Notes under the pieces: model-generated
Told to the model about the DNA's origin: nothing
Databases searched by the model: none
What the model saw: the letters and a program-made list of their open reading frames with translations, nothing else
Part shown: one piece after another, positions 1 to 64,000 of the stretch
How the letters are laid out: each line of letters begins with the position of its first letter
How positions within the stretch are numbered: the stretch's first letter is position 1
From: Candidatus Treponema equifaecale
Lineage (GTDB): Bacteria; Spirochaetota; Spirochaetia; Treponematales; Treponemataceae
DNA length: 64,000 nucleotides
Assembly (NCBI GenBank): GCA_018064905.1
Contig: JAGHUJ010000052.1
Location: 13,998-77,997 of the forward strand
Direction: 5' to 3'
Position numbers and translations under genes: made by a program

Positions 1-1047
1 TGCCACACCTTCAAAATTATGCAGGACTATGCTTTCTCCGTCCTTTGTCTTAATTACGCCTTCTAAAGTTCCGTAGATTGTGCGCAGCTGGGTTCTGATT
101 ACAAAGAAAGAAACGTCACGCTGAACATCAGATGCGGGAACAAAGGTAAGGTCAACCATGTTTTCAAAATCCTGAATCACCCATTTTTTGTTGAGACCAA
201 AGGGATGTGTGATTGTTACAGGTGGAAGCAGGGTTGTTTTTCCATTAACACAGAGAACATTCCTATTTAGATTTTCGGAATCTACGGCATTTTCTTGCGT
301 AGTAAATATCTGAAATGAGAATTTTTTTCCGTCAATTTCACCGGCACTGGCTACAAATTCAGAAGTGGAGTGAAAGTTGAAGTAGCTGCGGTTTATGGAA
401 AGAAGGGCAGTTCCGTCCATGTCTTCCATTGTTGAAGCTTCTGAACGCTTTGTCTGGCCAAGAGAAATGGAGCCGTGAATAAATGGTGTTGTGATATAGT
501 TTGCACAGCAGCGGCGTTTTGAAGGAGCCGGAGTCACGGTGTAAAGCTCGCTGTTGTTTGGGTTTGAATAATGTGCAAGAAATGCTGCATTTGCAGAAGG
601 TCTGGAAGAGTCTCCCTTCAAGTTGAAAATCATTGAAAGACGGTCCCGTTCGTGGTCCCAGCTGATTCTGATGTAGCGGTTGCGATGGAAGCTGGCGCAG
701 AAACCGTTCTTCATGTTGTGGGGAATAAATCTTCGGCGTGGTCCCATGAAGGAACGATAGGAATATTTTCGGCCAGTTTCCTTGTTCCAGAAAACAACGT
801 CAGCAAATCCAAAAACTTTATGGTCAAAGAAATCCACTGTTCCAATGTAAGGTCCAATATTGAACAGAAACATCATGGAACTTTGGATTCTTAAGTTTGT
901 TACAAGAGTAGGAAAAGGCATTCCAACAAATGGAGCTCGAACACCGCGTATGTCTAATTTTTCAGGGCAGCCTTCAAAAGCACCAAAGCTTATCTTACCA
1001 TTATGAACAATTTTCTCTGGTGCCGCCGCAAATTCACGTGAATACAA
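1..1047 (-). CDS. DUF2804-like protein, 3' end runs off the window (absent from ORF track)
   Basis: Hand-translated open frame from TTG at 1047 (MYSREFAAAPEKIVHNG...IYGTLEGVIKTKDGESIVLHNFEGVA) with GAGG RBS 5 nt upstream; C-terminal pattern resembles DUF2804 family from memory. Confidence 0.65.
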   Translation of the reverse strand, partial: MYSREFAAAPEKIVHNGKISFGAFEGCPEKLDIRGVRAPFVGMPFPTLVTNLRIQSSMMFLFNIGPYIGTVDFFDHKVFGFADVVFWNKETGRKYSYRSFMGPRRRFIPHNMKNGFCASFHRNRYIRISWDHERDRLSMIFNLKGDSSRPSANAAFLAHYSNPNNSELYTVTPAPSKRRCCANYITTPFIHGSISLGQTKRSEASTMEDMDGTALLSINRSYFNFHSTSEFVASAGEIDGKKFSFQIFTTQENAVDSENLNRNVLCVNGKTTLLPPVTITHPFGLNKKWVIQDFENMVDLTFVPASDVQRDVSFFVIRTQLRTIYGTLEGVIKTKDGESIVLHNFEGVA

Positions 1048-1132
1048 AGTGACCTCAAAAAAACGATTTTTTAATATTTGTTCATTATAACCTAGAAAAA
1101 ATTAAAAGTCTATTTTTGGTGAGGTGGAGTTT

Positions 1133-1237
1133 GCGTTAGGCAATGGAGGGGCGCGAAGCGCGTCTGAAGCTTTGCGGAAGACCAACCGTAGGGGCGCCCG
1201 GAACTGCCGACCTGTAGCGAAGCGGAAGGGAACGCCC
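1133..1237 (+). repeat. Family C intergenic palindromic element
   Basis: GCGTTAGG...GCCGACC...GGGAACGCCC termini shared with 19137, 33049, 43957, 56863; GC-rich hairpin interior. Confidence 0.65.
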
Positions 1238-1325
1238 TGACAATTATGGAAAATTTTGTCTGTGAATTCAGTGATTTGGGCTTAAAATTCTTTTGAACAA
1301 ATATTTTTTTGCAGCGGAGGTTTTT

Positions 1326-2930
1326 ATGGCAGTTACTCTTTATTCACTTGGTGCGGCTCAGGAAGTTACTGGTTCCAAGCATGTTTTTGAAATTGATGGT
1401 CGCATGTACATGATTGACTGCGGGGCTTTTCAGGGTAAACGCGCTGAATCTGATCAGAAAAACAGAAAGTTTGATATTCCTGCTGATAAAATTGAATCGG
1501 TTATTTTGACCCATGCTCATTTTGATCATGTTGGACTTCTGCCTTTGCTGGTTAAAAAAGGCTTCAACGGCAATGTTTATGCAACTCCTGCTACCCGAGA
1601 CCTGGCTGACCTGATCATGATGGACAGTGCTCGAATTCAGGCTCGTGATGCTGAATATCTTCGTAAGCAGGCTTCCAAAAAAGGTGAAAAATTCAACTGG
1701 TCTCCTCTTTACAACGAAAAGGATTGTCTGAAGGCTGCAAATCAAATTGTTACGCTTTCATATAATAGAAAAATGTACATTGCTCCTGACGTTCAGCTGG
1801 AATATTTTGATGCCGGACACATTCTGGGTTCTGCTTATGCCTACATCACTATCAAGGGGCAGCGTGATGAAAACGGAAATCCAGTTAAAGTAACTTCTCA
1901 GGATAAAATTTCGATTTGGAACAAGCTTTTTGGATGGAAGAAGGATGACAAGAGGAATTCTCCGGACAGAAGAAAGGCCACTGCTGAAGAAAGGGCTGAA
2001 TATGCTGAAAAGGGCGGTGTAGAACGCAGAAGCGGCTATGACCGTCGTGAAGGTAAGGATGAAATCAGAATTCTTTACACTGGTGATTTAGGTCGAAAAA
2101 ACAAGCCTATCATCCGTGACCCTTCTACAAACGTTCCGCCGCCTGACTACATCATGATTGAAAGCACCTATGGAAATCGTCTCCATGAAGATTCTGTCCG
2201 TGCCATGGACGAGCTCAGAAAAGTTGTCCGCCGCACTGTTGAAAAGAAGGGCAAGCTGATTATTCCTTCATTCGCAATTGAGCGCACTCAGGAGCTTGTC
2301 TACTATTTACATCTCCTCGTTGACCAGAAAAAGATTCCGCAGATTCCAATTTATGTGGATTCCCCAATGGCAGTAAATGCGACTTCTATTTTCCAGGTTC
2401 ATCAGGAATGTTACAGTGACGACATCCACAACGCATTCCTTCAGCACCACAAAAATCCATTTGGTTTTGGCGCATTGAATTTTGTGAACAGCATTGAAGA
2501 ATCAAAGAGCCTGAACAAAAAAGAAGGGCCGATGATCATCATTTCTGCCGACGGTATGTGTGAAAGCGGTAGAATCGTTCATCATGTGGCAAACAATATT
2601 TCAGATCCTAGAAACACGATTCTCATTGTTGGATATATGGCTGAAAATACTTTGGGTCGCCGTATCAGGGATGGTGCAAAGGTCGTAAAAATCATGGGCG
2701 ATGAATACGATGTTAAGGCAAATGTTGAATGTATCAACGCTTTCTCGGCTCATGCTGATTATGAGGAAATGACTAAATGGCTCAAAACTATTGATACAAG
2801 CCGTCTTAAGAAAATTTTTATGGTTCACGGTGAAAAAGATGCCCAGGAATTCTTTGAAAAACATCTCAAAGAGAATGGATTCCCTAGCGTACAAATTGTA
2901 AAATATGGTGAAACCTACGAAATTGAATAA
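1326..2930 (+). CDS. MBL-fold beta-CASP metallo-hydrolase (putative RNase)
   Basis: HAHFDH, AGHILGS, TGDLG, FSAHAD motifs; start moved to ATG 1326 after GCGGAGG RBS. Confidence 0.9.
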   Translation: MAVTLYSLGAAQEVTGSKHVFEIDGRMYMIDCGAFQGKRAESDQKNRKFDIPADKIESVILTHAHFDHVGLLPLLVKKGFNGNVYATPATRDLADLIMMDSARIQARDAEYLRKQASKKGEKFNWSPLYNEKDCLKAANQIVTLSYNRKMYIAPDVQLEYFDAGHILGSAYAYITIKGQRDENGNPVKVTSQDKISIWNKLFGWKKDDKRNSPDRRKATAEERAEYAEKGGVERRSGYDRREGKDEIRILYTGDLGRKNKPIIRDPSTNVPPPDYIMIESTYGNRLHEDSVRAMDELRKVVRRTVEKKGKLIIPSFAIERTQELVYYLHLLVDQKKIPQIPIYVDSPMAVNATSIFQVHQECYSDDIHNAFLQHHKNPFGFGALNFVNSIEESKSLNKKEGPMIIISADGMCESGRIVHHVANNISDPRNTILIVGYMAENTLGRRIRDGAKVVKIMGDEYDVKANVECINAFSAHADYEEMTKWLKTIDTSRLKKIFMVHGEKDAQEFFEKHLKENGFPSVQIVKYGETYEIE

Positions 2931-2947
2931 GGATTGGTAAAGAAAAA

Positions 2948-3892
2948 GTGAAAAAGCTTACTAAAAATCTCGTTGCTGTCAGCTGTACTGTGCTGGCTTT
3001 GGGAATTCTGTTTGTTCTGGCTGTTTATGCCTTTGTGTTCAAGCCTTCATTTGAACGCCATGACCCAACTGAAAAAGATAATCTGAGTCATTTTAAATCT
3101 GAAGCCTTTCTTCAGAAAAATATTGCGGACACAGAATGGTTCTTTGAACAGAATCCGCAGGAGCTTACAATGAAATCCTTTGATGGACTGAATCTGTTTG
3201 CCTACGTGCTGCCTGCAGAAAATGCCAGGGGAACCTTTGTCCTGATGCACGGCTACCATTCCAGCCCGCTTCGTGAATATTCTTCCTTAATGAGATTTTA
3301 TCATGGTCTGGGCTACAATATTGTTCTGCCGTATCAGCGCACTCATGGCAAAAGCGAAGGAAAATATGTCACCTTTGGAATTAAGGAACGCTATGATCTT
3401 CGGGACTGGATTCTGGAGACCAACAAAATTTTTGGTGACCAGAACCCTGTTTATCTGCAGGGAATTTCTATGGGCTGTGCTACAACTGTGATGTGCCTTG
3501 GCTTTGATCTTCCTGAAAATGTTAAGGGGGCGGTTGCTGACTGCGGCTTTACTTCACCAAGAGAAATTATATGGAAGGTGCTTAAGAAGGACATGAAGAT
3601 GCCTTTTGCCAATGTGATTATGGCCTTGGGCAATGTCATGACTAAATTTTTTGCGGACTTCAGCATGGATGAATATTCAACCTTGCTGGCTCTCAGATAC
3701 AACAAAATTCCTGTGATTTTTATTCACGGTGCTGCTGATGATTTTGTTCCTGTAGAAATGACCTTCGCAAACTATCAGTACTGTACTTCCGAAAAATACC
3801 TTCATTTAGTGGCAGACTGTCCTCACGCAATTGCATACCTTATTGATGAAGAAGGCTACCACGACAAAGTCGTAAAATTCCTTGGACTGTAA
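2948..3892 (+). CDS. Alpha/beta hydrolase with N-terminal membrane anchor
   Basis: HGY, GISMG nucleophile elbow, HGAADDFV acid, C-terminal His; hydrophobic N-terminus. Confidence 0.85.
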   Translation: MKKLTKNLVAVSCTVLALGILFVLAVYAFVFKPSFERHDPTEKDNLSHFKSEAFLQKNIADTEWFFEQNPQELTMKSFDGLNLFAYVLPAENARGTFVLMHGYHSSPLREYSSLMRFYHGLGYNIVLPYQRTHGKSEGKYVTFGIKERYDLRDWILETNKIFGDQNPVYLQGISMGCATTVMCLGFDLPENVKGAVADCGFTSPREIIWKVLKKDMKMPFANVIMALGNVMTKFFADFSMDEYSTLLALRYNKIPVIFIHGAADDFVPVEMTFANYQYCTSEKYLHLVADCPHAIAYLIDEEGYHDKVVKFLGL

Positions 3893-3898
3893 AAAAAA

Positions 3899-3977
3899 CG
3901 GTGGTTGAGCCAAGTCGAAACCACCTTGTAATTAATGTTGCCGCGATGGTTTCGAGAGCCTCAACCGACGCGGCAAC
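3899..3977. repeat. REP-A doublet (A1 at 3899-3925, inverted A2 at 3937-3977) between convergent genes
   Basis: cggtggttgagccaagtcgaaaccacc followed by gttgccgcg-atggtttcgagagcctcaaccga-cgcggcaac. Confidence 0.9.
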
Positions 3978-3989
3978 AACTTTTTTTCT

Positions 3990-5597
3990 TTAATTCACTG
4001 CTTCGTGGATTGTTTTTCTTACCATTCCTTTGCCGCTTACCATTGCAAGGAAATATTCCTTTGATTTCTGGTAAAGTGGCGAAGATGTAACATCAAATCC
4101 AAATATTTTTTCATTGGCAAGCAGCTTCTTGAATTTTTCTTCAGCATCTGCATTTTTTCCGCCGATTTCAATTCCTTCAAGAATTGGCTTTACGGATGGA
4201 ATGAGTGGATCTGGGGAAAGTTCAAATGCTTTTCCATCGTCATCAACTGCAAGAAGATATCTGGCCCACATTGCAAAAACCAGCGGAACAATTTTGAGTT
4301 TGTTCAAATCAAGTCCCTTTGACTGATAAGCCTTTACTGTCTCACCAAAACGAATCGAAAGCTTCTGGCTTGTATCTGTTGCAATTCGCTGTGGTGTGTC
4401 TGGCATAAATGGATTTGGAAGTCGCTTTGTAATTACTTCGTCAATGAATGATTTTGGTTCAATGATTTTTGGATCAACTACAACTGGAAGTCCTTCTTCA
4501 TAACCCAGAATTTCCACCATTTTCTTAAGGTCAGAATCCTTCATTTCGTCACAAATCAAATTAAAGCCCAAAAGACAGCCTGAAACTGCCAGAGAAGTGT
4601 GGAGAGGGTTCAGACAAGTGCAGACCTTCATCTTTTCAACCTTGTTTACTGTGTCCCTGTCCGTAAAATAAACCCCTGCCTTTTCAAGCGGTGGACGGCC
4701 GTTTGGAAATTTGTCTTCGATTACAAGGTACTGGGGCTCTTCTGCATTTACAAAAGGTGAAATGTAGGTTTTTCGTGAAGTTACCATAAGTTCTGTGTCT
4801 TCAAAACCGTCTTTCTTGAGCATTTCTGCAACCTTTGCATCTGGACGAGGTGTGATTTTATCTATCATTGACCACGGGAAGGCCACTTTTTTGTCATTTT
4901 TCAGGTATTCAATGAATTCCTGCGGAACATAGCCTTTTTTGCACCAGTTTTCTGCAATTTCAACGATAGCTGACTGCAATTTTTCTCCGTTGTGGGAACA
5001 GTTGTCCATGCTGACCATTGTTACAGGCAACTGACCAGCCTTGAATCTTGCAAAAAGAAGTCGTGTAAGATGGCACATGAACATTTTTGCATTTTCTGGA
5101 GTTGTTGCAAAATCTTCCACATAAGCTGGAAGGAGTTTTCCGTCTGGGCCGTAAAGTGCATAGCCTTTTTCTGTAATCGTAAAGGAAACCATTTTAAGGC
5201 TTGGATTTGTGAAGATTTTTTCAAATTCAGCCCAGTCATCCTTTAATTCCGGGTCACAGTTCAAAGCCCAGGCAATTGAACCGATTACTTCCTTTGAAAT
5301 GGAACCGTCTGCCTTTAATGTAACCCCAAGTGTCAGGTTGTCGTGTGCCTTGTAGAGAATGTCGATGATTTCAGGGTCGTGGCTGTTTCCAACTACGATT
5401 CCAGTGTTCATCAGGCCTTCATTCAAAAGCTTCTGGCAAAGTGCTGCAGGGAAAATTCTAAAGATGTTTCCGCCGCCAAAGTGAACCCATTCAGGTGATT
5501 TTTTTGTATTTTCTGAGACCTTTGCATAGTCAAAATCAAAAAGCTTGTAGCCGTTCCATTTTGATTTGTCAGCAAGTTCCTTAAGATTCAGTTTCAT
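3990..5597 (-). CDS. Mannitol dehydrogenase family protein (probable D-mannonate oxidoreductase, UxuB-like)
   Basis: VHFGGGNIFR, SFTITEKGY, SMDNCSHNG, MIDKITP motifs; clustered with uxuA. Confidence 0.85.
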   Translation of the reverse strand: MKLNLKELADKSKWNGYKLFDFDYAKVSENTKKSPEWVHFGGGNIFRIFPAALCQKLLNEGLMNTGIVVGNSHDPEIIDILYKAHDNLTLGVTLKADGSISKEVIGSIAWALNCDPELKDDWAEFEKIFTNPSLKMVSFTITEKGYALYGPDGKLLPAYVEDFATTPENAKMFMCHLTRLLFARFKAGQLPVTMVSMDNCSHNGEKLQSAIVEIAENWCKKGYVPQEFIEYLKNDKKVAFPWSMIDKITPRPDAKVAEMLKKDGFEDTELMVTSRKTYISPFVNAEEPQYLVIEDKFPNGRPPLEKAGVYFTDRDTVNKVEKMKVCTCLNPLHTSLAVSGCLLGFNLICDEMKDSDLKKMVEILGYEEGLPVVVDPKIIEPKSFIDEVITKRLPNPFMPDTPQRIATDTSQKLSIRFGETVKAYQSKGLDLNKLKIVPLVFAMWARYLLAVDDDGKAFELSPDPLIPSVKPILEGIEIGGKNADAEEKFKKLLANEKIFGFDVTSSPLYQKSKEYFLAMVSGKGMVRKTIHEAVN

Positions 5598-5612
5598 ATT
5601 GTTCCTTCTTTT

Positions 5613-6284
5613 TTACTTACTAAAATATTCTGGATAGTCGTTTATCAGCGAATCCACTACTGTTGTCAGCTGCATCAGGTGTGCTTCATCTATTTTTACT
5701 GCTTCTTCAACATTTCCTTCCCTGATTGCCTTTACAAGCGCTGAATGTTCGGCTTCAACGTTGTCGGAAATGTTTTTTGCATTGTAGCTAAGGATTCGGA
5801 TTCTGTGGTCGTTTCCCGTATGGGAATTTATTACGTCCCAAATCCACTGGTTGTCCGAGTGCCTGTAGAAAAAGTAGTGAAGGTTGTCGTCACTTTCCAG
5901 AAAGCTTTTTTTACTTCCACCCATAAGGCTTGCGTGCTGCTGCAACAGAATTGCCTGAAGCTCTGCACCAAAAATTTCAGCCTTGTTGTCCCTTTTTTGG
6001 ATTTCCATGAACTTTTTCAACACGCCAAGCTCAAGGTTAATTCTCATGAACCTTTCCTGAGCAATGATGTTCTTGTCCAAAAAAGCAACGCGGGTTCCCT
6101 TTTGCGGAAAAATATCAACGAGCTTATCAAGTGAAAGCCTTAAAAGTGCGTCACGGATTGGCGAACGGGAAACCTCCAGCTCTTCAATCAGCGTGTTCAC
6201 ATTCAATTCTTCCCCAGGCTTGTAATCAAGATTTGTGATTTTTTCCCTCAAAATTTCGTAAACTGAGCTTTCTGTTTTTTTCAT
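5613..6284 (-). CDS. GntR family (FCD) transcriptional regulator
   Basis: wHTH pattern LEVSRSPIRDALLRL...PQKGTRV; start moved to ATG 6284 (MKKTESSVYE), GGAG RBS 6 nt upstream; the ORF-track extension is translated repeat. Confidence 0.88.
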   Translation of the reverse strand: MKKTESSVYEILREKITNLDYKPGEELNVNTLIEELEVSRSPIRDALLRLSLDKLVDIFPQKGTRVAFLDKNIIAQERFMRINLELGVLKKFMEIQKRDNKAEIFGAELQAILLQQHASLMGGSKKSFLESDDNLHYFFYRHSDNQWIWDVINSHTGNDHRIRILSYNAKNISDNVEAEHSALVKAIREGNVEEAVKIDEAHLMQLTTVVDSLINDYPEYFSK

Positions 6285-6470
6285 AGATTTCTCCACTCGC
6301 TGCGCTCGGTCGAAATGACAAAAAAATATCTGCCAATGTCGAAATGACAAAAAAATATCTGCCAATGTCGAAATGACACAAAAATATCTGCCAATGTCGA
6401 AATGACAAAAAAATATCTGCCAATGTCGAAATGACGCAAAATCAGCTGTCAAAGTTTGAAATGACAAACA
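6285..6470. repeat. REP-B half element plus 29-bp tandem array (4 near-perfect and 2 degenerate units)
   Basis: Unit GTCGAAATGACAAAAAAATATCTGCCAAT starts at 6309, 6338, 6367, 6396; degenerate units at 6425, 6454. Confidence 0.95.
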
Positions 6471-6477
6471 GTTTTCA

Positions 6478-6571
6478 TGTCATCTCGATTCGAATTCCTT
6501 GTCATCTCGATTCGAATTCCTTGTCATCGCGATTCGAATTCCTCGTCATCTCGAGCGCAGTCGAGAGATCT
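6478..6571. repeat. 22-bp tandem array (x3) ending in a REP-B half element
   Basis: TGTCATCTCGATTCGAATTCCT at 6478, 6500, 6522, then CGTCATCTCGAGCGCAGTCGAGAGATCT at 6544. Confidence 0.95.
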
Positions 6572-6572
6572 T

Positions 6573-7640
6573 TTATTTTTTACTCTTGTCGATTGCTTCC
6601 CAAAGCCCCTGAATGTACATTGCACCCAAGGCACGGTCGTAAAGTCCGTAACCTGGCATACATTTTTCACCCCAGATTGTTCTTCCGTGGTCTGGACGGG
6701 CTGGTCCGTCAAATCCAATGTCGTGAAGTGCCTTTACTGCTTCATACATGTCAAAGCTTCCGTCTGAAGAAAGGTGTGCAGCTTCTTCAAAAACGCCTGG
6801 TGAGAAGTGGTGAAGGTTTCTTACATGTGCAAAATGTATTCGTCCCTTGCATGAACGGATGATGTCCGGGATGTCATTCTTTGGATTTGTTCCCAGTGAA
6901 CCCATACAGAGGGTAATTCCGTTGTATTCCTTATCAACAGCCTTGAGCATTTTAAGGATTGCTTCTTTTCCAGTAATGATTCTTGGCAGGTTGAATACAG
7001 GCCATGCAGGATCATCCGGATGAATGGCCATTTTCATTCCATATTTTTCACAAACTGGTCCAATGGCCTTCAAAAAGTAAACAAGGTTGTCAAAAAGCTT
7101 TTCGGCACTTACATCCTTGTAGGCTTCAAACAAATCCTTGACCTTTGCAAGTCGTTCAGGTTCCCAGCCTGGCATTACAAAACCGTTGGAATTGTCTGTT
7201 GTCTGGTCAAAAAATTTCTGCGGGTCGATTGTATCTACAACCTTCTGGTCATAGGCAAGAACAGTTGAGCCGTCTGGACGCATTTTTGCAAGGTCCGTAC
7301 GAGTCCAGTCAAAAACAGGCATGAAATTGTAGCAAACCATGTGGATGTCTTCTTTTCCAAGTGCTTCCAGCGATTTGATGTAATTGTCGATGTATTTGTC
7401 GCGGTCAGGTGTTCCGATTTTGATTGCGTCGTGAATGTTAACGCTTTCAATTCCGCTGATTTTAAGTCCCGCTTTTTCTACGATATTTTTGAGGCCTTTT
7501 ACGCGTTCACTGGTCCATTCTTCTCCAGCTGGAACATCGTACAAGGTGGTGATAACGCCTTTAACTCCAGGTATCTGCCGAATCTGTTCCAAAGTTACGG
7601 AATCAAATCCAGGACCATACCATCTCAAAGTCATTTCCAT
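6573..7640 (-). CDS. uxuA: Mannonate dehydratase
   Basis: MEMTLRWYG, CYNFMPVFDWTRT, AIHPDDP, RPDHGR, PGYGLYDRALG motifs. Confidence 0.97.
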   Translation of the reverse strand: MEMTLRWYGPGFDSVTLEQIRQIPGVKGVITTLYDVPAGEEWTSERVKGLKNIVEKAGLKISGIESVNIHDAIKIGTPDRDKYIDNYIKSLEALGKEDIHMVCYNFMPVFDWTRTDLAKMRPDGSTVLAYDQKVVDTIDPQKFFDQTTDNSNGFVMPGWEPERLAKVKDLFEAYKDVSAEKLFDNLVYFLKAIGPVCEKYGMKMAIHPDDPAWPVFNLPRIITGKEAILKMLKAVDKEYNGITLCMGSLGTNPKNDIPDIIRSCKGRIHFAHVRNLHHFSPGVFEEAAHLSSDGSFDMYEAVKALHDIGFDGPARPDHGRTIWGEKCMPGYGLYDRALGAMYIQGLWEAIDKSKK

Positions 7641-7676
7641 AATTATTAAATTCCCCTTTTTTTACAGCAAAAATAT

Positions 7677-7763
7677 GGGGGAGGGGAGAAGTCTCTCCCC
7701 TGCTTGCAGCCCAAGGTCTGCTTCGACACCCCACTCGCCTAGGGCTCCCGCCCTAAAACCCGC
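7677..7763 (-). repeat. Family E GC-rich hairpin element between dctM and uxuA
   Basis: Hairpins agggc-gggag-ccct and aggggaga-gact-tctcccct on the minus strand; similar start to 57058. Confidence 0.5.
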
Positions 7764-7767
7764 AATA

Positions 7768-9069
7768 TCAAACAGCAAATCCCAACATTCTTGGCAAGAA
7801 CAGTGAAATTTCTGGTACAAAAGTAACCAGCATCAATCCAAGCAGCATAACTGCATAGAATGGAAGCATGGCTTTTACTGTTTTTTCAATGCTGATTTTA
7901 CCTACAGAACAGCCTACAAACAGTGCAGAACCTACAGGTGGAGTACAAAGACCAACTGCAAGGTTAAAGATCAACATTACGCCAAACTGAACCTTGCTCA
8001 TTCCCAAAGCAGTAATTACTGGAATGAGGATTGGAGTTACAATCAGGATGAGCGGTGCCATATCCATAACACAGCCCAGGAGCAAAAGCATAAGGTTTAT
8101 CAAAAGCAAAAGAACTATTTTGTTTGAGCTGATTGCCATAAGTCCCTGTGTAATGAGGGTTGGAACTCTAAGGAAGGCAAGGAGCCATCCAAAGGCATTT
8201 GCAGCAGCAATCAATGAGAATACCATTGCCAGTGTTTTAACTGTGTTCATCAAAAGCTTTGGCATCATTGAAATCTTCAGTTCCTTGTAAACAAATACAG
8301 AGATTATGAAGGCGTATATACAGGCAATTGCAGCTGATTCTGTTGCTGTAAACAAACCTGCTGTTACACCAACAAGAATGATTACGGCTGTGAACAATGC
8401 AAGAACGGCACTTGAAACAACCTTAAATGCTTCCTTAAAGCTGATGTTATCACCCTTTGGATAGTGACGGATAATGCTGATTACGGCACAGAGTACAAGC
8501 ATCAAAATACCAAGTGTTACACCTGGAACAAGACCAGCCATGAACAAAGCACCAACCGATGCACCGCCAGCTGCAACAGAGTAGATAATCATGTTGTGGC
8601 TTGGTGGAATCAAAACTCCCTGACAAGATGTAGCAACGGTTACTGCAACAGAGAAATCTCTGTCATAGCCGCCTTTAACCATCATTGGGATTTCAATTGA
8701 ACCAAGTGAAGAAACGTCTGCAACTGCTGAACCGGAAAGATGTCCAAAGAACATTGAACCAAGTACGTTTACATAAGAGAAACCGCCTCGGAATCGGCCT
8801 ACAATTGCATCAGCCGCCTTTAAAAGTCTGTCTGAAATACCACCAGCACCCATAATTTCACCGGCAAGGATGAAGAATGGAATTGCCATCAAGCTAAAAC
8901 TGTCTACACCCTTTGCCATCTGCTGAACAAATGACATGAGCGGTGTTCCCATATAGAACATTGTAATGCAGGAAGAAACTGCAATTGCAAAAATTACAGG
9001 CATTCTGCACAAAATAAATACAACAAAGCTTCCCAAAAGAAGCCACATTGCAACATTAGAATCAAACAT
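7768..9069 (-). CDS. dctM: TRAP transporter large permease
   Basis: AIPFFILAG, SGSAVAD, IPPS, GLCTPPVG motifs; start moved to ATG 9069 after GGGGGAAG. Confidence 0.93.
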   Translation of the reverse strand: MFDSNVAMWLLLGSFVVFILCRMPVIFAIAVSSCITMFYMGTPLMSFVQQMAKGVDSFSLMAIPFFILAGEIMGAGGISDRLLKAADAIVGRFRGGFSYVNVLGSMFFGHLSGSAVADVSSLGSIEIPMMVKGGYDRDFSVAVTVATSCQGVLIPPSHNMIIYSVAAGGASVGALFMAGLVPGVTLGILMLVLCAVISIIRHYPKGDNISFKEAFKVVSSAVLALFTAVIILVGVTAGLFTATESAAIACIYAFIISVFVYKELKISMMPKLLMNTVKTLAMVFSLIAAANAFGWLLAFLRVPTLITQGLMAISSNKIVLLLLINLMLLLLGCVMDMAPLILIVTPILIPVITALGMSKVQFGVMLIFNLAVGLCTPPVGSALFVGCSVGKISIEKTVKAMLPFYAVMLLGLMLVTFVPEISLFLPRMLGFAV

Positions 9070-9082
9070 CGGCTTCCCCCCT

Positions 9083-9748
9083 TTATTCTTCAGTTGTTTC
9101 AGAAGCGGCATTTTTGTTCTGCTGGGCTTCTTCAAGAATCTGCTGGTCAGTTTTGTCTTCGCCACGGTTTCCGTCTTCAATGTCAAGGTGACGGTATTTT
9201 CCAAGACCAAACAGGTCAAGAACGGCAAAGTAGCATACAAAAACACCACCTACAGGCATCATTAAAAATTTAATTCCGTTTGGCCACTGTGTTGCCGGAA
9301 GCATATTTTTCATTCCGTTTGCCGAAACTTTTGCTCCGTAGTAAATCAAGATGAAGCCAAAGAAAATTGTTGAAAGAAGAATGAGCTTTGAAATAACCCA
9401 CTGAAGCTTCTTTGGGAACATGTTGTAGAAAATTGTGATTGCAATGTGCAAACCTTTTTCTACACCGATTGCCAGTGCGATGAATGCAGTCCAAACCATC
9501 AAAAGCAGTGCAACCTCTTCCGACCACATGATCGAATGCTTGAAGAAACGGCAGAAAACCTGTGCACTAACGATGATTACGATGAAAAGAAGGACAATTT
9601 TAGAAAATTCAAGGAGAACTCTGTAAATGCAGTCAAAGACGAAAGTTACGGCAGAAATTGCCTTTTCCCAAGCCTTGTAACCAGGTTTGCAGATTTCACC
9701 AGGAATTGAACTGAAAAAGCCTTTGATTTTTTCAGAAATTGAAGCCAT
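9083..9748 (-). CDS. dctQ: TRAP transporter small permease
   Basis: WSEEVA...HIAI pattern, four TM segments, between dctP and dctM. Confidence 0.9.
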   Translation of the reverse strand: MASISEKIKGFFSSIPGEICKPGYKAWEKAISAVTFVFDCIYRVLLEFSKIVLLFIVIIVSAQVFCRFFKHSIMWSEEVALLLMVWTAFIALAIGVEKGLHIAITIFYNMFPKKLQWVISKLILLSTIFFGFILIYYGAKVSANGMKNMLPATQWPNGIKFLMMPVGGVFVCYFAVLDLFGLGKYRHLDIEDGNRGEDKTDQQILEEAQQNKNAASETTEE

Positions 9749-9772
9749 TTATATCTCTCTTGTTAGTTGTCG

Positions 9773-9808
9773 GCAAAAAGAAGAAAAAGTCTTTTTTCTT
9801 CTTTTTGC
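9773..9808. other. 16-bp perfect hairpin upstream of dctQ
   Basis: gcaaaaagaagaaaaa-gtct-tttttcttctttttgc. Confidence 0.6.
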
Positions 9809-9837
9809 TAATATACTAAAATATTACCAAAAACTAT

Positions 9838-9875
9838 AAAAAAACTGTCTGACAGGCCTCAAACCCATCAGACAG
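9838..9875 (-). terminator. Intrinsic terminator-like hairpin after dctP
   Basis: ctgtctga/tcagacag stem followed by a T-run on the minus strand. Confidence 0.6.
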
Positions 9876-9896
9876 AAAACTGACTATTTAATCAAC

Positions 9897-10886
9897 TTAT
9901 TTAGACTGGATGTCAGCAATGAGCTGTTCATAACCTGCACCGAACTGTGCATAAAGTGGAGCCATTGCAGCCTGGAACTTTTCTTTTTCACCAGCAGCAA
10001 GTTCTGTTACTACAGATCCACCAGCCTTAACTTTTGCTTCAGAAGCCTTTTCTTTATCAGCCCAGAGTTCACGTTCAATCTTAGCAGATTCTGCGGCACA
10101 TTCACGGATGATTTTCTGATCTTCAGCAGAAAGTTTGTCCCAAGTGATTTTAGAAATCATCTGCATTTCTGGAACGCGAGTATGTTCATCAAGAACGAAA
10201 TATTTAGCAACTTCGTAGTGTGATGTTGATTCATAAGAAGGCCAGTTGTTTTCAGCACCGTCGATAACGCCAGTCTGAAGTGATGAATAAACTTCACCGT
10301 AAGCCATTGGAGTTGCGTTAGCACCAACCTGAGCAACCATACCCATCATCATCTGAGATTCCTGAACACGAATCTTAAGACCTTTCATATCTTCCAAAGT
10401 TGTTACAGGGCGAACTGAGTTGTAGAAGTTGCGGGCACCAGCATCGAACCAAGAAAGACCGATGAGGTTGCTTGAAGAAATGTTAGAAAGGAATTTAGCA
10501 CCAATATCACCGTCAAGAACGCGCCACATCTGAGCAGCATCTTTGTAAAGGTATGGAAGCTGAAGAACGTTCAATGATTTGTCGAATTCAGAAAGTGGTG
10601 AAATGGAAACGCGAGTAAAGTCGATGGCACCAAACTGAAGCTGTTCGATAACTGATTTTTCATCACCGAGCTGAGCACCATAGTAAACATCAATGTGGAT
10701 GCGACCGTTTGTCTTAGCTTCTACCATTTCTGCAAACTTGTAAGCAGCCTGTGTTGTTGGGTAGTCCTGTGGCTGGTTTTCAGCATAGCGAAGAACCATT
10801 TTTTCTGATTTTTTTGAGTTACAACCTGTAAGTGCAAGTCCAAGTGAAAGGATTGCACATGTTGCAGCAACCAAAGTTTTTTTCAT
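9897..10886 (-). CDS. dctP: TRAP transporter substrate-binding lipoprotein
   Basis: Lipobox LTGC; GLKIRVQ, LQTGVIDGAEN motifs; start moved to ATG 10886 after GGAGG. Confidence 0.93.
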   Translation of the reverse strand: MKKTLVAATCAILSLGLALTGCNSKKSEKMVLRYAENQPQDYPTTQAAYKFAEMVEAKTNGRIHIDVYYGAQLGDEKSVIEQLQFGAIDFTRVSISPLSEFDKSLNVLQLPYLYKDAAQMWRVLDGDIGAKFLSNISSSNLIGLSWFDAGARNFYNSVRPVTTLEDMKGLKIRVQESQMMMGMVAQVGANATPMAYGEVYSSLQTGVIDGAENNWPSYESTSHYEVAKYFVLDEHTRVPEMQMISKITWDKLSAEDQKIIRECAAESAKIERELWADKEKASEAKVKAGGSVVTELAAGEKEKFQAAMAPLYAQFGAGYEQLIADIQSK

Positions 10887-10973
10887 AATAAAATCCTCCA
10901 ATTTGTATGAAAAGCATAGAGAATATTTTATAACGGAATGTTAATCAAATATTCTAATATATTAGTTGAGTAT

Positions 10974-11034
10974 ATTGTGAACCTTTCTTCAATGCTTGTC
11001 AAATTTAAAAATGAAATTTTTGTAAAATTTACAA
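10974..11034 (-). promoter_or_regulatory. Candidate dctP promoter with upstream palindrome
   Basis: Minus-strand TTGACA (11002-10997)-17-CACAAT; perfect palindrome TTGTAAA-A-TTTACAA at 11020-11034. Confidence 0.4.
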
Positions 11035-11042
11035 CAAAGTTT

Positions 11043-12371
11043 TTATTTTTCAGAAGTTAACGGTTCTTTTGGCAGTCTGATTCTTACACTTTGAATTCTT
11101 CTCTGCGCCTGAAGTTCGATTTTAAAGAAAATTCCATCCCTTCTGATAACTTCACCGGTTTCCGGCAATTCGTCAAACTGTTCCAAAAGCCATCCACCCA
11201 GAGTATCGTAGTCTTCGCTTTCCAGTTCAAGCTTTAAAAGTTCGTTCAAGTCGCCCAATTTCATGTCGCCAGGAACCATAAATTCCCGTGGAGTAATCGT
11301 CTGAATCCTGTTTTCTGGAGGAACTTCGTCATTTTCCCCTGAAACGCTTCTTCCAAAAACCGCCTTCAAAATATCGTCCATTGTTACAATGCCTGAATTG
11401 CAGCCGTTTTCGTCGATACAGATGGCAAAATTCACTTTTTCCTTTTTGAATTTCAGAAGAATTTCTGTTGCTGTAAGAGTTTCAGGTACAAACAGTGCAG
11501 GCCTCATGCATCTTCTGGCAAAACTGCGCTTGGAATTTGCGTTTGGTGAACGAAGAAGAACATCCTTGTAGAAGATGAAACCGATTACGTTCTCAAAGCT
11601 GTAGTCTTCTGTTGTTTCATCAATTCCACAAACTGGGATTCTTGAATAGCCTGTGTCACGGAAGATTCTGATTACCTGTGAATATTCTGCATTTTCTGGA
11701 ATAAAGGTGACCATGCTTCTGTGGCGCATAATGTCCCTTGCGTGCAGGTCTGTGAAGTCGAAAATTTTATAGAGCATCTTCTTTTCACTGTGTTCCAGCG
11801 TTCCTTCATGCTCTCCCACTTCAATAAGACTCTTCAATTCTTCTTCCGTAATGCTGGCACGGTCTTTTTTGATGAATTTATTAAGAATAAATGAAATTCC
11901 GTTGGTAATCTTTGCAAAGAACCACACAATCGGAAAGAAAATTTTCTGCAAAATCATCAATGGAAGTGAAAAAGCCTTTGCTGCAGCCATTGGATGATAG
12001 GCCGAGATTGTTTTTGGCATGATTTCACCAAAAATAATCAGAACAAAAGTCATCACAACCGTTGCATAAAAGGAACCTGCATCACCCAAAAGTCCGATTG
12101 CAATTGTTGCCGCCAGACCAGAAGCAAAGGAAGTGACAAAATTTATGCCGATCAGAATCAGTGAAAGCAGCTGGTCCGTGTTCCGTTTAAGATATGCCAC
12201 CCGTTTAGTCGGCGTGTTTTTTTTGTTAGGATCATCTTTCTTAAGCATCTGCTTGAGCATGACCTTTGTTATTGAAAGATAAGCTGTCTCACTGGAAGCA
12301 AAAAATGCAACTATGGCAACCAGAATCACAAGTCCAACAGAAGGAAGTACAAAATCAAACAAGATCTGCAT
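11043..12371 (-). CDS. CNNM/CorB-like DUF21-CBS-CorC membrane protein (hemolysin-family annotation)
   Basis: SSETAY, FGEIMPK, YSRIPV, GIVTMDD, DTLGGWLL motifs. Confidence 0.9.
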   Translation of the reverse strand: MQILFDFVLPSVGLVILVAIVAFFASSETAYLSITKVMLKQMLKKDDPNKKNTPTKRVAYLKRNTDQLLSLILIGINFVTSFASGLAATIAIGLLGDAGSFYATVVMTFVLIIFGEIMPKTISAYHPMAAAKAFSLPLMILQKIFFPIVWFFAKITNGISFILNKFIKKDRASITEEELKSLIEVGEHEGTLEHSEKKMLYKIFDFTDLHARDIMRHRSMVTFIPENAEYSQVIRIFRDTGYSRIPVCGIDETTEDYSFENVIGFIFYKDVLLRSPNANSKRSFARRCMRPALFVPETLTATEILLKFKKEKVNFAICIDENGCNSGIVTMDDILKAVFGRSVSGENDEVPPENRIQTITPREFMVPGDMKLGDLNELLKLELESEDYDTLGGWLLEQFDELPETGEVIRRDGIFFKIELQAQRRIQSVRIRLPKEPLTSEK

Positions 12372-13656
12372 TTTCTTCCTCCTCTTCTTCAGTTTCCAGC
12401 TTTGTGCAGAGAATCTTTGAAATTCGTTTTTTATCCAGAGCAGTTACTGTGAGCTTGTAGCCTGGAACTTCGATTGAGTCCCCGATTATTGGCAGACGGT
12501 CCAGCTTTTCTATCATATATCCTGCAATGGTTTCATTTATGTCTGATTCCAGTTTTGTGTGAAGGTCTTCACTTAAATCAGAAAGGCGGGCTGATCCTTC
12601 AAGAACGGCATTGTCAAAATCCTTTGCCGCAATATCTGAAGGCCCGTTCTGTTCAGATTCCGTGAAAACGCCTCCAAAAATTTCTCTGGCAATGTCTTCA
12701 GTGGTCAGAATTCCGTCTGTTCCTGAATATTCATCAATTACTACGGCAAAATTTTCCTTGTGTTCCTGAAGAATTGACTGAATGGCCGACATTTTTGTAG
12801 TTGCCGGAATAAAAAGCGGTTTTCTCATTACATTTTTTACAGAAAATTCCTCGCTTCGTGGAAAATAAACCAGATCCTTAACATGAACCACACCGATTAT
12901 ATTGTCCAAATCTTCTTCATAAACAGGAAATCGTGAAAGCCTTGTACGTTCAGAAAGCTGTACAATGTCCCTGAAATTCATTCCCGGGTGGATTCCGACT
13001 ATTTTTGTTCGGGGAATCATAATATCAACGGCTTCAAGATCAGAAAATTTAAAGACGCGGTTCATCATGTTCTTTTCACCCTTTTCAAGAACACCTTCTT
13101 CGCCACCAACATCAATAAAAGTTTTGATTTCTTCTTCTGTAAACGAAACAGACTTTTTCTTGATGTCGATTCCAAAAATTTTCAGAAGGAGACGGGAAAT
13201 TGTGGTGAAGAAAATTACGAAGGGGCGTAATAGATAGAAGAAAAACTTAACAAATCCAGAAATGCTGAACGCAAAGCTTTCCGGGTATTTTGTGGTAATG
13301 CTCTTTGGCGTGATTTCACCAAATAAAAGCAGAAGGATTGTTGCTATACCGGTGGCAATTCCAAGACCTGCAGGACCAAAGAGCTTTAAAAAAATTGAAG
13401 TTAAGACTACAGAAAGGGCAACGTTTACGATTTCGTTTCCAACAAGCAGCATGTTCAAAAGCTCTTCTTTTTTTTCAAGAAGTTTGCTTGTCCGGATTGC
13501 CCTTTTGTCGCCCTTTTCCCGCAAAAAGTGAACCTTAAGCTTGTTCAAGCCCAAAAAAGCACTTTCACTTGCAGAAAAAAGGGAAGAAAGAACAATACAA
13601 GCCGCCGCAATAAGCAGCAGCAAGATCAAATTATTCGAGGGGGGCTGACCATCCAT
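12355..13656 (-). CDS. CNNM/CorB-like DUF21-CBS-CorC membrane protein, tandem paralog
   Basis: SASESAF, FGEITPK, SRFPVY, GILTTED, ETIAGYM motifs; overlaps downstream paralog by 17 nt. Confidence 0.9.
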   Translation of the reverse strand: MDGQPPSNNLILLLLIAAACIVLSSLFSASESAFLGLNKLKVHFLREKGDKRAIRTSKLLEKKEELLNMLLVGNEIVNVALSVVLTSIFLKLFGPAGLGIATGIATILLLLFGEITPKSITTKYPESFAFSISGFVKFFFYLLRPFVIFFTTISRLLLKIFGIDIKKKSVSFTEEEIKTFIDVGGEEGVLEKGEKNMMNRVFKFSDLEAVDIMIPRTKIVGIHPGMNFRDIVQLSERTRLSRFPVYEEDLDNIIGVVHVKDLVYFPRSEEFSVKNVMRKPLFIPATTKMSAIQSILQEHKENFAVVIDEYSGTDGILTTEDIAREIFGGVFTESEQNGPSDIAAKDFDNAVLEGSARLSDLSEDLHTKLESDINETIAGYMIEKLDRLPIIGDSIEVPGYKLTVTALDKKRISKILCTKLETEEEEEENADLV

Positions 13657-13717
13657 AAATGAATGAAAATCTCCTATGTTTTATAAGTTACAATAATAAC
13701 ATTACAAACTGTGCAAA

Positions 13718-13863
13718 AAAAGTGGGACGCAGGAAAAAAAAGTTAAGGAGGAGCCAAACAGGAACGAGAACGATTGTTCCCGGGCAGCGCCCAAAGCAAA
13801 GCGATTGAGGCGCGAAAGCCGGAGGATACCTTGGCTTTTTTTCCGTCGCTGGGACCCGCTTTT
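13718..13863 (+). repeat. Family D element, copy 1
   Basis: 5' AAAAGTGGGACGCAGGA(7-8)GTTAAGG and 3' GAAAGCCGGRGGATACCTTGGCTT...CCGTCGCTGGGRCCCGCTTTT shared with 61323. Confidence 0.85.
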
Positions 13864-13880
13864 TTAATTTGTTTATATTT

Positions 13881-14939
13881 TTAGTTCGTTGTTTCTACAG
13901 TTGCATCAGCAGAAGGTTCACCTGGAACAACATTCTCTTCAGCAGGACCGGCAGCTGGTACTGTGCTTACACCTTCAGCCATCATTTCATCAACATAGGC
14001 GATGGCCTGTTTGATTGCCTCAGCGTGTTCACTTTCTGGATCAGCATCAACAGCTTTCTGGAAGTAGTCCTTGATCTTTGCATAATCAGAAGAACCGGAA
14101 GTTGCCATGAAATAACCTACAGAATAGAAAACCTGCTGTCTGTCTTCAGCTGAAAGGAAATCATATTTTGTTGGCATTTCAAGGATTTCAATAGTCTTTT
14201 CATAATCCTGTTCCATCAAAGCGCGCTGAGCCAGTGAATCAGAAAGTGCAAAGAGGTGTTTTGGAGCCTTACCAGATTCATTCTTTTTATCCAAAGTGAT
14301 GTACTTTTTGTTGAAGTCAGAAAGAAGAATCTTGTAGTCAGAATCTGTTGTTTCGTAGAGAGTGTCGATTGCTTCAAGAACTTCGGCCTTTTTTCCAGTG
14401 TTGATTGTCTTAATCAGGGCATCAACTTCTTCTGTACGAGTCTTGCGGCTTTCAATTTCTGCAGCAACAGCATCAAAGTCTGCGTTTTCGTCAATCAGAA
14501 GGTCAGCAATTACATAACCCTGTTTTGTGAGCAGAAGATATGTTGGAAGCGACTGAACAGAGTAAAGGTTTGCGTACTGCATGTCCTTGTTGAGCTGCTC
14601 ACGGTCAAGTTCCTGCTTTTTCTGATCAGTGTTCTCATCATCTGGATTTGGAGCCATTGTGTCAAAGCGGCTGTTTGAGAAATCCACATTTACAAGAACG
14701 AAATCCTGTGTGAATTTTGTCTTGAATTCATCAGTATAGAAAACATTTTCGTTAAGTCTTTCACTTACACCATCTGAATCAAGTGCAGAGAAATAAAGAA
14801 TAATTTTCTTTCCCTCTGAATTTGCAGCTTTTTTTGCATCATCAAAGTTAGAAATCCAGTTAGTTGTGTCGATTTTTTTTCCACAGCCTGTAAAAGCAAT
14901 TGCAGCAACCGCACACAATGTCAATAAAAGTTTTTTCAT
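13881..14939 (-). CDS. Lipoprotein with thioredoxin-like fold (no CxxC) and TPR-like C-terminus
   Basis: Lipobox FTGC; WISNFDDAKKAA...ILYF...FVLVNVDF...YSVQSLPTYLLL pattern. Confidence 0.6.
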   Translation of the reverse strand: MKKLLLTLCAVAAIAFTGCGKKIDTTNWISNFDDAKKAANSEGKKIILYFSALDSDGVSERLNENVFYTDEFKTKFTQDFVLVNVDFSNSRFDTMAPNPDDENTDQKKQELDREQLNKDMQYANLYSVQSLPTYLLLTKQGYVIADLLIDENADFDAVAAEIESRKTRTEEVDALIKTINTGKKAEVLEAIDTLYETTDSDYKILLSDFNKKYITLDKKNESGKAPKHLFALSDSLAQRALMEQDYEKTIEILEMPTKYDFLSAEDRQQVFYSVGYFMATSGSSDYAKIKDYFQKAVDADPESEHAEAIKQAIAYVDEMMAEGVSTVPAAGPAEENVVPGEPSADATVETTN

Positions 14940-14947
14940 GTTTATTC

Positions 14948-17900
14948 CTAGTTAAAATATCTTACACCAGCCTGGAAGAGATTCTGGCATGAGTTGCCTG
15001 AACTTTCTGTTGCAGGGTTTCCGGCGATGTTCTTGATCAAATCAGAGCTTGAACCATTTACGCCAGTTCCGACTGTACGTTCTGAGTGACCCATTTTTCC
15101 AAGAACGAGACCGTTTGGAGAAGTGAGACCTTCAATAGCGAATGCTGAGCCGTTTGGATTGTCTGGTTCACAAACTGATGGAACGCCGAATTCATCACAG
15201 TACTGTGAGTAAACCTGTCCCTTCTCAAACAATTCCTTTGCCAAAGATTCGGTGATGTAGATTTTTCCTTCACCATGGCTTACAGGAATGTAGTGTGGGC
15301 GGGCATCCAGAACTGAAGCATCCAAAGCCCAAGGAGAAGCAGCACTTACCATTCTTGTACGAACTACGCGGCTTATGTGGCGGTGAATGTTGTTGTATGT
15401 AAGAGTTGGGTTTTCAGCAGCTGGTTCCATGATTTTTCCAAAAGGAACAAGACCAGTTTTGATCAAAGCCTGGAAACCGTTACAGATACCGAGAACAAGG
15501 TTCTTCTTGTCTTCAAGGTGGGCTGTAACTGCATCAGCAATGCGTTTTTCACGGATTACGTTTGCAATGAACTTACCAGAACCGTCAGGTTCGTCACCAG
15601 CTGAGAAGCCGCCTGCAAATGCGATGATCTGTGAATCAGAAATTTCTTTCTGGAGACCGTTCAAAGATTCTTCCAGATCCTGTGGAGTTCTGTTTCTGAA
15701 TACATAGATTTTAGAATCAGCGCCGGCAAGGTTGAATGCACGGGCCATGTCGTATTCACAGTTTGTACCAGGGAATACAGGAATGATTTCCTTTGGCTTA
15801 GCCTTAGATTTGTCCAACACGGTGATTGAGCTTGTCGAAATTACCGTGTTGCTGCTGGTTTCGACAGGCTCAACCGACGCAGCAAATTTTGCTCTGGCTT
15901 CTGCCAATGTTGGGTGTGAAGCTACTGCCCATTCAGGAAGCTTGTCCTGTTCCTTTGCGCCAGAAACTGGTGGGAATACCTTTGCAAGTTTTGATTCCCA
16001 TGCTGTGTAAAGTTCGTCCAGCTTGATTTCTGCCTTTGGAAGTGGAGCAACGCCCTGCATTTCAAATGAGATGATTGGGTCTTTCTGTGTGTTACCGATT
16101 TTGAATACAGTTGCGTTTACAAAACCGTTGTCCTCAAATTTTGGATCATCTGTTTCAACAAGAATTGAACCGTACTGAGGAGTGAACAAATCAGCTACAG
16201 TGTCGTTTGCGTTTCTGTAGAAACCGATTACTGTTGCAGAAGTTGGAATCTGTGTAAGCTGAACACCAATCTTGTTACCGAATGCCATTTTTGTAATTGC
16301 TTCAGCAATACCACCGGCACCTACAGGATACATTGCGCTGATTTTTCCAGCTTTGTTTGCTTCGTAAAGGGCATCGGAATTCTTTTTGAATGTGTCCCAG
16401 TTTGGAGCAAGTTCTGCAGTATATGGAACCTGAACCAGATAGATGTAGCTTCCGCTCTTTTTGAATGAGCCTGACTGTACATTTTCTGCTTCGTCGTGAG
16501 CAACTGCAAATGAAACCAGTGTGTGTGGAACATTGAGGTTTTCAAAAGTTCCGGACATTGAGTCTTTTCCACCGATTGAAGCACAACCCATTTCTCTCTG
16601 GGCATCAACTGAACCAAGAAGGGCAGCAGTTGGGTAACCCCAAGTTTTTGCATCAACAGTTCTACCAAAGAATTCCTGGTAAGACATTCTTGAAGTTGTG
16701 GCCTTACCACCAATACAAGTGATTTTTGCAAGAGAAGAAAGAACAGCAGTCTGAGCGCCGTGCCATGGAGACCAGTTTGCAACACGAGGATCAAAGCCGT
16801 AAGACATAAGTGAAACGGTTGAAGTTTCGCGAGGAGAAATTACAGGAATTTTTGCAGACATTGCACATTCTGGAGTTCCCTGATATTTTCCGCCAAATGG
16901 GAAAAGTACAGTTGAAGCACCGATAGAACCGTCGAAGCGTTCCTGAAGACCGCGCTGTGAACAGCATGCAAGATCAGACATATTTGCAATGAATGCATCG
17001 TGAATCTGTTCTTTTGTTGGCTGAGCACCTGGATTTTCACCAGTTGCACTGTTTGCATTTCCGAGAACTGCAGAAACAGAATCCAAAGGCTTAACCAGTG
17101 GAGACTGACGGTTTTCAGCAGGACTTTCAATAGAAGCCTTTGCTGTGTGTTCAGCACCAGCAGAATCAAGGAATGAGCGGTCAATGTCAACGATTGTCTT
17201 ACCGCGCCATTTCATTGTGAGCTTGTTTTTATCTGTTACAGTTGCAACAACAACTGCGTTAAGGTTTTCTTCGTTACAGTATTTGATGAACTTTTCTACA
17301 TCACCTGCACGAACAACAACTGCCATTCGTTCCTGTGATTCAGAAATTGCAAGTTCAGTACCGTTAAGTCCTTCATACTTCTTTGGAACTGCATCAAGAT
17401 TGATATCAAGTCCTGGAGCAAGTTCACCAACAGCAACTGAAACACCGCCTGCACCAAAATCGTTTGAACGGCGGATCATGTGGCTAACTTCTGGATTTCT
17501 GAAGAGACGCTGAATTTTTCTTTCTTCAACGGCATTACCTTTCTGAACTTCAGCAGCAGCAGTTGTAACTGATTTTTCTGTGTGAACTTTTGAAGAACCT
17601 GTAGCACCACCAATACCGTCACGGCCTGTACCGCCGCCAAGGAGAATGATGATGTCACCTGCTTCTGGAGTTTCGCGCATTACAGTTGCGTAAGGAGAAG
17701 CAGCGATTACAGCACCAAGTTCCATGCGTTTTGCAAGGTATCCAGGATGGTAAACTTCTGTAACCTGACCAGTTGTAAGACCAATCTGGTCTCCGTAAGA
17801 AGAGAAGCCCTGAGCAGCTTCGCGACAAATTTTTACCTGTGGAAGTTTACCCTGAAGTGTTGCTTCAAGTGGCTGAGTTGGGTCCCCTGCACCAGTTACG

Positions 17901-19039
17901 CGCATTGACTGGTAAACCCATGAACGGCCAGAAAGTGGGTCACGGATTGCACCACCAATACAAGTTGCAGCGCCACCAAATGGTTCGATTTCTGTAGGAT
18001 GGTTGTGTGTTTCGTTTTTGAACTGGAGAAGCCACTGTTCAACTTCTTCTTTGCCTTTTGGGAGAGGATTTCCATCTTTGTCTGTTGTGTAGTGAACGTC
18101 GATGAAGATTGAACATGCGTTGTTTTCTTCAGAAACTTCCATGTCGTCCAGCATTCCGTGCTTGCGAAGGTATTTTCCGCCAACAGTTGCCATGTCCATC
18201 AAAGTTAAAGGCTTGTCCTTGCGTTTTGCATACAAATCTGTGTGCATTGCCTTGTAGTTTTCAAGTGACTGCTTGAAAAGCTTTGCATAAGGTCCTTTTT
18301 CGATTTTGATGTCCTTGAGGACTGTATTGAAAGTAGTGTGACGGCAGTGGTCAGACCAGTAAGTATCAAGAACGCGGATTTCAGTTTCTGTAGGGTCGCG
18401 CTGAATTGACTTAAAGTATTTCTGAAGGAACTGAATGTCCGAAAGATCCATTGCAAGACCCATTTTTGCACGGTATGCGTCCAGTTCTTTCTTTCCATAT
18501 TTGATGAAGCCTTCAACAACTGGAATGTCACCAGGAACTTCTGACTTCATTTCAAGAGTTTCAGGAATTTTTGCGTCGGCAAGGCGTGAATCAACCGGGT
18601 TGATAAGGTATTTCTGAATCTTTGCAGCTTCATCAGCAGAAACGTTTCCAGAAAGGATAACCATTTTTGCACAGCGAACACGTGGAGGTTCAGTTCCAAC
18701 TTTTGCAGTGTTCTTCATTGACTCGCGGAGAAGTGAAAGACACTGTTCTGCTGAGTCTGCGCGCTGGTCGTACTGGCCCGGGAGATATTCCCAGATGATT
18801 ACAGTTTCACCTTCAGCGGCTTTAACTTCATCATAAGCAACGCTGTCGCTCTGTGGCTCTGAGAAAATGCGGAGAGCTGCCATCTTTGATACGTCTTCTG
18901 AAGTATTTTCGATGTCATAGCGGTTAAAGTAACGCACTCCCTTAACTGAGGAAATGCCCAAAAATCCATTGATTTCACTTAAAATGCTCTGAGCTTCACT
19001 CTGGAAGCCAGGCTTGCGTTCAACATAAATACGAAACAT
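14948..19039 (-). CDS. purL: Phosphoribosylformylglycinamidine synthase (single-chain large form)
   Basis: YWSDHCRH, KNETHNHPT, DFGAGG, GGKDSMSG, glutaminase GICNGFQ and HSER motifs. Confidence 0.97.
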   Translation of the reverse strand: MFRIYVERKPGFQSEAQSILSEINGFLGISSVKGVRYFNRYDIENTSEDVSKMAALRIFSEPQSDSVAYDEVKAAEGETVIIWEYLPGQYDQRADSAEQCLSLLRESMKNTAKVGTEPPRVRCAKMVILSGNVSADEAAKIQKYLINPVDSRLADAKIPETLEMKSEVPGDIPVVEGFIKYGKKELDAYRAKMGLAMDLSDIQFLQKYFKSIQRDPTETEIRVLDTYWSDHCRHTTFNTVLKDIKIEKGPYAKLFKQSLENYKAMHTDLYAKRKDKPLTLMDMATVGGKYLRKHGMLDDMEVSEENNACSIFIDVHYTTDKDGNPLPKGKEEVEQWLLQFKNETHNHPTEIEPFGGAATCIGGAIRDPLSGRSWVYQSMRVTGAGDPTQPLEATLQGKLPQVKICREAAQGFSSYGDQIGLTTGQVTEVYHPGYLAKRMELGAVIAASPYATVMRETPEAGDIIILLGGGTGRDGIGGATGSSKVHTEKSVTTAAAEVQKGNAVEERKIQRLFRNPEVSHMIRRSNDFGAGGVSVAVGELAPGLDINLDAVPKKYEGLNGTELAISESQERMAVVVRAGDVEKFIKYCNEENLNAVVVATVTDKNKLTMKWRGKTIVDIDRSFLDSAGAEHTAKASIESPAENRQSPLVKPLDSVSAVLGNANSATGENPGAQPTKEQIHDAFIANMSDLACCSQRGLQERFDGSIGASTVLFPFGGKYQGTPECAMSAKIPVISPRETSTVSLMSYGFDPRVANWSPWHGAQTAVLSSLAKITCIGGKATTSRMSYQEFFGRTVDAKTWGYPTAALLGSVDAQREMGCASIGGKDSMSGTFENLNVPHTLVSFAVAHDEAENVQSGSFKKSGSYIYLVQVPYTAELAPNWDTFKKNSDALYEANKAGKISAMYPVGAGGIAEAITKMAFGNKIGVQLTQIPTSATVIGFYRNANDTVADLFTPQYGSILVETDDPKFEDNGFVNATVFKIGNTQKDPIISFEMQGVAPLPKAEIKLDELYTAWESKLAKVFPPVSGAKEQDKLPEWAVASHPTLAEARAKFAASVEPVETSSNTVISTSSITVLDKSKAKPKEIIPVFPGTNCEYDMARAFNLAGADSKIYVFRNRTPQDLEESLNGLQKEISDSQIIAFAGGFSAGDEPDGSGKFIANVIREKRIADAVTAHLEDKKNLVLGICNGFQALIKTGLVPFGKIMEPAAENPTLTYNNIHRHISRVVRTRMVSAASPWALDASVLDARPHYIPVSHGEGKIYITESLAKELFEKGQVYSQYCDEFGVPSVCEPDNPNGSAFAIEGLTSPNGLVLGKMGHSERTVGTGVNGSSSDLIKNIAGNPATESSGNSCQNLFQAGVRYFN
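15817..15885. repeat. REP-A doublet in-frame inside purL
   Basis: acacggtgattgagcttgtcgaaattaccgtgt followed by ttgctgctggtttcgacaggctcaaccgacgcagcaa; homologous to 3899-3977. Confidence 0.88.
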
Positions 19040-19074
19040 TCTATCATTTTAGTGTATAAAACAAGGGAATTCAA
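19040..19074 (-). promoter_or_regulatory. purL promoter, probably leaderless
   Basis: TTGAAT-17-TAAAAT-6-ATG with no SD. Confidence 0.6.
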
Positions 19075-19136
19075 TTGTGGAAAATTTAATAAAATGCAGT
19101 TAATTGTTGTGGGAAAGTAATAAAAAAGGCTGATTT

Positions 19137-19245
19137 GCGTGAAGGCCTGGAACCCCGCCGCAGGCGTTGGCAGTTGCGTAGCAAGTGGCAATGGAGCGCT
19201 TGACGCGGAAGGGTGGAAAGCCTGGCCCCGGATGGGGACACGCCC
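19137..19245 (+). repeat. Family C element
   Basis: GCGTGAAGG...AGCCTGGCCCC...GGGGACACGCCC. Confidence 0.7.
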
Positions 19246-19360
19246 ATAGGCTTCCTTTTAAAATAACAAACATTTAGTGCGTAAAATTTCTATATATGGT
19301 GTATAATTTAACCGATACTGTACTGAGAGATTTTAAACAAACCAAACAAATGAGGACTAT

Positions 19361-21817
19361 ATGAAAAAAGGCACAGTTGCATTTCTTACTCGCTCTCTGA
19401 TTGATGCTACAGGTACAAACATGTGGCGTGGTCTTGTTGAAAAATGTAAGGAAAATAAAGTCCCCGTAATCACATTCCGTGGTCCAGTTCTTGGGCAGGG
19501 TGCAGGTTCTATTATTTACAACATCATTGAAGACGGTGTTTTTGACGGCGTTGTGAGCTGGGCTTCTTCCGATGTTACAGATGAAACAATGAACTATTAC
19601 AAAAAGTTCAACAAAAGCCATCTGGTCTGCATGACATTTAAAGTTCCTGGAAAACCTGTTATCTATGCTGACTGCCGTACTGGTATGCTGGATCTGATGA
19701 ACCATCTTATTGAAGTTCACGGTCTTACAAAAATTGCATTCCTTCGTGGTCCGGCTGTTCATATGTATGCAAAGGAACGATACGAAGCCTACATGGAAGC
19801 TCTCAAAAATCACGGTCTTAAGATTGACCAGCGCCTGATTACTGAACCTGGCGGATGGGCTATTGCTGACGGTGCGAAGGGTGTAAAGGCCATTACTGAC
19901 CGCGGTGTTAAAATTGGAAAGGATGTTGAGGCCTTTGTCTGCGTTGGTGACAATGTTGCTATCGGTGCTCAGGAATATTTGATTCAGGAAGGTTATTCTG
20001 TTCCGTATGATGTTGTTGTCTGCGGCTTTAACGGTACTGACGATGCGGCTTTCTGTAACCCGCCTATCACTTCTGTTGAAATGCCTTTTGTTGGTCTTGG
20101 CCACCGTTCTTATCAGACGATTGCAGATTGTCTTGCCGGAAAACCTGTTCCTTCTGAATTCAGATATGAGACTAAGCTCAGGCTTGGTGAATCATGCGGC
20201 TGTAAATCTGAAAATGTTTTGAACGCCACATCTGAGCTTCGTTCTACTGAAGATGATGCTTCTTCTAAAAAATCATTTTTTGGAAAGACAAAAACTGCTG
20301 CAAAGTCTCGTTCAAAGGCTGATGTTGAGGCGGTTTTTAAAGGTTCTGCATGGAAAGATGAAACCACTAAAGCAATCATGGACAAGATTTCTTCTTCCCG
20401 TGGTGCAACAGAAAAGCTTAAGGAATTCTTCAGAACTCAGATTGCAACAATGCTTCCAAAATACATTGACTCTGTGCTTTCTGAAAGTGTGGTTGGTTCT
20501 GAATTTGTTCTTGAATTTACCAAGAATCTGAACGTGTTCCTGAAGCGCTCGGCTGATTTTGCTCACTGGCAGAATTTTATTTCTATATTGAATAAAAAAT
20601 CTGACGAGGCTGTGTACAATTCCAAGCTGGAAAAGGTTGCTGAAAATATTCTTCAGCAGTGCCGTGTCCTGATTCACGAATATGATGTTCGTTCTCAGAA
20701 GCAGAGCTCGTTGATTGCTTCCCGTTTTGAGGCTGATTTGCGCCAGACCAGTGCTGAGCTTTTGGCAAGCTACGACATTAAGGAACTTATGAACATTCTT
20801 CAGAAGAATTTGAAGAAGCTTAAGATTCCTGGAGTTTATGTTGTTCTTTATGATGATGAAGCCTTTGCACGAAAAGAAACTGCTACTCCAAAAAACAGCA
20901 GGCTGATTATGGCCATTCGTGACAATGAAAGACTTTCTATTCCTGAGGACGGCGTAAGCTTTGCTACAAAGGATATTGTTCCAGACCAGTATCTGCCGCT
21001 TTCTGCTTCATATTCGCTTATTGCAGAATCTTTGCATTTCCAGAGCAATCTGATCGGTTACATTGTGTTCCAGGAAGGTCCGGACAAGGGTGCTTCTTAT
21101 GCTGCATTGCGTGACCAGCTTTCAAGTTCTCTCTACGGTGCTTTGCTGCTTCAGGAAAGAAACAAGAGCAAGGCTGAAGTTGAGAACGTTATGCGCACAA
21201 TGACTGTAAAGGCTGATGTTGTTTCTGAAAACTCAATGCAGATTTCTCAGAACGTTTCCACAATTTCAAATCAGATGGAAAACTTTACCGGTTCCATCAA
21301 GACTATTTCTGGTAATGTTGACACTGTTGCTGACACTGTAAAGAACGCAAGTCAGATGATGATCGATGCGGACAATGCCATTAATGTGCTTGTGGACAGT
21401 ACAAAACAGATTTCTGACGCTGTAAACATGATCATCAACATTGCTGAAACTACGAATGTTCTGGCTTTGAACGCATCTATTGAGGCCAGCCATGCAGGTG
21501 AAGCTGGAAAAGGCTTTAGCGTTGTTGCCAAGGAAGTTAAGGTTCTGGCAGCCCAGACGGTTGATGCTACTGGCCGAATCCGTGATCTTGTTTCAAAGAA
21601 CACTGAAAATACAATCAATACAAAGAAGGTTATTGATGTGACAAAGGATTCAATCAAGACTATTGCGGGGCTTTCAGAAGAAATCAGAACTTCCATCAAC
21701 AGTCAGGTTCAGACTTCTTCAGAAATTTCTTCACAACTTTCCAGCGTAACTGGCGGAACTGCGGAAATTTCTCAGGCAATCAGTGAAATTGCAAAGCTTG
21801 GCGACAAAATCCAGTAA
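19361..21817 (+). CDS. Soluble chemoreceptor: LacI-type sugar-binding domain fused to an MCP signalling domain
   Basis: N-terminal KIAFLRGP...[12 protein letters not shown]...VCGFNG...PPITSVEMP; C-terminal [34 protein letters not shown]; no TM segment. Confidence 0.85.
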
Positions 21818-21866
21818 ATTTTGTAGAATGTTGAATTGTCAAAAATAGAAAAAATTGGAGATAAAA

Positions 21867-22739
21867 ATGGATAAATTAAGAATTCTTCTGGCAAAGGGCC
21901 GAATTTATGAATCGGTTTACGGACTTTTGAGTGATGTTGGTATTTCAATTCACTTGCCGGACAGAACATATTTTCCAACAACAAATCAGGAAGACCTGGC
22001 TTTTCAGGTTGTAAAGCCACAGATTACCTCTGCACTTTTGGCTCAGAACAAGGCTGATGTTGGTTTTTCTGGAAAAGACTGGGTTTATGAAAACGGTGTT
22101 CAGGATGATGTAGTTGAAATCATGGATTTTGGTTTTGATCCTGTCCGCATCGTTGCAGCAATTCCAAACACTGTTGATTTCGACAAGCTTTTGGCTGGAA
22201 AAGTTACAATCGCAACTGAATATCAGAACCTTTCTAAAAAGTGGGTTGAAGAAAAGAAAGTTGACGGAACAATTTTCCGTACATGGGGAACTTCTGAAGG
22301 CTTTGTTCAGGACAACGAAGAGTCTCTGGCTCAGATTCTGATTGACAACACTTCAACTGGTTCGTCACTTCGCGCAAACAACCTTAAAATCGTTGATACA
22401 TTGATGACTTCTTCTACAAGAATGTACGCATCAAAAGAAGCAATGGCTGATCCAGAAAAGAAACAGAAAATCATGGAACTCAAAATGCTCTTTGAATCTG
22501 TTTTGAACGCAAGAAGCCGTGTAATGCTTGAAATGAACGTTGCAAAGGACAAAATCGACGGTCTTATCAAGGGAATTCCTTCAATGAAGAGTCCGACTGT
22601 TGCACCATTGTACGGAGACGACGGCTTTGCAGTAAAAATTGCCGTAAAGAAAAGCGAAGTTCCAACACTTCTTCCAAAACTCCAGTCATTGGGTGCCACA
22701 GACATCCTTGAATACGCACTTAGAAAAGTTATGCTGTAA
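21867..22739 (+). CDS. hisG: ATP phosphoribosyltransferase (long form)
   Basis: LAKGRI, DVGFSGKDW, IATEY, DNTSTGSSLRANNL and a C-terminal ACT-like domain with SPTV; start moved to ATG 21867 after GGAG. Confidence 0.93.
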   Translation: MDKLRILLAKGRIYESVYGLLSDVGISIHLPDRTYFPTTNQEDLAFQVVKPQITSALLAQNKADVGFSGKDWVYENGVQDDVVEIMDFGFDPVRIVAAIPNTVDFDKLLAGKVTIATEYQNLSKKWVEEKKVDGTIFRTWGTSEGFVQDNEESLAQILIDNTSTGSSLRANNLKIVDTLMTSSTRMYASKEAMADPEKKQKIMELKMLFESVLNARSRVMLEMNVAKDKIDGLIKGIPSMKSPTVAPLYGDDGFAVKIAVKKSEVPTLLPKLQSLGATDILEYALRKVML

Positions 22740-22747
22740 GGGAAAAT

Positions 22748-23362
22748 ATGAGAACTGCTACTGTTGAACGAAACACTGGGGAAACTCAGATAAAATTGAC
22801 TTTGAATCTTGATGGAACTGGAAAATGTTCTGTTGAGAATCCTATTGGTTTTTTTGACCACCTTTTAAAGTCATTCTGCAAGCACGGACTTTTTGATTTG
22901 TCCGGCACAATCAAAGGTGACCTGAATGTGGATCAGCATCACACTATAGAAGATACAGGCATTGTTCTTGGTCAGTGCTTTGCAAAGGCTCTGGGTGATT
23001 GCGCTGGTATTTTCAGAAGCGGATCATTCCTTTATCCAATGGATGAGGCTTTGCTTCAGGCTGCTGTAGATTTTGGCGGCAGACCATATCTTGTTTGTAA
23101 TGCTGATTTAACAAACATCCCACTGGTAAGTGTTCAGGACGGCAAGCAGGGTACTTTCCAGACAGATTGTTTTGACGATTTCTGGAACGGTTTTGTTCAG
23201 GCTGCAAAATGTAATCTTCATCTGGATACAGTTCGTGGTCGCTCGGATCATCATAAAATGGAAGGTTTGTTCAAGGCTGCAGCAAGGGCAATCCGCAGTG
23301 CTGTAGAAATTGATTCAAGAAGAAACGGCGAAGTTCCAAGCACAAAAGGAACTATCGTTTAG
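22748..23362 (+). CDS. hisB: Imidazoleglycerol-phosphate dehydratase
   Basis: RNTGETQI, DQHHTIED, PMDEAL, DHHKMEGLFKA motifs. Confidence 0.95.
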   Translation: MRTATVERNTGETQIKLTLNLDGTGKCSVENPIGFFDHLLKSFCKHGLFDLSGTIKGDLNVDQHHTIEDTGIVLGQCFAKALGDCAGIFRSGSFLYPMDEALLQAAVDFGGRPYLVCNADLTNIPLVSVQDGKQGTFQTDCFDDFWNGFVQAAKCNLHLDTVRGRSDHHKMEGLFKAAARAIRSAVEIDSRRNGEVPSTKGTIV

Positions 23363-23377
23363 TTATAGGGGATAAAA

Positions 23378-23872
23378 ATGGACGGAAAAGAAGAGATTCT
23401 TGATTTGCTGCGTGAAAATGCACGCCTTTCAGTTGAAGACATTTCGGCAATGACAAAAAAGTCTTGCGATGATGTTAAAAAAATTATCAAGTCTCTTGAA
23501 GACGAAGGAATCATCTTAAAGTACGCCGCGATTGTAAACCCAGAAAAAGACGTCAGTGCAAAGGGTAAGGTAATGGCAGAAATTGAAATTCAGTGCCAGC
23601 CTGAACGCGAACACGGGTTTGATGCCCTTGCAGAGCGAATTTACCGTTTCCCACAGGTTAAGTCACTTTATTTAATGAGCGGCGGCTACGACCTTAAGGT
23701 TGTAATTGAAGGCGATGACCTTCGTGAAGTTGCGTCATTTGTAGCCCAGAAACTTTCAACTTTAAGCGGTGTGCGCTCAACAAAAACCCACTTCCTGCTG
23801 AAAACCTACAAAGAAAACGACGTTCTTTATGTAGAAGATGAATCAGACAGACGCGAAGGGGTTATGGCGTAA
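23378..23872 (+). CDS. Lrp/AsnC family transcriptional regulator
   Basis: ILDLLRENARLS HTH; YLMSGGYDL, TKTHFLLK motifs. Confidence 0.92.
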   Translation: MDGKEEILDLLRENARLSVEDISAMTKKSCDDVKKIIKSLEDEGIILKYAAIVNPEKDVSAKGKVMAEIEIQCQPEREHGFDALAERIYRFPQVKSLYLMSGGYDLKVVIEGDDLREVASFVAQKLSTLSGVRSTKTHFLLKTYKENDVLYVEDESDRREGVMA

Positions 23873-23875
23873 GGA

Positions 23876-23903
23876 AAACTAAAAGTTAAGAGCTAAAAGT
23901 TAA
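23876..23903 (+). repeat. Heptamer array (4 units)
   Basis: aaactaa aagttaa gagctaa aagttaa. Confidence 0.6.
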
Positions 23904-23924
23904 AAGGGGAATTCTGATTGTAGC

Positions 23925-24267
23925 CGGTGGTTGAGCTCGGTCGAAACCACCATTATCAAAGAATTTATGGAATACGGGTATACCTATATTTTGGAATGTT
24001 CTGATGGTTCATATTATGTTGGCAGTACAAACGATTTAGAGCGGAGAATTGCTCAGCATAATGCAGGAGAAGGATCTGAATATACTAAACCCAGGTTGCC
24101 TGTAAAGCTTGTATACTTTGAAGAATGTTTAAGCATAAAAGAAGCTTTTTTACGGGAAAAGCAGATACAAGGCTGGAGCAGAAAAAAACGTGAGGCGTTA
24201 ATTGAAAAGCAGCATGAAAAGTTGCCAGAACTTGCTAAAAAGGTGGTTTCGACAAGCTCAACCACCG
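23925..24267. mobile_element. Candidate REP-A/GIY-YIG cassette: inverted REP-A copies (23925-23951, 24242-24267) enclosing the nuclease core
   Basis: Left cggtggttgagctcggtcgaaaccacc; right reverse complement cggtggttgagcttgtcgaaaccacc. Mobility is inferred, not shown. Confidence 0.55.
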
Positions 24268-24353
24268 AAACTGCATCACCAGACTCTGGTATCGAAACTG
24301 CAGAACCAGGCTCTGGTACCGCTACAGCACTAAGCTCAATCACCCCAGATTGA
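23967..24353 (+). CDS. GIY-YIG nuclease (UPF0213/YhbQ-YazA-like) with repeat-derived C-terminal tail
   Basis: GYTYILECSDGSYYVGST, RRIAQHN, YTKPRLPVKLVYFEE, REKQIQGWSRKKREALI; start moved to ATG 23967; tail runs through REP-A and 27-bp repeats. Confidence 0.9.
   Translation: MEYGYTYILECSDGSYYVGSTNDLERRIAQHNAGEGSEYTKPRLPVKLVYFEECLSIKEAFLREKQIQGWSRKKREALIEKQHEKLPELAKKVVSTSSTTETASPDSGIETAEPGSGTATALSSITPD
24264..24344 (+). repeat. 27-bp tandem duplication plus degenerate REP-A arm
   Basis: accgaaactgcatcaccagactctggt (24264) and atcgaaactgcagaaccaggctctggt (24291); taagctcaatcacc at 24331-24344. Confidence 0.8.
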
Positions 24354-24383
24354 TAAAACCGTACAGCAACAGGAGTTTTAACT

Positions 24384-25553
24384 ATGAACAACAGACCAGA
24401 TAGATTTTCAACATCAATGATGAATATTCCGCCTAGTGGAATTCGTAAGTTTTTTGAGATGCTCATTGGGCATGATGATGTAATTTCCCTTTCAGTTGGT
24501 GAGCCTGACTTTCCTACTCCTTGGGTAATGCGTGAAGAAGCATATTATCACCTTGAAAAAGGCCACACTTCATATACTTCAAACTGGGGTTTAATCGAAC
24601 TCCGTGAAGAAATTGCAAAGTACATGGAACGCTACGGAATGTACTACAATCCAAAGAACGAAGTGCTTGTAACTGTTGGTGCTTCTGAAGGTGTTGATGC
24701 AGTTCTCCGTGCAATTTTGAATCCTGATGATGAAATCATTGTTGTTCAGCCATGTTATGTTAACTACACACCGCTTGCTGAGCTTTGTCAGGCAAAAATT
24801 GTTCCGATTGATTCAAGCGTAAACGGCTATTATCCAACTGCAGAACAGATTAAGGCTGCAATTACTCCAAAAACAAAGGCCGTAATGATCTGTTCTCCAA
24901 ACAACCCGACTGGAACAATGATTCCAAAGACTGAATTGGAAAAAATCGCAAAGGTTGTAGTAGAAAACAAAATCTGGTGTATTTCAGATGAAATTTACTG
25001 CGAGCTTGCCTACGAGGATGCTGAACACGTTTCAATCGGTTCTTTCCCTGGAATGAAGGATTATGCAATTATTCTTAACGGATTCTCAAAATCCTTTGCT
25101 ATGACTGGATGGCGTATCGGCTACATTGCTGCCTGTGCAGAGCTTCTTGCTCAGATTGTAAAGCTTCACGGCTACAACACAATCTGTGCTCCGATTTTCT
25201 CTCAGTATGCTGCTGTTGAAGGTTTGCGCCACGGCTGGAAAGATGTTGAAAAAATGCGCGTAAGCTATCAGCAGAGACGAAATTTAATGTACAAGGCTTT
25301 CTGTGACATGGGGCTTCCAGTTCCAGAGCCAACAGGTGCCTTCTATATGTTCCCGGATATCACTTCAACAGGTCTTACTTCTGAAGAATTTGCCACACAG
25401 CTTTTCCAGAAGCACAATGTTGCAGTAGTTCCTGGAAGTGTGTTCGGTCTTGGTGGTGAAGGTCATATCCGCTGTTGTTATGCAACCGGAATTGATAAAA
25501 TGAAAATCGCCCTGGACAGAATCGCTGAATTTGTCGCTGAATTAAAGAAATAG
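24384..25553 (+). CDS. Class I/II PLP-dependent aminotransferase (YugH/AspB-like)
   Basis: ISLSVGEPDF, SPNNPTG, ISDEIY, NGFSKSFAMTGWRIG motifs. Confidence 0.93.
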   Translation: MNNRPDRFSTSMMNIPPSGIRKFFEMLIGHDDVISLSVGEPDFPTPWVMREEAYYHLEKGHTSYTSNWGLIELREEIAKYMERYGMYYNPKNEVLVTVGASEGVDAVLRAILNPDDEIIVVQPCYVNYTPLAELCQAKIVPIDSSVNGYYPTAEQIKAAITPKTKAVMICSPNNPTGTMIPKTELEKIAKVVVENKIWCISDEIYCELAYEDAEHVSIGSFPGMKDYAIILNGFSKSFAMTGWRIGYIAACAELLAQIVKLHGYNTICAPIFSQYAAVEGLRHGWKDVEKMRVSYQQRRNLMYKAFCDMGLPVPEPTGAFYMFPDITSTGLTSEEFATQLFQKHNVAVVPGSVFGLGGEGHIRCCYATGIDKMKIALDRIAEFVAELKK

Positions 25554-25563
25554 ATGAAAATGA

Positions 25564-25727
25564 AATGGGGCTGTCTAATAGGTAATGATTTGTCATTTCG
25601 AGTGAAGTCGACAAGCACAATCGTTTTCGTGCTTGTTTGTAATCTATAATTCTTTGTATCACAATGATTTACAGACCTCTCCACTACGGTCGAGGTGACA
25701 CCTGCGAACTTTTAGGACAGCCCCATT
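25564..25727. mobile_element. MITE-like element, copy 1, with a 110-bp REP-B core (25591-25700)
   Basis: 12-bp terminal IR AATGGGGCTGTC/GACAGCCCCATT; core TGTCATTTCGA...TCGAGGTGACA; second copy at 27984. Confidence 0.7.
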
Positions 25728-25748
25728 AAGCATTACGAATTGTCGCCT

Positions 25749-26510
25749 TTATCTTCTTACTATAACAACCTGTTTTGAGCTGAAATAAGGCTCAGAAAAA
25801 TCCACCAGCTTTTTTCTTTCTTCTGTTACTGTCATTCCTGCTGCAATAAAGTCAATTGTTCCTGACTGGAGTGCTTCGATCAGGCTTCCGAATGACATAT
25901 CGATTATGTGAAGTCTTTTTCCGTTGTTTTTTGCAATCAATTCACCCAAAGAAGCGTCAAAACCTACAACTTTTGTGCCTTCTGTGTATTCAAATGGTGG
26001 AAAGGACGCATTTGTTCCCATTTTCAGAACCTCGTTTGAATCAGCCGGTTCAATTTTTGGAATGACGACGTTTCCATCCAGGGGCATGAATTTTCTTATC
26101 ATCGCAAGATAAGTTCCGTCCTTGTGAATCGCATCTATGGTTTTGTTCACCTTTTCCAAAAGCTCTGAATTTCCTTTTTTTACAGCGATGGCATATTCTT
26201 CAAATTTTAACTGCAGATCGATTACTTTTAAATCTGGATTTTCTTTTGCCAGCTGCCTTGCCGGAAGCTCATCAAGCATCACAACATCAACTGTTTTGTT
26301 CTTTAATGCCAATGCCGCTTCACTTCCTGTTCTAAATGGAACTGTGTTTGCGCCCTTCAGGTCATTCAGCAGAAAATCTTCACCAGTTGTTCCAGCTTGA
26401 CAGCCGATTTTAAGCCCATTCAAGTCTGAAACCGTGGAAACAACAATCTGTCTGGAGCAGCCGAATAAAAAAAGAGAAGCGAATAGCAATGGAGAAAGAA
26501 ACTTTTTCAT
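25749..26510 (-). CDS. Polar amino acid ABC substrate-binding lipoprotein (circularly permuted SBP_bac_3)
   Basis: Lipobox LFGC; GTNASFPPFEY...GMTVTEERKKLVDFSEPY lies C-terminal to DLNGLKIGCQAGTTG...YAIAVKKGN; start moved to ATG 26510. Confidence 0.85.
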   Translation of the reverse strand: MKKFLSPLLFASLFLFGCSRQIVVSTVSDLNGLKIGCQAGTTGEDFLLNDLKGANTVPFRTGSEAALALKNKTVDVVMLDELPARQLAKENPDLKVIDLQLKFEEYAIAVKKGNSELLEKVNKTIDAIHKDGTYLAMIRKFMPLDGNVVIPKIEPADSNEVLKMGTNASFPPFEYTEGTKVVGFDASLGELIAKNNGKRLHIIDMSFGSLIEALQSGTIDFIAAGMTVTEERKKLVDFSEPYFSSKQVVIVRR

Positions 26511-26608
26511 ATAATGATTACCGTGTTTAAAAGTTATTTTAAGATTATAGCACACTTTATAAATTTTTGGTTTATTTTTCCTGAATTTTGGCCGATAATT
26601 GAAATAAT

Positions 26609-27946
26609 ATGGAATCTTTCTCTTTAATTGTAGCTATAGCGATAATTGTAGCGTTCGGAACTATTTTAATTGCATTCTCTACTCGTAAAAAATCTGGAAA
26701 AAAGGGCAAGCAGAAGGGCCGTGCTCAGATAATCAAGGAAGCCACAAGAAAGCTTTCTCAGGACCCACACAATCCTGACGGACTTATTTCCCTTGGTGAA
26801 CTTTATTTCAACGAGCGTGCCTGGGACAAAGCCTATCCAATTTACGAAACACAGCTGAACGTAGCGCCTGCTCACAAGGAAATCGATCCATTTAAAGCTG
26901 CTCTTCGACAGGGTATCTGTGCAGTAAAGCTGAACAAGCTTCAGGATGCCTTCAGAGGTTTGAGCGCGGCATACAATATAAATCCTAATGATTATGAAGT
27001 GAACTATTATCTTGGCCTTGCATGCTACAAGAACAATGAATTTGAAAAGGCGACTCCAAGATTCAAGAAAGTTGTAGTCCTTAAACCGGATGCAGCAAAC
27101 ATAAACGGACCTCTGGGACTTTCTCTCTACAAGGCAAAGCATTACAAAGAATCTCTGGGCTACTTGAAAAAGGCGCTGGATGAAAATCCTGAGAACAAGG
27201 AAGCTTTGTTTGCAATGGCTGATGCGATGAATGAAAGCGGATATGGTGACAAGGCCATGAAAGTTTTCCTTCATCTTCGTCCGGATCCAGAATTTGGTGC
27301 CCGTTCTTGTCTTGCTGCAGGTATGTTCCATTTAAAGACAAATCAGCAGGAAAAAGCGATTCAGGATTTTGAAATTGGTCTTAAGCACCAGAATATGACG
27401 CAGGATGTTGCTCTGGAAATTCGTTACAGACTTGCAAACGCATATTTTTCAATGAACGCCATCTCAAAAGGTATTGGCGTTTTGAGTGAAATTCAGGCCA
27501 TGAATCCTCAGTACAAGGATGTTCCTCAGCTTCTGGCACGCTATCAGGAGTTGAACCAGAACAAGAACCTGCAGGTTTATCTGATGGCCAGTTCCAGCGA
27601 TTATGTTGCTCTTTGCCGCCGTGTAGTAATGTTCTTCTACCAGAAGGCTGTGGCAAAGATTGTGGATATTTCCGTAACTCCAGAATGTGTAGAAATTCTT
27701 ATGAATGTTGAATTTGTCCGTTCTGAAGAAGTTCATGTGTTCCGTTTTTACAGAACGACTGGTGTTACTTCGGACTTCAATATCCGTGACCTGCACGCAA
27801 AGGTTTCTGAAACTAAGGCCGACAAGGGCGTATGTATTACCGCAGGTTTGTTCAGTGACGAGGCCAGAAGATATGCAGAAGGCCGCCCAATCGATTTGAT
27901 TGAAAAAGAAGGTCTGGTAAGAATCCTTAAAAAGATTGAAATGTAG
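26609..27946 (+). CDS. Membrane-anchored TPR protein with C-terminal Mrr-like domain
   Basis: N-terminal TM, multiple TPRs, C-terminal ADKGVCITAGLFSDEARRYAEGRPIDLI. Confidence 0.8.
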   Translation: MESFSLIVAIAIIVAFGTILIAFSTRKKSGKKGKQKGRAQIIKEATRKLSQDPHNPDGLISLGELYFNERAWDKAYPIYETQLNVAPAHKEIDPFKAALRQGICAVKLNKLQDAFRGLSAAYNINPNDYEVNYYLGLACYKNNEFEKATPRFKKVVVLKPDAANINGPLGLSLYKAKHYKESLGYLKKALDENPENKEALFAMADAMNESGYGDKAMKVFLHLRPDPEFGARSCLAAGMFHLKTNQQEKAIQDFEIGLKHQNMTQDVALEIRYRLANAYFSMNAISKGIGVLSEIQAMNPQYKDVPQLLARYQELNQNKNLQVYLMASSSDYVALCRRVVMFFYQKAVAKIVDISVTPECVEILMNVEFVRSEEVHVFRFYRTTGVTSDFNIRDLHAKVSETKADKGVCITAGLFSDEARRYAEGRPIDLIEKEGLVRILKKIEM

Positions 27947-27983
27947 CTTTTTAAAAAAGACAATATGTTGAAAAGATAAAAAA

Positions 27984-28142
27984 GTGGGACGTCCAATAAG
28001 TAGTAATTTGTCATTTCGACCGAAGTCGACAAGCACAATCGTTGTCGTGCTTGTTTGTAATCTATAATTCTTTGTATTACAAGAATTTATAGACCTCTCG
28101 ACCATGCTCGAGGTGACATTTTTAAACTTTTGGGACAGCCCC
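27984..28142. mobile_element. MITE-like element, copy 2, with a 110-bp REP-B core (28009-28118)
   Basis: Aligns along its length with 25567-25724; right end GGGACAGCCCC intact, left end diverged. Confidence 0.7.
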
Positions 28143-28167
28143 TTTTTTATTTTAAACTTATCTTGCG

Positions 28168-29064
28168 TTATTTAATTTTTTCAATTTCTTCGTGCTGCTT
28201 GTCGAAGAGTTCCATTACGTGATCGATTACTTTCTGTTTTGGATCAGGCTCATCTTCTGGCAATGTGGCAAGATATTCTTTTCTGAAGCTCTTGCAGTCG
28301 ATAACAGGACTTGCGGCAAACACCTGAACTGCTGGTTCACAAATGTCAGCAAGCATATCATCAGGATTGTTCACATCGATTGTAAGTGCTGAACCGTTGA
28401 TTGTAACCAGAATCATTACATCAAACATTCTGAGATATGAGTCGATTTCTTTAAGTCCACGTTTTGTTTCAGGATGACCTGGGCGGTATCTGGTTCCTGC
28501 CGGGAACACGAGAATTACTTCGCCATTTTTTTTGCAGGTATCCATTGCGCGCATTGAAGCAAGGTTGATTTTTCTTGCACGTTTTTCTTCGGCGATTCTT
28601 TCTTCTTCACTCTGAGCTTTTTCTGCAGCCTTGTCCAAAGATCGTGTAGGGTAGATTACAACGCGGGTAAAGCTTTCTGCAAAAGCACGAACCATTGGAT
28701 CAGCTTCGTTAAGCTTCATTCCTGCAATTGCAACGATTTTATCTGCAAGTTCTTTTCCGTTTTCAAGACCGTGTTCAACAAGGTAGCAAAGGGCCGGAAG
28801 GTCTGTGTTCGAATAGTGCTCCATAAGGATAAGGCCGCTTTTTCCTTCAGCAACAGCATCAAAGAAAGCCTTGAAATTTTCTTTGTTTTCAAGACGGCTT
28901 CCCGGTGCCATATTTTCCTCGACCATTTTATCCATTAAAACACGAGTTTTAGGATTTTTTTTCTGATAAACATTTGTCTCATCGATTTTAGCTGCGGCTA
29001 CAGAATATTCAGCCAAGCTTTTGAAAAACAACTCACCGTAGCGTTCACGAATTGATCTTCCCAT
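28168..29064 (-). CDS. Glycerol-phosphate/lysophospholipid acyltransferase
   Basis: HYSNTD (HX4D) and FPAGTR motifs. Confidence 0.85.
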   Translation of the reverse strand: MGRSIRERYGELFFKSLAEYSVAAAKIDETNVYQKKNPKTRVLMDKMVEENMAPGSRLENKENFKAFFDAVAEGKSGLILMEHYSNTDLPALCYLVEHGLENGKELADKIVAIAGMKLNEADPMVRAFAESFTRVVIYPTRSLDKAAEKAQSEEERIAEEKRARKINLASMRAMDTCKKNGEVILVFPAGTRYRPGHPETKRGLKEIDSYLRMFDVMILVTINGSALTIDVNNPDDMLADICEPAVQVFAASPVIDCKSFRKEYLATLPEDEPDPKQKVIDHVMELFDKQHEEIEKIK

Positions 29065-29212
29065 AAAATTTAAATTCCTTAAAAATGTTTTTTGATTCTT
29101 AAACGATTTGTTATTATAGAATCCACTTCTATTCTAAGTCTAACAAGACAATTTTGCAACTTTTACAGACGATTTGAAGTGTTTATTGGCATTAAGTCTT
29201 CTGAAAAATCGC

Positions 29213-29719
29213 CTATAATTTCATCAAACAGTTGTCTGTAAGATTTATGATTCTCTGGTTGCTTGAACCGCGGAATTTCAATGTGAGATCCTTCAGACTT
29301 TCAACATAAGGACCGTCCACAAGAATGTCGATGCAGGAAAGCATTCGGTTTGTAAATGCTGTGTGCTTTCTTCCATCTGCCGGGAGAATATCCTTGTCAT
29401 AAAGGTAGCCTGTGTAGCACCAGATATTTTTTTCAGGATAGGTCGCCTTTACTTTTTCCAGAAATGGTGCAAGGACCTCCTGATTTTCTTCTTCAAATGG
29501 TTCGCCGCCAAGAACTGTAAGTCCTGCAATATGGCCAGGTTTGAGCGCCTCCAGAATTTCTGCTTCAGTTTCTTCCGTAAACAGGTTTCCAAAGTTGAAA
29601 TCCCATGTGATCTGATTATGGCAGCCTTTACAGTGATTTCTGCAGCCTGAAACAAATAGTGAGACCCGAACACCAAGTCCGTCTGCAATGTCGATTTTTT
29701 TAATTGTTCCGTAATTCAT
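29213..29719 (-). CDS. nrdG: Anaerobic ribonucleotide reductase activating radical-SAM protein
   Basis: SGCRNHCKGC, LGGEPF, FRGSSNQR; start moved to ATG 29719. Confidence 0.95.
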   Translation of the reverse strand: MNYGTIKKIDIADGLGVRVSLFVSGCRNHCKGCHNQITWDFNFGNLFTEETEAEILEALKPGHIAGLTVLGGEPFEEENQEVLAPFLEKVKATYPEKNIWCYTGYLYDKDILPADGRKHTAFTNRMLSCIDILVDGPYVESLKDLTLKFRGSSNQRIINLTDNCLMKL

Positions 29720-29751
29720 AAAATAAATTTCCAAATATTGTTAAAAAAATT

Positions 29752-29773
29752 GGGCTGCCATTGGAGGCAACCC
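29752..29773 (-). terminator. Hairpin between nrdD and nrdG
   Basis: Minus strand gggttgcc-tccaat-ggcagccc followed by aatttttt. Confidence 0.45.
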
Positions 29774-29790
29774 TTTTGGTATTGTGAATT

Positions 29791-31968
29791 CTACAGATGG
29801 AGAACTCTTTCTTTGATTTCCTGTGTGCGTCCCTGGTTCCAGTACTGGGTTCCGATGTAACCGCAAGTACGGCGGGCAACGTTCATTGTTGTCTGGTCAA
29901 GGTTTCCGCAGTTTGGACACTGCCAGACCAGTTTGTTGTCGCTGTCTGTTACTACCTGAATTTCTCCGGTGTAGCCGCATTTCTGGCAGCAGTCTGATTT
30001 TGTGTTCAGTTCTGCGTACATGATGTGCTCGTAGATGTGTTTAAGCAATGTCATTACAGCAGGAATGTTTGATTCCATGTTTGGAACTTCAACGTAACTT
30101 ACAGCGCCGCCTGGAGAAAGTTCCTGGAACTGGCTTTCAAATGTAAGTTTTGTGAAGGCATCAACTGGCTCTGTAACATGAATGTGGTAAGAGTTTGTGA
30201 TGTAGTTTTTGTCTGTAACATTTTTAATTTCACCGAATCTCTTTTTGAGACATTTGGCGAATTTGTATGTTGTTGATTCAAGTGGAGTTCCGTAAAGGGA
30301 GAATGCAATGTTTGAAGCTTCCTTCCATTCTGCACATTTTTCATTCATGAACTTCATTACTTCAATTGCAAATGGAGTTGCTTCTGGATCTGTGTGTGGT
30401 TTCCCAGTCATGTAGCGGACACATTCACAAAGACCTGCATACCCCAGAGAGATTGTAGAATAGCCGCCAAAAAGCAGTTTGTCGATTGTCTCACCCTTTT
30501 CAAGACGAGCAAGAGCACCATTTTGCCAGAGAATTGGTGCGACATCACTTGGGGTTCCAAGCAGTCGTTCGTGGCGGCGCATAAGTGCCTTGTGACAAAG
30601 TTCCAGTCTCTCGTTGAAAAGTTCCCAGAATGCTTTGTAGTCGCCGCCAGAAGAGCAGGCAACATCAACCAGGTTGATTGTAACTACGCCCTGATTGAAG
30701 CGACCATAGTATTTTGGTTTTCCGTTTTCGTCGTTGTATGTTGTAAGGAAGGAACGGCAACCCATGCAAGGATAGCAGTTTCCCTGGCCATTTTTGTCTA
30801 CTTTAAGCTCCAGCATTTTCTTTTCTGAAATGTAATCCGGAACAAGGCGGCGTGCAGTACATTTTGCAGCAAGTTCTGTAAGGTAGTAATATTTTGAACC
30901 TTCATTGATGTTATCTGGTTCAAGAACATAGATGAGCTTAGGGAAGGCTGGTGTAACCCAGAATCCCTTTTCGTTCTTAACACCCTGATAGCGCTGTTTG
31001 AGAACTTCTTCAATAATCATTGCAAGGTCAGCCTTTTCCTGCTCGTTCTTTGCTTCGTTAAGATACATGAACACAGTTACGAATGGTGACTGACCGTTGG
31101 TTGTCATAAGTGTTACAACCTGGTACTGAATCATCTGAACGCCACGGGTAATTTCATCCTTAAGGCGAAGATCAACAATGTACTTGAACTGTTCGTCTGT
31201 GTAGTGAACGTTTGTCACTTCCTCAATTTTTTTCATTTCACGCTCAATCTTTTTGCGGCTTACGTCTACAAATGGAGCAAGGTGAGAAAGTGAAATTGAC
31301 TGACCACCGTACTGACTTGAAGCAACCTGAGCAATAATCTGTGTTGCAATGTTGCAGGCTGTTGAGAATGAATGAGGTGTATCGATTTTTGTACCTGAAA
31401 TTACTGTTCCATTCTGGAGCATGTCTTCAAGGTTTACGAGGTCACAGTTATGCATGTGCTGAGCAAAGTAGTCAGCATCGTGGAAGTGGATGATACCTTC
31501 ATCGTGTGCCTTTACGATATCTTCGTCCAGAAGGAATCGTTTTGTGATGTCCTTTGAAACTTCACCAGCCATGTAGTCGCGCTGTACTGAAACTACTGTT
31601 GAATTCTTGTTTGAATTTTCCTGCTTAACTTCCTCGTTCTGACATTCCAGAAGTGAAAGAATCTGCTGGTCAGTTGAATTTGCCTTGCGCATGAGCTGGT
31701 GCTGATAGCGGTAGGTGATGTATTTTTTTGCAATGTCAAATGCAGAAGCCTTCATAATTGCCTTTTCTACCAGGTCCTGAATTGCTTCTACGTTCATCTC
31801 GTGATTTTCTGCAGCACACTGTTTTTCAATGTTTTCTGCAATGCTTGTGATTGTGTCTGTGCTGAGCTGTTCTGAAAGCGGAACCTCATTATTTGCCTTG
31901 GAAATGGCATTGATGATTTTTTTTACATCAAAAATTGCCTCTTCACCGTTGCGTTTAATGATTTTCAT
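29791..31968 (-). CDS. nrdD: Anaerobic ribonucleoside-triphosphate reductase with ATP cone
   Basis: MKIIKRNG ATP-cone, MGCRSFL, CxxC...CxxC, RRTCGYIG glycyl motif. Confidence 0.97.
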   Translation of the reverse strand: MKIIKRNGEEAIFDVKKIINAISKANNEVPLSEQLSTDTITSIAENIEKQCAAENHEMNVEAIQDLVEKAIMKASAFDIAKKYITYRYQHQLMRKANSTDQQILSLLECQNEEVKQENSNKNSTVVSVQRDYMAGEVSKDITKRFLLDEDIVKAHDEGIIHFHDADYFAQHMHNCDLVNLEDMLQNGTVISGTKIDTPHSFSTACNIATQIIAQVASSQYGGQSISLSHLAPFVDVSRKKIEREMKKIEEVTNVHYTDEQFKYIVDLRLKDEITRGVQMIQYQVVTLMTTNGQSPFVTVFMYLNEAKNEQEKADLAMIIEEVLKQRYQGVKNEKGFWVTPAFPKLIYVLEPDNINEGSKYYYLTELAAKCTARRLVPDYISEKKMLELKVDKNGQGNCYPCMGCRSFLTTYNDENGKPKYYGRFNQGVVTINLVDVACSSGGDYKAFWELFNERLELCHKALMRRHERLLGTPSDVAPILWQNGALARLEKGETIDKLLFGGYSTISLGYAGLCECVRYMTGKPHTDPEATPFAIEVMKFMNEKCAEWKEASNIAFSLYGTPLESTTYKFAKCLKKRFGEIKNVTDKNYITNSYHIHVTEPVDAFTKLTFESQFQELSPGGAVSYVEVPNMESNIPAVMTLLKHIYEHIMYAELNTKSDCCQKCGYTGEIQVVTDSDNKLVWQCPNCGNLDQTTMNVARRTCGYIGTQYWNQGRTQEIKERVLHL

Positions 31969-32081
31969 ACCCTAGCCTCCAGAAATACTTTTTTTAGAAA
32001 TTTTTTACAAAAATATTGAAAAACCACTTGACAAGCTTAAAACTGTTGTAGTGGTGTCATAGCCTTAAACATGGCTTAAAA

Positions 32082-32146
32082 ACACTAGATATAGTGTTTT
32101 TTGTGATTGGTTGAAATACTATATAACTCAGGTCATTTGATGTCAA
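32082..32146 (-). promoter_or_regulatory. nrdD promoter with NrdR box
   Basis: TTGACA (32146-32141)-17-TATAGT (32123-32118); ACACTAGATATAGTGT at 32082-32097 matches the NrdR consensus acaCwAtATaTwGtgt at 15/16. Confidence 0.8.
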
Positions 32147-32234
32147 TGTGAAAAACCGGAAAAAAAACATAAATCAAAAACATGACAGTTTTGTCTAATC
32201 AATAGAAATTTGTAATTTTTTTTACAAATTTGAT

Positions 32235-32672
32235 TTATTTTTCTTCAAACCAGTTTTCCATGCCGAAATTGAAAACCTCTGCAATTTTCTGAAAATGCTT
32301 TGTGTTTCGTGTTACCAGAATCAGGTTGTTGGAAATTGCAATGGCTGCCAGCTGACAGTCTTCGTATGGAACCGGAGTTCCTTTTTCTTTGAGACGTCCA
32401 AAAATTTCAGCCTGAACACTTGCTGCTTTCTGGTCATATGGGAGCACAGGAAAAACGGGCAGGATTTCATTCTGATAAAAATACGCCAGTTCCTGTTTGC
32501 GTCTGCCTTCTGGCATAACTGCGATTCCCTTCTGTATTTCATAACTTGTGGTTACACCAATTGCAGAAAATTCTGAAAGTGCATCAAGCTGATGAATTAC
32601 ATTATGGTTTGGATTCGGCTTGATCGCCTCTGATATTGTATTAGTGTCCAAAAGATAAATTTTTAAAGCCAT
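32235..32672 (-). CDS. vapC: PIN-domain toxin
   Basis: YLLDTNTISE, YEI, EDCQLAAIA, LVTRNTKHF motifs. Confidence 0.9.
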   Translation of the reverse strand: MALKIYLLDTNTISEAIKPNPNHNVIHQLDALSEFSAIGVTTSYEIQKGIAVMPEGRRKQELAYFYQNEILPVFPVLPYDQKAASVQAEIFGRLKEKGTPVPYEDCQLAAIAISNNLILVTRNTKHFQKIAEVFNFGMENWFEEK

Positions 32673-32962
32673 GGATTTTCCTCTTCTGATCTATGAATTT
32701 CAAATTTTTTAGCTTCCTCAATAGCCTGTTCCAGATAATCACCAATGCAGTCCGGGTGTTCTGCCCGCCATTTTCTGACTCTGTCCATAAAGCTTGGGGC
32801 GGTTCGACGGGCGTGTTCTTCCTTTAGGTTTGTGTATTCCTTAAGGCTGATGATTACTGCTGTAGTGATTCCATGTTTTGTGATTTCGATTACGTCTCCG
32901 TTTTCTGCGCGGGTCACGTATTCTGAAAATTTTGCCTTGATGTCGTAAAGTGGTGCTGTCAT
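32663..32962 (-). CDS. Phd/YefM family antitoxin
   Basis: YDIKAKFSEYVTRAENGDVIEITKHG...AVIISL; overlaps vapC start by 10 nt. Confidence 0.88.
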   Translation of the reverse strand: MTAPLYDIKAKFSEYVTRAENGDVIEITKHGITTAVIISLKEYTNLKEEHARRTAPSFMDRVRKWRAEHPDCIGDYLEQAIEEAKKFEIHRSEEENPWL

Positions 32963-32983
32963 TAAGATTCCCCCTTTTGCATT

Positions 32984-33040
32984 ATGACTATGTCATAGTT
33001 ATTATATAATCATAATATAGTCATATAGTAGTCATGTCAA
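32984..33040 (-). promoter_or_regulatory. TA promoter and autoregulatory operator candidates
   Basis: TTGACA (33040-33035)-17-TATTAT; TAGTCAT at 33018 and 33029, ATGACTA at 32984, palindrome ACTATG-T-CATAGT 32987-32999. Confidence 0.7.
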
Positions 33041-33048
33041 ATGAAAAC

Positions 33049-33176
33049 GCGTGAAGGATGCGGAGGGTTTGCGCAGCAAAAACAAAAAGGTCTGCCTGAT
33101 TTATTCAGACAGACCTTTTTGGTCGCAGCGATAGCGGAGCCTGTAGCAGCCTGACCCGCTTTAGCGGGGCACGCCC
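33049..33176 (+). repeat. Family C element containing a terminator-like hairpin
   Basis: GCGTGAAGG...AGCCTGACCC...GGGGCACGCCC; interior aaaaaggtctgcctga-tttat-tcagacagaccttttt. Confidence 0.7.
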
Positions 33177-33196
33177 ATATTAAAATGATGAAATTT

Positions 33197-34678
33197 TTAG
33201 CCTATAAGACTCTTTTTTTCTTTGCTCACTGGTTCACAGGTAAAGTCCACGCCCAGTTTTTTGAAGATTTTTCGGTCAACTTCGGAAAGCATTACGGTTG
33301 TATGAACCTGACAGCCCTTGAGTTTTGGAAGCTGTTCCAGTGCTTTGCGGCAGTTTTCATCTGATGTGCTGAGCATTGCAAGTGCCACCAGAACTTCATC
33401 AGTGTGGAGACGAGGATTATTTCCTGCAAGATACTCAACCTTCATCTTCTGGATAGGTTCAATCATTTCTTTTGGAATGAGTTTAACATCGTGAGCAATT
33501 CCTGCAAGGTGTTTTGTTGCATTCAGGAGGAGGGCTGCAGAAGTTCCAAGAAGATCAGATGTTTCTGAAGTTATGATTGTTCCGTCGTCCAGTTCAATTG
33601 CTGCACAGGTAAGTCCAGATTTTGCTGAACGGTCCTTTGCAGCTTTGATAACTTTTCTGTCATCGATTGTGATTTTTGCCTGCTGCATTAAAAGTTCGAT
33701 TTTATCAGCTTCTGCTTCTGTTCCGTTTCCTTCTACAAGCTGGTTCAATGTTGTGTAGTAGCGGCGGATTATTTCCTGGTTTGAAGCAGCACGACAGGCG
33801 TCATCATCGTAGATACAGAGTCCTGCCATGTTTACACCCATGTCTGTTGGTGATTTGTATGGGTCTGAGCCGTAGATTCCTTTAAAAATTGCGTCCAGAA
33901 CAGGATAGATTTCAATGTCGCGGTTGTAGTTTACGGTTGTCTTGCCATAGGCTTCAAGATGCCATGGGTCAATCATGTTTACATCATTAAGGTCTGCTGT
34001 TGCGGCTTCGTAAGCGATGTTTACAGGATGTTTTAATGGAAGATTCCAGATTGGGAAAGTCTCAAATTTTGCATAGCCTGCTTTTACGCCGCGTTTGTTC
34101 TCGTGGTAGAGCTGACTGAGACAGGTTGCCATTTTTCCTGAACCTGGTCCCGGAGCTGTAATTACAACAAGTGGACGAGTTGTTTCTATATAATCATTCT
34201 TTCCGAAGCCTTCATCGCTTGCAATGAGTGAAACGTTTGAAGGGTAGCCTGGAATGATATAATGGTAATAGGATTTGATTCCAAGTTTTTCCAGTTTGTC
34301 GTGGAATGCCTTTGCTGATTCCTGGCCTGTAAAATGTGTGATGCAGACTGAACCAACCATAAGGCCTCGTTTCTGGAATTCATCACGGAGACGAAGAACA
34401 TCCTTATCGTAAGTGATGCCCAAATCACCTCGAACCTTGTTCTTTTCAATGTCCACAGCGCTGATGACAATTACTATTTCTGCAACATCTGCCAGCTGCA
34501 TGAGCATTCTGAGCTTTGAGTCCGGCTGAAATCCCGGTAAAACTCTGGAAGCATGGTAATCATCAAAAAGTTTTCCGCCAAATTCCAGGTACAATTTGTC
34601 GCCAAATTTTGCAATTCTTTCTTTAATGTGTTCTGACTGAATCTTCAGATACTTGTCGTTGTCAAATCCGTATTTCAT
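33197..34678 (-). CDS. DUF1846 family protein
   Basis: MKYGFDNDKYL, LEFGGKLFDDYHASRVLPG, APGPGSGKMATCL motifs. Confidence 0.9.
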   Translation of the reverse strand: MKYGFDNDKYLKIQSEHIKERIAKFGDKLYLEFGGKLFDDYHASRVLPGFQPDSKLRMLMQLADVAEIVIVISAVDIEKNKVRGDLGITYDKDVLRLRDEFQKRGLMVGSVCITHFTGQESAKAFHDKLEKLGIKSYYHYIIPGYPSNVSLIASDEGFGKNDYIETTRPLVVITAPGPGSGKMATCLSQLYHENKRGVKAGYAKFETFPIWNLPLKHPVNIAYEAATADLNDVNMIDPWHLEAYGKTTVNYNRDIEIYPVLDAIFKGIYGSDPYKSPTDMGVNMAGLCIYDDDACRAASNQEIIRRYYTTLNQLVEGNGTEAEADKIELLMQQAKITIDDRKVIKAAKDRSAKSGLTCAAIELDDGTIITSETSDLLGTSAALLLNATKHLAGIAHDVKLIPKEMIEPIQKMKVEYLAGNNPRLHTDEVLVALAMLSTSDENCRKALEQLPKLKGCQVHTTVMLSEVDRKIFKKLGVDFTCEPVSKEKKSLIG

Positions 34679-34740
34679 AACATTCAGATTTTATCGCTTT
34701 TTAGTAGAAAGTTAAAGGTTTTTGGAATATGATTATAAAT

Positions 34741-35121
34741 ATGAAAAAGACAACTTTATCAATTTTGGCCGCTGCATTGGTTTGCTTTGTTCCAATGACT
34801 GCAATGGCTGATGGAAAATCGGATGCTGAAGTTAAGGCTCAGCAGACTGTAAAAGAAGCAGAATCAAAGGCAAAGACTCTTAATGATAATGCGAAAGCTA
34901 CTGCAGAAAATACAAAGAAGGCTGTGGAAGACACAAAGAAATCTGCAGAAACTGCAAAAAAGAGTGCTGAAGAAAAGGATGAAGCCTTGAGAAAAGCCGG
35001 AAAGGATATTGGTGAGGCCGGTAAAAAAATCGGTGAAGCTGGTAAGGAAGCCGGAAAGGAACTTGGAAATGCATTCAAATCTTTTGGAAAGGGCGTAAAA
35101 GAGGCCTTTTCTGGAGAGTAA
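34741..35121 (+). CDS. Secreted low-complexity helical protein (LEA-like)
   Basis: Signal peptide ending AMA; K/E/A-rich repeats, AGKEAGKELG; start moved to 34741. Confidence 0.6.
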   Translation: MKKTTLSILAAALVCFVPMTAMADGKSDAEVKAQQTVKEAESKAKTLNDNAKATAENTKKAVEDTKKSAETAKKSAEEKDEALRKAGKDIGEAGKKIGEAGKEAGKELGNAFKSFGKGVKEAFSGE

Positions 35122-35151
35122 AACAGAAATTATATAAAACAGGAGAAAAAG

Positions 35152-35994
35152 ATGGATATTCGTTATTCAACAGGAAAAGAACCATTCAAGAGAATGACTA
35201 CAGAAGAAATCAGAAAGGAATTTTTGATTTCAAACATTTTTATCAAGAATGATGTAAGCGCTGTTTACAGCCACATTGACCGCATCGTTACTCTTGGTGC
35301 CATGCCAGTTGACCAGAAAATCAAGCTGGACAAAAACATTGATGCAATGAAAGACTTTGGTGTTGATTTCTTCCTCCAGAGACGTGAACTTGGAATGATC
35401 AACATTGGTGGCGACGGTGTTGTAGTTGCTGACGGTGTTACTTACGAAGTTAAGCACTATGATGCACTTTACCTCGGTGCCGGCACAAAGGATGTTACAT
35501 TGGAATCAAAGGATTCAAAAAATCCTGCTAAGTTCTACATGAACTCAACTCCAGCTCACTGCACATATCCTTCAAGAATCATCACTTACGAACAGGCTAA
35601 TCATGTTCACCTTGGTACTGCTGAAGAAATCAATGACCGTACAATCAACCAGTACATCCATCCGGATATTCTTGAAACTTGTCAGCTTTCAATGGGTATG
35701 ACTCACCTTGAATCAGGTTCTGCATGGAACACAATGCCAGCTCATACTCACGAACGCCGCATGGAAGTTTACTTCTACTTTGACTTCCCTGAAGATGACG
35801 TTGTATTCCATATTATGGGTGAACCACAGGAAACTCGCCACATGATCATGCACAAGGAAGAAGCTGTAATCAACCCATCTTGGAGCGTTCACTCAGGCTT
35901 TGGTACAAAAAACTACACATTCATCTGGTCAATGGGCGGCGAAAACCGAACATACACTGACCAGGACTGGATTCGCACTGCGGATTTACGCTAG
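35152..35994 (+). CDS. kduI: 5-dehydro-4-deoxy-D-glucuronate isomerase
   Basis: YSHIDRI, RRELGMINIGG, WNTMPAHTHERRMEVY, GGEN motifs. Confidence 0.96.
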   Translation: MDIRYSTGKEPFKRMTTEEIRKEFLISNIFIKNDVSAVYSHIDRIVTLGAMPVDQKIKLDKNIDAMKDFGVDFFLQRRELGMINIGGDGVVVADGVTYEVKHYDALYLGAGTKDVTLESKDSKNPAKFYMNSTPAHCTYPSRIITYEQANHVHLGTAEEINDRTINQYIHPDILETCQLSMGMTHLESGSAWNTMPAHTHERRMEVYFYFDFPEDDVVFHIMGEPQETRHMIMHKEEAVINPSWSVHSGFGTKNYTFIWSMGGENRTYTDQDWIRTADLR

Positions 35995-36098
35995 TAAATA
36001 CGCAGACGATAATAATTTCCCTGCAGAACGAGGCACGGCAAGTGCCTCATAAAAACTTCTGATCTTCGTTAGGTGATTTAACTGGTACGAATTTATGG

Positions 36099-36140
36099 AA
36101 GAGCATTTTGCCGTTTGGTGAAGTGCTCTTTTTTTGTTTT
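36099..36140 (+). terminator. Intrinsic terminator downstream of kduI
   Basis: aagagcattttgcc-gttt-ggtgaagtgctctt stem followed by a T-run. Confidence 0.7.
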
Positions 36141-36228
36141 TATAACTTTTTGTTTTATTTGGAATTTGCTTCTTTTGCCACTTTTCGACGGTTTTCTTTC
36201 CGCCCTAAATTTAGTAAAATCATTCACT

Positions 36229-37593
36229 ATGATAGCAATAAAAAAATATTCCGAAATAGATGACAAATTTTTTGATGGCCGTGATTTTGGCGGTTCAATT
36301 GACATCGTTAAGGATGTTTTAATTGATGTGAAAAATCGTGGTGACGAAGCACTTTCTGAATACGGTGCTAAATTTGATGTTTCTGCGCCAAAAAGCCTGG
36401 AAATTCCTCAGTCTGAACTTAAGGCTGCTGCTGAAAAAATGCAGAAGGAAAATCCAGAACTTTACAACTCGCTTAAATACAGTGCTGACCTTGCCCTGCG
36501 CTTTGCAAAAAAACAGCGTGAAAGCTTTGACAATTTTGAAGTTGAACTGGAACCTGGCATGTTTACCGGTCAGAAAAATATTCCAGTTGACCGTGCGGGC
36601 GTTTACGTTCCTGCTGGTCGTTTTCCATTGGTTTCAACTGTAGTTATGACTGTAACTCCTGCCGTTGCTGCCGGTGTAAAGGAAGTGATTTTGTGTACTC
36701 CACCAAGAGTTCATCCAGATGATAAGGCTGCTGCTGAAAAAGCAGGCCTTGGTGTTCCTGGAAAACCTTTTGTTGGCGGAAAACCTTATGCAGACGAAAA
36801 CATCATGGCTGCGGCTTATATTTGTGGTGTTACAAAAGCCTTTGCCTGTGGTGGTTCTCAGGCCATTGGTGCGCTGGCATTTGGTACACAGTCAATTCCT
36901 AGAACTGATGTAATTGTTGGTCCTGGAAACAAATTTGTTGCAGAAGCAAAAAAGCTTGTTTACGGAACTGTCGGAATCGACATGGTTGCAGGTCCTACAG
37001 AAGTTTTCATTATCGCTGACAAATCTGCAAATCCTGCATGGGTTGCTGCTGATTTGCTTGCTCAGGCTGAACACGACATTGTTGCACAGCCTGTCATGGC
37101 TACTGATTCTGAAGAAGTTGCTAAAGCAGTGGCTGAAGAAATCGAAAAGCAGCTTGCAGTTCTTCCAACAAAATCAACTGCTGAACAGTCAATTGCAAAC
37201 TGCGGTGTGATTATTCTTTGTGATAATCTGGAACAGGCTGCCGAGGCTGCAAACCGCAAGGCTCCTGAACACCTTGAACTTGCAATGGAAGAAGGTTCAG
37301 AAAGAGATAAGATTGCCGAGCTTTGCCACAACTACGGTTCACTTTTCATTGGACACGGAAGTGCTGAAGTATTCGGTGACTATGCTGCAGGCTTGAACCA
37401 TACTTTGCCAACTTCTGGAAGTGCAAGGTTTACAGGCGGTTTGAGTGTGCGTGTGTTCCTTAAAACTGTAACAACTTTGAGAACAATTCCTGGAACAAAG
37501 GGTGCAGTTGCCAGTGCCCAAGCCGCAGGCCATTTGGGTGATGCAGAAGGTCTCGCAGGTCATGCAAGGGCAGCCAGAATCCGTTTGGAATAG
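36229..37593 (+). CDS. hisD: Histidinol dehydrogenase
   Basis: GVYVPAG, VGPGNKFV, AGPTEV, LAQAEHD, APEHLEL, GDYAAGLNHTLPT motifs; start moved to ATG 36229. Confidence 0.95.
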   Translation: MIAIKKYSEIDDKFFDGRDFGGSIDIVKDVLIDVKNRGDEALSEYGAKFDVSAPKSLEIPQSELKAAAEKMQKENPELYNSLKYSADLALRFAKKQRESFDNFEVELEPGMFTGQKNIPVDRAGVYVPAGRFPLVSTVVMTVTPAVAAGVKEVILCTPPRVHPDDKAAAEKAGLGVPGKPFVGGKPYADENIMAAAYICGVTKAFACGGSQAIGALAFGTQSIPRTDVIVGPGNKFVAEAKKLVYGTVGIDMVAGPTEVFIIADKSANPAWVAADLLAQAEHDIVAQPVMATDSEEVAKAVAEEIEKQLAVLPTKSTAEQSIANCGVIILCDNLEQAAEAANRKAPEHLELAMEEGSERDKIAELCHNYGSLFIGHGSAEVFGDYAAGLNHTLPTSGSARFTGGLSVRVFLKTVTTLRTIPGTKGAVASAQAAGHLGDAEGLAGHARAARIRLE

Positions 37594-37600
37594 TTTATTT

Positions 37601-37726
37601 GCACCAGCGATGGTAGCCCCGTAGTTCTGAAATTGCGGCGGTGGTTGAGTTTATCGAAACCTCCAGAGCAATTTTAGAATGAAGCGAAAGCGAAAGGGCG
37701 AACGTAGCGACCCGACAGGGTGGTGC
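37601..37726 (+). repeat. Composite element: family C-like shell with nested REP-A (37639-37664)
   Basis: Reverse complement aligns with 56880-56980; stem ttctgaaattgc/gcaattttagaa encloses REP-A. Confidence 0.8.
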
Positions 37727-37749
37727 TGTAATTAAAAAGAGGAGAAATT

Positions 37750-38562
37750 ATGAAAAAACTTATTGGATTAGTGGCAGTTTTACTGACTGGAACTATGGTT
37801 TTTGCTGAAAAATCACTTGAAGAAATTTTAAGAACCTACACAGACAATGACAGAGTTCCAGACTACAACTATTCGGTTCTGGCCATCGACAATATTGCAC
37901 CAAATGGAACTGTGGAGCATTTGATTGTAAATCAGTACGGTGGCGGCGGAAATGACCTTAAAAACGTTGTTTTCGACTTTAAAAGCCCTGCTTCAGTAAA
38001 AAATACACGAGTTTTGCAGGCACAGAAGGTTGGACGACAGGATGAGCGATGGATTTATCTTCCAAATATGAAGACTGTTCGCCGAATTCCTATGTCAGAA
38101 AGATACAAGGCTTTTGTTGGAACAGAATTTACCTACAATGATATGACTTTGCGTGAGTATGAAGAAGACAATAATGAAATGCTTGCGGAATCTGAGGAAA
38201 TCGTTGTGGATAAAATCAACAAGTACGACTGCTGGAAGATTAAATCTACTCCGATTAAAAAGAGCGAGGTTGAGTACGGCTACAGAATCAGCTGGTTCCA
38301 CAAGGAAACATACATTCCTGTTAGAATTGAATTCTATGACAAAAAAGATCCTGACAAGCTGATTAAGCTGTATCAGGTTGAAAAGCTTGAAATGGTTAAA
38401 GGTGTGACTGGAATCGAATATCCGCTGAGAAGACAGAATCTGGTTACAAATCTGGTGACAAACAGAAAAACAAGAATCAAGGTCACAGACTTCAAGTTTG
38501 ATGATCCGATTTCCAACAGCTACTTCACCCAGAACTGGATTCAGACAGGTAAGGCTAAATAA
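37750..38562 (+). CDS. Outer-membrane lipoprotein-sorting (LolA-like) protein
   Basis: Signal peptide; FKSPASVKNTRVL, RWIYLP, RRIP...FVGTEFTYND motifs. Confidence 0.75.
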   Translation: MKKLIGLVAVLLTGTMVFAEKSLEEILRTYTDNDRVPDYNYSVLAIDNIAPNGTVEHLIVNQYGGGGNDLKNVVFDFKSPASVKNTRVLQAQKVGRQDERWIYLPNMKTVRRIPMSERYKAFVGTEFTYNDMTLREYEEDNNEMLAESEEIVVDKINKYDCWKIKSTPIKKSEVEYGYRISWFHKETYIPVRIEFYDKKDPDKLIKLYQVEKLEMVKGVTGIEYPLRRQNLVTNLVTNRKTRIKVTDFKFDDPISNSYFTQNWIQTGKAK

Positions 38563-38615
38563 ACTGCGAGAGCGGAGTTGTTTTTGACCATCCGTGATAA
38601 AAATAAGGGTTTAAT

Positions 38616-39185
38616 ATGAAAATTTATAAGCTTGGCGAAGAAGTTTTGCGCCAGAAATGTGAACCGGTTGCAGAAATTACAGATTCTCTCCGTGAAACTT
38701 TTAATGAAATGTTTGAGACAATGATTGAAGCTGATGGTGTTGGACTTGCAGCCCCACAGATTGGCATTGCACAGAGATTCTTTGTAATCATTTCTGACGA
38801 TGATGTTCGCCGTGTTTTTGTAAACCCACAGATTATTTCCACAAGTAACGAGCTTTGTGACTATGAGGAAGGTTGTCTTTCAATGCCTGGATTTAACGAG
38901 AATATCCGCCGACCTGCAAAGGTAACGGTTCAGGCTTTGGATGAAAATGGAAAGGCCTTCACATTGGAAGCAGACGGACTTCTTGCCAGAATCATTCAGC
39001 ATGAGAACGATCATCTGGACGGAATTGTTTACATTGACCGTGGAGATCCAAATTTTGCGGCAAAAGTTACGGACCAGATGAAGAAACGTCTTGAACGAGC
39101 TGCAAAAAAAGAAGCTGAGAAGGCAAGAAAAGCGGCTTCAATTGCTGCTAAACTGGCTGCAAAAGAGGCAAAAAAGGTAAAGTAA
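38616..39185 (+). CDS. def: Peptide deformylase
   Basis: GVGLAAPQIG, EGCLS, HENDHLDG motifs. Confidence 0.97.
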   Translation: MKIYKLGEEVLRQKCEPVAEITDSLRETFNEMFETMIEADGVGLAAPQIGIAQRFFVIISDDDVRRVFVNPQIISTSNELCDYEEGCLSMPGFNENIRRPAKVTVQALDENGKAFTLEADGLLARIIQHENDHLDGIVYIDRGDPNFAAKVTDQMKKRLERAAKKEAEKARKAASIAAKLAAKEAKKVK

Positions 39186-40180
39186 TGTTGAAGATTCTCT
39201 ACGCTGGCTCACCGCTGGCTTCCGCAATGGTACTTAAAAATCTCGCAGAAAACGCAGAATCTCTTGGTGTTGAAATTGTGGGTGTTCTTACAAATCCACC
39301 AAGCACCAGAGGCCGTCACTCAGACCTTATTCCAACAGAAGTTGCAAAATGTGCTTCAGAAAAAGGTATCAGGGTTTTTGAATTTGACCATCTTATGGCA
39401 GATGCAAGAGATGCAGTTTCTCCGTTGAATGCAGATTTGCTGGTTTCCTTTGATTACGGAAGAATCTTTGGCCCGAAATTTCTGGCACTTTTCCCCTTGG
39501 GCGGAATCAATCTTCATCCTTCACTTTTGCCAATGTATCGGGGGTGTACTCCGGTTCCTGCTGCAATTTTAAATGGGGACAGGACCCTTGGAATTACTGT
39601 ACAAAAACTGGCACTTAAAACAGATGAAGGTGACATTCTTGCACAGGCTGAAATTCCATTGGACGGAACTGAAACCACATTGAGTCTGATGGACGGAGAT
39701 GGTAATTCCAGTGCAGTTACACAGACAGGTTCACAACTGTTAAAAAAAGTTTTAGGTGATTTTTCAGCTGCCCTTGCAAATGGTGAAGAGCCTTCAGAAA
39801 TTCTAAAGAAATTCGGTTCAGCCCAGTCTGGTGAATCTTCATACACACCTTTCATAAAAAAGGAAGACGGAATCATCGACTGGAATCTTTCTGCTGAACT
39901 TATTAATAGAAGAATCCGTGCATATTCACCGTGGCCATTGTGTTCAACCGAATTTAACGGTTCAAAGCTTACAATCGTAAAAGCTGAATTGTCTGAAAAT
40001 AAAACTTCTGAAAAACCTGGAACCGTTCTTCCATATCAAAAATCTGTTGGCGTGGAAATTGCCTGTGGTGAAGGTTCAATTCTTGTGGCAAAAGAGCTTC
40101 AGCTTCAGGGTAAAAAAGCCATGGATTACAAATCTTTTATGAACGGTGCCCGCAATTTTATCGGTTCTGTTTTGGGCTAA
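39185..40180 (+). CDS. fmt: Methionyl-tRNA formyltransferase
   Basis: INLHPSLLPMYRG, DEGDIL, RIRAYSPWP motifs; follows def. Confidence 0.95.
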   Translation: MLKILYAGSPLASAMVLKNLAENAESLGVEIVGVLTNPPSTRGRHSDLIPTEVAKCASEKGIRVFEFDHLMADARDAVSPLNADLLVSFDYGRIFGPKFLALFPLGGINLHPSLLPMYRGCTPVPAAILNGDRTLGITVQKLALKTDEGDILAQAEIPLDGTETTLSLMDGDGNSSAVTQTGSQLLKKVLGDFSAALANGEEPSEILKKFGSAQSGESSYTPFIKKEDGIIDWNLSAELINRRIRAYSPWPLCSTEFNGSKLTIVKAELSENKTSEKPGTVLPYQKSVGVEIACGEGSILVAKELQLQGKKAMDYKSFMNGARNFIGSVLG

Positions 40181-40245
40181 AAGTATGGAACAAACGGCTT
40201 TTAACTGATATTCTTTTAGCGTGAAAATATAGGATATAGAAGAAA

Positions 40246-41433
40246 ATGGATTTAAATTGGAATTTGGACCCAAAAAAAGAAGAAGCTTCAACAGAAGAAA
40301 AAATTGAAGCAAATAAATCAGCAGAAGAAACTCAGCCTTCAGAAAAACCTGCAAAGGCTAAATTCAACCCACTTAAATCAATCGTTATTTTTCCTTCAAA
40401 ACTAATCTATTCAATCAAGCATTTTGATGTAAAAGAATTCAAAAAAGACTGCGTTGAAACTTTGGCTTCACTTCAGACAAACTACAAAACTTTGCTGGGA
40501 ACAGTGATTGCCGCAGTAATTCTTATGTTTGCTGTTTGCTGGATTGTTTTTTTTGCAACAGTCCGCCAGCCAGAACAGGTGATGGTGCCAAATGTTGTGG
40601 GAAAGGATCTTACAAACGCCCTTCTTGAAATGCAGGTAAAAGAGCTTTATCCAAAAATTCAGCTCAGATATACAGATAATCCTGATGATGCCGGAAAAAT
40701 TCTGAACCAGAGTCCGGACGGTGGAGCAATCGTTAAGGCTGGAAGAAGAATCACTTTGACTGTAAGCCGCGGTGTTATCCTTGATCATGTTGAAAATTAC
40801 ATTGGCCAGAACTATGATGACGTAAAAATCAATCTGCAGACAATGTTCACCGGTTCAAAACGTCCTCTTATCGTGCTTGCTGAACCAAGCTACAAGGCAG
40901 ACAGAAGCGACGCTGGTACAATTCTTGCACAGGATCCTCCAGAGGGAACAACAATTTCAAATCCAGTTACAGTCAAGCTTATTGTAAGCCGTGGCCCAGA
41001 ATATGACAACGCGAAGGTTCCAAATATTCAGGGAATGTCGATTGGTGCACTCCTTAAAGTTATGGAAACTTCAAAGCTTGTGTTTGAATTTACTACCCAT
41101 GTGGCTGGTGCAAATGAAGAACCGGGTGTTTCAGCTCAGGAAAAATCTGAATCAACCTATCTTCCAAATTATGCCCGGGTTTATGCTGATCTGGCTTTGC
41201 CTGCAAAACCTGTTGAAGATGAAGTTTACGGTTTGTTCACAACAAGCCTCCCATCATATCCATATCCTGTTGCAATGACTCTTGAAAGTGTTGGAAAAGA
41301 CGGAACAAGTCAGCTGATTGTTTCGCTTAATCACACTGGTGGCAACGTAACAATTCCATATATCTCAGAAAAAGGAAGAGAATTAGTTCTTAGCGTAGCT
41401 GGCAAAAAGACAGTTCGTAAAATGGTAGAATAG
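40246..41433 (+). CDS. PASTA-domain membrane protein
   Basis: TM then VMVPNVVGK, ILNQSPDGG, AQDPPEG, VPNIQGM PASTA repeats. Confidence 0.85.
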   Translation: MDLNWNLDPKKEEASTEEKIEANKSAEETQPSEKPAKAKFNPLKSIVIFPSKLIYSIKHFDVKEFKKDCVETLASLQTNYKTLLGTVIAAVILMFAVCWIVFFATVRQPEQVMVPNVVGKDLTNALLEMQVKELYPKIQLRYTDNPDDAGKILNQSPDGGAIVKAGRRITLTVSRGVILDHVENYIGQNYDDVKINLQTMFTGSKRPLIVLAEPSYKADRSDAGTILAQDPPEGTTISNPVTVKLIVSRGPEYDNAKVPNIQGMSIGALLKVMETSKLVFEFTTHVAGANEEPGVSAQEKSESTYLPNYARVYADLALPAKPVEDEVYGLFTTSLPSYPYPVAMTLESVGKDGTSQLIVSLNHTGGNVTIPYISEKGRELVLSVAGKKTVRKMVE

Positions 41434-41436
41434 AAA

Positions 41437-43086
41437 ATGATACTGAAGTTGATTAATTTTGCAGGTAGTTTGTGTTTCTTGCTTTATGGCATGAAGTTAA
41501 TGAGTGACGGAATCCAAAAGAGTGCGGGACAGAAACTGCAGTCAGCTTTGGCATTGATTACCGGCAACAGATTTGTGGGACTTTTGACTGGATGTGGACT
41601 TACCATGATTATTCAGTCTTCTGGTGCTACAACGGTAATGCTGGTAGGTTTTGTAAACGCAGGACTCGTGACCCTTGAACAGGCCGTTGGCGTAATTTTT
41701 GGTGCAAACATCGGTACCACAATTACGGCTTGGATTGTTGCACTTTTTGGATTCAACTTTAAGCTTGAAACCTTTGCCATTCCAATTTTTGGACTTGGAT
41801 ACCTTTTTACGATAATCAAAAAAATAAAGAAAGAAGGTCTTGGAATTGCCATAATGGGCTTTGGAATGCTCTTCATTGGTTTGGGATGGCTTTCTGCAAC
41901 CTTTAAGAATTCAAATGACAGCTTGATTTCGTTTATTGAACAGATTCAGGGCTTTGGACCACTGAGCATTGCACTGGCAGTTTTTGTTGGTGTTTTCTTC
42001 ACCGCCCTGATTCATTCTTCATCGGCCATGACTGCCATTGTAATCACTGTTGCTGCCGTTGAACCTAGTTTCTGGGAATTTGGTGCCGCAATGGTAATCG
42101 GTTCTACAATGGGTTCCACAATCGATTCAATTATGGCTGCCTTTGGCGGAAAACCTAATGCAAAGCGAACGGCACTTATTCATGTCATGTTCAACTGTTC
42201 AGCTTCGCTTCTTGCAATAATTTTCTTCCAGCCATTCCTTAAAATGGTTGACCTGATTGTTCCTGGAACAGTTCAGGAAAATGTAACCTATCATATCGCT
42301 GCCCTTAACACTTCTTTTAAAGTAATTGCCACAATAATTTTCATTCCTTTTGTAAATCAGATTGCAGAGCTTACTCGACACATCATCAAGGACAAGCCGG
42401 TTGAAGACGACGGAAACTATCACCTTGATTTCAATGCTGAGCTTGGTGCAAAATCTCCAGAAGCCTGTGTTTTCCGTGCTCACAAGGAAGTTACTGCTTT
42501 TTCAGAAAATGTTGTTGAAATGTACGACCAGCTTCAGACTGGAATGGCAAATTTTGACAAGTCATTTATTGATGAAATCCATCCAAAAATCCAGTTCATT
42601 GAAAATTACTGCGACCAGATGGAAGAACAGCTCACAGCTTATCTGGTAAAATGTCAGCATCTTCACCTTTCAGACGAAGCTAAGGACAATTTGCAGCTTA
42701 TGATGCAGCTGGTTGGTGAAATGGAAAGTATGGCAGACGGTTGTTTGAGCATTTCCATTCAGATTAAAAAGGCTTTGGAACGAGATGTTCACTTTAAGCA
42801 GGAAGACTTTGACAGGCTTATTCCATATTTTGAGCTTGGCCGTCAGTTGCTTTACTTTATCCACAAGAATGTTTCTAAAATTCAGAAGCTTACTCCAGAA
42901 GAATTTGAATTTGCACAGGAACTTGAGCAGCAGATTGATGATGAAAGAAGGGCACTCCGCTCAATTGCAAGAGAACGCCTTGAAAACGGTGAAGATGTTC
43001 GAACAGAACTTTACTACATGGATATCATCCGTCAGATTGAAAAAATTGGTGACAGGTGTTTCGATGTTGCAGGCAATTTGAGGTAA
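41437..43086 (+). CDS. Na/Pi cotransporter family protein
   Basis: IQSSGATT, GANIGTT, HSSSA motifs and a PhoU-like C-terminus. Confidence 0.9.
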   Translation: MILKLINFAGSLCFLLYGMKLMSDGIQKSAGQKLQSALALITGNRFVGLLTGCGLTMIIQSSGATTVMLVGFVNAGLVTLEQAVGVIFGANIGTTITAWIVALFGFNFKLETFAIPIFGLGYLFTIIKKIKKEGLGIAIMGFGMLFIGLGWLSATFKNSNDSLISFIEQIQGFGPLSIALAVFVGVFFTALIHSSSAMTAIVITVAAVEPSFWEFGAAMVIGSTMGSTIDSIMAAFGGKPNAKRTALIHVMFNCSASLLAIIFFQPFLKMVDLIVPGTVQENVTYHIAALNTSFKVIATIIFIPFVNQIAELTRHIIKDKPVEDDGNYHLDFNAELGAKSPEACVFRAHKEVTAFSENVVEMYDQLQTGMANFDKSFIDEIHPKIQFIENYCDQMEEQLTAYLVKCQHLHLSDEAKDNLQLMMQLVGEMESMADGCLSISIQIKKALERDVHFKQEDFDRLIPYFELGRQLLYFIHKNVSKIQKLTPEEFEFAQELEQQIDDERRALRSIARERLENGEDVRTELYYMDIIRQIEKIGDRCFDVAGNLR

Positions 43087-43089
43087 AAA

Positions 43090-43452
43090 ATGTACGAAAG
43101 TGGTGAAGATTATCTTGAAGCTATTCTCAGACTGCAGATTGAAAACGGTTTTGTTCGTTCTGTTGATGTTGCAAATAAACTTGCCGTTTCAAGACCAAGT
43201 GTAAGCCGTGCCATGAGTCTTCTTGAAAAGGACGGATACATTGAATTTGGCATAGGAAACATGATTGTGCTTACTGCAAAGGGCAGAGAAAAAGCTGAAG
43301 ATGTTTACGGACGACACCAGCTTTTAACAAAATTTTTGCAGAAAATCACAGGCCTTCCAGAAGATCAGTGTGAAGAAAATGCCTGCCGGGTTGAACATCA
43401 GGTGGATGCGGATGTGGTAAGCGGAATTGCAAAATGGATGGAAAATAATTAA
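43090..43452 (+). CDS. DtxR/MntR family metal-dependent regulator
   Basis: ESGEDYLEAI, VSRPSVSRAM, RHQLL, ENACRVEH motifs. Confidence 0.9.
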   Translation: MYESGEDYLEAILRLQIENGFVRSVDVANKLAVSRPSVSRAMSLLEKDGYIEFGIGNMIVLTAKGREKAEDVYGRHQLLTKFLQKITGLPEDQCEENACRVEHQVDADVVSGIAKWMENN

Positions 43453-43529
43453 GCGCAATGCGCAATGCGGAATGCGCAATTCGCAATTAAGAATTAGGAA
43501 TTAAGAAGTATGAGGTATGAAGTAAGAGG
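43453..43529 (+). repeat. Heptamer array (11 units, drifting sequence)
   Basis: gcgcaat gcgcaat gcggaat gcgcaat tcgcaat taagaat taggaat taagaag tatgagg tatgaag taagagg. Confidence 0.85.
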
Positions 43530-43600
43530 GTGATTTGGGCTCGCGTTTGCTTTGCTCACGCCTCGCGCTGGTTTTGCCTGCACATCGCTTTTTTTTGGAA

Positions 43601-43627
43601 CCACTCTTTTAAAGAGTGGATTTTTTA
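43601..43627 (+). terminator. Terminator after the def-fmt...regulator operon
   Basis: ccactct/agagtgg stem followed by atttttt. Confidence 0.5.
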
Positions 43628-43636
43628 CGCCTTTTA

Positions 43637-43718
43637 GTTATCTTGAACTAACAAAAGTTATTGACAACTATCTGTTTTAAATGTAAATTCAGACTATCGT
43701 AAGTTAGATATGGCTAAT
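43637..43718 (+). promoter_or_regulatory. feo promoter with two GTTAG-N6-CTAAC-type boxes
   Basis: TTGACA 43661-17-TAAATT; GTTATCTTGAACTAAC 43637-43652; GTTAGATATGGCTAAT 43703-43718. Confidence 0.7.
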
Positions 43719-43742
43719 AAATAATAGTTAGAGGTAAATATA

Positions 43743-43952
43743 ATGCCTTTATATATGGCACAAATTGGTGAAGAGTATCTTGTAAAAAAAATTGGTGGTC
43801 TGGAAGAAACTAAGCATCATCTTAAAAACCTTGGATTTGTGGTTGGAAGTGAAGTGAGCGTTGTGGCTGTAATGTGTGGGAATTTAATTGTTCAGGTTAA
43901 GGATGCACGGGTTGCTGTCAGTAAGGAACTGGCTGGAAAAATTATGGTTTAG
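43743..43952 (+). CDS. feoA: Ferrous iron transport protein A
   Basis: HLKNLGFVVGSEVSV...IVQVKDARVAVSKELAGKIMV. Confidence 0.9.
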   Translation: MPLYMAQIGEEYLVKKIGGLEETKHHLKNLGFVVGSEVSVVAVMCGNLIVQVKDARVAVSKELAGKIMV

Positions 43953-43956
43953 GAAT

Positions 43957-44071
43957 GTGTTAGGCACTGTAAGGCGGCTTTGCCGGTCCTTTAGGACTGA
44001 GCGTAGCGGAACCTGGAAGCGCCGACCGGGAAGTTTCGGTTTTCTTAAAAACGAAACTTCCGGGAACACCC
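43957..44071 (+). repeat. Family C element between the two feoA genes
   Basis: GTGTTAGG...GCCGACC...GGGAACACCC; interior hairpin gaagtttcg/cgaaacttc. Confidence 0.65.
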
Positions 44072-44092
44072 AAAATAAAAAGCGAGGAATAT

Positions 44093-44317
44093 ATGACATT
44101 AAAGGAAGTAAAACCGGGAGCAACTGTAAAGGTTGTGAAAATTTCCGGAGAGGGCGCAATTAAACGCAGGATTATGGACATGGGACTTACAAAAGGGGTG
44201 GAGGTTTTTGTTCGAAAGGTTGCTCCACTTGGAGATCCCGTTGAAGTTACTGTCAGGGGATATGAGCTTTCTGTTCGTAAGGCTGATGCTGAGTTGATTG
44301 AAGTGGAGGTTATGTAA
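44093..44317 (+). CDS. feoA: Ferrous iron transport protein A
   Basis: RRIMDMGLTKG...APLGDPVEVTVRGYELSVRK. Confidence 0.95.
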   Translation: MTLKEVKPGATVKVVKISGEGAIKRRIMDMGLTKGVEVFVRKVAPLGDPVEVTVRGYELSVRKADAELIEVEVM

Positions 44318-46699
44318 ATGAAAATTGCACTTGCGGGAAATCCTAATGCGGGTAAAACAACCCTTTTTAATGCTCTTACGGGTTCAAATCAGTTTGTTGG
44401 TAACTGGCCTGGAGTAACTGTTGAAAAAAAATCGGGAAAACTAAAAGGGCACAAAGATGTAGAAATCATGGACTTGCCTGGAATCTATTCTCTGTCGCCT
44501 TACACGTTGGAAGAAGTGGTTTCAAGAAATTATCTTGTTAAAGAACGGCCTGATGCAATTTTGAACATTATTGACGGCACAAACCTTGAACGAAATTTGT
44601 ATCTTACAACTCAGCTTGTGGAACTTGGAATTCCAATGGTTATTGCCGTTAACATGATGGATGTTGTTAAGAAAAACGGGGATAAAATTCATCTTGAAGA
44701 AATGGCGAAACTTTTGGGCTGTCCTGTTTATGAAATTTCTGCCCTTAAAAACAAAGGCTGCATGGAAGCCGCTGTTGCTGCGGTAAAGGCTGCAGCTGAA
44801 AAAACAGCAATGAAATACCAGCACAGGTTTGAATCTTGTGTTGAACATGCTTTGGCCCACATTGAAGAAGCCGTTGTGCACAATTTGCCTGAAGAAAAAC
44901 AGAGATGGTATTCCGTGAAGCTTTTTGAAAGGGATTCCAAGGTTGTGGAACAGTTGAAGGAAGCAGAAGGAATTGAAGTGGGTTCAGATCTACTTGCTCA
45001 TATTGAAACTGACATTAAGAATTGTGAAAAAGAACTTGATGACGATGCAGAATCTATCATCACTGCTGAACGCTACAAATATATTGAATCAATCATTAAA
45101 TCTTGTGTGACTAAAAAGAATAAAGCAAGCAAACTTACAACTTCAGATAAAATTGACCGTATTGTAACAAATCGCTGGCTGGCTTTGCCGATTTTTGCTG
45201 TCGTAATGTGGGCGGTTTATTACATTTCTATGGTAACTGTTGGTGCGGCTGCTACAGACTGGGCAAATGACGGCTTGTTTGGAGACGGATATCATTTGCT
45301 TGGAATTGGAAACAGTGCTTATGAAGAAGCCGTTGAAGAATTTGGTGATTCATCTGCAATTCTTGAAGCTTATGAGAACGGTGAAGTTACATATGTCGTT
45401 CAGGATGAAGAAACTCTGGAGCTTTCAGATCCTATTGAATTTACGGCAGAAGATGTTGCCGCTGCAAATGAAATGGTTGAAAAATACGGTGAAGAAGGTC
45501 CTGCCCCAGAAGATTATGGAATCTGGGTTCCCGGAATCCCTGTGTTTGTTGAAGCAGGTCTGGATGCCATTGGCTGTTCTGACTGGCTAAAAGGTTTGAT
45601 TCTTGACGGAATTGTTGCAGGGGTTGGTGCGGTTCTTGGCTTTGTTCCACAGATGCTGGTGCTTTTCTTACTTCTTGCATTCCTTGAAGCTTGTGGTTAT
45701 ATGGCAAGAATTGCCTTTATTATGGACAGAGTTTTCCGCCGCTTTGGACTTTCTGGCAAATCCTTTATTCCAATGCTGGTCGGAACTGGCTGTGGAATTC
45801 CTGGAATTATGGCAAGCCGTACAATTGAAAGTGACCGCGACCGCAAAATGACGATTATGACAACAACCTTCATTCCTTGTGGTGCAAAGACTCCATTCAT
45901 CGCCATGGTTGCAGGAGCAATTTTTGGCGGATCAGCCTGGGTTGCAACATCGGCTTACTTCATCGGTATTGCCGCAATTCTTTGTTCTGGAATCATGCTT
46001 AAGAAAACAAAGATGTTTGCCGGCGATGTTGCTCCATTTGTAATGGAACTTCCTGCCTATCACTTGCCAACAGTTGGAAATCTTCTCCGCTCAATGTGGG
46101 AAAGGGGCTGGTCCTTCATTAAAAAGGCTGGAACAATCATTCTTCTTTCTACAATTGTAATCTGGTTCCTTTCATTCTTTGGATGGGTTGAGGGCAGCTT
46201 TACAATGCTGGAGGAAGATCAGATGGACTGTTCAATTCTTGCTTATTTTGGCCGAGGAATCTGCTGGCTCTTCCAGCCACTTGGATGGGGTAACTGGCAG
46301 GCAACTGTTGCAGCAATTACAGGTCTTGTAGCAAAGGAAAATATCGTCGGTACAATGGGAATCCTTTACGGCGGAACAGAAGCCTATGCAAATATGGCAG
46401 CGGTATTTACTGGAGTAACCGGAATGTCCTTCCTTATTTTCAACCTTCTTTGTGCTCCTTGTTTTGCTGCCATGGGTGCCATCAAACGTGAAATGAACAA
46501 CACAAAATGGTTCTGGTTTGCAATTGGCTATGAATGTGGATTTGCCTATGTAATTTCATTTATCGTAAATCAGATTGGTGGCTTGTTCACTGGCTCCGTA
46601 ACTGGTGTTGGTGGAATTGTTGAACTGATTTTCGGTTTTGCAGCATTGGCCGGTCTGATTTACATGGTATTCAGAAAAGATAAATATAAGACGAATTAG
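44318..46699 (+). CDS. feoB: Ferrous iron transport protein B
   Basis: GNPNAGKTT, NWPGVTVE, DLPG, NMMD GTPase motifs; IPCGAK and CAPC gate motifs. Confidence 0.97.
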   Translation: MKIALAGNPNAGKTTLFNALTGSNQFVGNWPGVTVEKKSGKLKGHKDVEIMDLPGIYSLSPYTLEEVVSRNYLVKERPDAILNIIDGTNLERNLYLTTQLVELGIPMVIAVNMMDVVKKNGDKIHLEEMAKLLGCPVYEISALKNKGCMEAAVAAVKAAAEKTAMKYQHRFESCVEHALAHIEEAVVHNLPEEKQRWYSVKLFERDSKVVEQLKEAEGIEVGSDLLAHIETDIKNCEKELDDDAESIITAERYKYIESIIKSCVTKKNKASKLTTSDKIDRIVTNRWLALPIFAVVMWAVYYISMVTVGAAATDWANDGLFGDGYHLLGIGNSAYEEAVEEFGDSSAILEAYENGEVTYVVQDEETLELSDPIEFTAEDVAAANEMVEKYGEEGPAPEDYGIWVPGIPVFVEAGLDAIGCSDWLKGLILDGIVAGVGAVLGFVPQMLVLFLLLAFLEACGYMARIAFIMDRVFRRFGLSGKSFIPMLVGTGCGIPGIMASRTIESDRDRKMTIMTTTFIPCGAKTPFIAMVAGAIFGGSAWVATSAYFIGIAAILCSGIMLKKTKMFAGDVAPFVMELPAYHLPTVGNLLRSMWERGWSFIKKAGTIILLSTIVIWFLSFFGWVEGSFTMLEEDQMDCSILAYFGRGICWLFQPLGWGNWQATVAAITGLVAKENIVGTMGILYGGTEAYANMAAVFTGVTGMSFLIFNLLCAPCFAAMGAIKREMNNTKWFWFAIGYECGFAYVISFIVNQIGGLFTGSVTGVGGIVELIFGFAALAGLIYMVFRKDKYKTN

Positions 46700-46714
46700 G
46701 AGTGGAAGAATGGA

Positions 46715-46740
46715 CGGTGGTTGAGCTTGTCGAAACCACC
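46715..46740 (+). repeat. REP-A copy
   Basis: cggtggttgagcttgtcgaaaccacc. Confidence 0.92.
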
Positions 46741-46758
46741 AGTCTGCTGGAGGCATAT

Positions 46759-46905
46759 ATGGGAAATATAATTGTTGGTGCTATATTGTTTGTGATTGTT
46801 GCCTTAGCTGTAATTTCAATTTACAAAAAGCATAGAAACGCCAAGAAAAATGGCAGCTGCTGTTGTGGTTGTTCAGGCTGCAGTGGCGGAAAATGCTGCG
46901 AGTGA
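46759..46905 (+). CDS. FeoB-associated Cys-rich membrane protein
   Basis: One TM then CCCGCSGCSGGKCC; start moved to ATG 46759 after GGAGG. Confidence 0.85.
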   Translation: MGNIIVGAILFVIVALAVISIYKKHRNAKKNGSCCCGCSGCSGGKCCE

Positions 46906-46920
46906 TTTTAAAATTGGTGA

Positions 46921-46961
46921 AAAAAAATGGCGGTGGATTTGAAATCCATCGCCATTTTTTT
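46921..46961. terminator. Bidirectional intrinsic terminator
   Basis: aaaaaaatggcggtggattt-g-aaatccatcgccattttttt between convergent genes. Confidence 0.85.
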
Positions 46962-46974
46962 GTGTTACATTTGT

Positions 46975-47370
46975 TTACTTGATTAAGCTTTTTATTTCAC
47001 TTAATGCGTTTTCATCTGGGGCAAGCTGTGCTTTTACACAACCTGTAACTTCTGCTCCTGCCGCAGAAACCCTTTCGGCCCAGTCATCAATGAACTGTCC
47101 GCCGCCCCAGTCGTAGGAGCCGAAGAGAACAACTTTTTTTCCTGAAAGTTGACCTTCAATTGAGCTGAAAAAAGCTTCCATGGAATCTTCCAGCTGTTCG
47201 GCTCCCATTGCAGGACTGCCTAAAAGAATTAAATCCGCAGAAAGAACTTCAGCTGAATCCGCAACATCTGCTGTTGAGAAGTATGCGTCAGTTCCTGCGG
47301 TTTCTTTTGCTGCGTTTGCAAGCTGTTCTGTGTTGCCTGTGGTTGTGGCATAGACAATAGCGGTTTTCAT
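46975..47370 (-). CDS. Flavodoxin
   Basis: YATTTGNTE, LGSPAMG, LFGSYDWGGG motifs. Confidence 0.93.
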   Translation of the reverse strand: MKTAIVYATTTGNTEQLANAAKETAGTDAYFSTADVADSAEVLSADLILLGSPAMGAEQLEDSMEAFFSSIEGQLSGKKVVLFGSYDWGGGQFIDDWAERVSAAGAEVTGCVKAQLAPDENALSEIKSLIK

Positions 47371-47388
47371 AATATCCTCCGTTTTCCA

Positions 47389-47958
47389 TTAAGCAATGGA
47401 TTTTTCATATTTTCTGGCTGCCATAGGAACACTCATTCCCAGATTAAGCCATTTCATGCATTTTTCGCTGCAGGTCTTGTACAGTCTCATCTTTATTTCC
47501 GCTTCTTCCAGATTTCCGTATACCTTCCAGAAACCTGAATACTTATAGGCAGAACTGTTTTTTTCAAAGCCAATGACATCCTGCAAAGGGTAGCCTAAGA
47601 AAAGTCCTATTTCGTGTGGAAACTGCTGATAAAAAGCCAGCTTGTGTAAAAGTTCTGCCAGTACGAAGCTAAATCCAAGTTCAGGATGATAGCCTTTTGT
47701 CTTTAGATAAATGGAATTTTCTTCTGAGTCTATTACTTTCTCCAGAAGTTTTTTATCAAAAATGAACATAAGAATGCGATTATCTTCTTTTTTGAGAGAA
47801 ACAAAATGGCGGTTCTTTTTGGAAAAATCTTTCTGCCATTTAAGCAGCCGTGGTTTTTCATGAATATATAAATCTGAGTTTAAAGAAAAAAGATTGGCTG
47901 GTTTTATGCCGCAAAGGACTGGTGCACCACAATGAATTATTGTTTCATCAAAACTCAT
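47389..47958 (-). CDS. DUF3793 family protein
   Basis: HCGAPVLCGIKPANLF, FPHEIGLFLGYPLQDV, GFWKVY; start moved to ATG 47958 after GAGG. Confidence 0.85.
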   Translation of the reverse strand: MSFDETIIHCGAPVLCGIKPANLFSLNSDLYIHEKPRLLKWQKDFSKKNRHFVSLKKEDNRILMFIFDKKLLEKVIDSEENSIYLKTKGYHPELGFSFVLAELLHKLAFYQQFPHEIGLFLGYPLQDVIGFEKNSSAYKYSGFWKVYGNLEEAEIKMRLYKTCSEKCMKWLNLGMSVPMAARKYEKSIA

Positions 47959-48101
47959 AGAAACCTCAAAAAAACTGTATTCAGCTGGCAGGGAAACTGT
48001 CAAAATTCTGACAGCTGAATACAGATTAAAAAAGTGAAAACTTAAAGAAATAAAGAGAACACTTTTTTATTGGACTCTCTCCGATCAGAGGTACAAAGAA
48101 T

Positions 48102-48155
48102 GTTAGTCTTAGCTAACTTCAATGTTAGTATATGCTAACAAAATAAAAGAGTCAA
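48102..48155 (-). promoter_or_regulatory. DUF3793-flavodoxin promoter with two GTTAG-N6-CTAAC boxes
   Basis: TTGACT (48155-48150)-17-TATACT (48132-48127); boxes at 48102-48117 and 48124-48139. Confidence 0.8.
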
Positions 48156-48214
48156 CTATTCCATATAACATTTTTTTAACAAGACAATCTGCCGTAAATT
48201 TTCTAAAATAAGTT

Positions 48215-50005
48215 ATGGCAAAAAACAAACGGGCCCAAAAGCCACTTAAGTTAAAAGACATTCCAAAAGGTGACATTTCTTATTTTGTTTCTTATTTCAA
48301 GCCGCACTTAAAGCTTTTTCTGGCGGATCTTATGTTCGCCGTTATTGTTGCAGTTATTGATGTTGCGTTCCCTGTGATTTCCCGCACAACCTTGAACACT
48401 CTTCTTCCACGTTTTTCTGAAAATCCTTCACAGGTGGCAAAAATTTTCGTTCTGGTGATTGCAGGTTGTCTTGTCTTGTACGGACTTCGCACACTTGCCT
48501 ACTGGTTCATCACTTATTTTGGACATGTTTTTGGTGTTGCAGTTGAAAAGGACATGCGTGCAGACATTTTCCGGCACATTCAAAAGCAGTCCTACAGTTT
48601 TTTTGACAAGAACCGTACTGGAATGATAATGAGCCGTGCCACAACTGATCTTTTTGACATTTCTGAACTGGCTCACCACGGCCCTGAGGACTTGTTGATT
48701 TCGTTTTTGACTTTGCTGGGTGCTTTTGGCGTTATGCTGAGTATTCGCTGGGAACTGGCTGTAATCGTTTTTATTTCTCTGCCAATAATGATTTTTGTGA
48801 CTTACAATGGTCGAAAAAGGGTGATGAATTCCAGTGCCGGTGTAAAAATGCGTACGGCTGAAATCAACACTGAACTTGAAAGCTCCATTTCTGGAATCCG
48901 TGTTACAAAGGTTTTTACCAACGAAAAGTACGAAATGGAAAAATTTTCCAGCAGCAATCAGGCCTTTTTTGATGCAAAAAAAGAAAATTACAAGGCAATG
49001 GCTGGCATGCATTCAAAAATGGAATTTACAACCCATATTCTGAATGTTGTGGTTTTGGCTGTGGGCGGCTGGTTCATCATGCATGACCGAATGACTGTAG
49101 GTGACCTTGTTGCAGCAAATCTTTTTGTGAGCGCATTTCTTCAGCCGATTCGCCGCCTTACAAATTTTGTGGAACAGTTCAGCAATGGAATGGCAGGTTT
49201 TATGCGGTTCAGTGAAGTTATGCGAACCCACGAAGAAATTTATGAAAAATCTGATGCTGTTGAAATCACAGACTGCAAGGGTGAAATCAGCTTTGAGAAT
49301 GTGAATTTTGAATACAATGAGGGAATGGAAGTTCTGAAGGACTTCAATCTCAAGGTTCCTGCAGGTAAAACCGTTGCCCTGGTTGGTCCAAGTGGCGGTG
49401 GAAAGACAACTGTTTGCCATCTTCTGCCAAGATTTTATGATTATACGGAAGGAAAAATTACTCTGGATGGCACTGATATCAAGGATCTGACCATTGAATC
49501 TTTGCGCAGACAGATTGGATTTGTTCAGCAGGATGTTTTCCTCTTTGCCGGTACTGTTCGTGAGAATATTGCTTACGGAAAACCAGGTGCCACAGATGAA
49601 GAAATCGAAACAGCCGCTAAACGGGCAGAAATTTACGACGACATCATGAAGATGCCAAATGGTTTTGATACGGTTGTTGGTGAAAGGGGAATCAAGCTGA
49701 GCGGCGGACAGAAGCAAAGAGTCAGCATTGCCAGAGTTTTCCTGAAAAATCCGCCGATTCTGGTTCTGGATGAAGCAACTTCGGCATTGGACACAGTTAC
49801 AGAAATAAAAATTCAAGATGCCTTTGATGAACTGAGTAAAGGCCGAACAACCTTTGTAATAGCCCACAGACTCAGCACAATCAGAAATGCAGACATAATC
49901 GCCGTAGTCGAAAACAACAAAATAGTAGAAACCGGCACCCATGAAGAGCTTCTGGCTCGGAAAGGGGAGTATTACAAGCTACATACGGCGCAAAGCATAT
50001 CCTAG
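48215..50005 (+). CDS. ABC exporter, fused permease and ATPase
   Basis: TM domain; GPSGGGKTT, LSGGQKQR, VLDEATSALD, IAHRLST motifs. Confidence 0.93.
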   Translation: MAKNKRAQKPLKLKDIPKGDISYFVSYFKPHLKLFLADLMFAVIVAVIDVAFPVISRTTLNTLLPRFSENPSQVAKIFVLVIAGCLVLYGLRTLAYWFITYFGHVFGVAVEKDMRADIFRHIQKQSYSFFDKNRTGMIMSRATTDLFDISELAHHGPEDLLISFLTLLGAFGVMLSIRWELAVIVFISLPIMIFVTYNGRKRVMNSSAGVKMRTAEINTELESSISGIRVTKVFTNEKYEMEKFSSSNQAFFDAKKENYKAMAGMHSKMEFTTHILNVVVLAVGGWFIMHDRMTVGDLVAANLFVSAFLQPIRRLTNFVEQFSNGMAGFMRFSEVMRTHEEIYEKSDAVEITDCKGEISFENVNFEYNEGMEVLKDFNLKVPAGKTVALVGPSGGGKTTVCHLLPRFYDYTEGKITLDGTDIKDLTIESLRRQIGFVQQDVFLFAGTVRENIAYGKPGATDEEIETAAKRAEIYDDIMKMPNGFDTVVGERGIKLSGGQKQRVSIARVFLKNPPILVLDEATSALDTVTEIKIQDAFDELSKGRTTFVIAHRLSTIRNADIIAVVENNKIVETGTHEELLARKGEYYKLHTAQSIS

Positions 50006-50006
50006 A

Positions 50007-50122
50007 GTCATTTCGACTAAGCGAAGCGCATGGAGAAATCTTGCTTAATTTAAAATAGATTTCTCGACTACGCTCGAAATGACTGTAAAAAGGTAACGCT
50101 CGAAATGACTGTAAAAAGGTAA
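50007..50122. repeat. Complete REP-B element (50007-50083) with 26-bp duplication of its right end
   Basis: GTCATTTCGACTAAGCGAAGCGCATGGAGAAATCT...AGATTTCTCGACTACGCTCGAAATGAC; CGCTCGAAATGACTGTAAAAAGGTAA at 50071 and 50097. Confidence 0.9.
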
Positions 50123-50184
50123 TTGCATAAACTTCTCCAATGTGCTTTAATCAATTTGCGACTGATTCGCAAATTGAGGCGTAA

Positions 50185-50580
50185 ATGACTTACAACACAG
50201 AACAAAGATCTGTCCTGCTCAGCTTTTTAAGCACAAATCCCGACAAAACATTCTCAGCAAAGGAAATTGTAGCAGCACTGGCTGAATCACAAATCAGTAA
50301 AAGTGCAGTTTATCGCAATCTGGCTGATCTTGAATCTGAAAACAAAATCAAAAAAGTCTCAAAAAACGGTTCCAGGGAAGCATTCTACCAGTTTGTGGAT
50401 ATTTCTGAATGCAAAAATCACATTCACCTTTCTTGTACAAAATGCGGAATGATTTTTCACATGGAAGACGATGCTGCAAGAAAACTTGTTCATACAATGG
50501 AAGAAAATTCTGGCTTTGAAATCAGTGTAGGCGAAACAACTCTTTATGGTGTTTGCAAAAAATGTGTAGGTGCAAAATGA
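50185..50580 (+). CDS. Fur family regulator (probably Zur-like by context)
   Basis: ISKSAVYRNL, HIHLSCTKCG, YGVCKKC motifs; upstream of a metal ABC system. Confidence 0.88.
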   Translation: MTYNTEQRSVLLSFLSTNPDKTFSAKEIVAALAESQISKSAVYRNLADLESENKIKKVSKNGSREAFYQFVDISECKNHIHLSCTKCGMIFHMEDDAARKLVHTMEENSGFEISVGETTLYGVCKKCVGAK

Positions 50581-51578
50581 AATCAATAAAAATCAAATTT
50601 TTTTCTATATTTTTATCTGTAATGGCTTTGAATTTTATCGGCTGCAAAAAATCTGGCGAAAATTCAGCTTCATCAAAATCAAAAATCAATGTTGTTGCCA
50701 CAATTTTTCCTTTTTACGACTGGACCAAAAACATTTCGGCAGGTTCAGAAAAAATTAATCTGGAGCTGCTTGTAAAAAATGGCGTTGATTTGCATTCGTT
50801 TCAGCCAAGTGCCGGGGATATCATAAAAATTTCTTCCTGCGATGTCTTGATTTATGTTGGCGGTGAAAGCGATTCATGGGTTGATGACGTGTTGAAAAAT
50901 CCCGTGAATAAAAATCAGAAGGTTATAAAACTGATGGAAGTTCTTTCTGATTCTGTTAAGGAAGAAGAAATCGTTGAAGGAATGGTGGTGACCACAGACT
51001 CAACCACCGAGGAAACAGGCTCAATCACTGAAGATGATGAAATTGAATATGACGAGCATGTGTGGCTTAGTCTTGTGAATGCCAAGATTTGCTGTGAAAA
51101 AATTGCAGAAGTTCTGGCAACATTGGATGAAAATGAAAAATCGATTTTTGAAAAAAATCTTTCTGACTACACGGCACAAATTGACGGCGTTTGGAAAAGT
51201 TTATTTTCGGCAGAAAACATTTCAGAAAACCAAAATGCAATCATTATTTGTGACAGGTTTCCATTCAGATACATGGTTGATGAATTGGGAATAAAATATT
51301 TTGCGGCTTTTGCAGGGTGTTCAGCAGAAACTGAAGCCAGCTTTGAAACAATTGCATTTCTTTCTGGAAAAGTTCAGGAACTGGGATTGAACCGGGTTTA
51401 TGTAACAGAAAGTTCTGACAAAAAAATTGCAAGAACCGTAATAAAAAATGCAGGCCTGACGGAAAATGAATGCAAAATCATTGTCTTGAATTCAATGCAG
51501 AATGTGACAATGGCTCAGGCTCAGAACGGAATAAGTTACATTGAAATAATGAAGAAAAATTTTGAGGAATTAAAATAA
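50577..51578 (+). CDS. Zn/Mn ABC transporter substrate-binding lipoprotein (ZnuA/AdcA-like)
   Basis: Lipobox FIGC; DLHSFQPS, DEHVWLS, DRFPFRY motifs; ATG overlaps fur stop (ATGA). Confidence 0.88.
   Translation: MKSIKIKFFSIFLSVMALNFIGCKKSGENSASSKSKINVVATIFPFYDWTKNISAGSEKINLELLVKNGVDLHSFQPSAGDIIKISSCDVLIYVGGESDSWVDDVLKNPVNKNQKVIKLMEVLSDSVKEEEIVEGMVVTTDSTTEETGSITEDDEIEYDEHVWLSLVNAKICCEKIAEVLATLDENEKSIFEKNLSDYTAQIDGVWKSLFSAENISENQNAIIICDRFPFRYMVDELGIKYFAAFAGCSAETEASFETIAFLSGKVQELGLNRVYVTESSDKKIARTVIKNAGLTENECKIIVLNSMQNVTMAQAQNGISYIEIMKKNFEELK
50984..51009 (-). repeat. Degenerate REP-A copy inside the metal-binding protein gene
   Basis: ggtggtgaccacagactcaaccaccg, 20/25 identical to 24242-24266. 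Confidence 0.55.
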
Positions 51579-52301
51579 ATGGCACAGCTTGCTTGTGAAA
51601 ATCTTACAATTGGATATGACTCAAAGATAATTCTGAAAAATCTGAACTTTCAGGTGAACACCGGGGATTATCTTTGCATTGTTGGTGAGAACGGCTCTGG
51701 AAAATCTACTTTGATGAAGACAATTCTGCGCCTTTTAAAACCAATCGACGGAAAAATCACCACTGGAGACGGACTTTTGGCTGATGAAATCGGATATTTG
51801 CCACAACAGACCTATGTTCAGAAGGATTTTCCGGCAAGCGTACAGGAAATTGTTCTGAGTGGTTGTCAGAGCCGATGCGGAAAACGACCTTTTTACAATA
51901 AAGAGGAAAAGTTTTTGGCGCAGCAGAACATTGAAAAGATGGGAATCAGCCACCTTTCAAAAAAATGCTACAGGGAACTCAGTGGTGGACAGCAACAGAG
52001 GGTTCTTCTTGCAAGAGCCTTGTGCGCCACTCAGAAAATGCTTCTTCTGGATGAACCTGTAAGTGCACTGGATCCGGGGGCTCAGCAGGAAATGTATGCT
52101 TTGATTGAGCAGCTTCACAATGACGGGATTACAATCATTATGATCAGCCACGATGTTGAGGCGGCGCTGAAATATGCAACCCACGTCCTTCACATTGGGG
52201 AAGAAATTTTCTACGGCACAAAGGCTGAATTCATTCACAAATCCACTTGTCCAGACTGCAGTGGCCAGATTAAACGAATTTTCAACAGGAAGCTTATCTA
52301 A
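51579..52301 (+). CDS. Metal ABC transporter ATP-binding protein (ZnuC-like)
   Basis: GENGSGKST, LSGGQQQR, LLDEP motifs. Confidence 0.9.
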   Translation: MAQLACENLTIGYDSKIILKNLNFQVNTGDYLCIVGENGSGKSTLMKTILRLLKPIDGKITTGDGLLADEIGYLPQQTYVQKDFPASVQEIVLSGCQSRCGKRPFYNKEEKFLAQQNIEKMGISHLSKKCYRELSGGQQQRVLLARALCATQKMLLLDEPVSALDPGAQQEMYALIEQLHNDGITIIMISHDVEAALKYATHVLHIGEEIFYGTKAEFIHKSTCPDCSGQIKRIFNRKLI

Positions 52302-53128
52302 TGGAAACATTGATTCAGTATTTACATTTCACTTTTGTTCAGTACGCATTTATTGTCGGTATTTTGATTGCCCTCTGCTCGTCTTTGCTGGGGGTAACGC
52401 TGGTTCTAAAAAGATTCAGCTTTATTGGCGACGGTCTTAGTCATGTTGCTTTTGGTGCTATGTCAATTGCTGCTGTTCTGAACCTTTCCAACAACATGTA
52501 TCTTGTGCTTCCGTTTACTGTAATTTCTGCGATTCTGCTTTTACGCACCGGGAAAAACACAAAGATTCAGGGTGATGCGGCTGTGGCTATGATAAGTGTT
52601 TCTGCTCTTGCTTTGGGCTATCTCATAATGAACCTGTTCAAGTCTTCTTCGAACCTTGCAGGCGACGTGTGCTCAACCTTGTTTGGTTCAACTTCAATCC
52701 TCACTCTTACAAAGGCTGAAGTTTGGCTTTGTGTTGTGCTTTCTGTTGCCGTAATTTCCTGCTTCTTCATATTCTATAATAAGATCTTTGCGGTGACTTT
52801 TGACGAAAATTTTGCTCAGGCTGTTGGAACTCACGCTTCAATTTACAATCTTGTAATTGCAATCATCATTGCGGTAATCATTGTGCTGGCTATGAATCTT
52901 GTTGGCTCACTTCTGATCAGCGCGCTGGTTATTTTTCCGGCACTTTCAGCAATGCGAGTGTTCAAAAGCTTTAAGTCGGTAACAATTTGCTCTGCCTGCA
53001 TCAGCGTTGTTTGTTCACTGGTCGGTCTTGTGATTTCAATTCTGGCAGGAACTCCAGTTGGTTCAACAATTGTAGCTGCGGATCTTCTGGTTTTCCTTGG
53101 CTTTTATATTGTAGGAAAAATTAAATAA
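52301..53128 (+). CDS. Metal ABC transporter permease (ZnuB-like)
   Basis: GDGLSHVAFG, TFDENFA, VGSLLISAL motifs. Confidence 0.92.
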   Translation: METLIQYLHFTFVQYAFIVGILIALCSSLLGVTLVLKRFSFIGDGLSHVAFGAMSIAAVLNLSNNMYLVLPFTVISAILLLRTGKNTKIQGDAAVAMISVSALALGYLIMNLFKSSSNLAGDVCSTLFGSTSILTLTKAEVWLCVVLSVAVISCFFIFYNKIFAVTFDENFAQAVGTHASIYNLVIAIIIAVIIVLAMNLVGSLLISALVIFPALSAMRVFKSFKSVTICSACISVVCSLVGLVISILAGTPVGSTIVAADLLVFLGFYIVGKIK

Positions 53129-53129
53129 G

Positions 53130-53690
53130 ATGAGTGATTCAAAATTGAGAGAGAAAAAATCGGACGAGCCGGCAGTAGACTGCAGACGGATTTCCTGCGA
53201 GTATTATCGTTGTTATGCTCGTAAGACTCAACCGTCGCAAACAACACTTTGTGCCGCTGCAATCCTTCTCGTGTTTGCTCTGATTTTTGCTTCATGTTCA
53301 AAAAAAGCACCTGCTCCTGAAACAAACTTTGTGATTCCGGAAAATGCCACTGAAATTCCAGATATTGACCTTTCAAAAATGAATGCAAACATGGTATATG
53401 CCCAGGTTTTTGACATGATGATTGCTTCAGAATCATATGCAGAAAAAAGAATAAAAATGTCCGGAGCTTTTGAAATTTATCCAGCTGCAGACAATGGCAA
53501 AAAAGCTTATGCAATCATTATTTCTGATGCATTGGCATGCTGCAAGACGGGAATTGAGTTTCAGTACAATTTCGAAAATCAAGAGCCGCAGCCCGGCACA
53601 GAACTTACGGTCACAGGAACATTCAAACTTACTGAACTCCAAGACGGAATTCAATATTTCTTCATAGAAGCTGAAAAAGTCGAACAGTAA
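53130..53690 (+). CDS. Hypothetical lipoprotein-like protein associated with the metal ABC operon
   Basis: Hydrophobic stretch with FASC lipobox preceded by an unusually long N-region; DALACCKTGIEF motif. Confidence 0.6.
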   Translation: MSDSKLREKKSDEPAVDCRRISCEYYRCYARKTQPSQTTLCAAAILLVFALIFASCSKKAPAPETNFVIPENATEIPDIDLSKMNANMVYAQVFDMMIASESYAEKRIKMSGAFEIYPAADNGKKAYAIIISDALACCKTGIEFQYNFENQEPQPGTELTVTGTFKLTELQDGIQYFFIEAEKVEQ

Positions 53691-53698
53691 AAATCCTC

Positions 53699-53747
53699 TT
53701 GACAGGTGTTTCTATCTACAGTAACATTGTTACTATAAATAGAAACA
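53699..53747 (+). promoter_or_regulatory. trpE promoter overlapped by a 41-bp palindrome
   Basis: TTGACA at 53699; arms 53707-53726 and 53728-53747 are 18/20 complementary. Confidence 0.8.
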
Positions 53748-53758
53748 ATGAGGTAACT

Positions 53759-55186
53759 ATGGACGGAATATATAAGTGCATTTCCAGCGAAAGATACACA
53801 CCTTATTCACTGGCAAGAAAAATTGGAGCAGTGGCTATTCTTGAATCTGCAAGCTTTGCAAAGGGTCGTGAACGATATTCAATTTTGATGACCGAAGAGG
53901 CTTTTAAAATTGTTCAGGATGACGATGGAGTTGCCTTTATTATAGAAGGAAATCGTGTTCCATTTAAGGCAACTGAACCAAGTCTGGATGCTTTGGGTCA
54001 CGAAAAACCTGCTGACATTCTGGATGCCCTTTTGTATGTTGCAAAACAGAATGAAGGCTTTGAAAAAACAAACGAAATTCCGGTTCCAGCTTCGGGAATG
54101 GGTTATTTGAGCTATGAATTTGCCCGCCGCTGCGACAATATCCGCTTTTTTGAACAGGAAGACGAACTGGGAGTTCCAGAATCTCTTTTTATTGCAGGCC
54201 ACATTTACATTGTTTTTGACCACTTTACTGAAACAATGCACATTTTCGGTTTTAACTACAACGAGCACAAAATTGACATTAACGCAGCAGTAGACAAGCT
54301 GGTTAAACGCCTTAACGACATGGACTTTTCTTATGTTGCAGAAGAAAATCAGACTTTTGAATACAAAATGATTACTGACATTGAAAAATCAAAGGCTGAA
54401 TATACACAGAAGGTTGTTGAACTTAAAAAACACATTGTTGACGGCGACATCATTCAGGCAGTTCCAAGCCGTCGCGTTCAGTTTGAATGTAAGGCAACTG
54501 CAATGCAGGTTTATGGAAAACTTCGCCATGTAAATCCAAGTCCATACATGTTCTACCTTGATTTCGGCACTTTCCAGCTTACAGGTGCGAGTCCGGAAAG
54601 CCTGGTACGAGTTCGCGACGGAAAAGCAAGCATTCATCCGATTGCCGGAACCTGTCACCGCGGCAAAAACGATGCAGAAGACGAAGCACTTTCAAAGGAA
54701 TTGCTTTCAAATCCAAAAGAGCAGGCTGAACATCTTATGCTTGTTGATCTGGCTAGAAACGATTTGGGACGCGTTTGCAAGCAGGGAACAGTTACAGTTC
54801 CTCAGTACATGGAATGTGAAAAATTCAGCCACGTAATCCACATTGTTTCAAATACAGAAGGAATCGTTCGTGAAGGAGTAAAACCAATTCAGGTACTTCG
54901 CGCTTCTTTCCCGGCCGGAACAGTTTCTGGTGCTCCAAAAATCAGCGCAATGCAGATTTTGAGCCGCCTTGAAAAAACGAAGCGAAGATTCTACGCAGGT
55001 GCAGTAGGTTACATCCAGAACAACGGCGACCTTGATTTCTGTATCACAATCCGTTCAGCTCTCCTGAAAGACGGAATCTGGAACCTTCAGGCCGGCGGCG
55101 GAATTGTAAACGACTCAAACCCAGAAAGAGAATTCACTGAAACTCAGGAAAAACTGGGCGCGTTGATTGACACTTTGACAAAATAA
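53759..55186 (+). CDS. trpE: Anthranilate synthase component I
   Basis: NPSPYMFY, ASPESLV, PIAGT, EHLMLVDLARND, FPAGTVSGAPK motifs; start moved to ATG 53759 after GAGG. Confidence 0.95.
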   Translation: MDGIYKCISSERYTPYSLARKIGAVAILESASFAKGRERYSILMTEEAFKIVQDDDGVAFIIEGNRVPFKATEPSLDALGHEKPADILDALLYVAKQNEGFEKTNEIPVPASGMGYLSYEFARRCDNIRFFEQEDELGVPESLFIAGHIYIVFDHFTETMHIFGFNYNEHKIDINAAVDKLVKRLNDMDFSYVAEENQTFEYKMITDIEKSKAEYTQKVVELKKHIVDGDIIQAVPSRRVQFECKATAMQVYGKLRHVNPSPYMFYLDFGTFQLTGASPESLVRVRDGKASIHPIAGTCHRGKNDAEDEALSKELLSNPKEQAEHLMLVDLARNDLGRVCKQGTVTVPQYMECEKFSHVIHIVSNTEGIVREGVKPIQVLRASFPAGTVSGAPKISAMQILSRLEKTKRRFYAGAVGYIQNNGDLDFCITIRSALLKDGIWNLQAGGGIVNDSNPEREFTETQEKLGALIDTLTK

Positions 55187-55192
55187 GAAAAA

Positions 55193-55218
55193 GGTGGTTT
55201 CGACTGGCTCAACCACCG
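55193..55218 (-). repeat. REP-A copy in the 42-bp trpE-trpGD gap
   Basis: ggtggtttcgactggctcaaccaccg. Confidence 0.92.
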
Positions 55219-55228
55219 TGGAGAAAAT

Positions 55229-56827
55229 ATGATTTTAGTTATCGACAATTACGACTCGTTCACTTTTAACGTTGTTCAGAGTCTTCAGATGTATACAAAC
55301 GAAGAAGTAAAAGTTGTCCGCAACGACGAATGCACAATCGAACAGCTTGCTGCAATGAATCCAGCATATCTGGTAGTTTCACCAGGACCGGGAAATCCAA
55401 GTCAGGCTGGCGTAAGCGTTGAAGCAATCAAATATTTTGCAGGAAAAATCCCTATTCTGGGAATCTGTCTTGGTCATCAGTCAATCGGTCAGGCATTTGG
55501 TGCAAAAATCGTACACGCAAAAAATGTTTGCCACGGAATCGTTCAGGACATTAAATTGGATGGCAAAGGACTTTTCCGCACAATCGGAAAATCATGCAAG
55601 TTCACACGATATCACTCACTTGTAATCGATGAATCAACATTAAGCGATGAATTTGAAATTACAGCCCGTGCAGAAGACGGTGACATTATGGGTATCCGTC
55701 ACAAGACTCTTCCAATTGAAGGCGTACAGTTCCACCCAGAAAGCATTGCTTCGGACAAATGCCGTGAACTTTTCCAGGCTTTCATTAAATACCGCCGCGA
55801 AAATCTTGATGTACCGGCATATTTGAACCAGCTCATTGCAAAAAAAGATCTTACAGAAGAACAGGCCGCAATGTTCATGGAATATGTAACAGACGGAAAC
55901 ATGGAACCAGCCGTAATGGCAGGTATTTTGATTGCCATGGCTTCAAAGGGAATTTCAGCCAGCGAAATGATTGGTTGTGCCCGCACTCTGCTTCTCAAAA
56001 AAACACCATTCCCATGCGAAAAGAAAGGACTTGCTGAAATCGTAGGAACTGGTGGCGACGGAAAGGGTTCATTCAACATTTCTTCACTTTCGGCAATTGT
56101 AGCAGCCAGCTGTGGTCAGCCAATGGCAAAACACGGAAACAGAGCAGTTTCATCAAAATCAGGTTCTGCAGATTTCTATGAAAATCTCGGAATCAACATC
56201 ATGGCAGCCCCAGAAAAAACAGCCCAGCTTGTTGAAAAAACAAATTTCGGCTTCCTGATGGCACCAGTTTATCATGCCGCAATGCGTTTTGCCGGTCCTG
56301 TAAGAAAGGCTCTGGGTGTAAAAACTGTCATGAACGTGCTTGGACCACTTTTGAATCCGGCCGGAGCTGAATATGAGGTTCTTGGTGTATATTCAAAGGA
56401 TCTTCTTCAGGATTACGCCCGCTCAGCAAAATCGCTGGGAGCAAAACGCGTAATTGTTGTGTACTCTGATGACGGTTACGATGAAATTTCACCATGCGCT
56501 CTGACACACGCATATCTGATTGATGAAAAAGGTAATGAAAGTCAGTTTACAATCGATCCAGCCAAGTTTGGAATTACAGATGCAGATGAAGAAGAACTGA
56601 TGGGTGGAGACGGAGCAGCAAATGCAGCACTTGGTCTTGAAATTCTCAAAGGTGCAGGCAAAAAGACAATCCGTTATGCAGTAGGCTTGAACACAGCTGC
56701 AATTCTTTACATTACAGGCCGCGCAAAAAACCTCAAGGAAGGCTACGACATGGCTCTGAACGCATTGGACACTGGAAAAGCCATGGCAAAACTGGAAGAA
56801 ATTCAAGCCGTAAGTAAGAGTTTGTAG
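55229..56827 (+). CDS. trpD: Bifunctional anthranilate synthase component II / anthranilate phosphoribosyltransferase (TrpG-TrpD)
   Basis: IDNYDSFT, SPGPG, GICLGHQ, QFHPES; VGTGGDG, KHGNRAVSSKSGSAD motifs. Confidence 0.95.
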   Translation: MILVIDNYDSFTFNVVQSLQMYTNEEVKVVRNDECTIEQLAAMNPAYLVVSPGPGNPSQAGVSVEAIKYFAGKIPILGICLGHQSIGQAFGAKIVHAKNVCHGIVQDIKLDGKGLFRTIGKSCKFTRYHSLVIDESTLSDEFEITARAEDGDIMGIRHKTLPIEGVQFHPESIASDKCRELFQAFIKYRRENLDVPAYLNQLIAKKDLTEEQAAMFMEYVTDGNMEPAVMAGILIAMASKGISASEMIGCARTLLLKKTPFPCEKKGLAEIVGTGGDGKGSFNISSLSAIVAASCGQPMAKHGNRAVSSKSGSADFYENLGINIMAAPEKTAQLVEKTNFGFLMAPVYHAAMRFAGPVRKALGVKTVMNVLGPLLNPAGAEYEVLGVYSKDLLQDYARSAKSLGAKRVIVVYSDDGYDEISPCALTHAYLIDEKGNESQFTIDPAKFGITDADEEELMGGDGAANAALGLEILKGAGKKTIRYAVGLNTAAILYITGRAKNLKEGYDMALNALDTGKAMAKLEEIQAVSKSL

Positions 56828-56829
56828 AA

Positions 56830-56864
56830 AATTAGGAAGTAGGAATGAGGAATTAGGAGTTTGG
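56830..56864 (+). repeat. Heptamer array (5 units)
   Basis: aattagg aagtagg aatgagg aattagg agtttgg. Confidence 0.75.
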
Positions 56865-57004
56865 AGGTTCCGGCGGCAAGCCGCCGTCGGGCTTTTCGTG
56901 GTTCCGCCTTTCGGCTCCATTCTAAAATCACTATGGAGGTTTCGACAGGCTCAACCACCGCCGTGATTTTAGAACGCCTGCGGCGCCACTACAATCCCTA
57001 ACCC
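56863..57004 (-). repeat. Family C element with nested REP-A (56935-56960)
   Basis: Reverse complement GGGTTAGG...GCCCGAC...GGAACCTCC; perfect 12-bp stem ttctaaaatcac/gtgattttagaa encloses REP-A. Confidence 0.8.
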
Positions 57005-57057
57005 GAGAAATCGAAAAGGTAAAAACTAAAAGTTGTCAGTGGGAAAAATCTGGGATT

Positions 57058-57231
57058 CTTAAGGGCGGAGCCCTTAAGCGGTGCCGGGAAGTTGGGAGGT
57101 TTAAGGAGGGAAGAAACCCTCGCTTCCGAGTAGGTAGGGAGTGCCAGGAGAGTGAAAAACGCATGAGATGCGTTTTTAGCGAGTCTCTTGAACAGCTATG
57201 CTGTGAAAGGTTGCTTCCCTCCTTATCCCCT
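57058..57231 (+). repeat. Family E large hairpin element
   Basis: cttaagggc-ggag-cccttaag hairpin; long stem aaggagggaag.aacc / ggtt.cttccctcctt; inner aaaaacgcat/atgcgttttt. Confidence 0.55.
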
Positions 57232-57249
57232 GACATGGAAATGTCAAAA

Positions 57250-58755
57250 ATGAAAAATGTAATCGCTGAAATAGTTGAAAGACGCAAAAAGGACATTGCT
57301 GAGAGAGGATATTCTTTTGGGTTTGAAATACCTGAAAAACGAACTCGTCCAGTAAATCCCTTCATGGCCGAAAAAGGCGTGATTCTTGAAGTAAAGCGGG
57401 CCAGCCCAAGTAAGGGTGATATTGCTCCAGGTTTGGATTCCGCTGAAACAGCCAGAAAATATCGTGCCAATGGTGCCAGTGCTATCAGCTGTCTTACTGA
57501 AGAAAATTATTTTAAGGGCAGCCTGCAGGATTTGATGAACGTTTGCAATGCAGTTCCAGATGTGGCAGTTTTGCGAAAGGATTTTCTTATTGATGAAGAA
57601 GAAATCGACATTGCTTACCGTTGTGGTGCAGATGCTGTTCTTCTGATTTCTGGAATGCTGACTCTGGAAAAAATGCTTTCCATGACAAAAAAGTGCAGGG
57701 ATCTTGGAATCCGCGCTCTGGTGGAAGTCCGCACACTGGAAGATGCAGATAAGGTTCTTGAAGTAAAAAAACAATATGCAGATACAATCGTTTGTGGTGT
57801 TAATTCAAGAAACCTTAAAGACTTTACAATCGATCTTCTGGTTCCGGCAATGCTCAAAGAAAAACTGGGCGGCAAAGTTATTTTTGAAAGTGGAATCACA
57901 ACACCGGACGCAGCAGCAAAAATCGGTTCAATGGGCTTTACGGGAATTCTTCTTGGTGAATTTGCCGCACGAAATCCTGAAAAAGCCGGAGAATTTGTAA
58001 AGGCCTTCAAGCAGACAGATGAAAATGCCTGCGGAAGAAAACTGATTGACCTGGCAGTTAAAATCAACAGACATGCACATGATTCTGTTGAATCAGCAGA
58101 AAAAAAGATGGTTTCGACAAGCTCAACCACCGTTCATAAAGACAACGGTTTTGACGTGGTTCAGTCTGCTAAACCTATGGTAAAAATCTGCGGCCTTACA
58201 CGCAAAGAAGATGTTCTTCTGGCAGATTCATTGGGTGCAGATTTTGTGGGCTTCATTTTTGCCACAGAATTTGGTCGCAACGTGTACGGAGAAAAATTCG
58301 ACGCGCTTAAGGATTGTCTGAAAACTGTAAAGGCTTACAAGGTTGCGGTTGTAACAAGACCTGAAACAGAAGAAGCAAAGGCTGCGGCTGAACTGGTAAA
58401 ACAGGGCGTGCTGGATTTTGTTCAGCTCCACGGAATTGAATACGAAGCAATGCCAGAATACCTGAAAGAAGTTCCACACTATTTTGCAGTGACTTCAAAA
58501 ACAGAAATCGAAAGTTCAAGAACCGATGCATTGATTGCAAAAGGCGAGCCAAGATTTCTTCAGGACTGCCGGGAGCACAAATATGGAACGCTGGATCACC
58601 TGTGGCTTGCAGGCGGCGTAACTCCAGAAAATGTGGCCCAGCTGATTTCAGACTTTAAGCCAGAACTGGTAGATGTTTCAAGCGGAGTTGAAGACGAAGG
58701 AAATTTAGGCGTAAAGAATCCAGAAAAATTGAAGAAATTTTTTGAAGAAGTGTAG
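57250..58755 (+). CDS. trpC: Bifunctional indole-3-glycerol phosphate synthase / phosphoribosylanthranilate isomerase (TrpC-TrpF)
   Basis: EVKRASPSKG, LRKDFL, GVNSRNL, ESGI; VKICGLT, VQLHG, LAGG, DVSSGVE. Start uncertain (57235, 57241 or 57250). Confidence 0.92.
   Translation: MKNVIAEIVERRKKDIAERGYSFGFEIPEKRTRPVNPFMAEKGVILEVKRASPSKGDIAPGLDSAETARKYRANGASAISCLTEENYFKGSLQDLMNVCNAVPDVAVLRKDFLIDEEEIDIAYRCGADAVLLISGMLTLEKMLSMTKKCRDLGIRALVEVRTLEDADKVLEVKKQYADTIVCGVNSRNLKDFTIDLLVPAMLKEKLGGKVIFESGITTPDAAAKIGSMGFTGILLGEFAARNPEKAGEFVKAFKQTDENACGRKLIDLAVKINRHAHDSVESAEKKMVSTSSTTVHKDNGFDVVQSAKPMVKICGLTRKEDVLLADSLGADFVGFIFATEFGRNVYGEKFDALKDCLKTVKAYKVAVVTRPETEEAKAAAELVKQGVLDFVQLHGIEYEAMPEYLKEVPHYFAVTSKTEIESSRTDALIAKGEPRFLQDCREHKYGTLDHLWLAGGVTPENVAQLISDFKPELVDVSSGVEDEGNLGVKNPEKLKKFFEEV
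58107..58132 (-). repeat. REP-A copy in-frame in the TrpC-TrpF linker
   Basis: gatggtttcgacaagctcaaccaccg, encoding MVSTSSTT. Confidence 0.88.
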
Positions 58756-58794
58756 CAGATTGAAGGCAGCTCTGAATGGGGCTGCTTTTTTATG

Positions 58795-58830
58795 TTGAAA
58801 CATGTTCGCCCTGGTGGTATATTTTTCTCC
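58795..58830 (+). promoter_or_regulatory. Probable leaderless promoter
   Basis: TTGAAA-17-(TGG)TATATT-7-ATG, no SD. Confidence 0.65.
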
Positions 58831-59862
58831 ATGTCTAAACGTGTTTTTCTTGCCTTTGCTTTTTTTACCGTTTTGAATGCAATTTCTTTTTCAGAAGAAA
58901 ATTTAAATCAGAAATCTTTGTCACATGCTCAGGTTGCTGCCACGGCTTTTGTTCCTTATGGAATTACTCTGGCAGGAATCGGGACCCGTTTTTTATTTCC
59001 TGAAAATTTGCGGGGCTATTCAATGACCGCTTTTTCAACTGTGGCAAACATTCCTTCCTGCATAATCGACCCTTTCTATTCAATTCCAATGACTGCTGCC
59101 GGAAGTGGAATGATGTTGAGCTCAAATATATGGGTCAATGATTTTGGCGAATATTCATTTGGCAGGAAAAATCTTTCGTCCATTGGTCATTTTGGAATGG
59201 ACATGAATATGTACACGGCTTACCACGGATATGCTGTAGCCAGAAAAATGGGACCTTCAGAGCTTTATCAGAACAAGGAAAATTATAGTTTTTCTGAACT
59301 TATGCTCTCTCCGTTTAATCCTGGAGTTCTTAAGGAAGCATATGTTTGTGCACCGATTCTGGGCTATGCGGCGGTGCTTTTGCTTTCAAATTCAATGAAT
59401 GGGTTCGAAAATTCAATTTTTAACTCTGGTCACGGCTATTTTGGTGACAGAAAGGTGAATGCTCTGGCTGGATTTTTTGGACTTTTGGCTTATTCTCTTG
59501 TTGATTTTACAATTACCGGCGTTGGAGAAGAATCTTTTTTCCGTGGAACAGGTTATGAAGAAATGCAGGTGTCTTTTGGGCTGCTTCCTGCAAAAATTAT
59601 GGATTGTGTGTGTTTTGCTGGTGCCCATGTTCCTCAGGATATTTTTTATGAAAATGAAAATGCCGGAGAAGTTGTGAGCGGATTTGCTTCAAGGGCACTC
59701 ATGGGTTTAATTCTTCAGGCAGTTTATGACAAATGTGGTTTAAGAGCTTCAACAGCAGTTCACATGTGGGTAGACACTCTCATCACAATGTTTCAGTACA
59801 TGTACTCCTGCGGTGTTGAAAATGATTATAAATTTTCGATTGATTTTAAAATTAAGTTGTAG
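58831..59862 (+). CDS. CPBP/Abi family intramembrane metalloprotease-like protein
   Basis: GVGEESFFRG, FAGAH, AVHMWVD motifs; start moved to ATG 58831. Confidence 0.75.
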   Translation: MSKRVFLAFAFFTVLNAISFSEENLNQKSLSHAQVAATAFVPYGITLAGIGTRFLFPENLRGYSMTAFSTVANIPSCIIDPFYSIPMTAAGSGMMLSSNIWVNDFGEYSFGRKNLSSIGHFGMDMNMYTAYHGYAVARKMGPSELYQNKENYSFSELMLSPFNPGVLKEAYVCAPILGYAAVLLLSNSMNGFENSIFNSGHGYFGDRKVNALAGFFGLLAYSLVDFTITGVGEESFFRGTGYEEMQVSFGLLPAKIMDCVCFAGAHVPQDIFYENENAGEVVSGFASRALMGLILQAVYDKCGLRASTAVHMWVDTLITMFQYMYSCGVENDYKFSIDFKIKL

Positions 59863-59944
59863 AAGCCTAATAAAATAGGCAGAACTGAAAGCTTAATATG
59901 GTTTTCGACACTTTCATTCTAACAATACAAATTTCTGAATAGAC

Positions 59945-59992
59945 TTGACCGGAAGGCAAAGAACTATTACAATGTTACTATACATAGAAACA
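59945..59992 (+). promoter_or_regulatory. trpB promoter carrying the same 20-mer as the trpE palindrome arms
   Basis: TTGACC-17-TACAAT; TGTTACTATACATAGAAACA at 59973-59992. Confidence 0.8.
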
Positions 59993-60005
59993 TAGGGAGA
60001 AACTT

Positions 60006-61265
60006 ATGTACATTACTTCTGAAAATGGTTTTTTTGGTGATTATGGCGGAAGCTATGTTCCTGAAATTTTGCGTACGGCTGTAGATGAGCTGGCTGTCGC
60101 TTTTGAGAAATACATGAAGGATCCAGAATTCCTGGCAGAACTTAAGGAACTTCAGAGAGATTATATTGGTCGCGAAACACCGCTGATGTTTGCACGCAAG
60201 GCAACTGAACTTTTGGGCGGCGGTCAGATTTACATTAAGCTGGAAGGTCTGGCAAATACTGGCGCTCACAAAATCAACAACGCCATTGGTCAGGTTTTGC
60301 TGGCTAAAAAAATGGGAAAAACACGCATTATTGCCGAAACTGGTGCCGGTCAGCATGGTGTTGCTACTGCTGCTGCCTGTGCAAAGCTTGGAATGGAATG
60401 TGTTGTTTATCAGGGTGAAGTTGATGTTCGCCGTCAGCAACCAAATGTTGCTTCAATGGAACTTTATGGTGCCAAGGTTGTGGCAGTTAAAAACGGCAGC
60501 CGCACTCTTAAAGATGCAGTAAACGAAGCTATGCGTGACTGGGCCACAAACTTTGAGACAACCCATTACTGTCTTGGTTCGGCTCTTGGTCCTGCACCTT
60601 TCCCTGATATTGTCCGCACTTTCCAGTCAATTATTGGACAGGAAGTTAAGCAGCAGGCTGCAGAGCGCGGAATCAAGATTGACTCACTTGTTGCCTGTGT
60701 TGGCGGCGGTTCAAATGCTTCTGGATTCTTTGCTCCATTCTTTGACGATACAGAAATCAAACTTTACGGTGCTGAAGCCGGCGGTACAGGCCCGGAACTT
60801 GGAAACAACGCAAGCCGAATGGTTGGAAATGCTGCAAAAGACGGCATCCTTCAGGGTTATAAGAGTCGATTCCTTGTAGATGATGACGGACAGGCTCAGG
60901 AAACAAGTTCAATTTCTGCAGGTCTGGATTATCTTGGCATTTCTCCACAACTGGCAATGCTTGGAAAAACAGGCCGTATCACTTTTGATGCAATTCGTGA
61001 TGATGAAGCATTGAACGCTGTAAGCTTCTTTGCAAAGAATGAAGGTGTTCTCATGGCCCTTGAAAGCGCCCACGCAGCAGCCTACGCAATGAAGCTGGCG
61101 CCAAAAGTTCCAAAGGACAAGGCAATCATCATCAATATGAGTGGTCGCGGAGACAAAGACGTGTTCATCACAAGCCCGGTATTCCGCCCAGAATCATGGA
61201 AAGACTTCCTGCGCCTGGAACTGGAGCGTCTTGAATCAAATAAAAACGTACATGAGAAATACTAA
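60006..61265 (+). CDS. trpB: Tryptophan synthase beta chain
   Basis: TGAHKINNA, AETGAGQHG, ACVGGGSN, SISAGLDY, SGRGDKD motifs. Confidence 0.97.
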   Translation: MYITSENGFFGDYGGSYVPEILRTAVDELAVAFEKYMKDPEFLAELKELQRDYIGRETPLMFARKATELLGGGQIYIKLEGLANTGAHKINNAIGQVLLAKKMGKTRIIAETGAGQHGVATAAACAKLGMECVVYQGEVDVRRQQPNVASMELYGAKVVAVKNGSRTLKDAVNEAMRDWATNFETTHYCLGSALGPAPFPDIVRTFQSIIGQEVKQQAAERGIKIDSLVACVGGGSNASGFFAPFFDDTEIKLYGAEAGGTGPELGNNASRMVGNAAKDGILQGYKSRFLVDDDGQAQETSSISAGLDYLGISPQLAMLGKTGRITFDAIRDDEALNAVSFFAKNEGVLMALESAHAAAYAMKLAPKVPKDKAIIINMSGRGDKDVFITSPVFRPESWKDFLRLELERLESNKNVHEKY

Positions 61266-61322
61266 TATCTGTTGAATTTTTAATGGTATGAAACACAGAT
61301 CATGTAAGTAAATGTGTCCTGA

Positions 61323-61442
61323 AAAAGTGGGACGCAGGAAAAAAAGTTAAGGGGGAACCGGCAACGAAGCACAGCGAAGCGCCTGCGTAGTGAAAGCCGG
61401 GGGATACCTTGGCTTATTTTCCGTCGCTGGGGCCCGCTTTTT
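61323..61442 (+). repeat. Family D element, copy 2 (trpB-trpA gap)
   Basis: Same conserved 5' and 3' blocks as 13718 with a different, shorter middle. Confidence 0.85.
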
Positions 61443-61480
61443 CAGGATAATTGTAAATAAGATTATTTGAGGTTTTTAAT

Positions 61481-62239
61481 ATGAAAAAATTGATGTCACA
61501 TCTTGTTGCTAATTATCCTACTCCTGAGCTTTCATTTGCTGTAGCCCAGGCCCTTGTTGAAGGCGGAGCTGATATTCTTGAAGTTCAGCTTCCATTCAGT
61601 GATCCAAGTGCTGACGGTCCTGCAATTCAGAACGCCTGCTCAACTGTTCTTGAACGTGGAGCCACAACAAAGGACGGACTGGATTTTATCGCAAAGGTTC
61701 ACAAGGCATTTCCACAGGTAAAAATTGCCATCATGTCTTACGGTTCTTTGATTTACACACCGGGCGTTGATGCATTCTGTAAAAAGGCAAGTGAAGCAGG
61801 TGTTTCAATGATGATTATTCCTGATCTTCCATTTGACTGCGACGAAGGTCTTACAGAAGCCTGCAAAAAATACGGAATGGAGAATGTTCCGGTTGCAGCT
61901 CCAAGCATGACAGTCGAGCGCATGAAAAAGCTTCTGGACAAAGGCTTTACAACAATTTATGCAGCACTTAGAGCCGGAATCACAGGTGTTGCAACAAAGG
62001 TAGACGATCAGACTCTGGCCTTCCTTGACCGCCTTAAGAAGCCAAACAAAGATGGAAACATAGCTCAGATTTGGGGTGGTTTCGGAATCAACGGCAAGGA
62101 GCAGGCTGACGCAATCGCACCACATGTTGAAGGCGTAATCGCTGGCTCTGTTTTTGTTCGCATTATTGAGGCAAACAAAGAAGACAAAGCCAGAATGATG
62201 CAGCTGATCACAGAAAAGGCAAAAGAAATAAAGAATTAA
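61481..62239 (+). CDS. trpA: Tryptophan synthase alpha chain
   Basis: LEVQLPFSDPSADGPAIQ, IIPDLP, GITG, GFGI, AGSVFV motifs. Confidence 0.95.
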   Translation: MKKLMSHLVANYPTPELSFAVAQALVEGGADILEVQLPFSDPSADGPAIQNACSTVLERGATTKDGLDFIAKVHKAFPQVKIAIMSYGSLIYTPGVDAFCKKASEAGVSMMIIPDLPFDCDEGLTEACKKYGMENVPVAAPSMTVERMKKLLDKGFTTIYAALRAGITGVATKVDDQTLAFLDRLKKPNKDGNIAQIWGGFGINGKEQADAIAPHVEGVIAGSVFVRIIEANKEDKARMMQLITEKAKEIKN

Positions 62240-62241
62240 AT

Positions 62242-62949
62242 TTATTCTGCCACCAAGTCCTTAACGACTTCACTGGCAATAATCAGCCCTGCTACTGAAG
62301 GGACAAAAGCTGTGCTTCCGGGAGTAACTTTCCCGTTTTCCTGAACCAGCTTTTCCTTTGGTTCCAGGGCTTTTTCTTTTGAATACACAACCTTTACGTT
62401 TTTAATGCCCCGTTTTTTGCATTCATTTCGCATTACTCTGGCAAGGGGACATACGCTGGTTTTGGAAATATCAGCCACTTCAAACATTGTAGGATTCAGC
62501 TTGTTGCCAGCTCCCATGCTGGAAATAATTCTGGTTCCGCTGGCTTTTGCCTGAACAATGAGCTGAACCTTTGCCGTAACTGTATCCACTGCGTCCACAA
62601 CATAATCATATTTTGAAAAATCAAACTGATCTTTGTTTTCTGGAAGATAGAAGCACTGGAACGCATTCACCTTTGCATCAGGGTTTATATCCAGAATTCT
62701 TTCCTTCATTACTTCAACCTTTGGTCTTCCAGTTGTTGAAGTCAATGCGATTATCTGCCGGTTGATATTCGTTATGCTTACAGTGTCGTTGTCAACCAAA
62801 TCTATGTTCTCAATTCCACTGCGAGCCAGAGCTTCTGCAACATATCCTCCAACTCCGCCAACACCAAAAATAATGACGCGGCTGTTGCGAAGCTTTTCCA
62901 TTGCCTGTGAACCCAGCAAAAGTTCTGTTCTTGTGAATTGATTTTCCAT
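62242..62949 (-). CDS. ThiF family protein, tRNA threonylcarbamoyladenosine dehydratase (TcdA/CsdL-like)
   Basis: FGVGGVGG, NINRQ, DAVDTVTAK, SSMGAGNK, CPLARVMR motifs. Confidence 0.9.
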   Translation of the reverse strand: MENQFTRTELLLGSQAMEKLRNSRVIIFGVGGVGGYVAEALARSGIENIDLVDNDTVSITNINRQIIALTSTTGRPKVEVMKERILDINPDAKVNAFQCFYLPENKDQFDFSKYDYVVDAVDTVTAKVQLIVQAKASGTRIISSMGAGNKLNPTMFEVADISKTSVCPLARVMRNECKKRGIKNVKVVYSKEKALEPKEKLVQENGKVTPGSTAFVPSVAGLIIASEVVKDLVAE

Positions 62950-63049
62950 ATTTGTAAAGATAGCAGATAAAACAAAAAATTATAAGAATTTTCTGAAACC
63001 TTTTTGGGGTTATGGAGTTGTATTAGTAAATGCTAAGAGAGGTAACATT

Positions 63050-63574
63050 ATGAAAAAACTTTACAAGACAACTTTGGCAGTGCTTCTGCTTTCTGGAATG
63101 ATTTTGGGGTCAGCTTCGGCTCAGGCAGGAAAAATGGAAAACCGTAAGCCTGATTCTGAAAAAATCGAAAAAACTGCAAAAATGCACAAAAATTTCCGTG
63201 GCATGAAGGGCGGTTTTAATTGCGGTCCAATGATGGCAGAGCAGAATGTGGTTATTGGAAAAGTGAAGAAAGTTGATGTAAAAAACGGAAAACTTGTTCT
63301 TCAGAATGCAGACGGAAAGGATGTTGAAGTAAGTGTAAGTCCATTTACTAAAATTTTCGTGGAAACAACTGATCAGGAATTCAACCGTCTTCCACGAGGT
63401 AAAAGAGACGAAAAAAAGCCTGTGGAACCAAAGCAGAAGAAACTTTCTGATATTAACAATGGTTCCTGGGTGCTTGTTTCAACCTTTAAGTCTGAAACAA
63501 AAACTTTAAATGCAGCTGCTGTATTTGCAAAGGTTAAGGAAATTAACACAGCAAACAACATAGATGCAAAATAA
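63050..63574 (+). CDS. Secreted hypothetical protein (beta-rich, OB-like)
   Basis: Signal peptide ending ASA; GAGG RBS; no family recognised. Confidence 0.6.
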   Translation: MKKLYKTTLAVLLLSGMILGSASAQAGKMENRKPDSEKIEKTAKMHKNFRGMKGGFNCGPMMAEQNVVIGKVKKVDVKNGKLVLQNADGKDVEVSVSPFTKIFVETTDQEFNRLPRGKRDEKKPVEPKQKKLSDINNGSWVLVSTFKSETKTLNAAAVFAKVKEINTANNIDAK

Positions 63575-63610
63575 ACAAGGCTCCTTTTAGGTGTGTAACC
63601 TCCAATTTTT

Positions 63611-63645
63611 GCCGGTCCGCTTTTTCAAAGTGGGCCGGCTTTTTT
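63611..63645. terminator. Intrinsic terminator between convergent genes
   Basis: gccggtccgc-tttttcaaa-gtgggccggc followed by tttttt. Confidence 0.75.
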
Positions 63646-63701
63646 ACAAAAAAAAAGGTCACCAGCTGTACCGATGACCATTCATATATTTAAGTTTCTG
63701 T

Positions 63702-64000
63702 CTATTCAGTTTTGAAAATCTGAATTACTTTTACCAGTTCCTTTGCATTTGCACTGAGCTCTTCTGCCATTGCGGCAAGCTCTTCGGAAGCACTTGCATT
63801 CTGCTGTGTGATTGAATCCAGCTGAACAACTGCAGAAGTAACCTGACTTGCACCTGTGTCCTGTTCCTTACAAGCAACTGAAATTTCATCAATAAGAGTT
63901 GTTGTCTTTTCGATTTCTGGAAGAACGTGGTTGATTTTCTTTCCTGCATCTTCAGATTTAAGGAGAGCCTGTTCAGAAAGCTCAACAATCTGTGTTGCGG
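63702..64000 (-). CDS. Methyl-accepting chemotaxis protein, C-terminal fragment (absent from ORF track)
   Basis: Hand translation: ATQIVELSEQALLKSEDAGKKI...EISVACKEQDTGASQVTSAVVQLDSITQQNASASEELAAMAEEL...FKTE then TAG at 63704-63702. Confidence 0.88.
   Translation of the reverse strand, partial: ATQIVELSEQALLKSEDAGKKINHVLPEIEKTTTLIDEISVACKEQDTGASQVTSAVVQLDSITQQNASASEELAAMAEELSANAKELVKVIQIFKTE

Follow-up and report, generated by a model that had tools for sequence, protein, structure and literature searches.

The question raised by this locus is whether a short imperfect palindrome, here called REP-A, that recurs along a 64-kb window (the whole stretch of DNA analyzed) is recognized as a hairpin by a protein rather than acting as a simple terminator, and which protein this might be. 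All 12 copies reported in the initial annotation exist, each at its reported place, and with one added relic they make 13 in the window, where chance would give about one (Table 1). At up to one mismatch, GGTGGTTGAGC matches 11 times in the window vs 0.99 expected (0/100 shuffles reach 11), and GGTTTCGAC matches 8 times vs 0.34 expected. A covariance model trained solely on hairpins from unrelated metagenome loci, with the window sequence left out, recovers 10 of the window copies, all with E ≤ 0.005 and each on a single strand; two more, A2 at 3942 and the decayed one at 50981, score only weakly (E 0.5-0.8).

Table 1. REP-A copies and the candidate partner gene in the 64-kb window
Feature	Coordinates	Strand	Score or description
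REP-A A1	3899..3925	+	26.7 bits, E 2e-5 (covariance model)
A2 copy	3937..3976	-	folding -12.7 kcal/mol, z -4.2; covariance model weak, E 0.5
REP-A in purL	15820..15845	+	35.3 bits; peptide TVISTSSITV
A2-type in purL	15848..15887	-	28.3 bits; peptide FAASVEPVETSSN
Left terminal hairpin, GIY-YIG cassette	23925..23951	+	end 15 nt ahead of ATG
Single-domain GIY-YIG nuclease gene, candidate REP-A partner	23967..24353	+	Pfam GIY-YIG
Right terminal hairpin, GIY-YIG cassette	24242..24267	-	43 bits, E 2.8e-10
Relic half-copy, not in earlier list	24320..24345	-	left arm + GAGC only
REP-A, ACCTCC variant	37639..37664	+	18.8 bits; 3' of hisD
REP-A	46715..46740	+	39.1 bits on +, 9.3 on -
Decayed REP-A in znuA	50984..51009	-	11.4 bits, E 0.77
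REP-A in trpE-trpGD spacer	55193..55218	-	fills 42-nt spacer; covariance-model match
REP-A, ACCTCC variant	56935..56960	-	38 bits; tip of longer hairpin
REP-A in trpCF	58107..58132	-	40 bits; peptide MVSTSSTTV

The repeat consists of a 7-bp stem round the asymmetric core TGAGC-N2-3-GTCGAA, and just one of its strands bears an unpaired pyrimidine 5' of this stem. The one-sided tail described previously is real: C occupies position -1 in 62% and T in 25% of 90 distinct low-GC copies, whereas the would-be partner is G in only 28%, and in an unbiased family alignment the column 5' of the stem is an unpaired C. The conserved internal mismatch extends further than had been claimed, in that the whole GAG...CGA core is constant and the stem covaries (score of 0.447 vs 0.193 when shuffled, 0/500 shuffles; slid controls ≤ 0.19). 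The A2 subtype is present as well, but its description needs correcting, as the A2 hairpin is longer, with 7-8 bp of additional outer stem; copy 3937 has an 8-bp outer stem, a 4-bp inner stem and a TGAGG-CTC-TCGAA core. The G·A-pair model of the core is one that we infer, since nearest-neighbor folding assigns the stem equal energy on both strands; an alternative with a bulged GA would suit GTCGA and CTCGA, though it does not fit the GCCGA core.

Copy 3899 lies 6 nt past the stop codon of a hydrolase gene (2948-3892), in a gap between convergent genes, and forms an A1/A2 doublet with 3937, in which it comes first. The '+/-' doublets have a tight spacer of 17-18 nt. Copy 46715 is found 15 nt past the feoB stop, and 37639 forms the apex of a more extended hairpin (TTCTGAAAT...ATTTTAGAA). 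The trpE-trpGD spacer of a relative holds a different hairpin at the same site as 55193, and the trpGD-trpCF gap that contains 56935 measures 422 nt here vs 10 nt in a relative. Five of the 13 copies lie in frame within genes (purL, trpCF, znuA and the tail of the nuclease discussed below): 15820 and 15848 together form an insert of ~20 aa in the linker preceding the GATase domain of purL (14948-19039, - strand), whose homologs lack it; 58107 lies in the trpCF linker joining the IGPS and PRAI domains; 50984, with its core mutated, is translated in znuA as MVVTTDSTTE; and 24242, the top-scoring copy in the window, translates to KVVSTSSTTE in the nuclease tail.

The candidate partner gene (23967-24353) is bracketed by inverted copies, 23925 (+) and 24242 (-). 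Its product is a 128-aa ORF with a core of ~92 aa and a tail encoded by hairpin DNA, in which Pfam GIY-YIG is the sole domain (71.4 bits, E 7.8e-20), and 1759 homologs were found. The predicted structure (pLDDT 90) shows a beta-beta-alpha-beta-alpha fold, and Y7, Y17, R27, H31 and E64, which by analogy with I-TevI would be the catalytic residues, are invariant in 32 sequences. The best structural matches are UPF0213 (1ZG2, 1YWL) and Slx1, which are the top Foldseek matches, Slx1 superposing at an rmsd of ~2 Å over 73 residues; relatives in UPF0213/Slx1 are also detected by sequence (E 6e-16 and 3.6e-12), and the conserved Tyr, Tyr, Arg, His and Glu, together with the fold, place the protein in the UPF0213/Slx1 branch of the GIY-YIG superfamily. 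We note that the window holds a single nuclease gene for its 12-13 REP-A copies, which counts against a partnership.

Evidence for such a partnership comes from 80 independent metagenome loci with nuclease homologs, fetched by protein homology alone. Hairpins of the form stem-GAG...CGA-stem lie within 300 nt of the gene in 75 of these loci, and on both sides in 40, many of the remaining loci being truncated. Within this distance, generalized hairpins occur at 4.08/kb vs 0.126/kb elsewhere, and exact-core hairpins at 1.60/kb vs 0.039/kb; as an unbiased check, the GAG..CGA signature is present in 67% of perfect 7-bp hairpins near the gene vs 6% far off. The nearest hairpin is preferentially '+' upstream (26:5) and '-' downstream (19:9). 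Furthermore, the nuclease C-tail sorts with the hairpin core, AYRD pairing with GAGG-Nx-TCGA (20/21), NYTQ with GAGC-N2-GTCGA (6/6) and ECMNE with GAGC-N3-G[TC]CGA (7/8), although this could reflect co-inheritance of a linked unit instead of recognition.

The hairpin-gene-hairpin unit is also polymorphic, being there or missing at orthologous sites. DNA similarity between the window cassette and those of four metagenome loci (L120-L123) runs exactly from 23926 to 24266, with unrelated flanks (the his operon in the window, serC-serA in L120-L123). At a further locus (L118), the serC-serA gap that holds the whole unit in L120-L123 is an empty site of 13 nt without a hairpin, so both hairpins came with the gene. 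In one metagenome contig, 23873 runs directly into 24384 and the cassette is missing, a variant contig lacks the relic 24320-24345 (joint 24270-24334), and related metagenomes show a read-depth spike at the hairpin. The taxonomic distribution, which the initial annotation had left to be checked, proves wide: at least 119 stretches carry the exact motif, their sources including Spirochaetota, Bacteroidota, Actinomycetota and other phyla, and a near-identical 22-nt sequence is found in genomes of 30% to 74% GC, a pattern that marks horizontal spread. In the 8-kb actinobacterial loci carrying the motif, no nuclease gene of the window clade was found, and the partnership is thus unproven in Actinomycetota.

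Taking these observations together, we consider it probable that REP-A is the cognate hairpin repeat of the small single-domain GIY-YIG nuclease, its candidate partner. Of the competing explanations, the one that survives best, while still unlikely, is that the hairpins are independent (host-used or otherwise mobilized) and that the GIY-YIG gene is a selfish homing gene, inserting into or beside pre-existing hairpins, or the passenger of a hairpin-bounded MITE. GIY-YIG homing endonuclease genes are indeed mobile, one locus (L003) has its gene between direct repeats that include the gene's own 3' end, actinobacterial loci have hairpins with no nuclease gene nearby, and simple linkage would also yield the sorting of tails with cores. 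However, a pre-existing hairpin is precisely what the empty serC-serA site lacks, many loci of 10-20 kb (among them L121 and L180) have hairpins only at the gene, and the Ssn nuclease, a counterpart considered below, binds its flanking repeat directly (PMC11893778).

It is far less probable that REP-A is a classical REP/REPIN mobilized by a RAYT (an IS200/IS605-type Y1 transposase) encoded outside the window. REP/REPIN systems with RAYTs share with REP-A the short imperfect palindrome, the asymmetric one-sided tail and the inverted doublets, which in REP-A have a tight, REPIN-like spacer of 17-18 nt, as well as a single-copy gene flanked by inverted copies of its presumed substrate repeat (Nunvar 2010; Bertels & Rainey 2011; PMC3116915). 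Nevertheless, no Y1_Tnp or other transposase domain is present in the ~50 window ORFs scanned, the GTAG/CTAC tetranucleotide is absent from the foot of the REP-A hairpin, where the flank logo shows a single 5' pyrimidine only, and the gene between the inverted copies is a GIY-YIG gene, not a RAYT, in 75/80 loci. The enzymes differ in kind, too, in that a RAYT, as an HUH/Y1 transposase, both cuts ssDNA and joins it again, whereas the GIY-YIG partner has no known joining activity.

A similarly poor prospect is that the copies are ordinary intrinsic terminators or mRNA-stabilizing stem-loops at gene ends, with the adjoining nuclease gene coincidental. Seven of the 13 copies do lie within ~110 nt past a stop codon, and 24242, 55193 and 58107 are followed by at least T5 on the GAG strand, but the local genes are on the other strand, so that these T-runs point away from them. 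REP-A copies are not simple terminators, because few of them have T-tails (a T-rich 3' flank is seen in 6/90 distinct copies); nor are they confined to U-tailed hairpins past stop codons, given the 5/13 in ORFs, and their orientation relative to transcription is 6:6. Terminators would also have no reason to keep a near-identical 22-nt sequence across such a range of GC content, or to be concentrated 30-40-fold about one gene family. The earlier suggestion that a protein recognizes the hairpin is thereby supported, with the genic copies, the partner gene in the window and the Ssn/NTS precedent all pointing to it. Least probable of all is that REP-A acts as RNA (a structured motif, sRNA target or riboregulator): stem covariation fits an RNA helix and tandem G·A pairs are common in RNA motifs, but there is no Rfam family match, both orientations are equally frequent, such that half of the transcripts would have the pyrimidine-mismatch strand, and SsnA does not bind RNA (PMC11893778).

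In the reading that we favor, the 7-bp covarying stem of REP-A clamps the invariant asymmetric core T-GAG...CGA-A, which on one strand could make tandem G·A/A·G mismatches closed by a G-C pair, the unpaired pyrimidine 5' of the stem being on this same strand. The nuclease gene and its two inverted hairpins constitute a unit of ~340-400 nt, gained or lost en bloc, with solo hairpins and '+/-' doublets of the same class dispersed over the genome, and genic copies persist where translation gives harmless Ser/Thr-rich or acidic linker peptides. Since the nuclease is homologous to SsnA and its architecture is identical to that of SsnA/NTS, it most likely binds the hairpin formed in single-stranded DNA; by analogy, it would recognize a single strand, the one having GAG...CGA and the 5' pyrimidine, and would cut near the hairpin. 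The nuclease may spread the repeats, or may use them (for example, in the restriction of incoming ssDNA). GIY-YIG enzymes cut DNA but are not known to rejoin it, a point that counts against this reading as far as the spread of solo copies is concerned.

Turning to known systems, Rickettsia palindromic elements (RPEs) are reportedly in-frame palindromic inserts in protein-coding genes, and resemble genic REP-A copies in adding short peptide segments at tolerant positions. They differ in length (100-150 nt vs 26 nt), and no partner enzyme is defined for them in Ogata et al. (2000). As Rickettsia is named among the genomes rich in SRM, the Ssn-associated repeat class (PMC11893778), a link between RPEs and Ssn is possible. 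Closest to the window nuclease by both sequence and fold are UPF0213 (B. subtilis YazA, BH0048 1ZG2, EF2693 1YWL) and the Slx1 domain. Slx1 is a structure-specific nuclease whose substrates are branched and hairpin DNA. Unlike the window nuclease, however, it requires Slx4 and a RING domain, and yazA belongs to a conserved trmNF-yazA-rsmI operon in which no hairpins flank it.

The nearest counterpart as a system is provided by the Ssn nucleases with their NTS/SRM hairpin repeats (Chenal et al., Nat Commun 2025; PMC11893778), in which a GIY-YIG domain of ~94 aa can be a site-specific ssDNA nuclease targeting genomic hairpin repeats. SsnA (94 aa, with NTS hairpins on either side) cuts one strand of ssDNA upstream of the hairpin and has no activity on dsDNA or RNA, and strand-specific hairpin recognition in ssDNA has been shown biochemically (PMC11893778). 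The SRM pattern HGTCWYN(0-2)YYVSBRHN(0-5)WNVSBRGN(0-2)RNCYNB, for which our script matches the positive controls Neisseria NTS and Rhizobium, matches neither a REP-A copy nor any site near the 80 homolog genes (0 in each case). Homology links the window protein to SsnA of N. gonorrhoeae (~32% identity), but its 42 bits fall short of the BLASTP threshold that PMC11893778 sets for the SsnA clade (cd10448), namely E < 1e-10 to Nm SsnA with ≥ 75% coverage, and all 82 of 82 proteins of its clade score higher with a UPF0213 profile (mean 81 bits) than with an Ssn-clade profile (mean 65 bits), both HMMs being small (4-5 sequences each). The REP-A core furthermore has an obligatory internal mismatch where the NTS stem is perfect, ~35% of window copies are genic vs 2% of NTS, and the hosts, Spirochaetota and Bacteroidota, are unnamed in the main text of PMC11893778.

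We also entertain, as a joint reading that is possible but somewhat short of probable, an undescribed second GIY-YIG lineage, nearer to UPF0213/Slx1 than to SsnA and with its own hairpin-repeat partnership. Its recognition element would be the tandem G·A-mismatch core within a freely covarying stem clamp, a short helix at the C-terminus of its nuclease would evolve in step with the class of core and loop, there being at least four such matched classes, and the system would have crossed at least six to eight phyla with its 22-nt sequence nearly unchanged, seeding in-frame peptide inserts in housekeeping enzymes. Were this so, it would provide new, naturally diversified site- and structure-specific ssDNA nucleases. 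Should the extension of the Ssn principle suggested below be confirmed, the matched tail/core classes would offer enzyme engineering a naturally occurring series of specificity variants; part of the long-uncharacterized UPF0213-like proteins would gain a testable function; and hairpin-derived peptides (VVSTSSTT, VEPVETT, SLSK) in the linkers of conserved enzymes and at many predicted protein ends would be accounted for.

In its architecture, REP-A with its GIY-YIG gene nevertheless matches, and would be a relative of, the Ssn/NTS systems. Both have a single-domain GIY-YIG partner in the ~90-150-aa range (~94 aa in SsnA, a 92-aa core here) encoded between inverted hairpin repeats, in both this repeat is directional, with a conserved one-sided 5' extension, and is dispersed in many copies (12-13 in 64 kb here), and in both, protein variants pair with repeat variants. 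In Planktothrix and Spirosoma, too, a GAG...CGA core is present in the hairpins that flank Ssn-clade genes. The window suggests that the Ssn principle reaches a protein clade of its own, a hairpin grammar in which an internal mismatch is obligatory, and hosts that are new, among them gut and rumen Treponema and Bacteroidota.

REP-A, a short imperfect hairpin repeat with a GAG...CGA core, had been described in the initial annotation as a family of 12 copies, and a copy is present at 12/12 of the listed positions. Its standing as a real family is borne out by motif counts far above chance, with 11 matches to GGTGGTTGAGC in the window at one mismatch or fewer (0.99 expected) and 8 to GGTTTCGAC (0.34 expected), and by a covariance model trained solely on hairpins from unrelated metagenome loci, which recovers 10 of the copies in the window at E ≤ 0.005, each on a single strand; the copy at 46713–46743 scores 39.1 bits on the + strand and 9.3 bits on the − strand. 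The consensus is C-GGTGGTT-GAGC-N2-3-GTCGA-AACCACC, in a window of 42% GC. Subtype A2 has a core related to that of A1 (TGAGG-CTC-TCGAA or TGAGC-CT-GTCGAA) and, as judged by DNA folding, a longer hairpin with an additional outer stem of 7–8 bp. A search of Rfam at gathering thresholds gave no family for REP-A. An identity with the cyanobacterial small dispersed repeats was considered and rejected, as a literature search gave no relevant result and the host is Treponema-like.

Positions of REP-A copies and of other repeats and genes discussed in the text (window coordinates)
Feature	Position (strand)	Setting or composition
REP-A, intergenic	3899, 3937, 23925, 37639, 46715, 55193, 56935 and the 24320 relic region	counted as 8
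REP-A in purL	15820, 15848	linker ahead of GATase domain
REP-A in trpCF	58107	between IGPS and PRAI domains
REP-A in znuA	50984	decayed copy
REP-A in small GIY-YIG ORF	24242, 24320	tail of ORF
REP-A half-copy relic	24320–24345
GIY-YIG ORF	23967–24353	between REP-A 23925 (+) and 24242 (−); Pfam E 7.8e-20
Longer hairpin with REP-A at tip	37620–37690, 56915–56985	ACCTCC variant arm in both
Second hairpin family	6545–6569 (+), 25592–25616 (+), 25675–25699 (−), 28010–28034 (+), 28093–28117 (−), 50059–50083 (−)	GTCAYYTC-GAGC-GNA-GTCGA-GARATC
Tandem array	6309–6453	29-nt unit, 5 copies, GTCGAAATGACAAAAAAATATCTGCCAAT
Tandem array	6473–6554	22-nt unit, 4 copies, TTCCTTGTCATCTCGATTCGAA
GntR-type regulator gene	5613–6467 (−)	both tandem arrays at its start
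165-nt direct repeat	25563–25727, 27981–28145	84% identity; bounded by GGGGCTGTCC/GGACAGCCCC
~150-nt repeat	13717–13864, 61322–61442	~85% identity over 73 nt; starts AAAAAGTGGGACGCAGGAAAAAAA, ends GGATACCTTGGCTTTTTTTCCGTCGCTGGGACCCGCTTTTT
PIN-domain protein and 99-aa upstream ORF	32235–32962 (−)	PIN protein 145 aa; 10-nt overlap
trp operon	55187–61480
Rce1-like CAAX protease gene	58792–59862	between trpCF and trpB

In an unbiased hairpin set, stem pairs 1–7 covary (GC 47 and CG 38 at alignment columns 7–25; GC 40, AU 23 and CG 23 at columns 8–24; CG 65 and UA 32 at columns 9–23), with a covariation score of 0.447 against 0.193 when shuffled (reached by 0/500 shuffles) and at most 0.19 with the partners slid. 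The one-sided C tail noted earlier is recovered in the same set as a C at the eighth position, conserved and unpaired and lying 5' of the stem, and the conserved internal mismatch with a varying loop likewise holds, as every core class keeps a 5' GAG and a 3' CGA while the loops differ (GAGC-YT-GTCGA, GAGC-GNA-G[TC]CGA, GAGG-NNC-TCGA and long-loop forms). We infer that on the GAG...CGA strand the core can form T-A, G·A, A·G and G-C pairs, while on the complementary strand it would hold pyrimidine-pyrimidine mismatches. The folding program detects only the 7-bp stem, not the G·A core. DNA folding does not separate the two strands of REP-A, so the proposed choice of strand is based on the purine mismatch, which is conserved, together with the 5' pyrimidine.

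The candidate partner of REP-A is a small single-domain GIY-YIG ORF, hereafter the window nuclease, for which NCBIfam offers no informative model. Across 80 metagenome loci holding its homologs, gathered by protein homology alone, exact-core hairpins (GAGC-N2-4-GTCGA) reach 1.60/kb at ≤300 nt from the gene compared with 0.039/kb elsewhere; with a general definition (6-bp stem plus GAG...CGA) the densities are 4.08/kb and 0.126/kb, respectively, and hairpins flank the gene on both sides in 40/80 loci. The nearest upstream hairpin is mostly '+' (26:5) and the nearest downstream one mostly '−' (19:9), an inverted arrangement that the window shares. When perfect 7-bp hairpins are taken with the core unselected, the signature GAG..CGA or TGA..GAA is carried by 67% of those near the gene and by 6% of the distant ones. 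The proposal that REP-A is a protein-recognized hairpin is thus supported, both by a candidate partner gene bracketed by REP-A and by general hairpins near that gene in 75/80 loci.

Nuclease tails also sort with hairpin cores: the tail ...AYRD... accompanies GAGG-Nx-TCGA in 20/21 loci, ...NYTQ... accompanies GAGC-N2-GTCGA in 6/6 and ...ECMNE... accompanies GAGC-N3-G[TC]CGA in 7/8, with long-loop hairpins at most loci with the tail LAKK[VI][FW][KR], which were not tallied separately. This sorting fits co-evolving recognition, and linkage alone would give it too. Since protein identity within (75.8%) and between (73.3%) hairpin types is confounded by shared descent, we used this categorical comparison in its place, to which the same caveat applies to a lesser degree.

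Gene and hairpins behave as one block. At the DNA level, the window is similar to the cassettes of four comparison loci (L120–L123) from one hairpin to the other (23926 to 24266), and the flanks are unlike, being hisB-asnC/aminotransferase in the window and serC/serA in the others. In those four loci hairpin(+)-RBS-gene-hairpin(−) is inserted at the serC-serA point, where a Treponema MAG with a 90% identical serC (L118) has a spacing of 13 nt and no hairpin. One gut metagenome, moreover, yields a contig joining 23873 to 24384 without the cassette, beside the filled form, and its read depth spikes over the hairpin. Relatives in public runs are all distant (at most 14% of words), and these runs were used for presence or absence only. 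Solo hairpins are often paired as '+/−' doublets with a spacer of 17–18 nt (23 pairs, against 11 '−/+' pairs), a layout that is the cassette minus its gene. A different arrangement is seen in an Ignavibacteriales MAG (L003, 250–1100), where the nuclease gene lies between direct, not inverted, copies of a ~120-nt unit that contains the gene's own 3' end and two hairpins of different stem classes.

The placement of the copies bears on what REP-A is. Within ORFs, the A1 copies are read in one common frame, GTG GTT TCG ACA AGC TCA ACC ACC (VVSTSSTT). The ~27-aa segment carrying the trpCF copy is missing from the closest homologs (78% identity, 473–474 aa; labelled Treponema or Spirochaetes MAGs), and other Treponema lineages have different hairpin-derived peptides in the same linker (RRLSLSKS, VVEPVETT and VVSSASTT); purL homologs similarly lack a ~20-aa segment, FAASVEPVETSSNTVISTSSITV. 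A T-rich tail is rare, occurring in 6/90 distinct copies, and the copies divide 6:6 between the two orientations with respect to local transcription. Taken together, the placement in ORFs and linkers, the rare T-rich tails and the even orientation show that REP-A copies are insertions persisting where harm is slight, and the earlier view that they are not simple terminators stands.

A relative's trp operon (L208, 6889–13739; 78% identical) contains zero REP-A copies, and its trpGD-trpCF gap is 10 nt compared with 422 nt in the window. The window has four extra pieces here: REP-A in the trpE-trpGD spacer, the longer trpGD-trpCF gap, the trpCF linker insert and the Rce1-like gene. At the spacer site the relative (8335–8388) has a different hairpin, GGTAGTTCAGtctgtCTGAACCGCC, with similar outer arms and a stem that is perfect but lacks the GAG...CGA core. 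The trpB-trpA gap, 3 nt long in the relative, is occupied here by one copy of the ~150-nt repeat, which has no match in Rfam.

Several other repeats accompany REP-A. Two copies form the tip of a longer common hairpin, GTTCTRAAAT...ATTTTAGAATG, after which comes GCCGAAAGGC-like sequence; they look like a composite sub-family. The second hairpin family has the GAGC...GTCGA core in common with REP-A, with a C-G pair beside the core instead; the window shows no second nuclease gene. Half-sites of this family make up both tandem arrays, which are located upstream of uxuA, at the beginning of the GntR-type regulator gene. Each 165-nt repeat copy contains two second-family hairpins in +/− orientation, and between the two copies are genes for a solute-binding protein and for a TPR + Mrr_cat (restriction-endonuclease-like) protein, a block that may have been inserted. 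Elsewhere, the PIN-domain ORF and its 99-aa neighbor are arranged like a VapBC-type toxin-antitoxin pair.

The exact motif occurs in at least 119 stretches (one genome per species), compared with a calculated ~2 expected by chance. Among the matches listed, 54 loci are from Actinomycetota, 38 from Treponema/Spirochaetales, 18 from Bacteroidota and 9 in total from Ignavibacteriales, Cyanobacteria, Chloroflexota, Planctomycetia, Rifleibacteriota and other or unassigned labels, with GC from 30% to 77%; three of these 8-kb loci encode a window-nuclease homolog, each within 300 nt of the motif, and no partner was seen for Arthrobacter and Ilumatobacter. Beyond solos and doublets, the motif also forms head-to-tail arrays, seen in Actinomycetota and in one cyanobacterium, whose periods are 30, 45 and 50 nt (L056 7780–7951, L073 2854–3034 and L005 1478–1550). 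Phage carriage was rejected, as 2.9 million viral contigs gave just 2 protein relatives, both weak, and 6 matches to the motif.

The closest parallel is the Ssn/NTS system. SsnA of N. meningitidis (CDD cd10448) is 94 aa long with GIY-YIG as its single domain, and NTS hairpins flank its gene; in ssDNA it binds one strand of the hairpin and not the other, cutting upstream, is inactive on dsDNA and RNA, and modulates natural transformation, and its homologs in several phyla have flanking 'SRM' hairpins, a parallel to RAYT/REP being drawn by the authors themselves (Chenal et al. 2025, PMC11893778). Our literature search found no follow-up to that study and nothing relevant tying GIY-YIG to REP, REPIN, YhbQ or UPF0213. 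The window protein matches an N. gonorrhoeae ortholog of SsnA, found in a mislabelled PLSDB record with many NTS copies around it, at ~32% identity and 42 bits, and the UPF0213 proteins YazA, BH0048 and EF2693 at 61–75 bits. For all clade members (82/82), a UPF0213 profile gives a higher score than an Ssn-clade profile does (means of 81 and 65 bits, respectively); the two reference groups cross-score just 22–45 bits. The AlphaFold model of the window protein (pLDDT 90) is nearest to UPF0213 structures and Slx1; yazA itself, which lies in a conserved operon, is not flanked by hairpins. The published SRM pattern, which matches Neisseria, Rhizobium and Sinorhizobium controls, gives 0 matches on REP-A copies and 0 in the 80 loci; nor does it match the second hairpin family, despite a 5' GTCA tail resembling the SRM/NTS tag. 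By the two criteria tested, then, the window nuclease and REP-A are not a member of the Ssn family. Even so, NTS and subtype A2 both begin with CGTC, Planktothrix and Spirosoma genes of the Ssn clade are flanked by GTCAT-tagged hairpins with the GAG...CGA core of REP-A, and an Ssn-like partnership of candidate nuclease and hairpin is the best explanation of REP-A.

Follow-up and report, generated by a model that had tools for sequence, protein, structure and literature searches.

Minisatellites in the genome of Candidatus Treponema equifaecale are enriched at one end of an oriented hairpin repeat, REP-B. Their units share one anatomy, in which the 5' half of the element is joined to its own upstream flank, and the arrays lie strictly on the 5' side. 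The gene of a small GIY-YIG nuclease sits among the same repeats, the polarity recurs in other lineages, and copy numbers appear to differ between strains. We lean towards the view that these arrays are mutational scars of breakage or stalling linked to a nuclease: its binding or cutting at the 5' junction would nucleate a duplication, and slippage would then expand it into a variable-number tandem repeat (VNTR). The link to a candidate cognate nuclease, the strict 5' polarity and the completeness of the elements that anchor the arrays were absent from the original prediction for this locus.

Two facing arrays between uxuA and gntR

The window, i.e., the whole stretch of DNA analyzed, comprises 64,000 nt of Candidatus Treponema equifaecale (GCA_018064905.1, JAGHUJ010000052.1:13,998-77,997, forward strand). 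The genome is a MAG of 2.81 Mb in 223 contigs, and the assembly is 91% complete. The relevant features of the window are as follows.

5613-6284, minus strand: gntR-family regulator gene (GntR HTH + FCD), ATG at 6284-6282; Pfam PF00392 1e-16, PF07729 4e-12
6285-6319, minus strand: complete REP-B element, 35-nt long-loop variant, anchor of the 29-bp array; minus strand GTCATTTCGACCGAGCGCAGCGAGTGGAGAAATCT; member of the 223-copy regular-expression family
6309-6468, minus strand: 29-bp minisatellite, 5.5 copies; TRF period 29, 90% match, score 248
6469-6477, no strand: short stretch without repeats that joins the two arrays at their distal, most degenerate ends, from the sequence
6478-6554, plus strand: 22-bp minisatellite, 3.5 copies; TRF period 22, 94% match, score 140
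6545-6571, plus strand: canonical REP-B element, complete, 27 nt, on which the 22-bp array is anchored; GTCATCTCGAGCGCAGTCGAGAGATCT; exact match to the consensus pattern
6573-7640, minus strand: uxuA (D-mannonate dehydratase); Pfam PF03786 5e-149 over 1-352/352
50007-50083, no strand: REP-B doublet, second example in the window
50070-50122, no strand: 26-bp x2 perfect duplication at the right-hand REP-B of the doublet; TRF 100% match, score 106

The uxuA gene lies upstream of gntR on the same strand, within a minus-strand run (DctM, uxuA, gntR and a mannitol-dehydrogenase-family gene) that is a hexuronate-utilisation cluster. The gntR product aligns over its full length, residues 1-223, with Treponema homologues. 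In six related genomes the distance between uxuA and gntR is 0-80 bp, with no repeat. Therefore, the 288-bp block seen here is an insertion that later grew.

Both arrays named in the original prediction are real, and a second repeat-finding run placed them in registers identical to those of TRF. The units read GTCGAAATGAC+AAAAAAATATCTGCCAAT in the 29-bp array and TGTCATCTCGA+TTCGAATTCCT in the 22-bp array. On the minus strand, the 29-bp unit consists of 18 nt of upstream flank (ATTGGCAGATATTTTTTT) followed by the first 11 nt of REP-B (GTCATTTCGAC); the 22-bp unit combines the first 10 nt of REP-B (GTCATCTCGA) with 12 nt of flank (TTCGAATTCCTT). This agrees with the predicted unit, a REP-B end plus its flank; the end amounts to the first 10-11 nt (GTCATYTCGA) and the upstream flank to 12-18 nt. 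Four near-identical units and two degenerate distal ones make up the 29-bp array (per-unit identities 1.00, 1.00, 0.97, 1.00 and 0.76), and the window sequence adjoining it (6285-6319) is AGATTTCTCCACTCGCTGCGCTCGGTCGAAATGAC.

The two REP-B copies, at either end of the spacer, are in inverted orientation, head towards head, and each array is located 5' of its own element when read on the GTCAT strand. The arrays run in opposite directions, as had been predicted, with anchors on the minus and plus strands. Each does sit on a REP-B copy, but the anchors had been taken for half elements. Both are complete (35 nt and 27 nt), and are therefore whole hairpin elements rather than broken halves. Because the arrays at 6309-6554 face each other, their 5'-half motifs are complementary (TCGAAATGAC, plus strand, to GTCATCTCGA), and the whole of this spacer could form a long multi-register hairpin in ssDNA or RNA.

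The elements are tightly fitted between the two genes. The 3' end of the element at 6545-6571 is 1 nt from the uxuA stop codon, and the 3' arm of the element at 6285-6319 (GGAGAAATCT) directly adjoins the gntR ATG. Read in the mRNA sense, the element next to gntR is GTCATTTCGAC...GTGGAGAAATCT-ATG, and thus the GGAG Shine-Dalgarno sequence of gntR comes from the 3' arm of the hairpin. Locally, a putatively selfish repeat system sits inside a tight sugar-acid operon junction, where it provides the ribosome-binding site of the regulator. The effect on gntR, namely a longer intra-operon spacer and a hairpin-donated ribosome-binding site, is probably incidental. An open frame with a TTG start (5613-6467, minus strand, 284 aa) covers gntR and continues across the 29-bp array, and gene callers may over-extend gntR into the repeat. 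Spurious frames of this kind cover many other arrays.

In the second example (50070-50122), the unit consists of the first 14 nt of REP-B and 12 nt of flank, with a junction microhomology of 1 nt. The flanks of this duplication, sought for its pre-duplication allele, were not found in other samples.

Copy number and assembly

The uxuA-gntR locus with both arrays is present in contigs of four gut-metagenome runs from two studies, at ~95% identity. Three of the four runs lack 58 nt (2x29) and 44 nt (2x22), as judged from k=31 de Bruijn contigs, in which tandem repeats may collapse. The fourth run, X5, keeps all 3.5 of the 22-bp units with five substitutions, and joins the element directly to a variant third 29-bp unit. 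The 31-mer across this junction is absent from our genome and is real evidence for a different arrangement. At a locus on contig C167, two runs lack 63 nt (3x21). Since short-k assemblies can collapse tandem repeats, the exact unit numbers are provisional; they suggest that unit numbers differ between strains, the variation that the original prediction had envisaged.

An assembly artefact is conceivable in a repeat-rich MAG of 223 contigs, many of whose ends lie in repeats. We give this explanation hardly any chance, as the independent assemblies from the four samples carry the locus with both arrays, one of them with its own substitutions, and about 30 arrays with different units have the same anatomy. 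Thus, the arrays are not an artefact of the assembly of this MAG.

The REP-B hairpin family

The sequence TCGAAATGAC occurs 200 times in the genome, where 6.5 occurrences are expected, and a regular expression retrieves 223 distinct full REP-B elements. Their form is TGTCA-YY-TCGA-S-loop-S-GAGA-RR-TCT (consensus TGTCAYYTCGA-S-CGNAGT-S-GAGARRTCT), and 154 of the 223 are 27-mers, GTCA-YY-TCGA-S-CGNAGT-S-GAGA-RR-TCT. Among these 27-mers the stem covaries at positions 5-24 (CG 75/TA 72), 6-23 (CG 89/TA 58) and 11-18 (GC 85/CG 61). At positions 9-20 and 10-19 the stem invariably has G.A and A.G, which is partly imposed by the search pattern. REP-B is therefore a hairpin whose stem has a tandem G.A mismatch of the sheared type, flanked by covarying Watson-Crick pairs. 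Variants of 35-41 nt have an additional mini-hairpin in the loop. In nearest-neighbour folding the hairpins are weak (-1.5 to -4.2 kcal/mol) and not above shuffles in stability; covariation is the better evidence for the hairpin. REP-B is lineage-specific: none of 40 relatives, including 24 species of the same genus, has the exact consensus. A search of Rfam for known RNA families gave nothing near any gathering score.

About 15 contig ends (among them C5:1-60, C14:1-60, C187, C188, C54, C113, C167 and C18) share a sequence of ~80 nt, GGGGCTGTCCCAAAAGTAATGAGTGTAGCGCTCATTGAGCTTGTCGAAATGAC TGCTACACTATATGTGGTGGTTTCGAGAGC. It is a multi-copy element with hairpins like those of a second family, REP-A, and it breaks the assembly.

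Arrays on one side of the hairpins

Tandem arrays are enriched at REP-B ends throughout the genome, as the original prediction had anticipated. Among the 30 strongest TRF arrays of period 15-50, 20 hold GTCAYNTYRA, a motif with a background of 0.7% per 30-nt window; it is found in 0 of 29 short-period arrays. TRF arrays of period 12-60 run over the GTCAT (5') boundary of 31 of the 223 REP-B elements and over the TCT (3') boundary of none, with 1.2 expected by chance. Because most 3' ends face a partner element, the test was redone on ends with a free 60-nt flank, giving 29/208 for the 5' side and 0/75 for the 3' side (Fisher p 1e-4). In REP-A (GGTSRTTGAGCYNGTCGAAAYSACC), arrays are present on the 5' side of 5 of 71 elements and on the 3' side of none. 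When both families are pooled, 36 arrays are 5' and 0 are 3'. The REP-A arrays are the following.

C87:44879, C113:2770, C26:16083 and 33653, C61:4752: REP-A 21-bp-type arrays (5' half + upstream flank)

Some REP-A arrays apparently lie within coding sequence, with a period divisible by 3.

The anatomy of the units is constant in outline and variable in detail. Arrays extend to element positions 4-24, mostly 10-20, i.e., through the 5' arm to the loop or early 3' arm, and no unit of these arrays holds a whole hairpin. The flank part measures from 6 to >20 nt and has a sequence unique to each locus; every unit takes in at least 6 nt of the 5' flank, the zone of cutting by the nuclease SsnA. In four young arrays the junction microhomology is 0-2 nt, which speaks against a founding event by slippage between direct repeats already in place. 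Judged by a crude ORF call, 12 arrays are between same-strand gene pairs, 3 between convergent genes and 0 between divergent ones; the remaining 16 are within ORF calls, mostly frames opened by the arrays, or at contig ends.

Could new, truncated copies of the element have repeatedly inserted beside an existing head, as a target-site preference would have it? Breaks beside the head could attract insertions, and some distal units start exactly at GTCAC with unrelated upstream sequence (C146). However, the locus-unique flank is repeated along with the element part, which copies arriving from elsewhere cannot give, and no arrays were seen with inter-head spacers matching the flanks of other loci. 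We therefore reject serial insertion on anatomy as very improbable. An iteron reading was rejected on anatomy as well. A CRISPR array was also dismissed, because the inter-motif segments are alike within each array rather than unique spacers.

A selected function was also considered, be it a spacer or promoter array tuning gntR, as the original prediction had it, a half-site switch involving the 3' arm, or half-sites serving as nuclease decoys or guides. The junctions of the 29-bp units do give TTGTCA-16-TATTTT facing gntR, the GGAG of gntR is within a 3' arm that is pairable with every copy of the 5' half, and copy number is apparently strain-dependent. In addition, split halves of NTS, the hairpin target of SsnA, still support cleavage in vitro (PMC11893778), and in Chlorobium a module of 5' half, spacer and full hairpin has itself been propagated. 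Against this, promoter-like hits number 2 where 3.2 are expected in shuffled sequence, the promoter-like hexamers formed at the junctions of units do not outnumber those of shuffled controls, and neither do array-made promoters or terminators. Arrays of the same kind are at about 30 unrelated loci, convergent gene ends included, and their distal units decay. Nor is the motif part of the units robustly better conserved than the flank (10.7% vs 14.4% differences, Wilcoxon p 0.08; 11 arrays vs 8), in a test that is biased in favor of the motif. A selected function is thus improbable, and the proposed tuning of gntR by a variable spacer is unsupported.

Growth at the element-proximal end was likewise discarded. 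Proximal adjacent pairs of units are more alike than distal pairs in 14 arrays vs 0, and in 8 vs 6 without the edge unit; the signal is an edge effect only and vanishes once the ragged edge unit is dropped.

A candidate cognate nuclease

Three GIY-YIG matches were found in the genome. The first is a gene in the window, bracketed by REP-A. The second is a 664-aa frame, which from its size we take to be UvrC-like. The third (C153:3719-4000) encodes a single-domain protein of 94 aa (PF01541, E 1e-17), and its gene has REP-B doublets and arrays of element end plus flank on either side. Over C153:3360-4142 (L109/L111), a 120-bp x2 duplication of a whole doublet and several 30-31-bp end-plus-flank arrays lie on both sides of the gene, and the array carries on in contig C76:1-110.

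The Ssn nuclease family was described only in 2025 (PMC11893778). SsnA is a single-domain GIY-YIG protein of 94 aa that binds the NTS hairpin, CGTCAT-TCCCGCG-MAV-GCGGGAAT-CYRG, only as ssDNA and on one strand only (PMC11893778). Cutting is strand-specific and confined to ssDNA, dsDNA and RNA not being cut, and takes place within the variable flank, a few nt to the 5' side of GTCAT (PMC11893778). The length and identity of the NTS loop are not critical, and halves on separate strands still support cutting in vitro (PMC11893778). The C153 protein is equal in length to SsnA and has Y7, Y18 and E65, compared with Y6, Y17 and E64 in SsnA. Its homologues of 92-98 aa with 60-78% identity number >4300 (Chlorobium, Syntrophales, Treponema and others). 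Among 40 relatives the nuclease is absent from 36 and REP-B from all 40, and here the two co-occur. The C153 protein is likely the cognate nuclease of REP-B.

REP-B agrees with the definition of an oriented repeat, in that a non-palindromic 5' head (HGTCWY) and 3' tail (RNCY) surround a stem-loop. The published SRM string, HGTCWYN(0-2)YYVSBRHN(0-5)WNVSBRGN(0-2)RNCYNB, matches 0 of the 223 REP-B elements because of the G.A positions in their stem, and in the genome it has 5 matches vs 7 in a reversed control. Therefore, we term REP-B a divergent Ssn-type motif rather than a proven member, although it shares the architecture of the Ssn-related motifs (SRMs) known from Neisseria and other bacteria.

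Recurrence in other lineages

In five other lineages, hairpins of different sequence near homologous nucleases have tandem 5' halves and no tandem 3' halves. In the sister species (G016), 35 elements follow the form GTCATTCCGGRCTTGAYCCGGAATCT; four tandem 5'-half pairs are present, at three loci, and 0 tandem 3' halves. Two cases of 5'-half duplication are on a Treponema MAG contig (L090), one is on a metagenome contig (L092) whose nuclease is 77% identical and whose repeats are REP-B-like, and one is on contig L093. Chlorobium phaeobacteroides (L081, L084) has units of 22-24 bp at several loci, which are partly copies of one larger module, and its polarity was read from individual loci rather than from the whole genome. 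L095 and a Firmicute locus (L097-L102) have only whole-doublet arrays, of 131-146 bp.

At the Firmicute locus (L097-L102:9690-10720, a spore-forming Firmicute in six metagenome samples), a homologous 93-aa nuclease gene has a fakA-like gene and recG as neighbors, one on each side. Whole-doublet hairpin arrays of 144-146 bp flank the nuclease gene, with 1 to 3 copies among the six samples. A perfect 26-bp x2 duplication is present within the inter-hairpin spacer of L099.

How the arrays may have arisen

We suggest that an Ssn-type nuclease would bind the REP-B hairpin on one strand of ssDNA and cut a few nt 5' of GTCAT. Binding or cutting would turn the 5' junction between element and flank into a hot spot of misaligned repair or restart synthesis. 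An error there would duplicate the segment that straddles the cut, i.e., 6-20 nt of flank, the 5' arm and part of the loop. From two copies on, slipped-strand mispairing would gain and lose units, and the VNTR would come to vary between strains. Speculatively, the lack of whole hairpins in the units may mean either that the process stops in the loop or that direct repeats of complete, cleavable hairpins are unstable. The arrays would thus be by-products, or scars, of a selfish nuclease-hairpin system. We infer that the nuclease would cut at REP-B in this genome and that the duplications would stem from the cutting, not simply from binding or structure. The original prediction had proposed that an element end and its flank were duplicated repeatedly, possibly through nick-primed strand displacement or slippage, and in direction this was right: the arrays are confined to the side on which Ssn-type nucleases nick ssDNA (PMC11893778), and unit numbers apparently differ.

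The simplest form of cutting can be set aside. Since the flank part varies from 6 to >20 nt, the unit boundaries cannot be accounted for by a single fixed cut followed by plain fill-in or ligation of a flap. To our knowledge, end-joining is not known in Treponema.

The duplications could also be independent of any nuclease, if the hairpin stalls replication and slipped or template-switched synthesis duplicates the neighboring DNA; the GIY-YIG protein would then be irrelevant. Hairpins are established replication obstacles and slippage hot spots, unit lengths and boundaries vary as stochastic slippage would give, and one young array has an imperfect 7-nt boundary homology (GAAGCCG/GAAGTCG). However, the hairpin is nearly symmetrical and occurs in both orientations to genes, and presumably to replication forks, so that structure alone should give arrays on either side, whereas the pooled count of the two families is entirely 5' and the same polarity is seen in the five other lineages. 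The predicted hairpins are weak, and what counts is the orientation that the protein recognizes in the Ssn system. We consider that structure alone is an unlikely cause. The side of the array is set by the orientation of the element, which in the Ssn system is read by the protein; for this reason, binding or cutting by a nuclease at the 5' junction is favored as the nucleating event.

Implications

If the nuclease-linked origin is true, these one-sided scars at the known cutting side, which accompany unrelated hairpin sequences in several phyla, would be the first genomic evidence of Ssn enzymes acting on their own chromosome, and the origin of a class of intergenic minisatellites would be explained. 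We tentatively extend this, with somewhat less confidence, to the idea that polar minisatellites of 5' half plus flank are a general in vivo footprint of Ssn-type nucleases on the host chromosome. In that case, the cutting side of an enzyme could be read from genome sequence alone, including for uncharacterised nuclease-hairpin pairs, and small GIY-YIG nucleases would be an unrecognised source of bacterial VNTRs and of BIME/NIME-like clusters. In a bolder version, the one 3' arm, with the gntR ribosome-binding site in it, may pair in turn with different spare 5' half-sites, forming a copy-number-dependent switch or a set of programmable cleavage sites.

Comparison with known systems

Hairpin repeats associated with nucleases and VNTRs derived from repeats are both of known kinds. 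Ordinary bacterial VNTRs, which arise by slipped-strand mispairing, resemble the arrays here in their head-to-tail units of 21-37 bp, their degenerate edge units and the apparent differences in copy number between strains. Unlike ordinary VNTRs, the arrays here are non-random in location: of the strongest non-coding arrays of this genome, two in three are nucleated at a single end of a single repeat family.

NTS has dRS3 as its palindromic core, and Neisseria intergenic mosaic elements (NIMEs) are RS units flanked by dRS3. NIMEs are intergenic arrays in which a hairpin repeat alternates with blocks of 50-150 bp. Compared by description only, NIME units differ from ours in carrying complete dRS3 copies and long blocks.

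REP/BIME and REPIN-RAYT systems (Nunvar 2010, PMC2817692; PMC3116915) share with REP-B high-copy extragenic palindromes, often in inverted doublets, and strain-variable higher-order arrays. In P. fluorescens, REPINs are repeated in tandem 'including the flanking sequences' (Bertels & Rainey 2011, PMC3116915). The REP and REPIN arrays repeat whole REPs or REPINs, whereas the unit here is without a whole hairpin and strictly one-sided; whole-doublet arrays are present elsewhere in our genome (C153, 120 bp x2), and the array units here end at positions 4-24. RAYT systems have a Y1 (HUH) transposase as partner and a GTAG-type REP head, in contrast to the GIY-YIG nuclease here. No RAYT gene flanked by REPs was found in the genome, the only PF01797 match being a 37-residue fragment at a contig end (C205:8-118), and a RAYT- or IS200-type gene could lie in a gap of the 91% complete assembly.

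The closest likeness is to the Ssn/NTS/SRM system (Chenal et al. 2025, Nat Commun 16:2388, PMC11893778). Strictly polar minisatellites of 5' half plus flank across lineages were not found in the searchable literature and are outside the published description of Ssn; that paper mentions no tandem arrays, duplications or spirochaetes (PMC11893778). REP-B differs from Ssn/SRM repeats in the conserved tandem G.A mismatch of its stem, and in its host, a gut Treponema. What they share is an oriented hairpin of ~27 nt whose head is (C/T)GTCAY and whose tail is of the ATCT type, REP-B and NTS having in common the oriented GTCAY head and the RRTCT tail. Further likenesses are hundreds of mostly intergenic copies, tolerance of variable loop length, and a 94-aa single-domain GIY-YIG gene bracketed by the repeat. 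Lastly, the published cutting side in Ssn systems, 5' of the head, is the side on which the arrays lie here.

Follow-up and report, generated by a model that had tools for sequence, protein, structure and literature searches.

Evidence that a dispersed hairpin doublet was inserted in frame into a PurL linker of Candidatus Treponema equifaecale, and a small GIY-YIG nuclease gene bracketed by the same hairpins

The window analyzed here, a 64,000-nt stretch of contig JAGHUJ010000052.1 from Candidatus Treponema equifaecale, contains on its minus strand the purL gene (positions 14948-19039), which according to the list of open reading frames and its translation encodes a single-chain FGAM synthase of 1363 amino acids. 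Two hairpin units lie head to head in this gene at positions 15817-15885. The 69 nt of this doublet encode 23 residues when read on the minus strand, corresponding to residues 1052-1074 of PurL (FAASVEPVETSSNTVISTSSITV), and the open reading frame is intact across them. Unit A1 (15820-15847, with its forward orientation on the minus strand) reads VISTSSIT, and its stem reaches 11-12 bp by using the native purL codons TCACCGTG. Unit A2 (15849-15885, plus strand) has a 2-nt bulge, and its minus-strand reading is AASVEPVETSS. A reference doublet is located at 3898-3977, between the convergent genes for a hydrolase (2948-3892, plus strand) and a mannitol dehydrogenase-like protein (3990-5597, minus strand). 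Pairwise alignment matched A1 (CGGTGATTGAGCTTGTCGAAATTACCG in purL, CGGTGGTTGAGCCAAGTCGAAACCACC at the reference site) and A2 (TTGCTGCTGGTTTCGACAGGCTCAACCGACGCAGCAA and TTGCCGCGATGGTTTCGAGAGCCTCAACCGACGCGGCAA, respectively), the differences being three indels (1 nt, about 9-11 nt and 2 nt). This confirmed the preliminary description, in which the doublet of 3899-3977 was said to recur in frame at about residues 1052-1075 of PurL. Hairpin pairing had also been proposed to be kept in purL, and indeed each unit still folds singly as a DNA hairpin with an 11-nt loop (-7.2 and -8.1 kcal/mol for A1 and A2, z -3.4 and -2.2), while A1 and A2 are also able to pair with one another. The covariation described for the outer stem of A2, TTGCCGC/GCGGCAA in the reference doublet versus TTGCTGC/GCAGCAA in purL, is real, but it derives from a comparison of paralogous copies and does not represent a lineage-traced substitution.

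The unit is a hairpin of about 26 nt, with a stem of 7-8 bp (GGTGGTT/AACCACC) and an 11-nt loop (TCGACARGCTC; 11-12 nt in folds). The loop showed no variation among 27 units taken from several genomes, and two of the stem pairs covary, one from GC to CG in five units and the other from GC to AU in seven, none of the units being unpaired at the latter. Pairs of units in opposite orientation constitute terminal inverted repeats, CGGTGGTTGAGC...GCTCAACCACCG, the flanks AAAAAG...CCACCG are conserved among units at many sites, and only one of the unit's six reading frames is closed. The window holds 11 clear units, seven outside coding sequence and four inside. Matches to the 24-nt and 19-nt core patterns numbered three and eight, compared with 0.00 and 0.13 in dinucleotide-preserving shuffles. 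The 19-nt centre, GGTTTCGACARGCTCAACC, is found unchanged in metagenome contigs of 30-75% G+C; core matches in viral contigs were only 11, and phages are not a main carrier of it.

Apart from the reference doublet, intergenic units were located after hisD (37639-37666, minus strand, inside a 62-nt repeat with an outer stem), 16 nt past the stop codon of feoB (46715-46742, minus strand), in the 42-nt spacer between trpE and trpGD (55188-55219, plus strand), a position occupied in locus L160 by a diverged hairpin, and in the trpGD-trpCF spacer (56930-56961, plus strand, with an outer stem at 56914-56975). The reference doublet is preceded by an A-run and followed by a T-run, so that each of its units resembles a terminator serving one of these convergent genes; a consensus terminator scan did not call the units, these included, their loops exceeding its 8-nt limit. 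An Rfam scan of the whole window at gathering thresholds gave no match, and full-text literature searches on the core sequence, on GIY-YIG in combination with REP and on palindromic repeats of Treponema yielded no description of this repeat family.

The purL gene was compared with orthologues at 36 Treponema loci, 33 of them full or near-full. Thirty of the orthologues have six residues (xxxFTV) where the window protein has 23, the empty-site form being ARAK-xxxFTV-LDKSKAKP. The gap predicted in PurL of related Treponema was thus present, only that it amounts to a net 17 amino acids (51 nt) rather than about 23, as the insertion put 60 nt in the place of 9 nt of the original linker. The same 23-residue insert exists in one other species (L012), and a third (L022) carries a different doublet at the same junction, made up of GTCATTGAGCCTGTCGAAATGAC and GGTGGTTTCGACACGCTCAACCACC and reading AVIEPVEMTKTGGFDTLNH. 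L022 is 88% identical to the L036/L020/L002 clade, every member of which is empty at the site, and the junction was hit independently in L022. The sister of L012, L023, retains GCAGATACATTCACCGTA, the same as the outgroup (AAAGATACATTCACAGTA), which indicates that the empty site is ancestral and the insertion derived. A protein search with a 224-aa segment of PurL yielded nothing but short fragments from more distant homologues, all without the insert; their use was confined to that of negative controls and to supplying the alignment from which the structure was modelled. No sequencing run close to the window sequence was found, the best one containing at most 13% of the sampled words. Another coding hairpin of purL, at about 16533-16546 (MSGTFENLNVP), was considered as an insertion and rejected, being present in all orthologues.

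Between the window and L012 the insert is identical at 65 of 69 positions, in comparison with 81.8% for the whole gene (P=0.003), and at 20 of 23 third codon positions, in comparison with 63% across purL (P=0.011). Of the four differences, two form a compensatory pair at paired positions of the extended A1 stem (AAC...GTG in the window, AAT...GTA in L012), both changes being synonymous. As orthologous inserts are compared here, this pair is better founded than the A2 case mentioned above. At the nucleotide level, L012 and L023 are the nearest relatives of the window purL for the greater part of its length. The gene has a mosaic structure: across its nucleotides 2757-3000 the similarity is to the L020 clade, and for the 22 nt that follow the insert it is to L012/L023, the signal near the insert being based on eight informative sites. 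The nearest relative of the gene switches beside the doublet. A protein neighbor-joining tree had put the window sequence apart from L012, a placement that the nucleotide analysis attributed to the mosaic segment. No target-site duplication was seen at the insertion, and its right border coincides with a TCACCGT that was already there, a situation for which microhomology-based recombination would also account.

With respect to protein structure, the glutaminase domain of the window PurL aligns with Salmonella PurL (1T3T) from about residue 1079, four residues after the end of the insert. In an AlphaFold model, a helix (model residues 122-134) is followed by a coil (135-161), in which pLDDT drops under 50 at residues 143-156, in the region of the insert, and then by the first glutaminase strand (162-167). 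The insert is predicted by this model to sit in a surface linker outside the folded core, between the FGAM-synthetase and glutaminase domains. These data, together with the 30 orthologues devoid of the segment, agree with the location just before the glutaminase domain and with the tolerated linker insertion of a repeat element that the preliminary description had put forward.

Units are also read in frame in other proteins. One at 58102-58133 (plus strand) encodes MVSTSSTT in the linker between TrpC and TrpF, within a 93-nt insertion relative to L160. Among 120 TrpCF homologues, 15 have one to five unit peptides in this linker, some of them visibly decaying (VVSSASTT, VISRASMT), and the closest orthologues (78% identity, 473-474 aa) have none. 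A decayed unit is probably present, judging from the window sequence alone, in a surface loop of ZnuA (50979-51017, plus strand, in frame, MVVTTDSTT), and in metagenomes in-frame units were found in an RHS/YD protein, in the linker of an SGNH esterase and in an HD-like protein. The purL element is not isolated: it belongs to a dispersed family that is tied to a GIY-YIG gene in the same window.

This small gene (23967-24353, plus strand) encodes a core of about 92 aa with PF01541 as its sole domain (E 8e-20), followed by a 36-aa tail that is itself encoded by repeat units. Among solved structures, the UPF0213 proteins 1ZG2 (E 6e-16) and 1YWL come closest, and no NCBIfam model fits the protein. 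A left-end unit (23924-23951, minus strand) is located 16 nt before the start codon, an arrangement repeated in L037, L038 and L111, and a right-end unit (24237-24267, plus strand), read as VVSTSSTT, follows immediately after the core. The two bracket the gene in terminal-inverted-repeat geometry, 8 kb away from the purL doublet. Flanking units were likewise found at the GIY-YIG genes of L037, L038 and L111 (the latter with two tandem genes), and L049 has one unit upstream of the gene. VVSTSSTT, VVEPVETT or related unit-encoded peptides are present in the tails of 43 out of 120 GIY-YIG homologues, and 63 of the 66 sites fall after the core; 120 PurL fragments, used as a control, contained none. 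Homologues without a tail cluster at 89-98 aa. Like the 19-nt repeat core, the GIY-YIG core is conserved across very different G+C contents. In L037 the gene occupies a syntenic position, so that it is not visibly moving. Only two of 80 metagenome loci read around the repeat core contained the gene; this co-occurrence is weak as evidence of association, yet it is expected if hairpins far outnumber genes. Based on the sequence features described, the GIY-YIG protein is a candidate for the cognate enzyme of the hairpins, an assignment we consider somewhat favored.

Palindromic elements inserted in frame in genes were reportedly described in Rickettsia by Ogata and co-workers in 2000, and REP/REPIN-RAYT systems are said to have been the subject of work by Nunvar in 2010 and by Bertels and Rainey in 2011. 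The Rickettsia elements, already proposed as the precedent for the purL insertion, turned out to be a closer one than stated, given that RPE-4 and RPE-6 are CGTC-type REPs (PMC3733652) and that NTS, the target of the GIY-YIG nuclease SsnA, forms a subset of the dRS3 (CGTC-1) repeats in Neisseria (PMC11893778). REP dimers inside genes, coding for 20-30 aa, have been documented (Di Nocera et al., 2013; PMC3733652). As in the intragenic REPs of Rickettsia and of the CGTC and GTAG types, small palindromic repeats are found here in frame in genes for known proteins; those elements are mostly dimers of 20-30 aa, which are believed to occupy flexible linkers or loops and whose peptides have no evident function. 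Several features that characterize intragenic REPs and RPEs were found for the purL doublet, namely extragenic copies in the same genome, a kept frame, a gap in orthologues and, according to the model, a linker site. In contrast with the Rickettsia elements, the host is a free-living gut spirochaete and not an obligate intracellular bacterium. Differences from CGTC and GTAG REPs are that most units in the window lack either tag, that a candidate enzyme gene adjoins them and that their loop has 11 nt, as opposed to 4-5 nt in CGTC REPs (PMC3733652). The units do not conform to the CGTC-REP design (unpaired CGTC tag, stem of 8-9 bp starting with A-T pairs, 4-5 nt loop, 3-nt tail): most of them start with CGGT on the reverse strand, and CGTC is found only in A2-type units, which read CGTCGGTTGAG on that strand. 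In-frame REP dimers are already known, and the hairpin design described here departs from the published consensus sequences.

Inverted hairpin doublets as the copied unit, an enzyme gene flanked by inverted copies of the repeat, and a majority of copies in intergenic positions after genes are traits in common with REP/REPIN-RAYT systems; the associated gene here encodes a GIY-YIG nuclease instead of a Y1 HUH transposase, and the GTAG tetranucleotide is lacking. Enterobacterial RU/ERIC elements and Coxiella MITEs (PMC2759123, PMC5896051; reviewed in PMC10969869) are also short non-autonomous repeats with open reading frames that lie inside genes and lengthen proteins, but they measure 100-170 bp or more and originate from insertion sequences that carry a transposase, while the purL doublet consists of 69 bp with two 26-nt hairpins.

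Ssn proteins are small GIY-YIG nucleases that cut single-stranded DNA beside hairpins flanking their own genes (Chenal et al., 2025; PMC11893778). Systems of this kind are characterized by a protein of about 94 aa that falls in CDD family cd10448 or is homologous to N. meningitidis SsnA, and by sequence-specific cutting that spares double-stranded DNA and RNA. The window protein can be likened to them by analogy, from its gene, its size and the flanking hairpins. Both are single-domain GIY-YIG proteins of about 90-95 aa, both genes are flanked on either side by a short hairpin repeat also dispersed in many genomic copies, both families are spread across phyla, and the hairpin-gene-hairpin layout resembles an insertion sequence. 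However, NTS has a conserved unpaired 5' tag, a GC-rich stem and a 3-nt loop, whereas in the window unit the stem varies and the 11-nt loop is invariant; a further difference is the presence here of four of the 11 clear units in coding sequence. The SRM pattern HGTCWYN(0-2)YYVSBRHN(0-5)WNVSBRGN(0-2)RNCYNB gave a single match in the window, at no unit, while the NTS control was matched.

Altogether, we propose that the 69 nt in purL represent a copy, two units long and devoid of any gene, of a dispersed hairpin element, whose stem would be free to change in sequence as long as pairing is kept, with the loop remaining invariant. The bracketed GIY-YIG gene has the layout of Ssn (NTS/SRM) systems and of REP/RAYT 'REPtrons', from which we infer that the nuclease may recognize the hairpin on single-stranded DNA and that the family could owe its spread or upkeep to it. 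One doublet would have entered the DNA for the unstructured FGAM-synthetase/glutaminase junction, by a copying route that is likewise a matter of inference, and would have survived there because five of the six unit frames are open, the residues encoded are small and polar (SVEPVET, VISTSSIT) and the linker is disordered and on the surface. The peptide would be a by-product, with the DNA hairpin as the propagating entity. The in-frame insertion of a dispersed doublet into a linker is in our opinion very probable, and the explanation as a whole, with the GIY-YIG protein as cognate enzyme, is probable.

The copying step could also have taken place without any enzyme, by ectopic recombination or replication template switching through microhomology shared by AACCACCGT, at the end of the element, and TTCACCGT, the native FTV codons, followed by short-patch homologous recombination between Treponema lineages. 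The border at TCACCGT, the lack of a target duplication and the replacement of 9 nt, rather than a split site, would agree with such copying, and transfer between lineages is consistent with the insert being shared with L012 and absent from its sister L023, with its high identity to that of L012 and with the mosaic structure of purL. This possibility, which we hold as a minority view, concerns the copying step only and is compatible with the main explanation of the element; microhomology leaves unexplained both the different doublet at the same junction in L022 and the conserved flanks of units at many sites, and the mosaic signal near the insert amounts to the few informative sites indicated above. 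The conservation of the insert beyond the synonymous sites of the gene, the compensatory pair in A1 and the recurrence of insertions at domain boundaries (PurL, TrpC-TrpF, SGNH esterase) might instead reflect a host function that keeps the hairpins in purL, as a ribosome-slowing mRNA structure, as an anchor for antisense or internal termination or as a functional flexible linker. The region does fold better than shuffled sequence (z -2.6 as RNA, -3.2 as DNA). Nevertheless, we find this improbable: 30 of the 33 full or near-full orthologues do without the insert, the unit is also present in unrelated linkers, tails and intergenic DNA, the TrpCF-linker copies are decaying, and recent transfer explains the high conservation equally well. 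In addition, the sense strand has no T-run after either hairpin and the terminator scan called no terminator at the doublet.

The head-to-head doublets look like REPINs, and with data covering 64 kb of the genome and about 20 proteins scanned against Pfam, an ordinary REP/REPIN family mobilized by a RAYT (Y1 HUH transposase) encoded elsewhere, with the GIY-YIG gene as a bystander, has to be considered. We regard it as slightly less credible still, in view of the lack of the GTAG tag, the recurrence of the hairpin-gene-hairpin layout at GIY-YIG genes of unrelated contigs, the unit-encoded tail peptides in a third of the GIY-YIG homologues and the conservation of both the 19-nt core and the GIY-YIG core over very different G+C contents. 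Lastly, nothing was found in favor of an artefact, be it chance low-complexity similarity or an assembly chimera, and its likelihood is negligible: core patterns are nearly absent from shuffled sequence, the reading frame is intact through the insert, and independent assemblies, with the same insert in L012 and a different one in L022, refute it.

Beyond the dispersed doublet in the PurL linker and its candidate enzyme, a bolder proposal, which we consider rather unlikely, is that GGTTTCGACARGCTCAACC is the signature of a separate clade of small GIY-YIG nucleases, spread across phyla, that recognize a conserved loop and not a 5' tag. Were this true, such nucleases would actively seed hairpin doublets into genomes, protein linkers included, and their single-stranded cuts would make hairpins at domain boundaries end points of recombination tracts, through which domains such as those of PurL could be exchanged between species. 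The switch of nearest relative beside the doublet in the mosaic purL is a hint in this direction.

For annotation, the repeat family explains odd peptides (VVSTSSTT, VVEPVETT, LSLSK, GGFDKLNH) in linkers, tails and spurious open reading frames of Treponema and many other bacteria. The in-frame insertion of palindromic elements is extended from intracellular Rickettsia to free-living gut spirochaetes, and is now linked to a candidate enzyme, a small GIY-YIG nuclease, offering a testable pair of a protein and a 26-nt hairpin. Ssn-type nucleases are of interest as site-specific cutters of single-stranded DNA, and a family whose putative recognition loop is conserved in genomes of 30% to 75% G+C would provide a useful new specificity. 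Finally, the same selfish DNA has struck inter-domain junctions of essential enzymes (PurL, TrpCF) repeatedly and in independent events.

The purL gene is a 1363-aa ORF (14948-19039, minus strand) in which the repeat doublet at 15817-15885, AACACGGTGATTGAGCTTGTCGAAATTACCGTGTTGCTGCTGGTTTCGACAGGCTCAACCGACGCAGCAAA, is translated in frame as FAASVEPVETSSNTVISTSSITV (residues 1052-1074). Both units of the doublet align with their counterparts in the intergenic one at 3898-3977, and the in-frame recurrence of the doublet inside purL, pointed out in the preliminary description, was borne out by this alignment, by the intact ORF and by shuffle controls: a 24-nt core pattern had three matches in the window versus 0.00 in dinucleotide-preserving shuffles, and the 19-nt pattern GGTTTCGANNNNCTCAACC (up to two mismatches) had eight versus 0.13. 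In each unit, GGTGGTTTCGACAAGCTCAACCACCG, a stem of 7 bp (GGTGGTT/AACCACC) encloses an 11-nt loop, TCGACAAGCTC. Eleven clear units were present in the 64-kb window, located in the gap between convergent genes (3907, minus; 3952, plus), in purL (15828, minus; 15861, plus), around a GIY-YIG gene (23933, minus; 24249, plus), after hisD (37647, minus), after feoB (46723, minus), in the trpE-trpGD and trpGD-trpCF spacers (55200 and 56942, both plus) and inside trpCF (58114, plus).

Across 27 aligned units, taken from the window and from the related loci L012, L022, L023, L037 and L038, positions TTT.GA and CTCAA were invariant and two stem pairs covaried (GC to CG in five units; GC to AU in seven, with no unpaired cases). 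The covariation score was equalled in one of 500 shuffles, and the covariation goes back to a small number of subfamilies rather than to many separate events. Each purL unit still forms a hairpin by itself as DNA (-7.2 and -8.1 kcal/mol), so hairpin pairing has been retained within the gene as had been proposed, and the two can also pair with each other into one long hairpin because they are inverted copies of one another. The doublet at 3898-3977 has convergent genes on either side, with an A-run 5' and a T-run 3', and each of its units therefore resembles an intrinsic terminator of one gene; a consensus terminator scan did not call these units because their loop is too long.

Of the 36 PurL loci provided by a genome scan, nearly all carry a Treponema label, among them T. 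berlinense, T. saccharophilum and numerous MAGs from rumen and gut. In the PurL alignment the site is empty in 30 orthologues (...ARAK-xxxFTV-LDKSKAKP...) and filled in the window and in L012, from Treponema MAG114 (...ARAK-[F/V]AASVEPVETSSNTVISTSSITV-LDKSKAKP...). The gap of about 23 aa anticipated in orthologues was thus found as far as the missing segment is concerned, but its net size is 17 aa (51 nt), as 60 nt replace 9 nt at the DNA level; on the right, the insertion is bordered by TCACCGT, native sequence from the FTV codons that now supplies the 3' arm of stem A1. The sister of L012, L023 (third-position identity 70% between them, versus 63% between either and the window), retains GCAGATACATTCACCGTA; this agrees with the outgroup, which has AAAGATACATTCACAGTA, and indicates that the empty site is ancestral and the insert derived. 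A different doublet, read as AVIEPVEMTKTGGFDTLNH, occupies the same junction in L022, which shares 88% identity with L036/L020/L002, a clade whose site is empty, and the junction has therefore been struck independently at least twice. The conserved coding stretch at 16533-16546, GGAACTTTTGAAAACCTCAATGTTCC (MSGTFENLNVP), mimics the unit (stem plus TTxGA...CTCAA loop) and is a trap for pattern searches; it was ruled out as a unit, being present in every PurL orthologue and not itself inserted.

Over most of the gene, the nearest relatives of the window purL are L012 and L023. Since L023 lacks the insert, the fact that the window and L012 share it needs transfer, replacement in L023 or a second insertion. 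The window and L012 inserts are identical at 65 of 69 positions, versus 81.8% for the whole genes (binomial P=0.003), and at 20 of 23 third codon positions, where the gene reaches 63% (P=0.011). Of the four differences, two are synonymous and compensate each other in the extended stem of A1 (AAC...GTG versus AAT...GTA). The window purL is itself a recombinant mosaic: nt 2757-3000 of the gene (window approximately 16040-16283) show around 81% identity to the L020/L002 clade versus 60-70% to L012/L023, and the 22 nt that follow the insert are L012/L023-like again. We favour transfer of the filled allele by recombination over the two other options, namely that this allele was replaced in L023 or that a second, identical insertion took place. 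The mosaic segment also distorted the protein NJ tree.

In the protein, Salmonella PurL (1T3T) aligns from KAKPKEIIPVFPG onward, four residues past the insert. Residues 922-1363 were modelled with AlphaFold (mean pLDDT 86, pTM 0.82); the insert corresponds to model residues 131-153, with a helix ending at residue 134, coil at 135-161 and the first glutaminase strand at 162-167; pLDDT is below 50 at residues 143-156. The model places the insert in a flexible inter-domain linker, and the position just before the glutaminase domain agrees with the preliminary description, whose interpretation of a tolerated linker insertion with conserved hairpin pairing holds.

Concerning the possible origin of the units, the ORF at 23967-24353 encodes a single-domain GIY-YIG protein (PF01541, E 8e-20), with a reverse-orientation unit 16 nt upstream of its start codon and a forward one directly after the 92-aa core, read as VVSTSSTT. 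The layout recurs at four other loci: L037 (syntenic Treponema), L038 (other neighbouring genes; three further units downstream) and the metagenome contigs L111 (two tandem GIY-YIG genes, 45% G+C) and L049 (unit upstream, 33% G+C). Unit-encoded peptides appeared in 43 of the best 120 GIY-YIG homologues, 63 of the 66 sites being past the core, and in none of 120 PurL fragments used as a control. Outward-facing ends CGGTGGTTGAG...CTCAACCACCG are common to the GIY-YIG gene flanks and the doublets at 3898 and in purL; judging from these sequences, the doublets look like gene-less miniatures of the GIY-YIG element. In other bacteria, GIY-YIG genes have downstream hairpin arrays with the same loop and other stems, such as GTTGCC-TTCGACAAGCTCA-GGCAAC in L111 (2280-4040), whose stem is the outer stem of A2 at window 3939-3977, and three tandem GTCATT-stem units in L038 (10340-10450).

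Five of the unit's six frames are open, three forward (GGFDKLNH, VVSTSSTT, WFRQAQPP) and two reverse (RWLSLSKP, VVELVETT); a TGA stop closes the remaining reverse frame. Coding sequence holds four of the window's 11 clear units, namely the purL pair, the unit in the linker between TrpC and TrpF, and the one in the tail of the GIY-YIG gene. A loop of ZnuA, also in the window, probably holds a decayed copy. The TrpCF linker has a 93-nt insertion relative to the related Treponema trp locus L160; one to five unit peptides were found in this linker in 15 of 120 homologues, some clearly decaying, and none in the closest orthologues (473-474 aa). In metagenome contigs, units are in frame in an RHS/YD protein and an HD-like protein, and an SGNH esterase carries an in-frame doublet in a linker.

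Other features were noted around the trp genes. The trpGD-trpCF spacer (56828-57240) is hairpin-rich and approximately 410 nt long, versus 10 nt in L160, and includes a 62-nt repeat in common with 37624-37685. A CAAX-protease-like (Rce1-like) gene (58792-59862) lies between trpCF and trpB, where L160 has a 286-nt spacer and no gene. Another repeat family (13717-13864 and 61322-61442) comprises a 73-nt pair (85% identity) and an adjoining 32-nt pair, one copy being downstream of the thioredoxin-like gene beside purL and the other upstream of trpA. Elsewhere, two tandem arrays adjoin at 6309-6453 and 6473-6554, one with a 29-nt unit, GTCGAAATGACAAAAAAATATCTGCCAAT (around five copies), the other with a 22-nt unit (three to four copies); the former includes GTCGAAATGAC, the 3' half of the GTCATT-stem unit variant of L022 and L038. 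An inverted 35-nt pair with 86% complementarity (6285-6319, AGATTTCTCCACTCGCTGCGCTCGGTCGAAATGAC; 50007-50041, GTCATTTCGACTAAGCGAAGCGCATGGAGAAATCT) may represent a second, longer hairpin family with a common GTCATTTCGAC start. Direct repeats of 165 nt (25563-25727 and 27981-28145; 84% identity, 2.4 kb apart) flank the ORF region 25749-27946.

The exact 19-mer GGTTTCGACARGCTCAACC was present in at least 120 metagenome contigs; in the 80 that were read, G+C ranged from 30% to 75% and the flanking stems covaried (GGT/ACC, TCA/TGA, GCT/AGC, CGT/ACG). It was rare in viral contigs (11 matches). Only six units were found in 311 kb of the 36 related loci around purL, so copy number differs strongly between lineages. 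Tandem arrays of the 19-nt core (three to four copies, 30-40 nt spacing) were seen in L050, L074, L099 and L119, of low and high G+C.

Ssn proteins are GIY-YIG nucleases of around 94 aa that cut single-stranded DNA beside hairpins (NTS/SRM), which flank ssn genes and are dispersed through the genome, Rickettsia being among the SRM-rich genera (PMC11893778). The Treponema family likewise has a small GIY-YIG gene with flanking hairpins dispersed in the genome and would work like this system, of which it is probably a member, although none of its units fits the published SRM pattern (PMC11893778); the closest solved structures to the GIY-YIG protein are UPF0213 proteins. We infer the link of the enzyme to the hairpins, and likewise the mechanism by which these would be copied. 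Di Nocera et al. (PMC3733652) showed that the Rickettsia palindromic elements RPE-4 and RPE-6 belong to the CGTC-type REPs, and that REP dimers within genes, coding for 20-30 aa, are common; no unit here has the 4-5-nt loop of that type. The purL insert is therefore of a kind already known, a palindromic-repeat dimer read in frame within a protein linker, in this case from a GIY-YIG-associated hairpin family. What goes beyond the ordinary is the recurrence of independent strikes at one PurL junction, the large share of in-frame copies, and a loop that is invariant across phyla yet unlike published consensus sequences.
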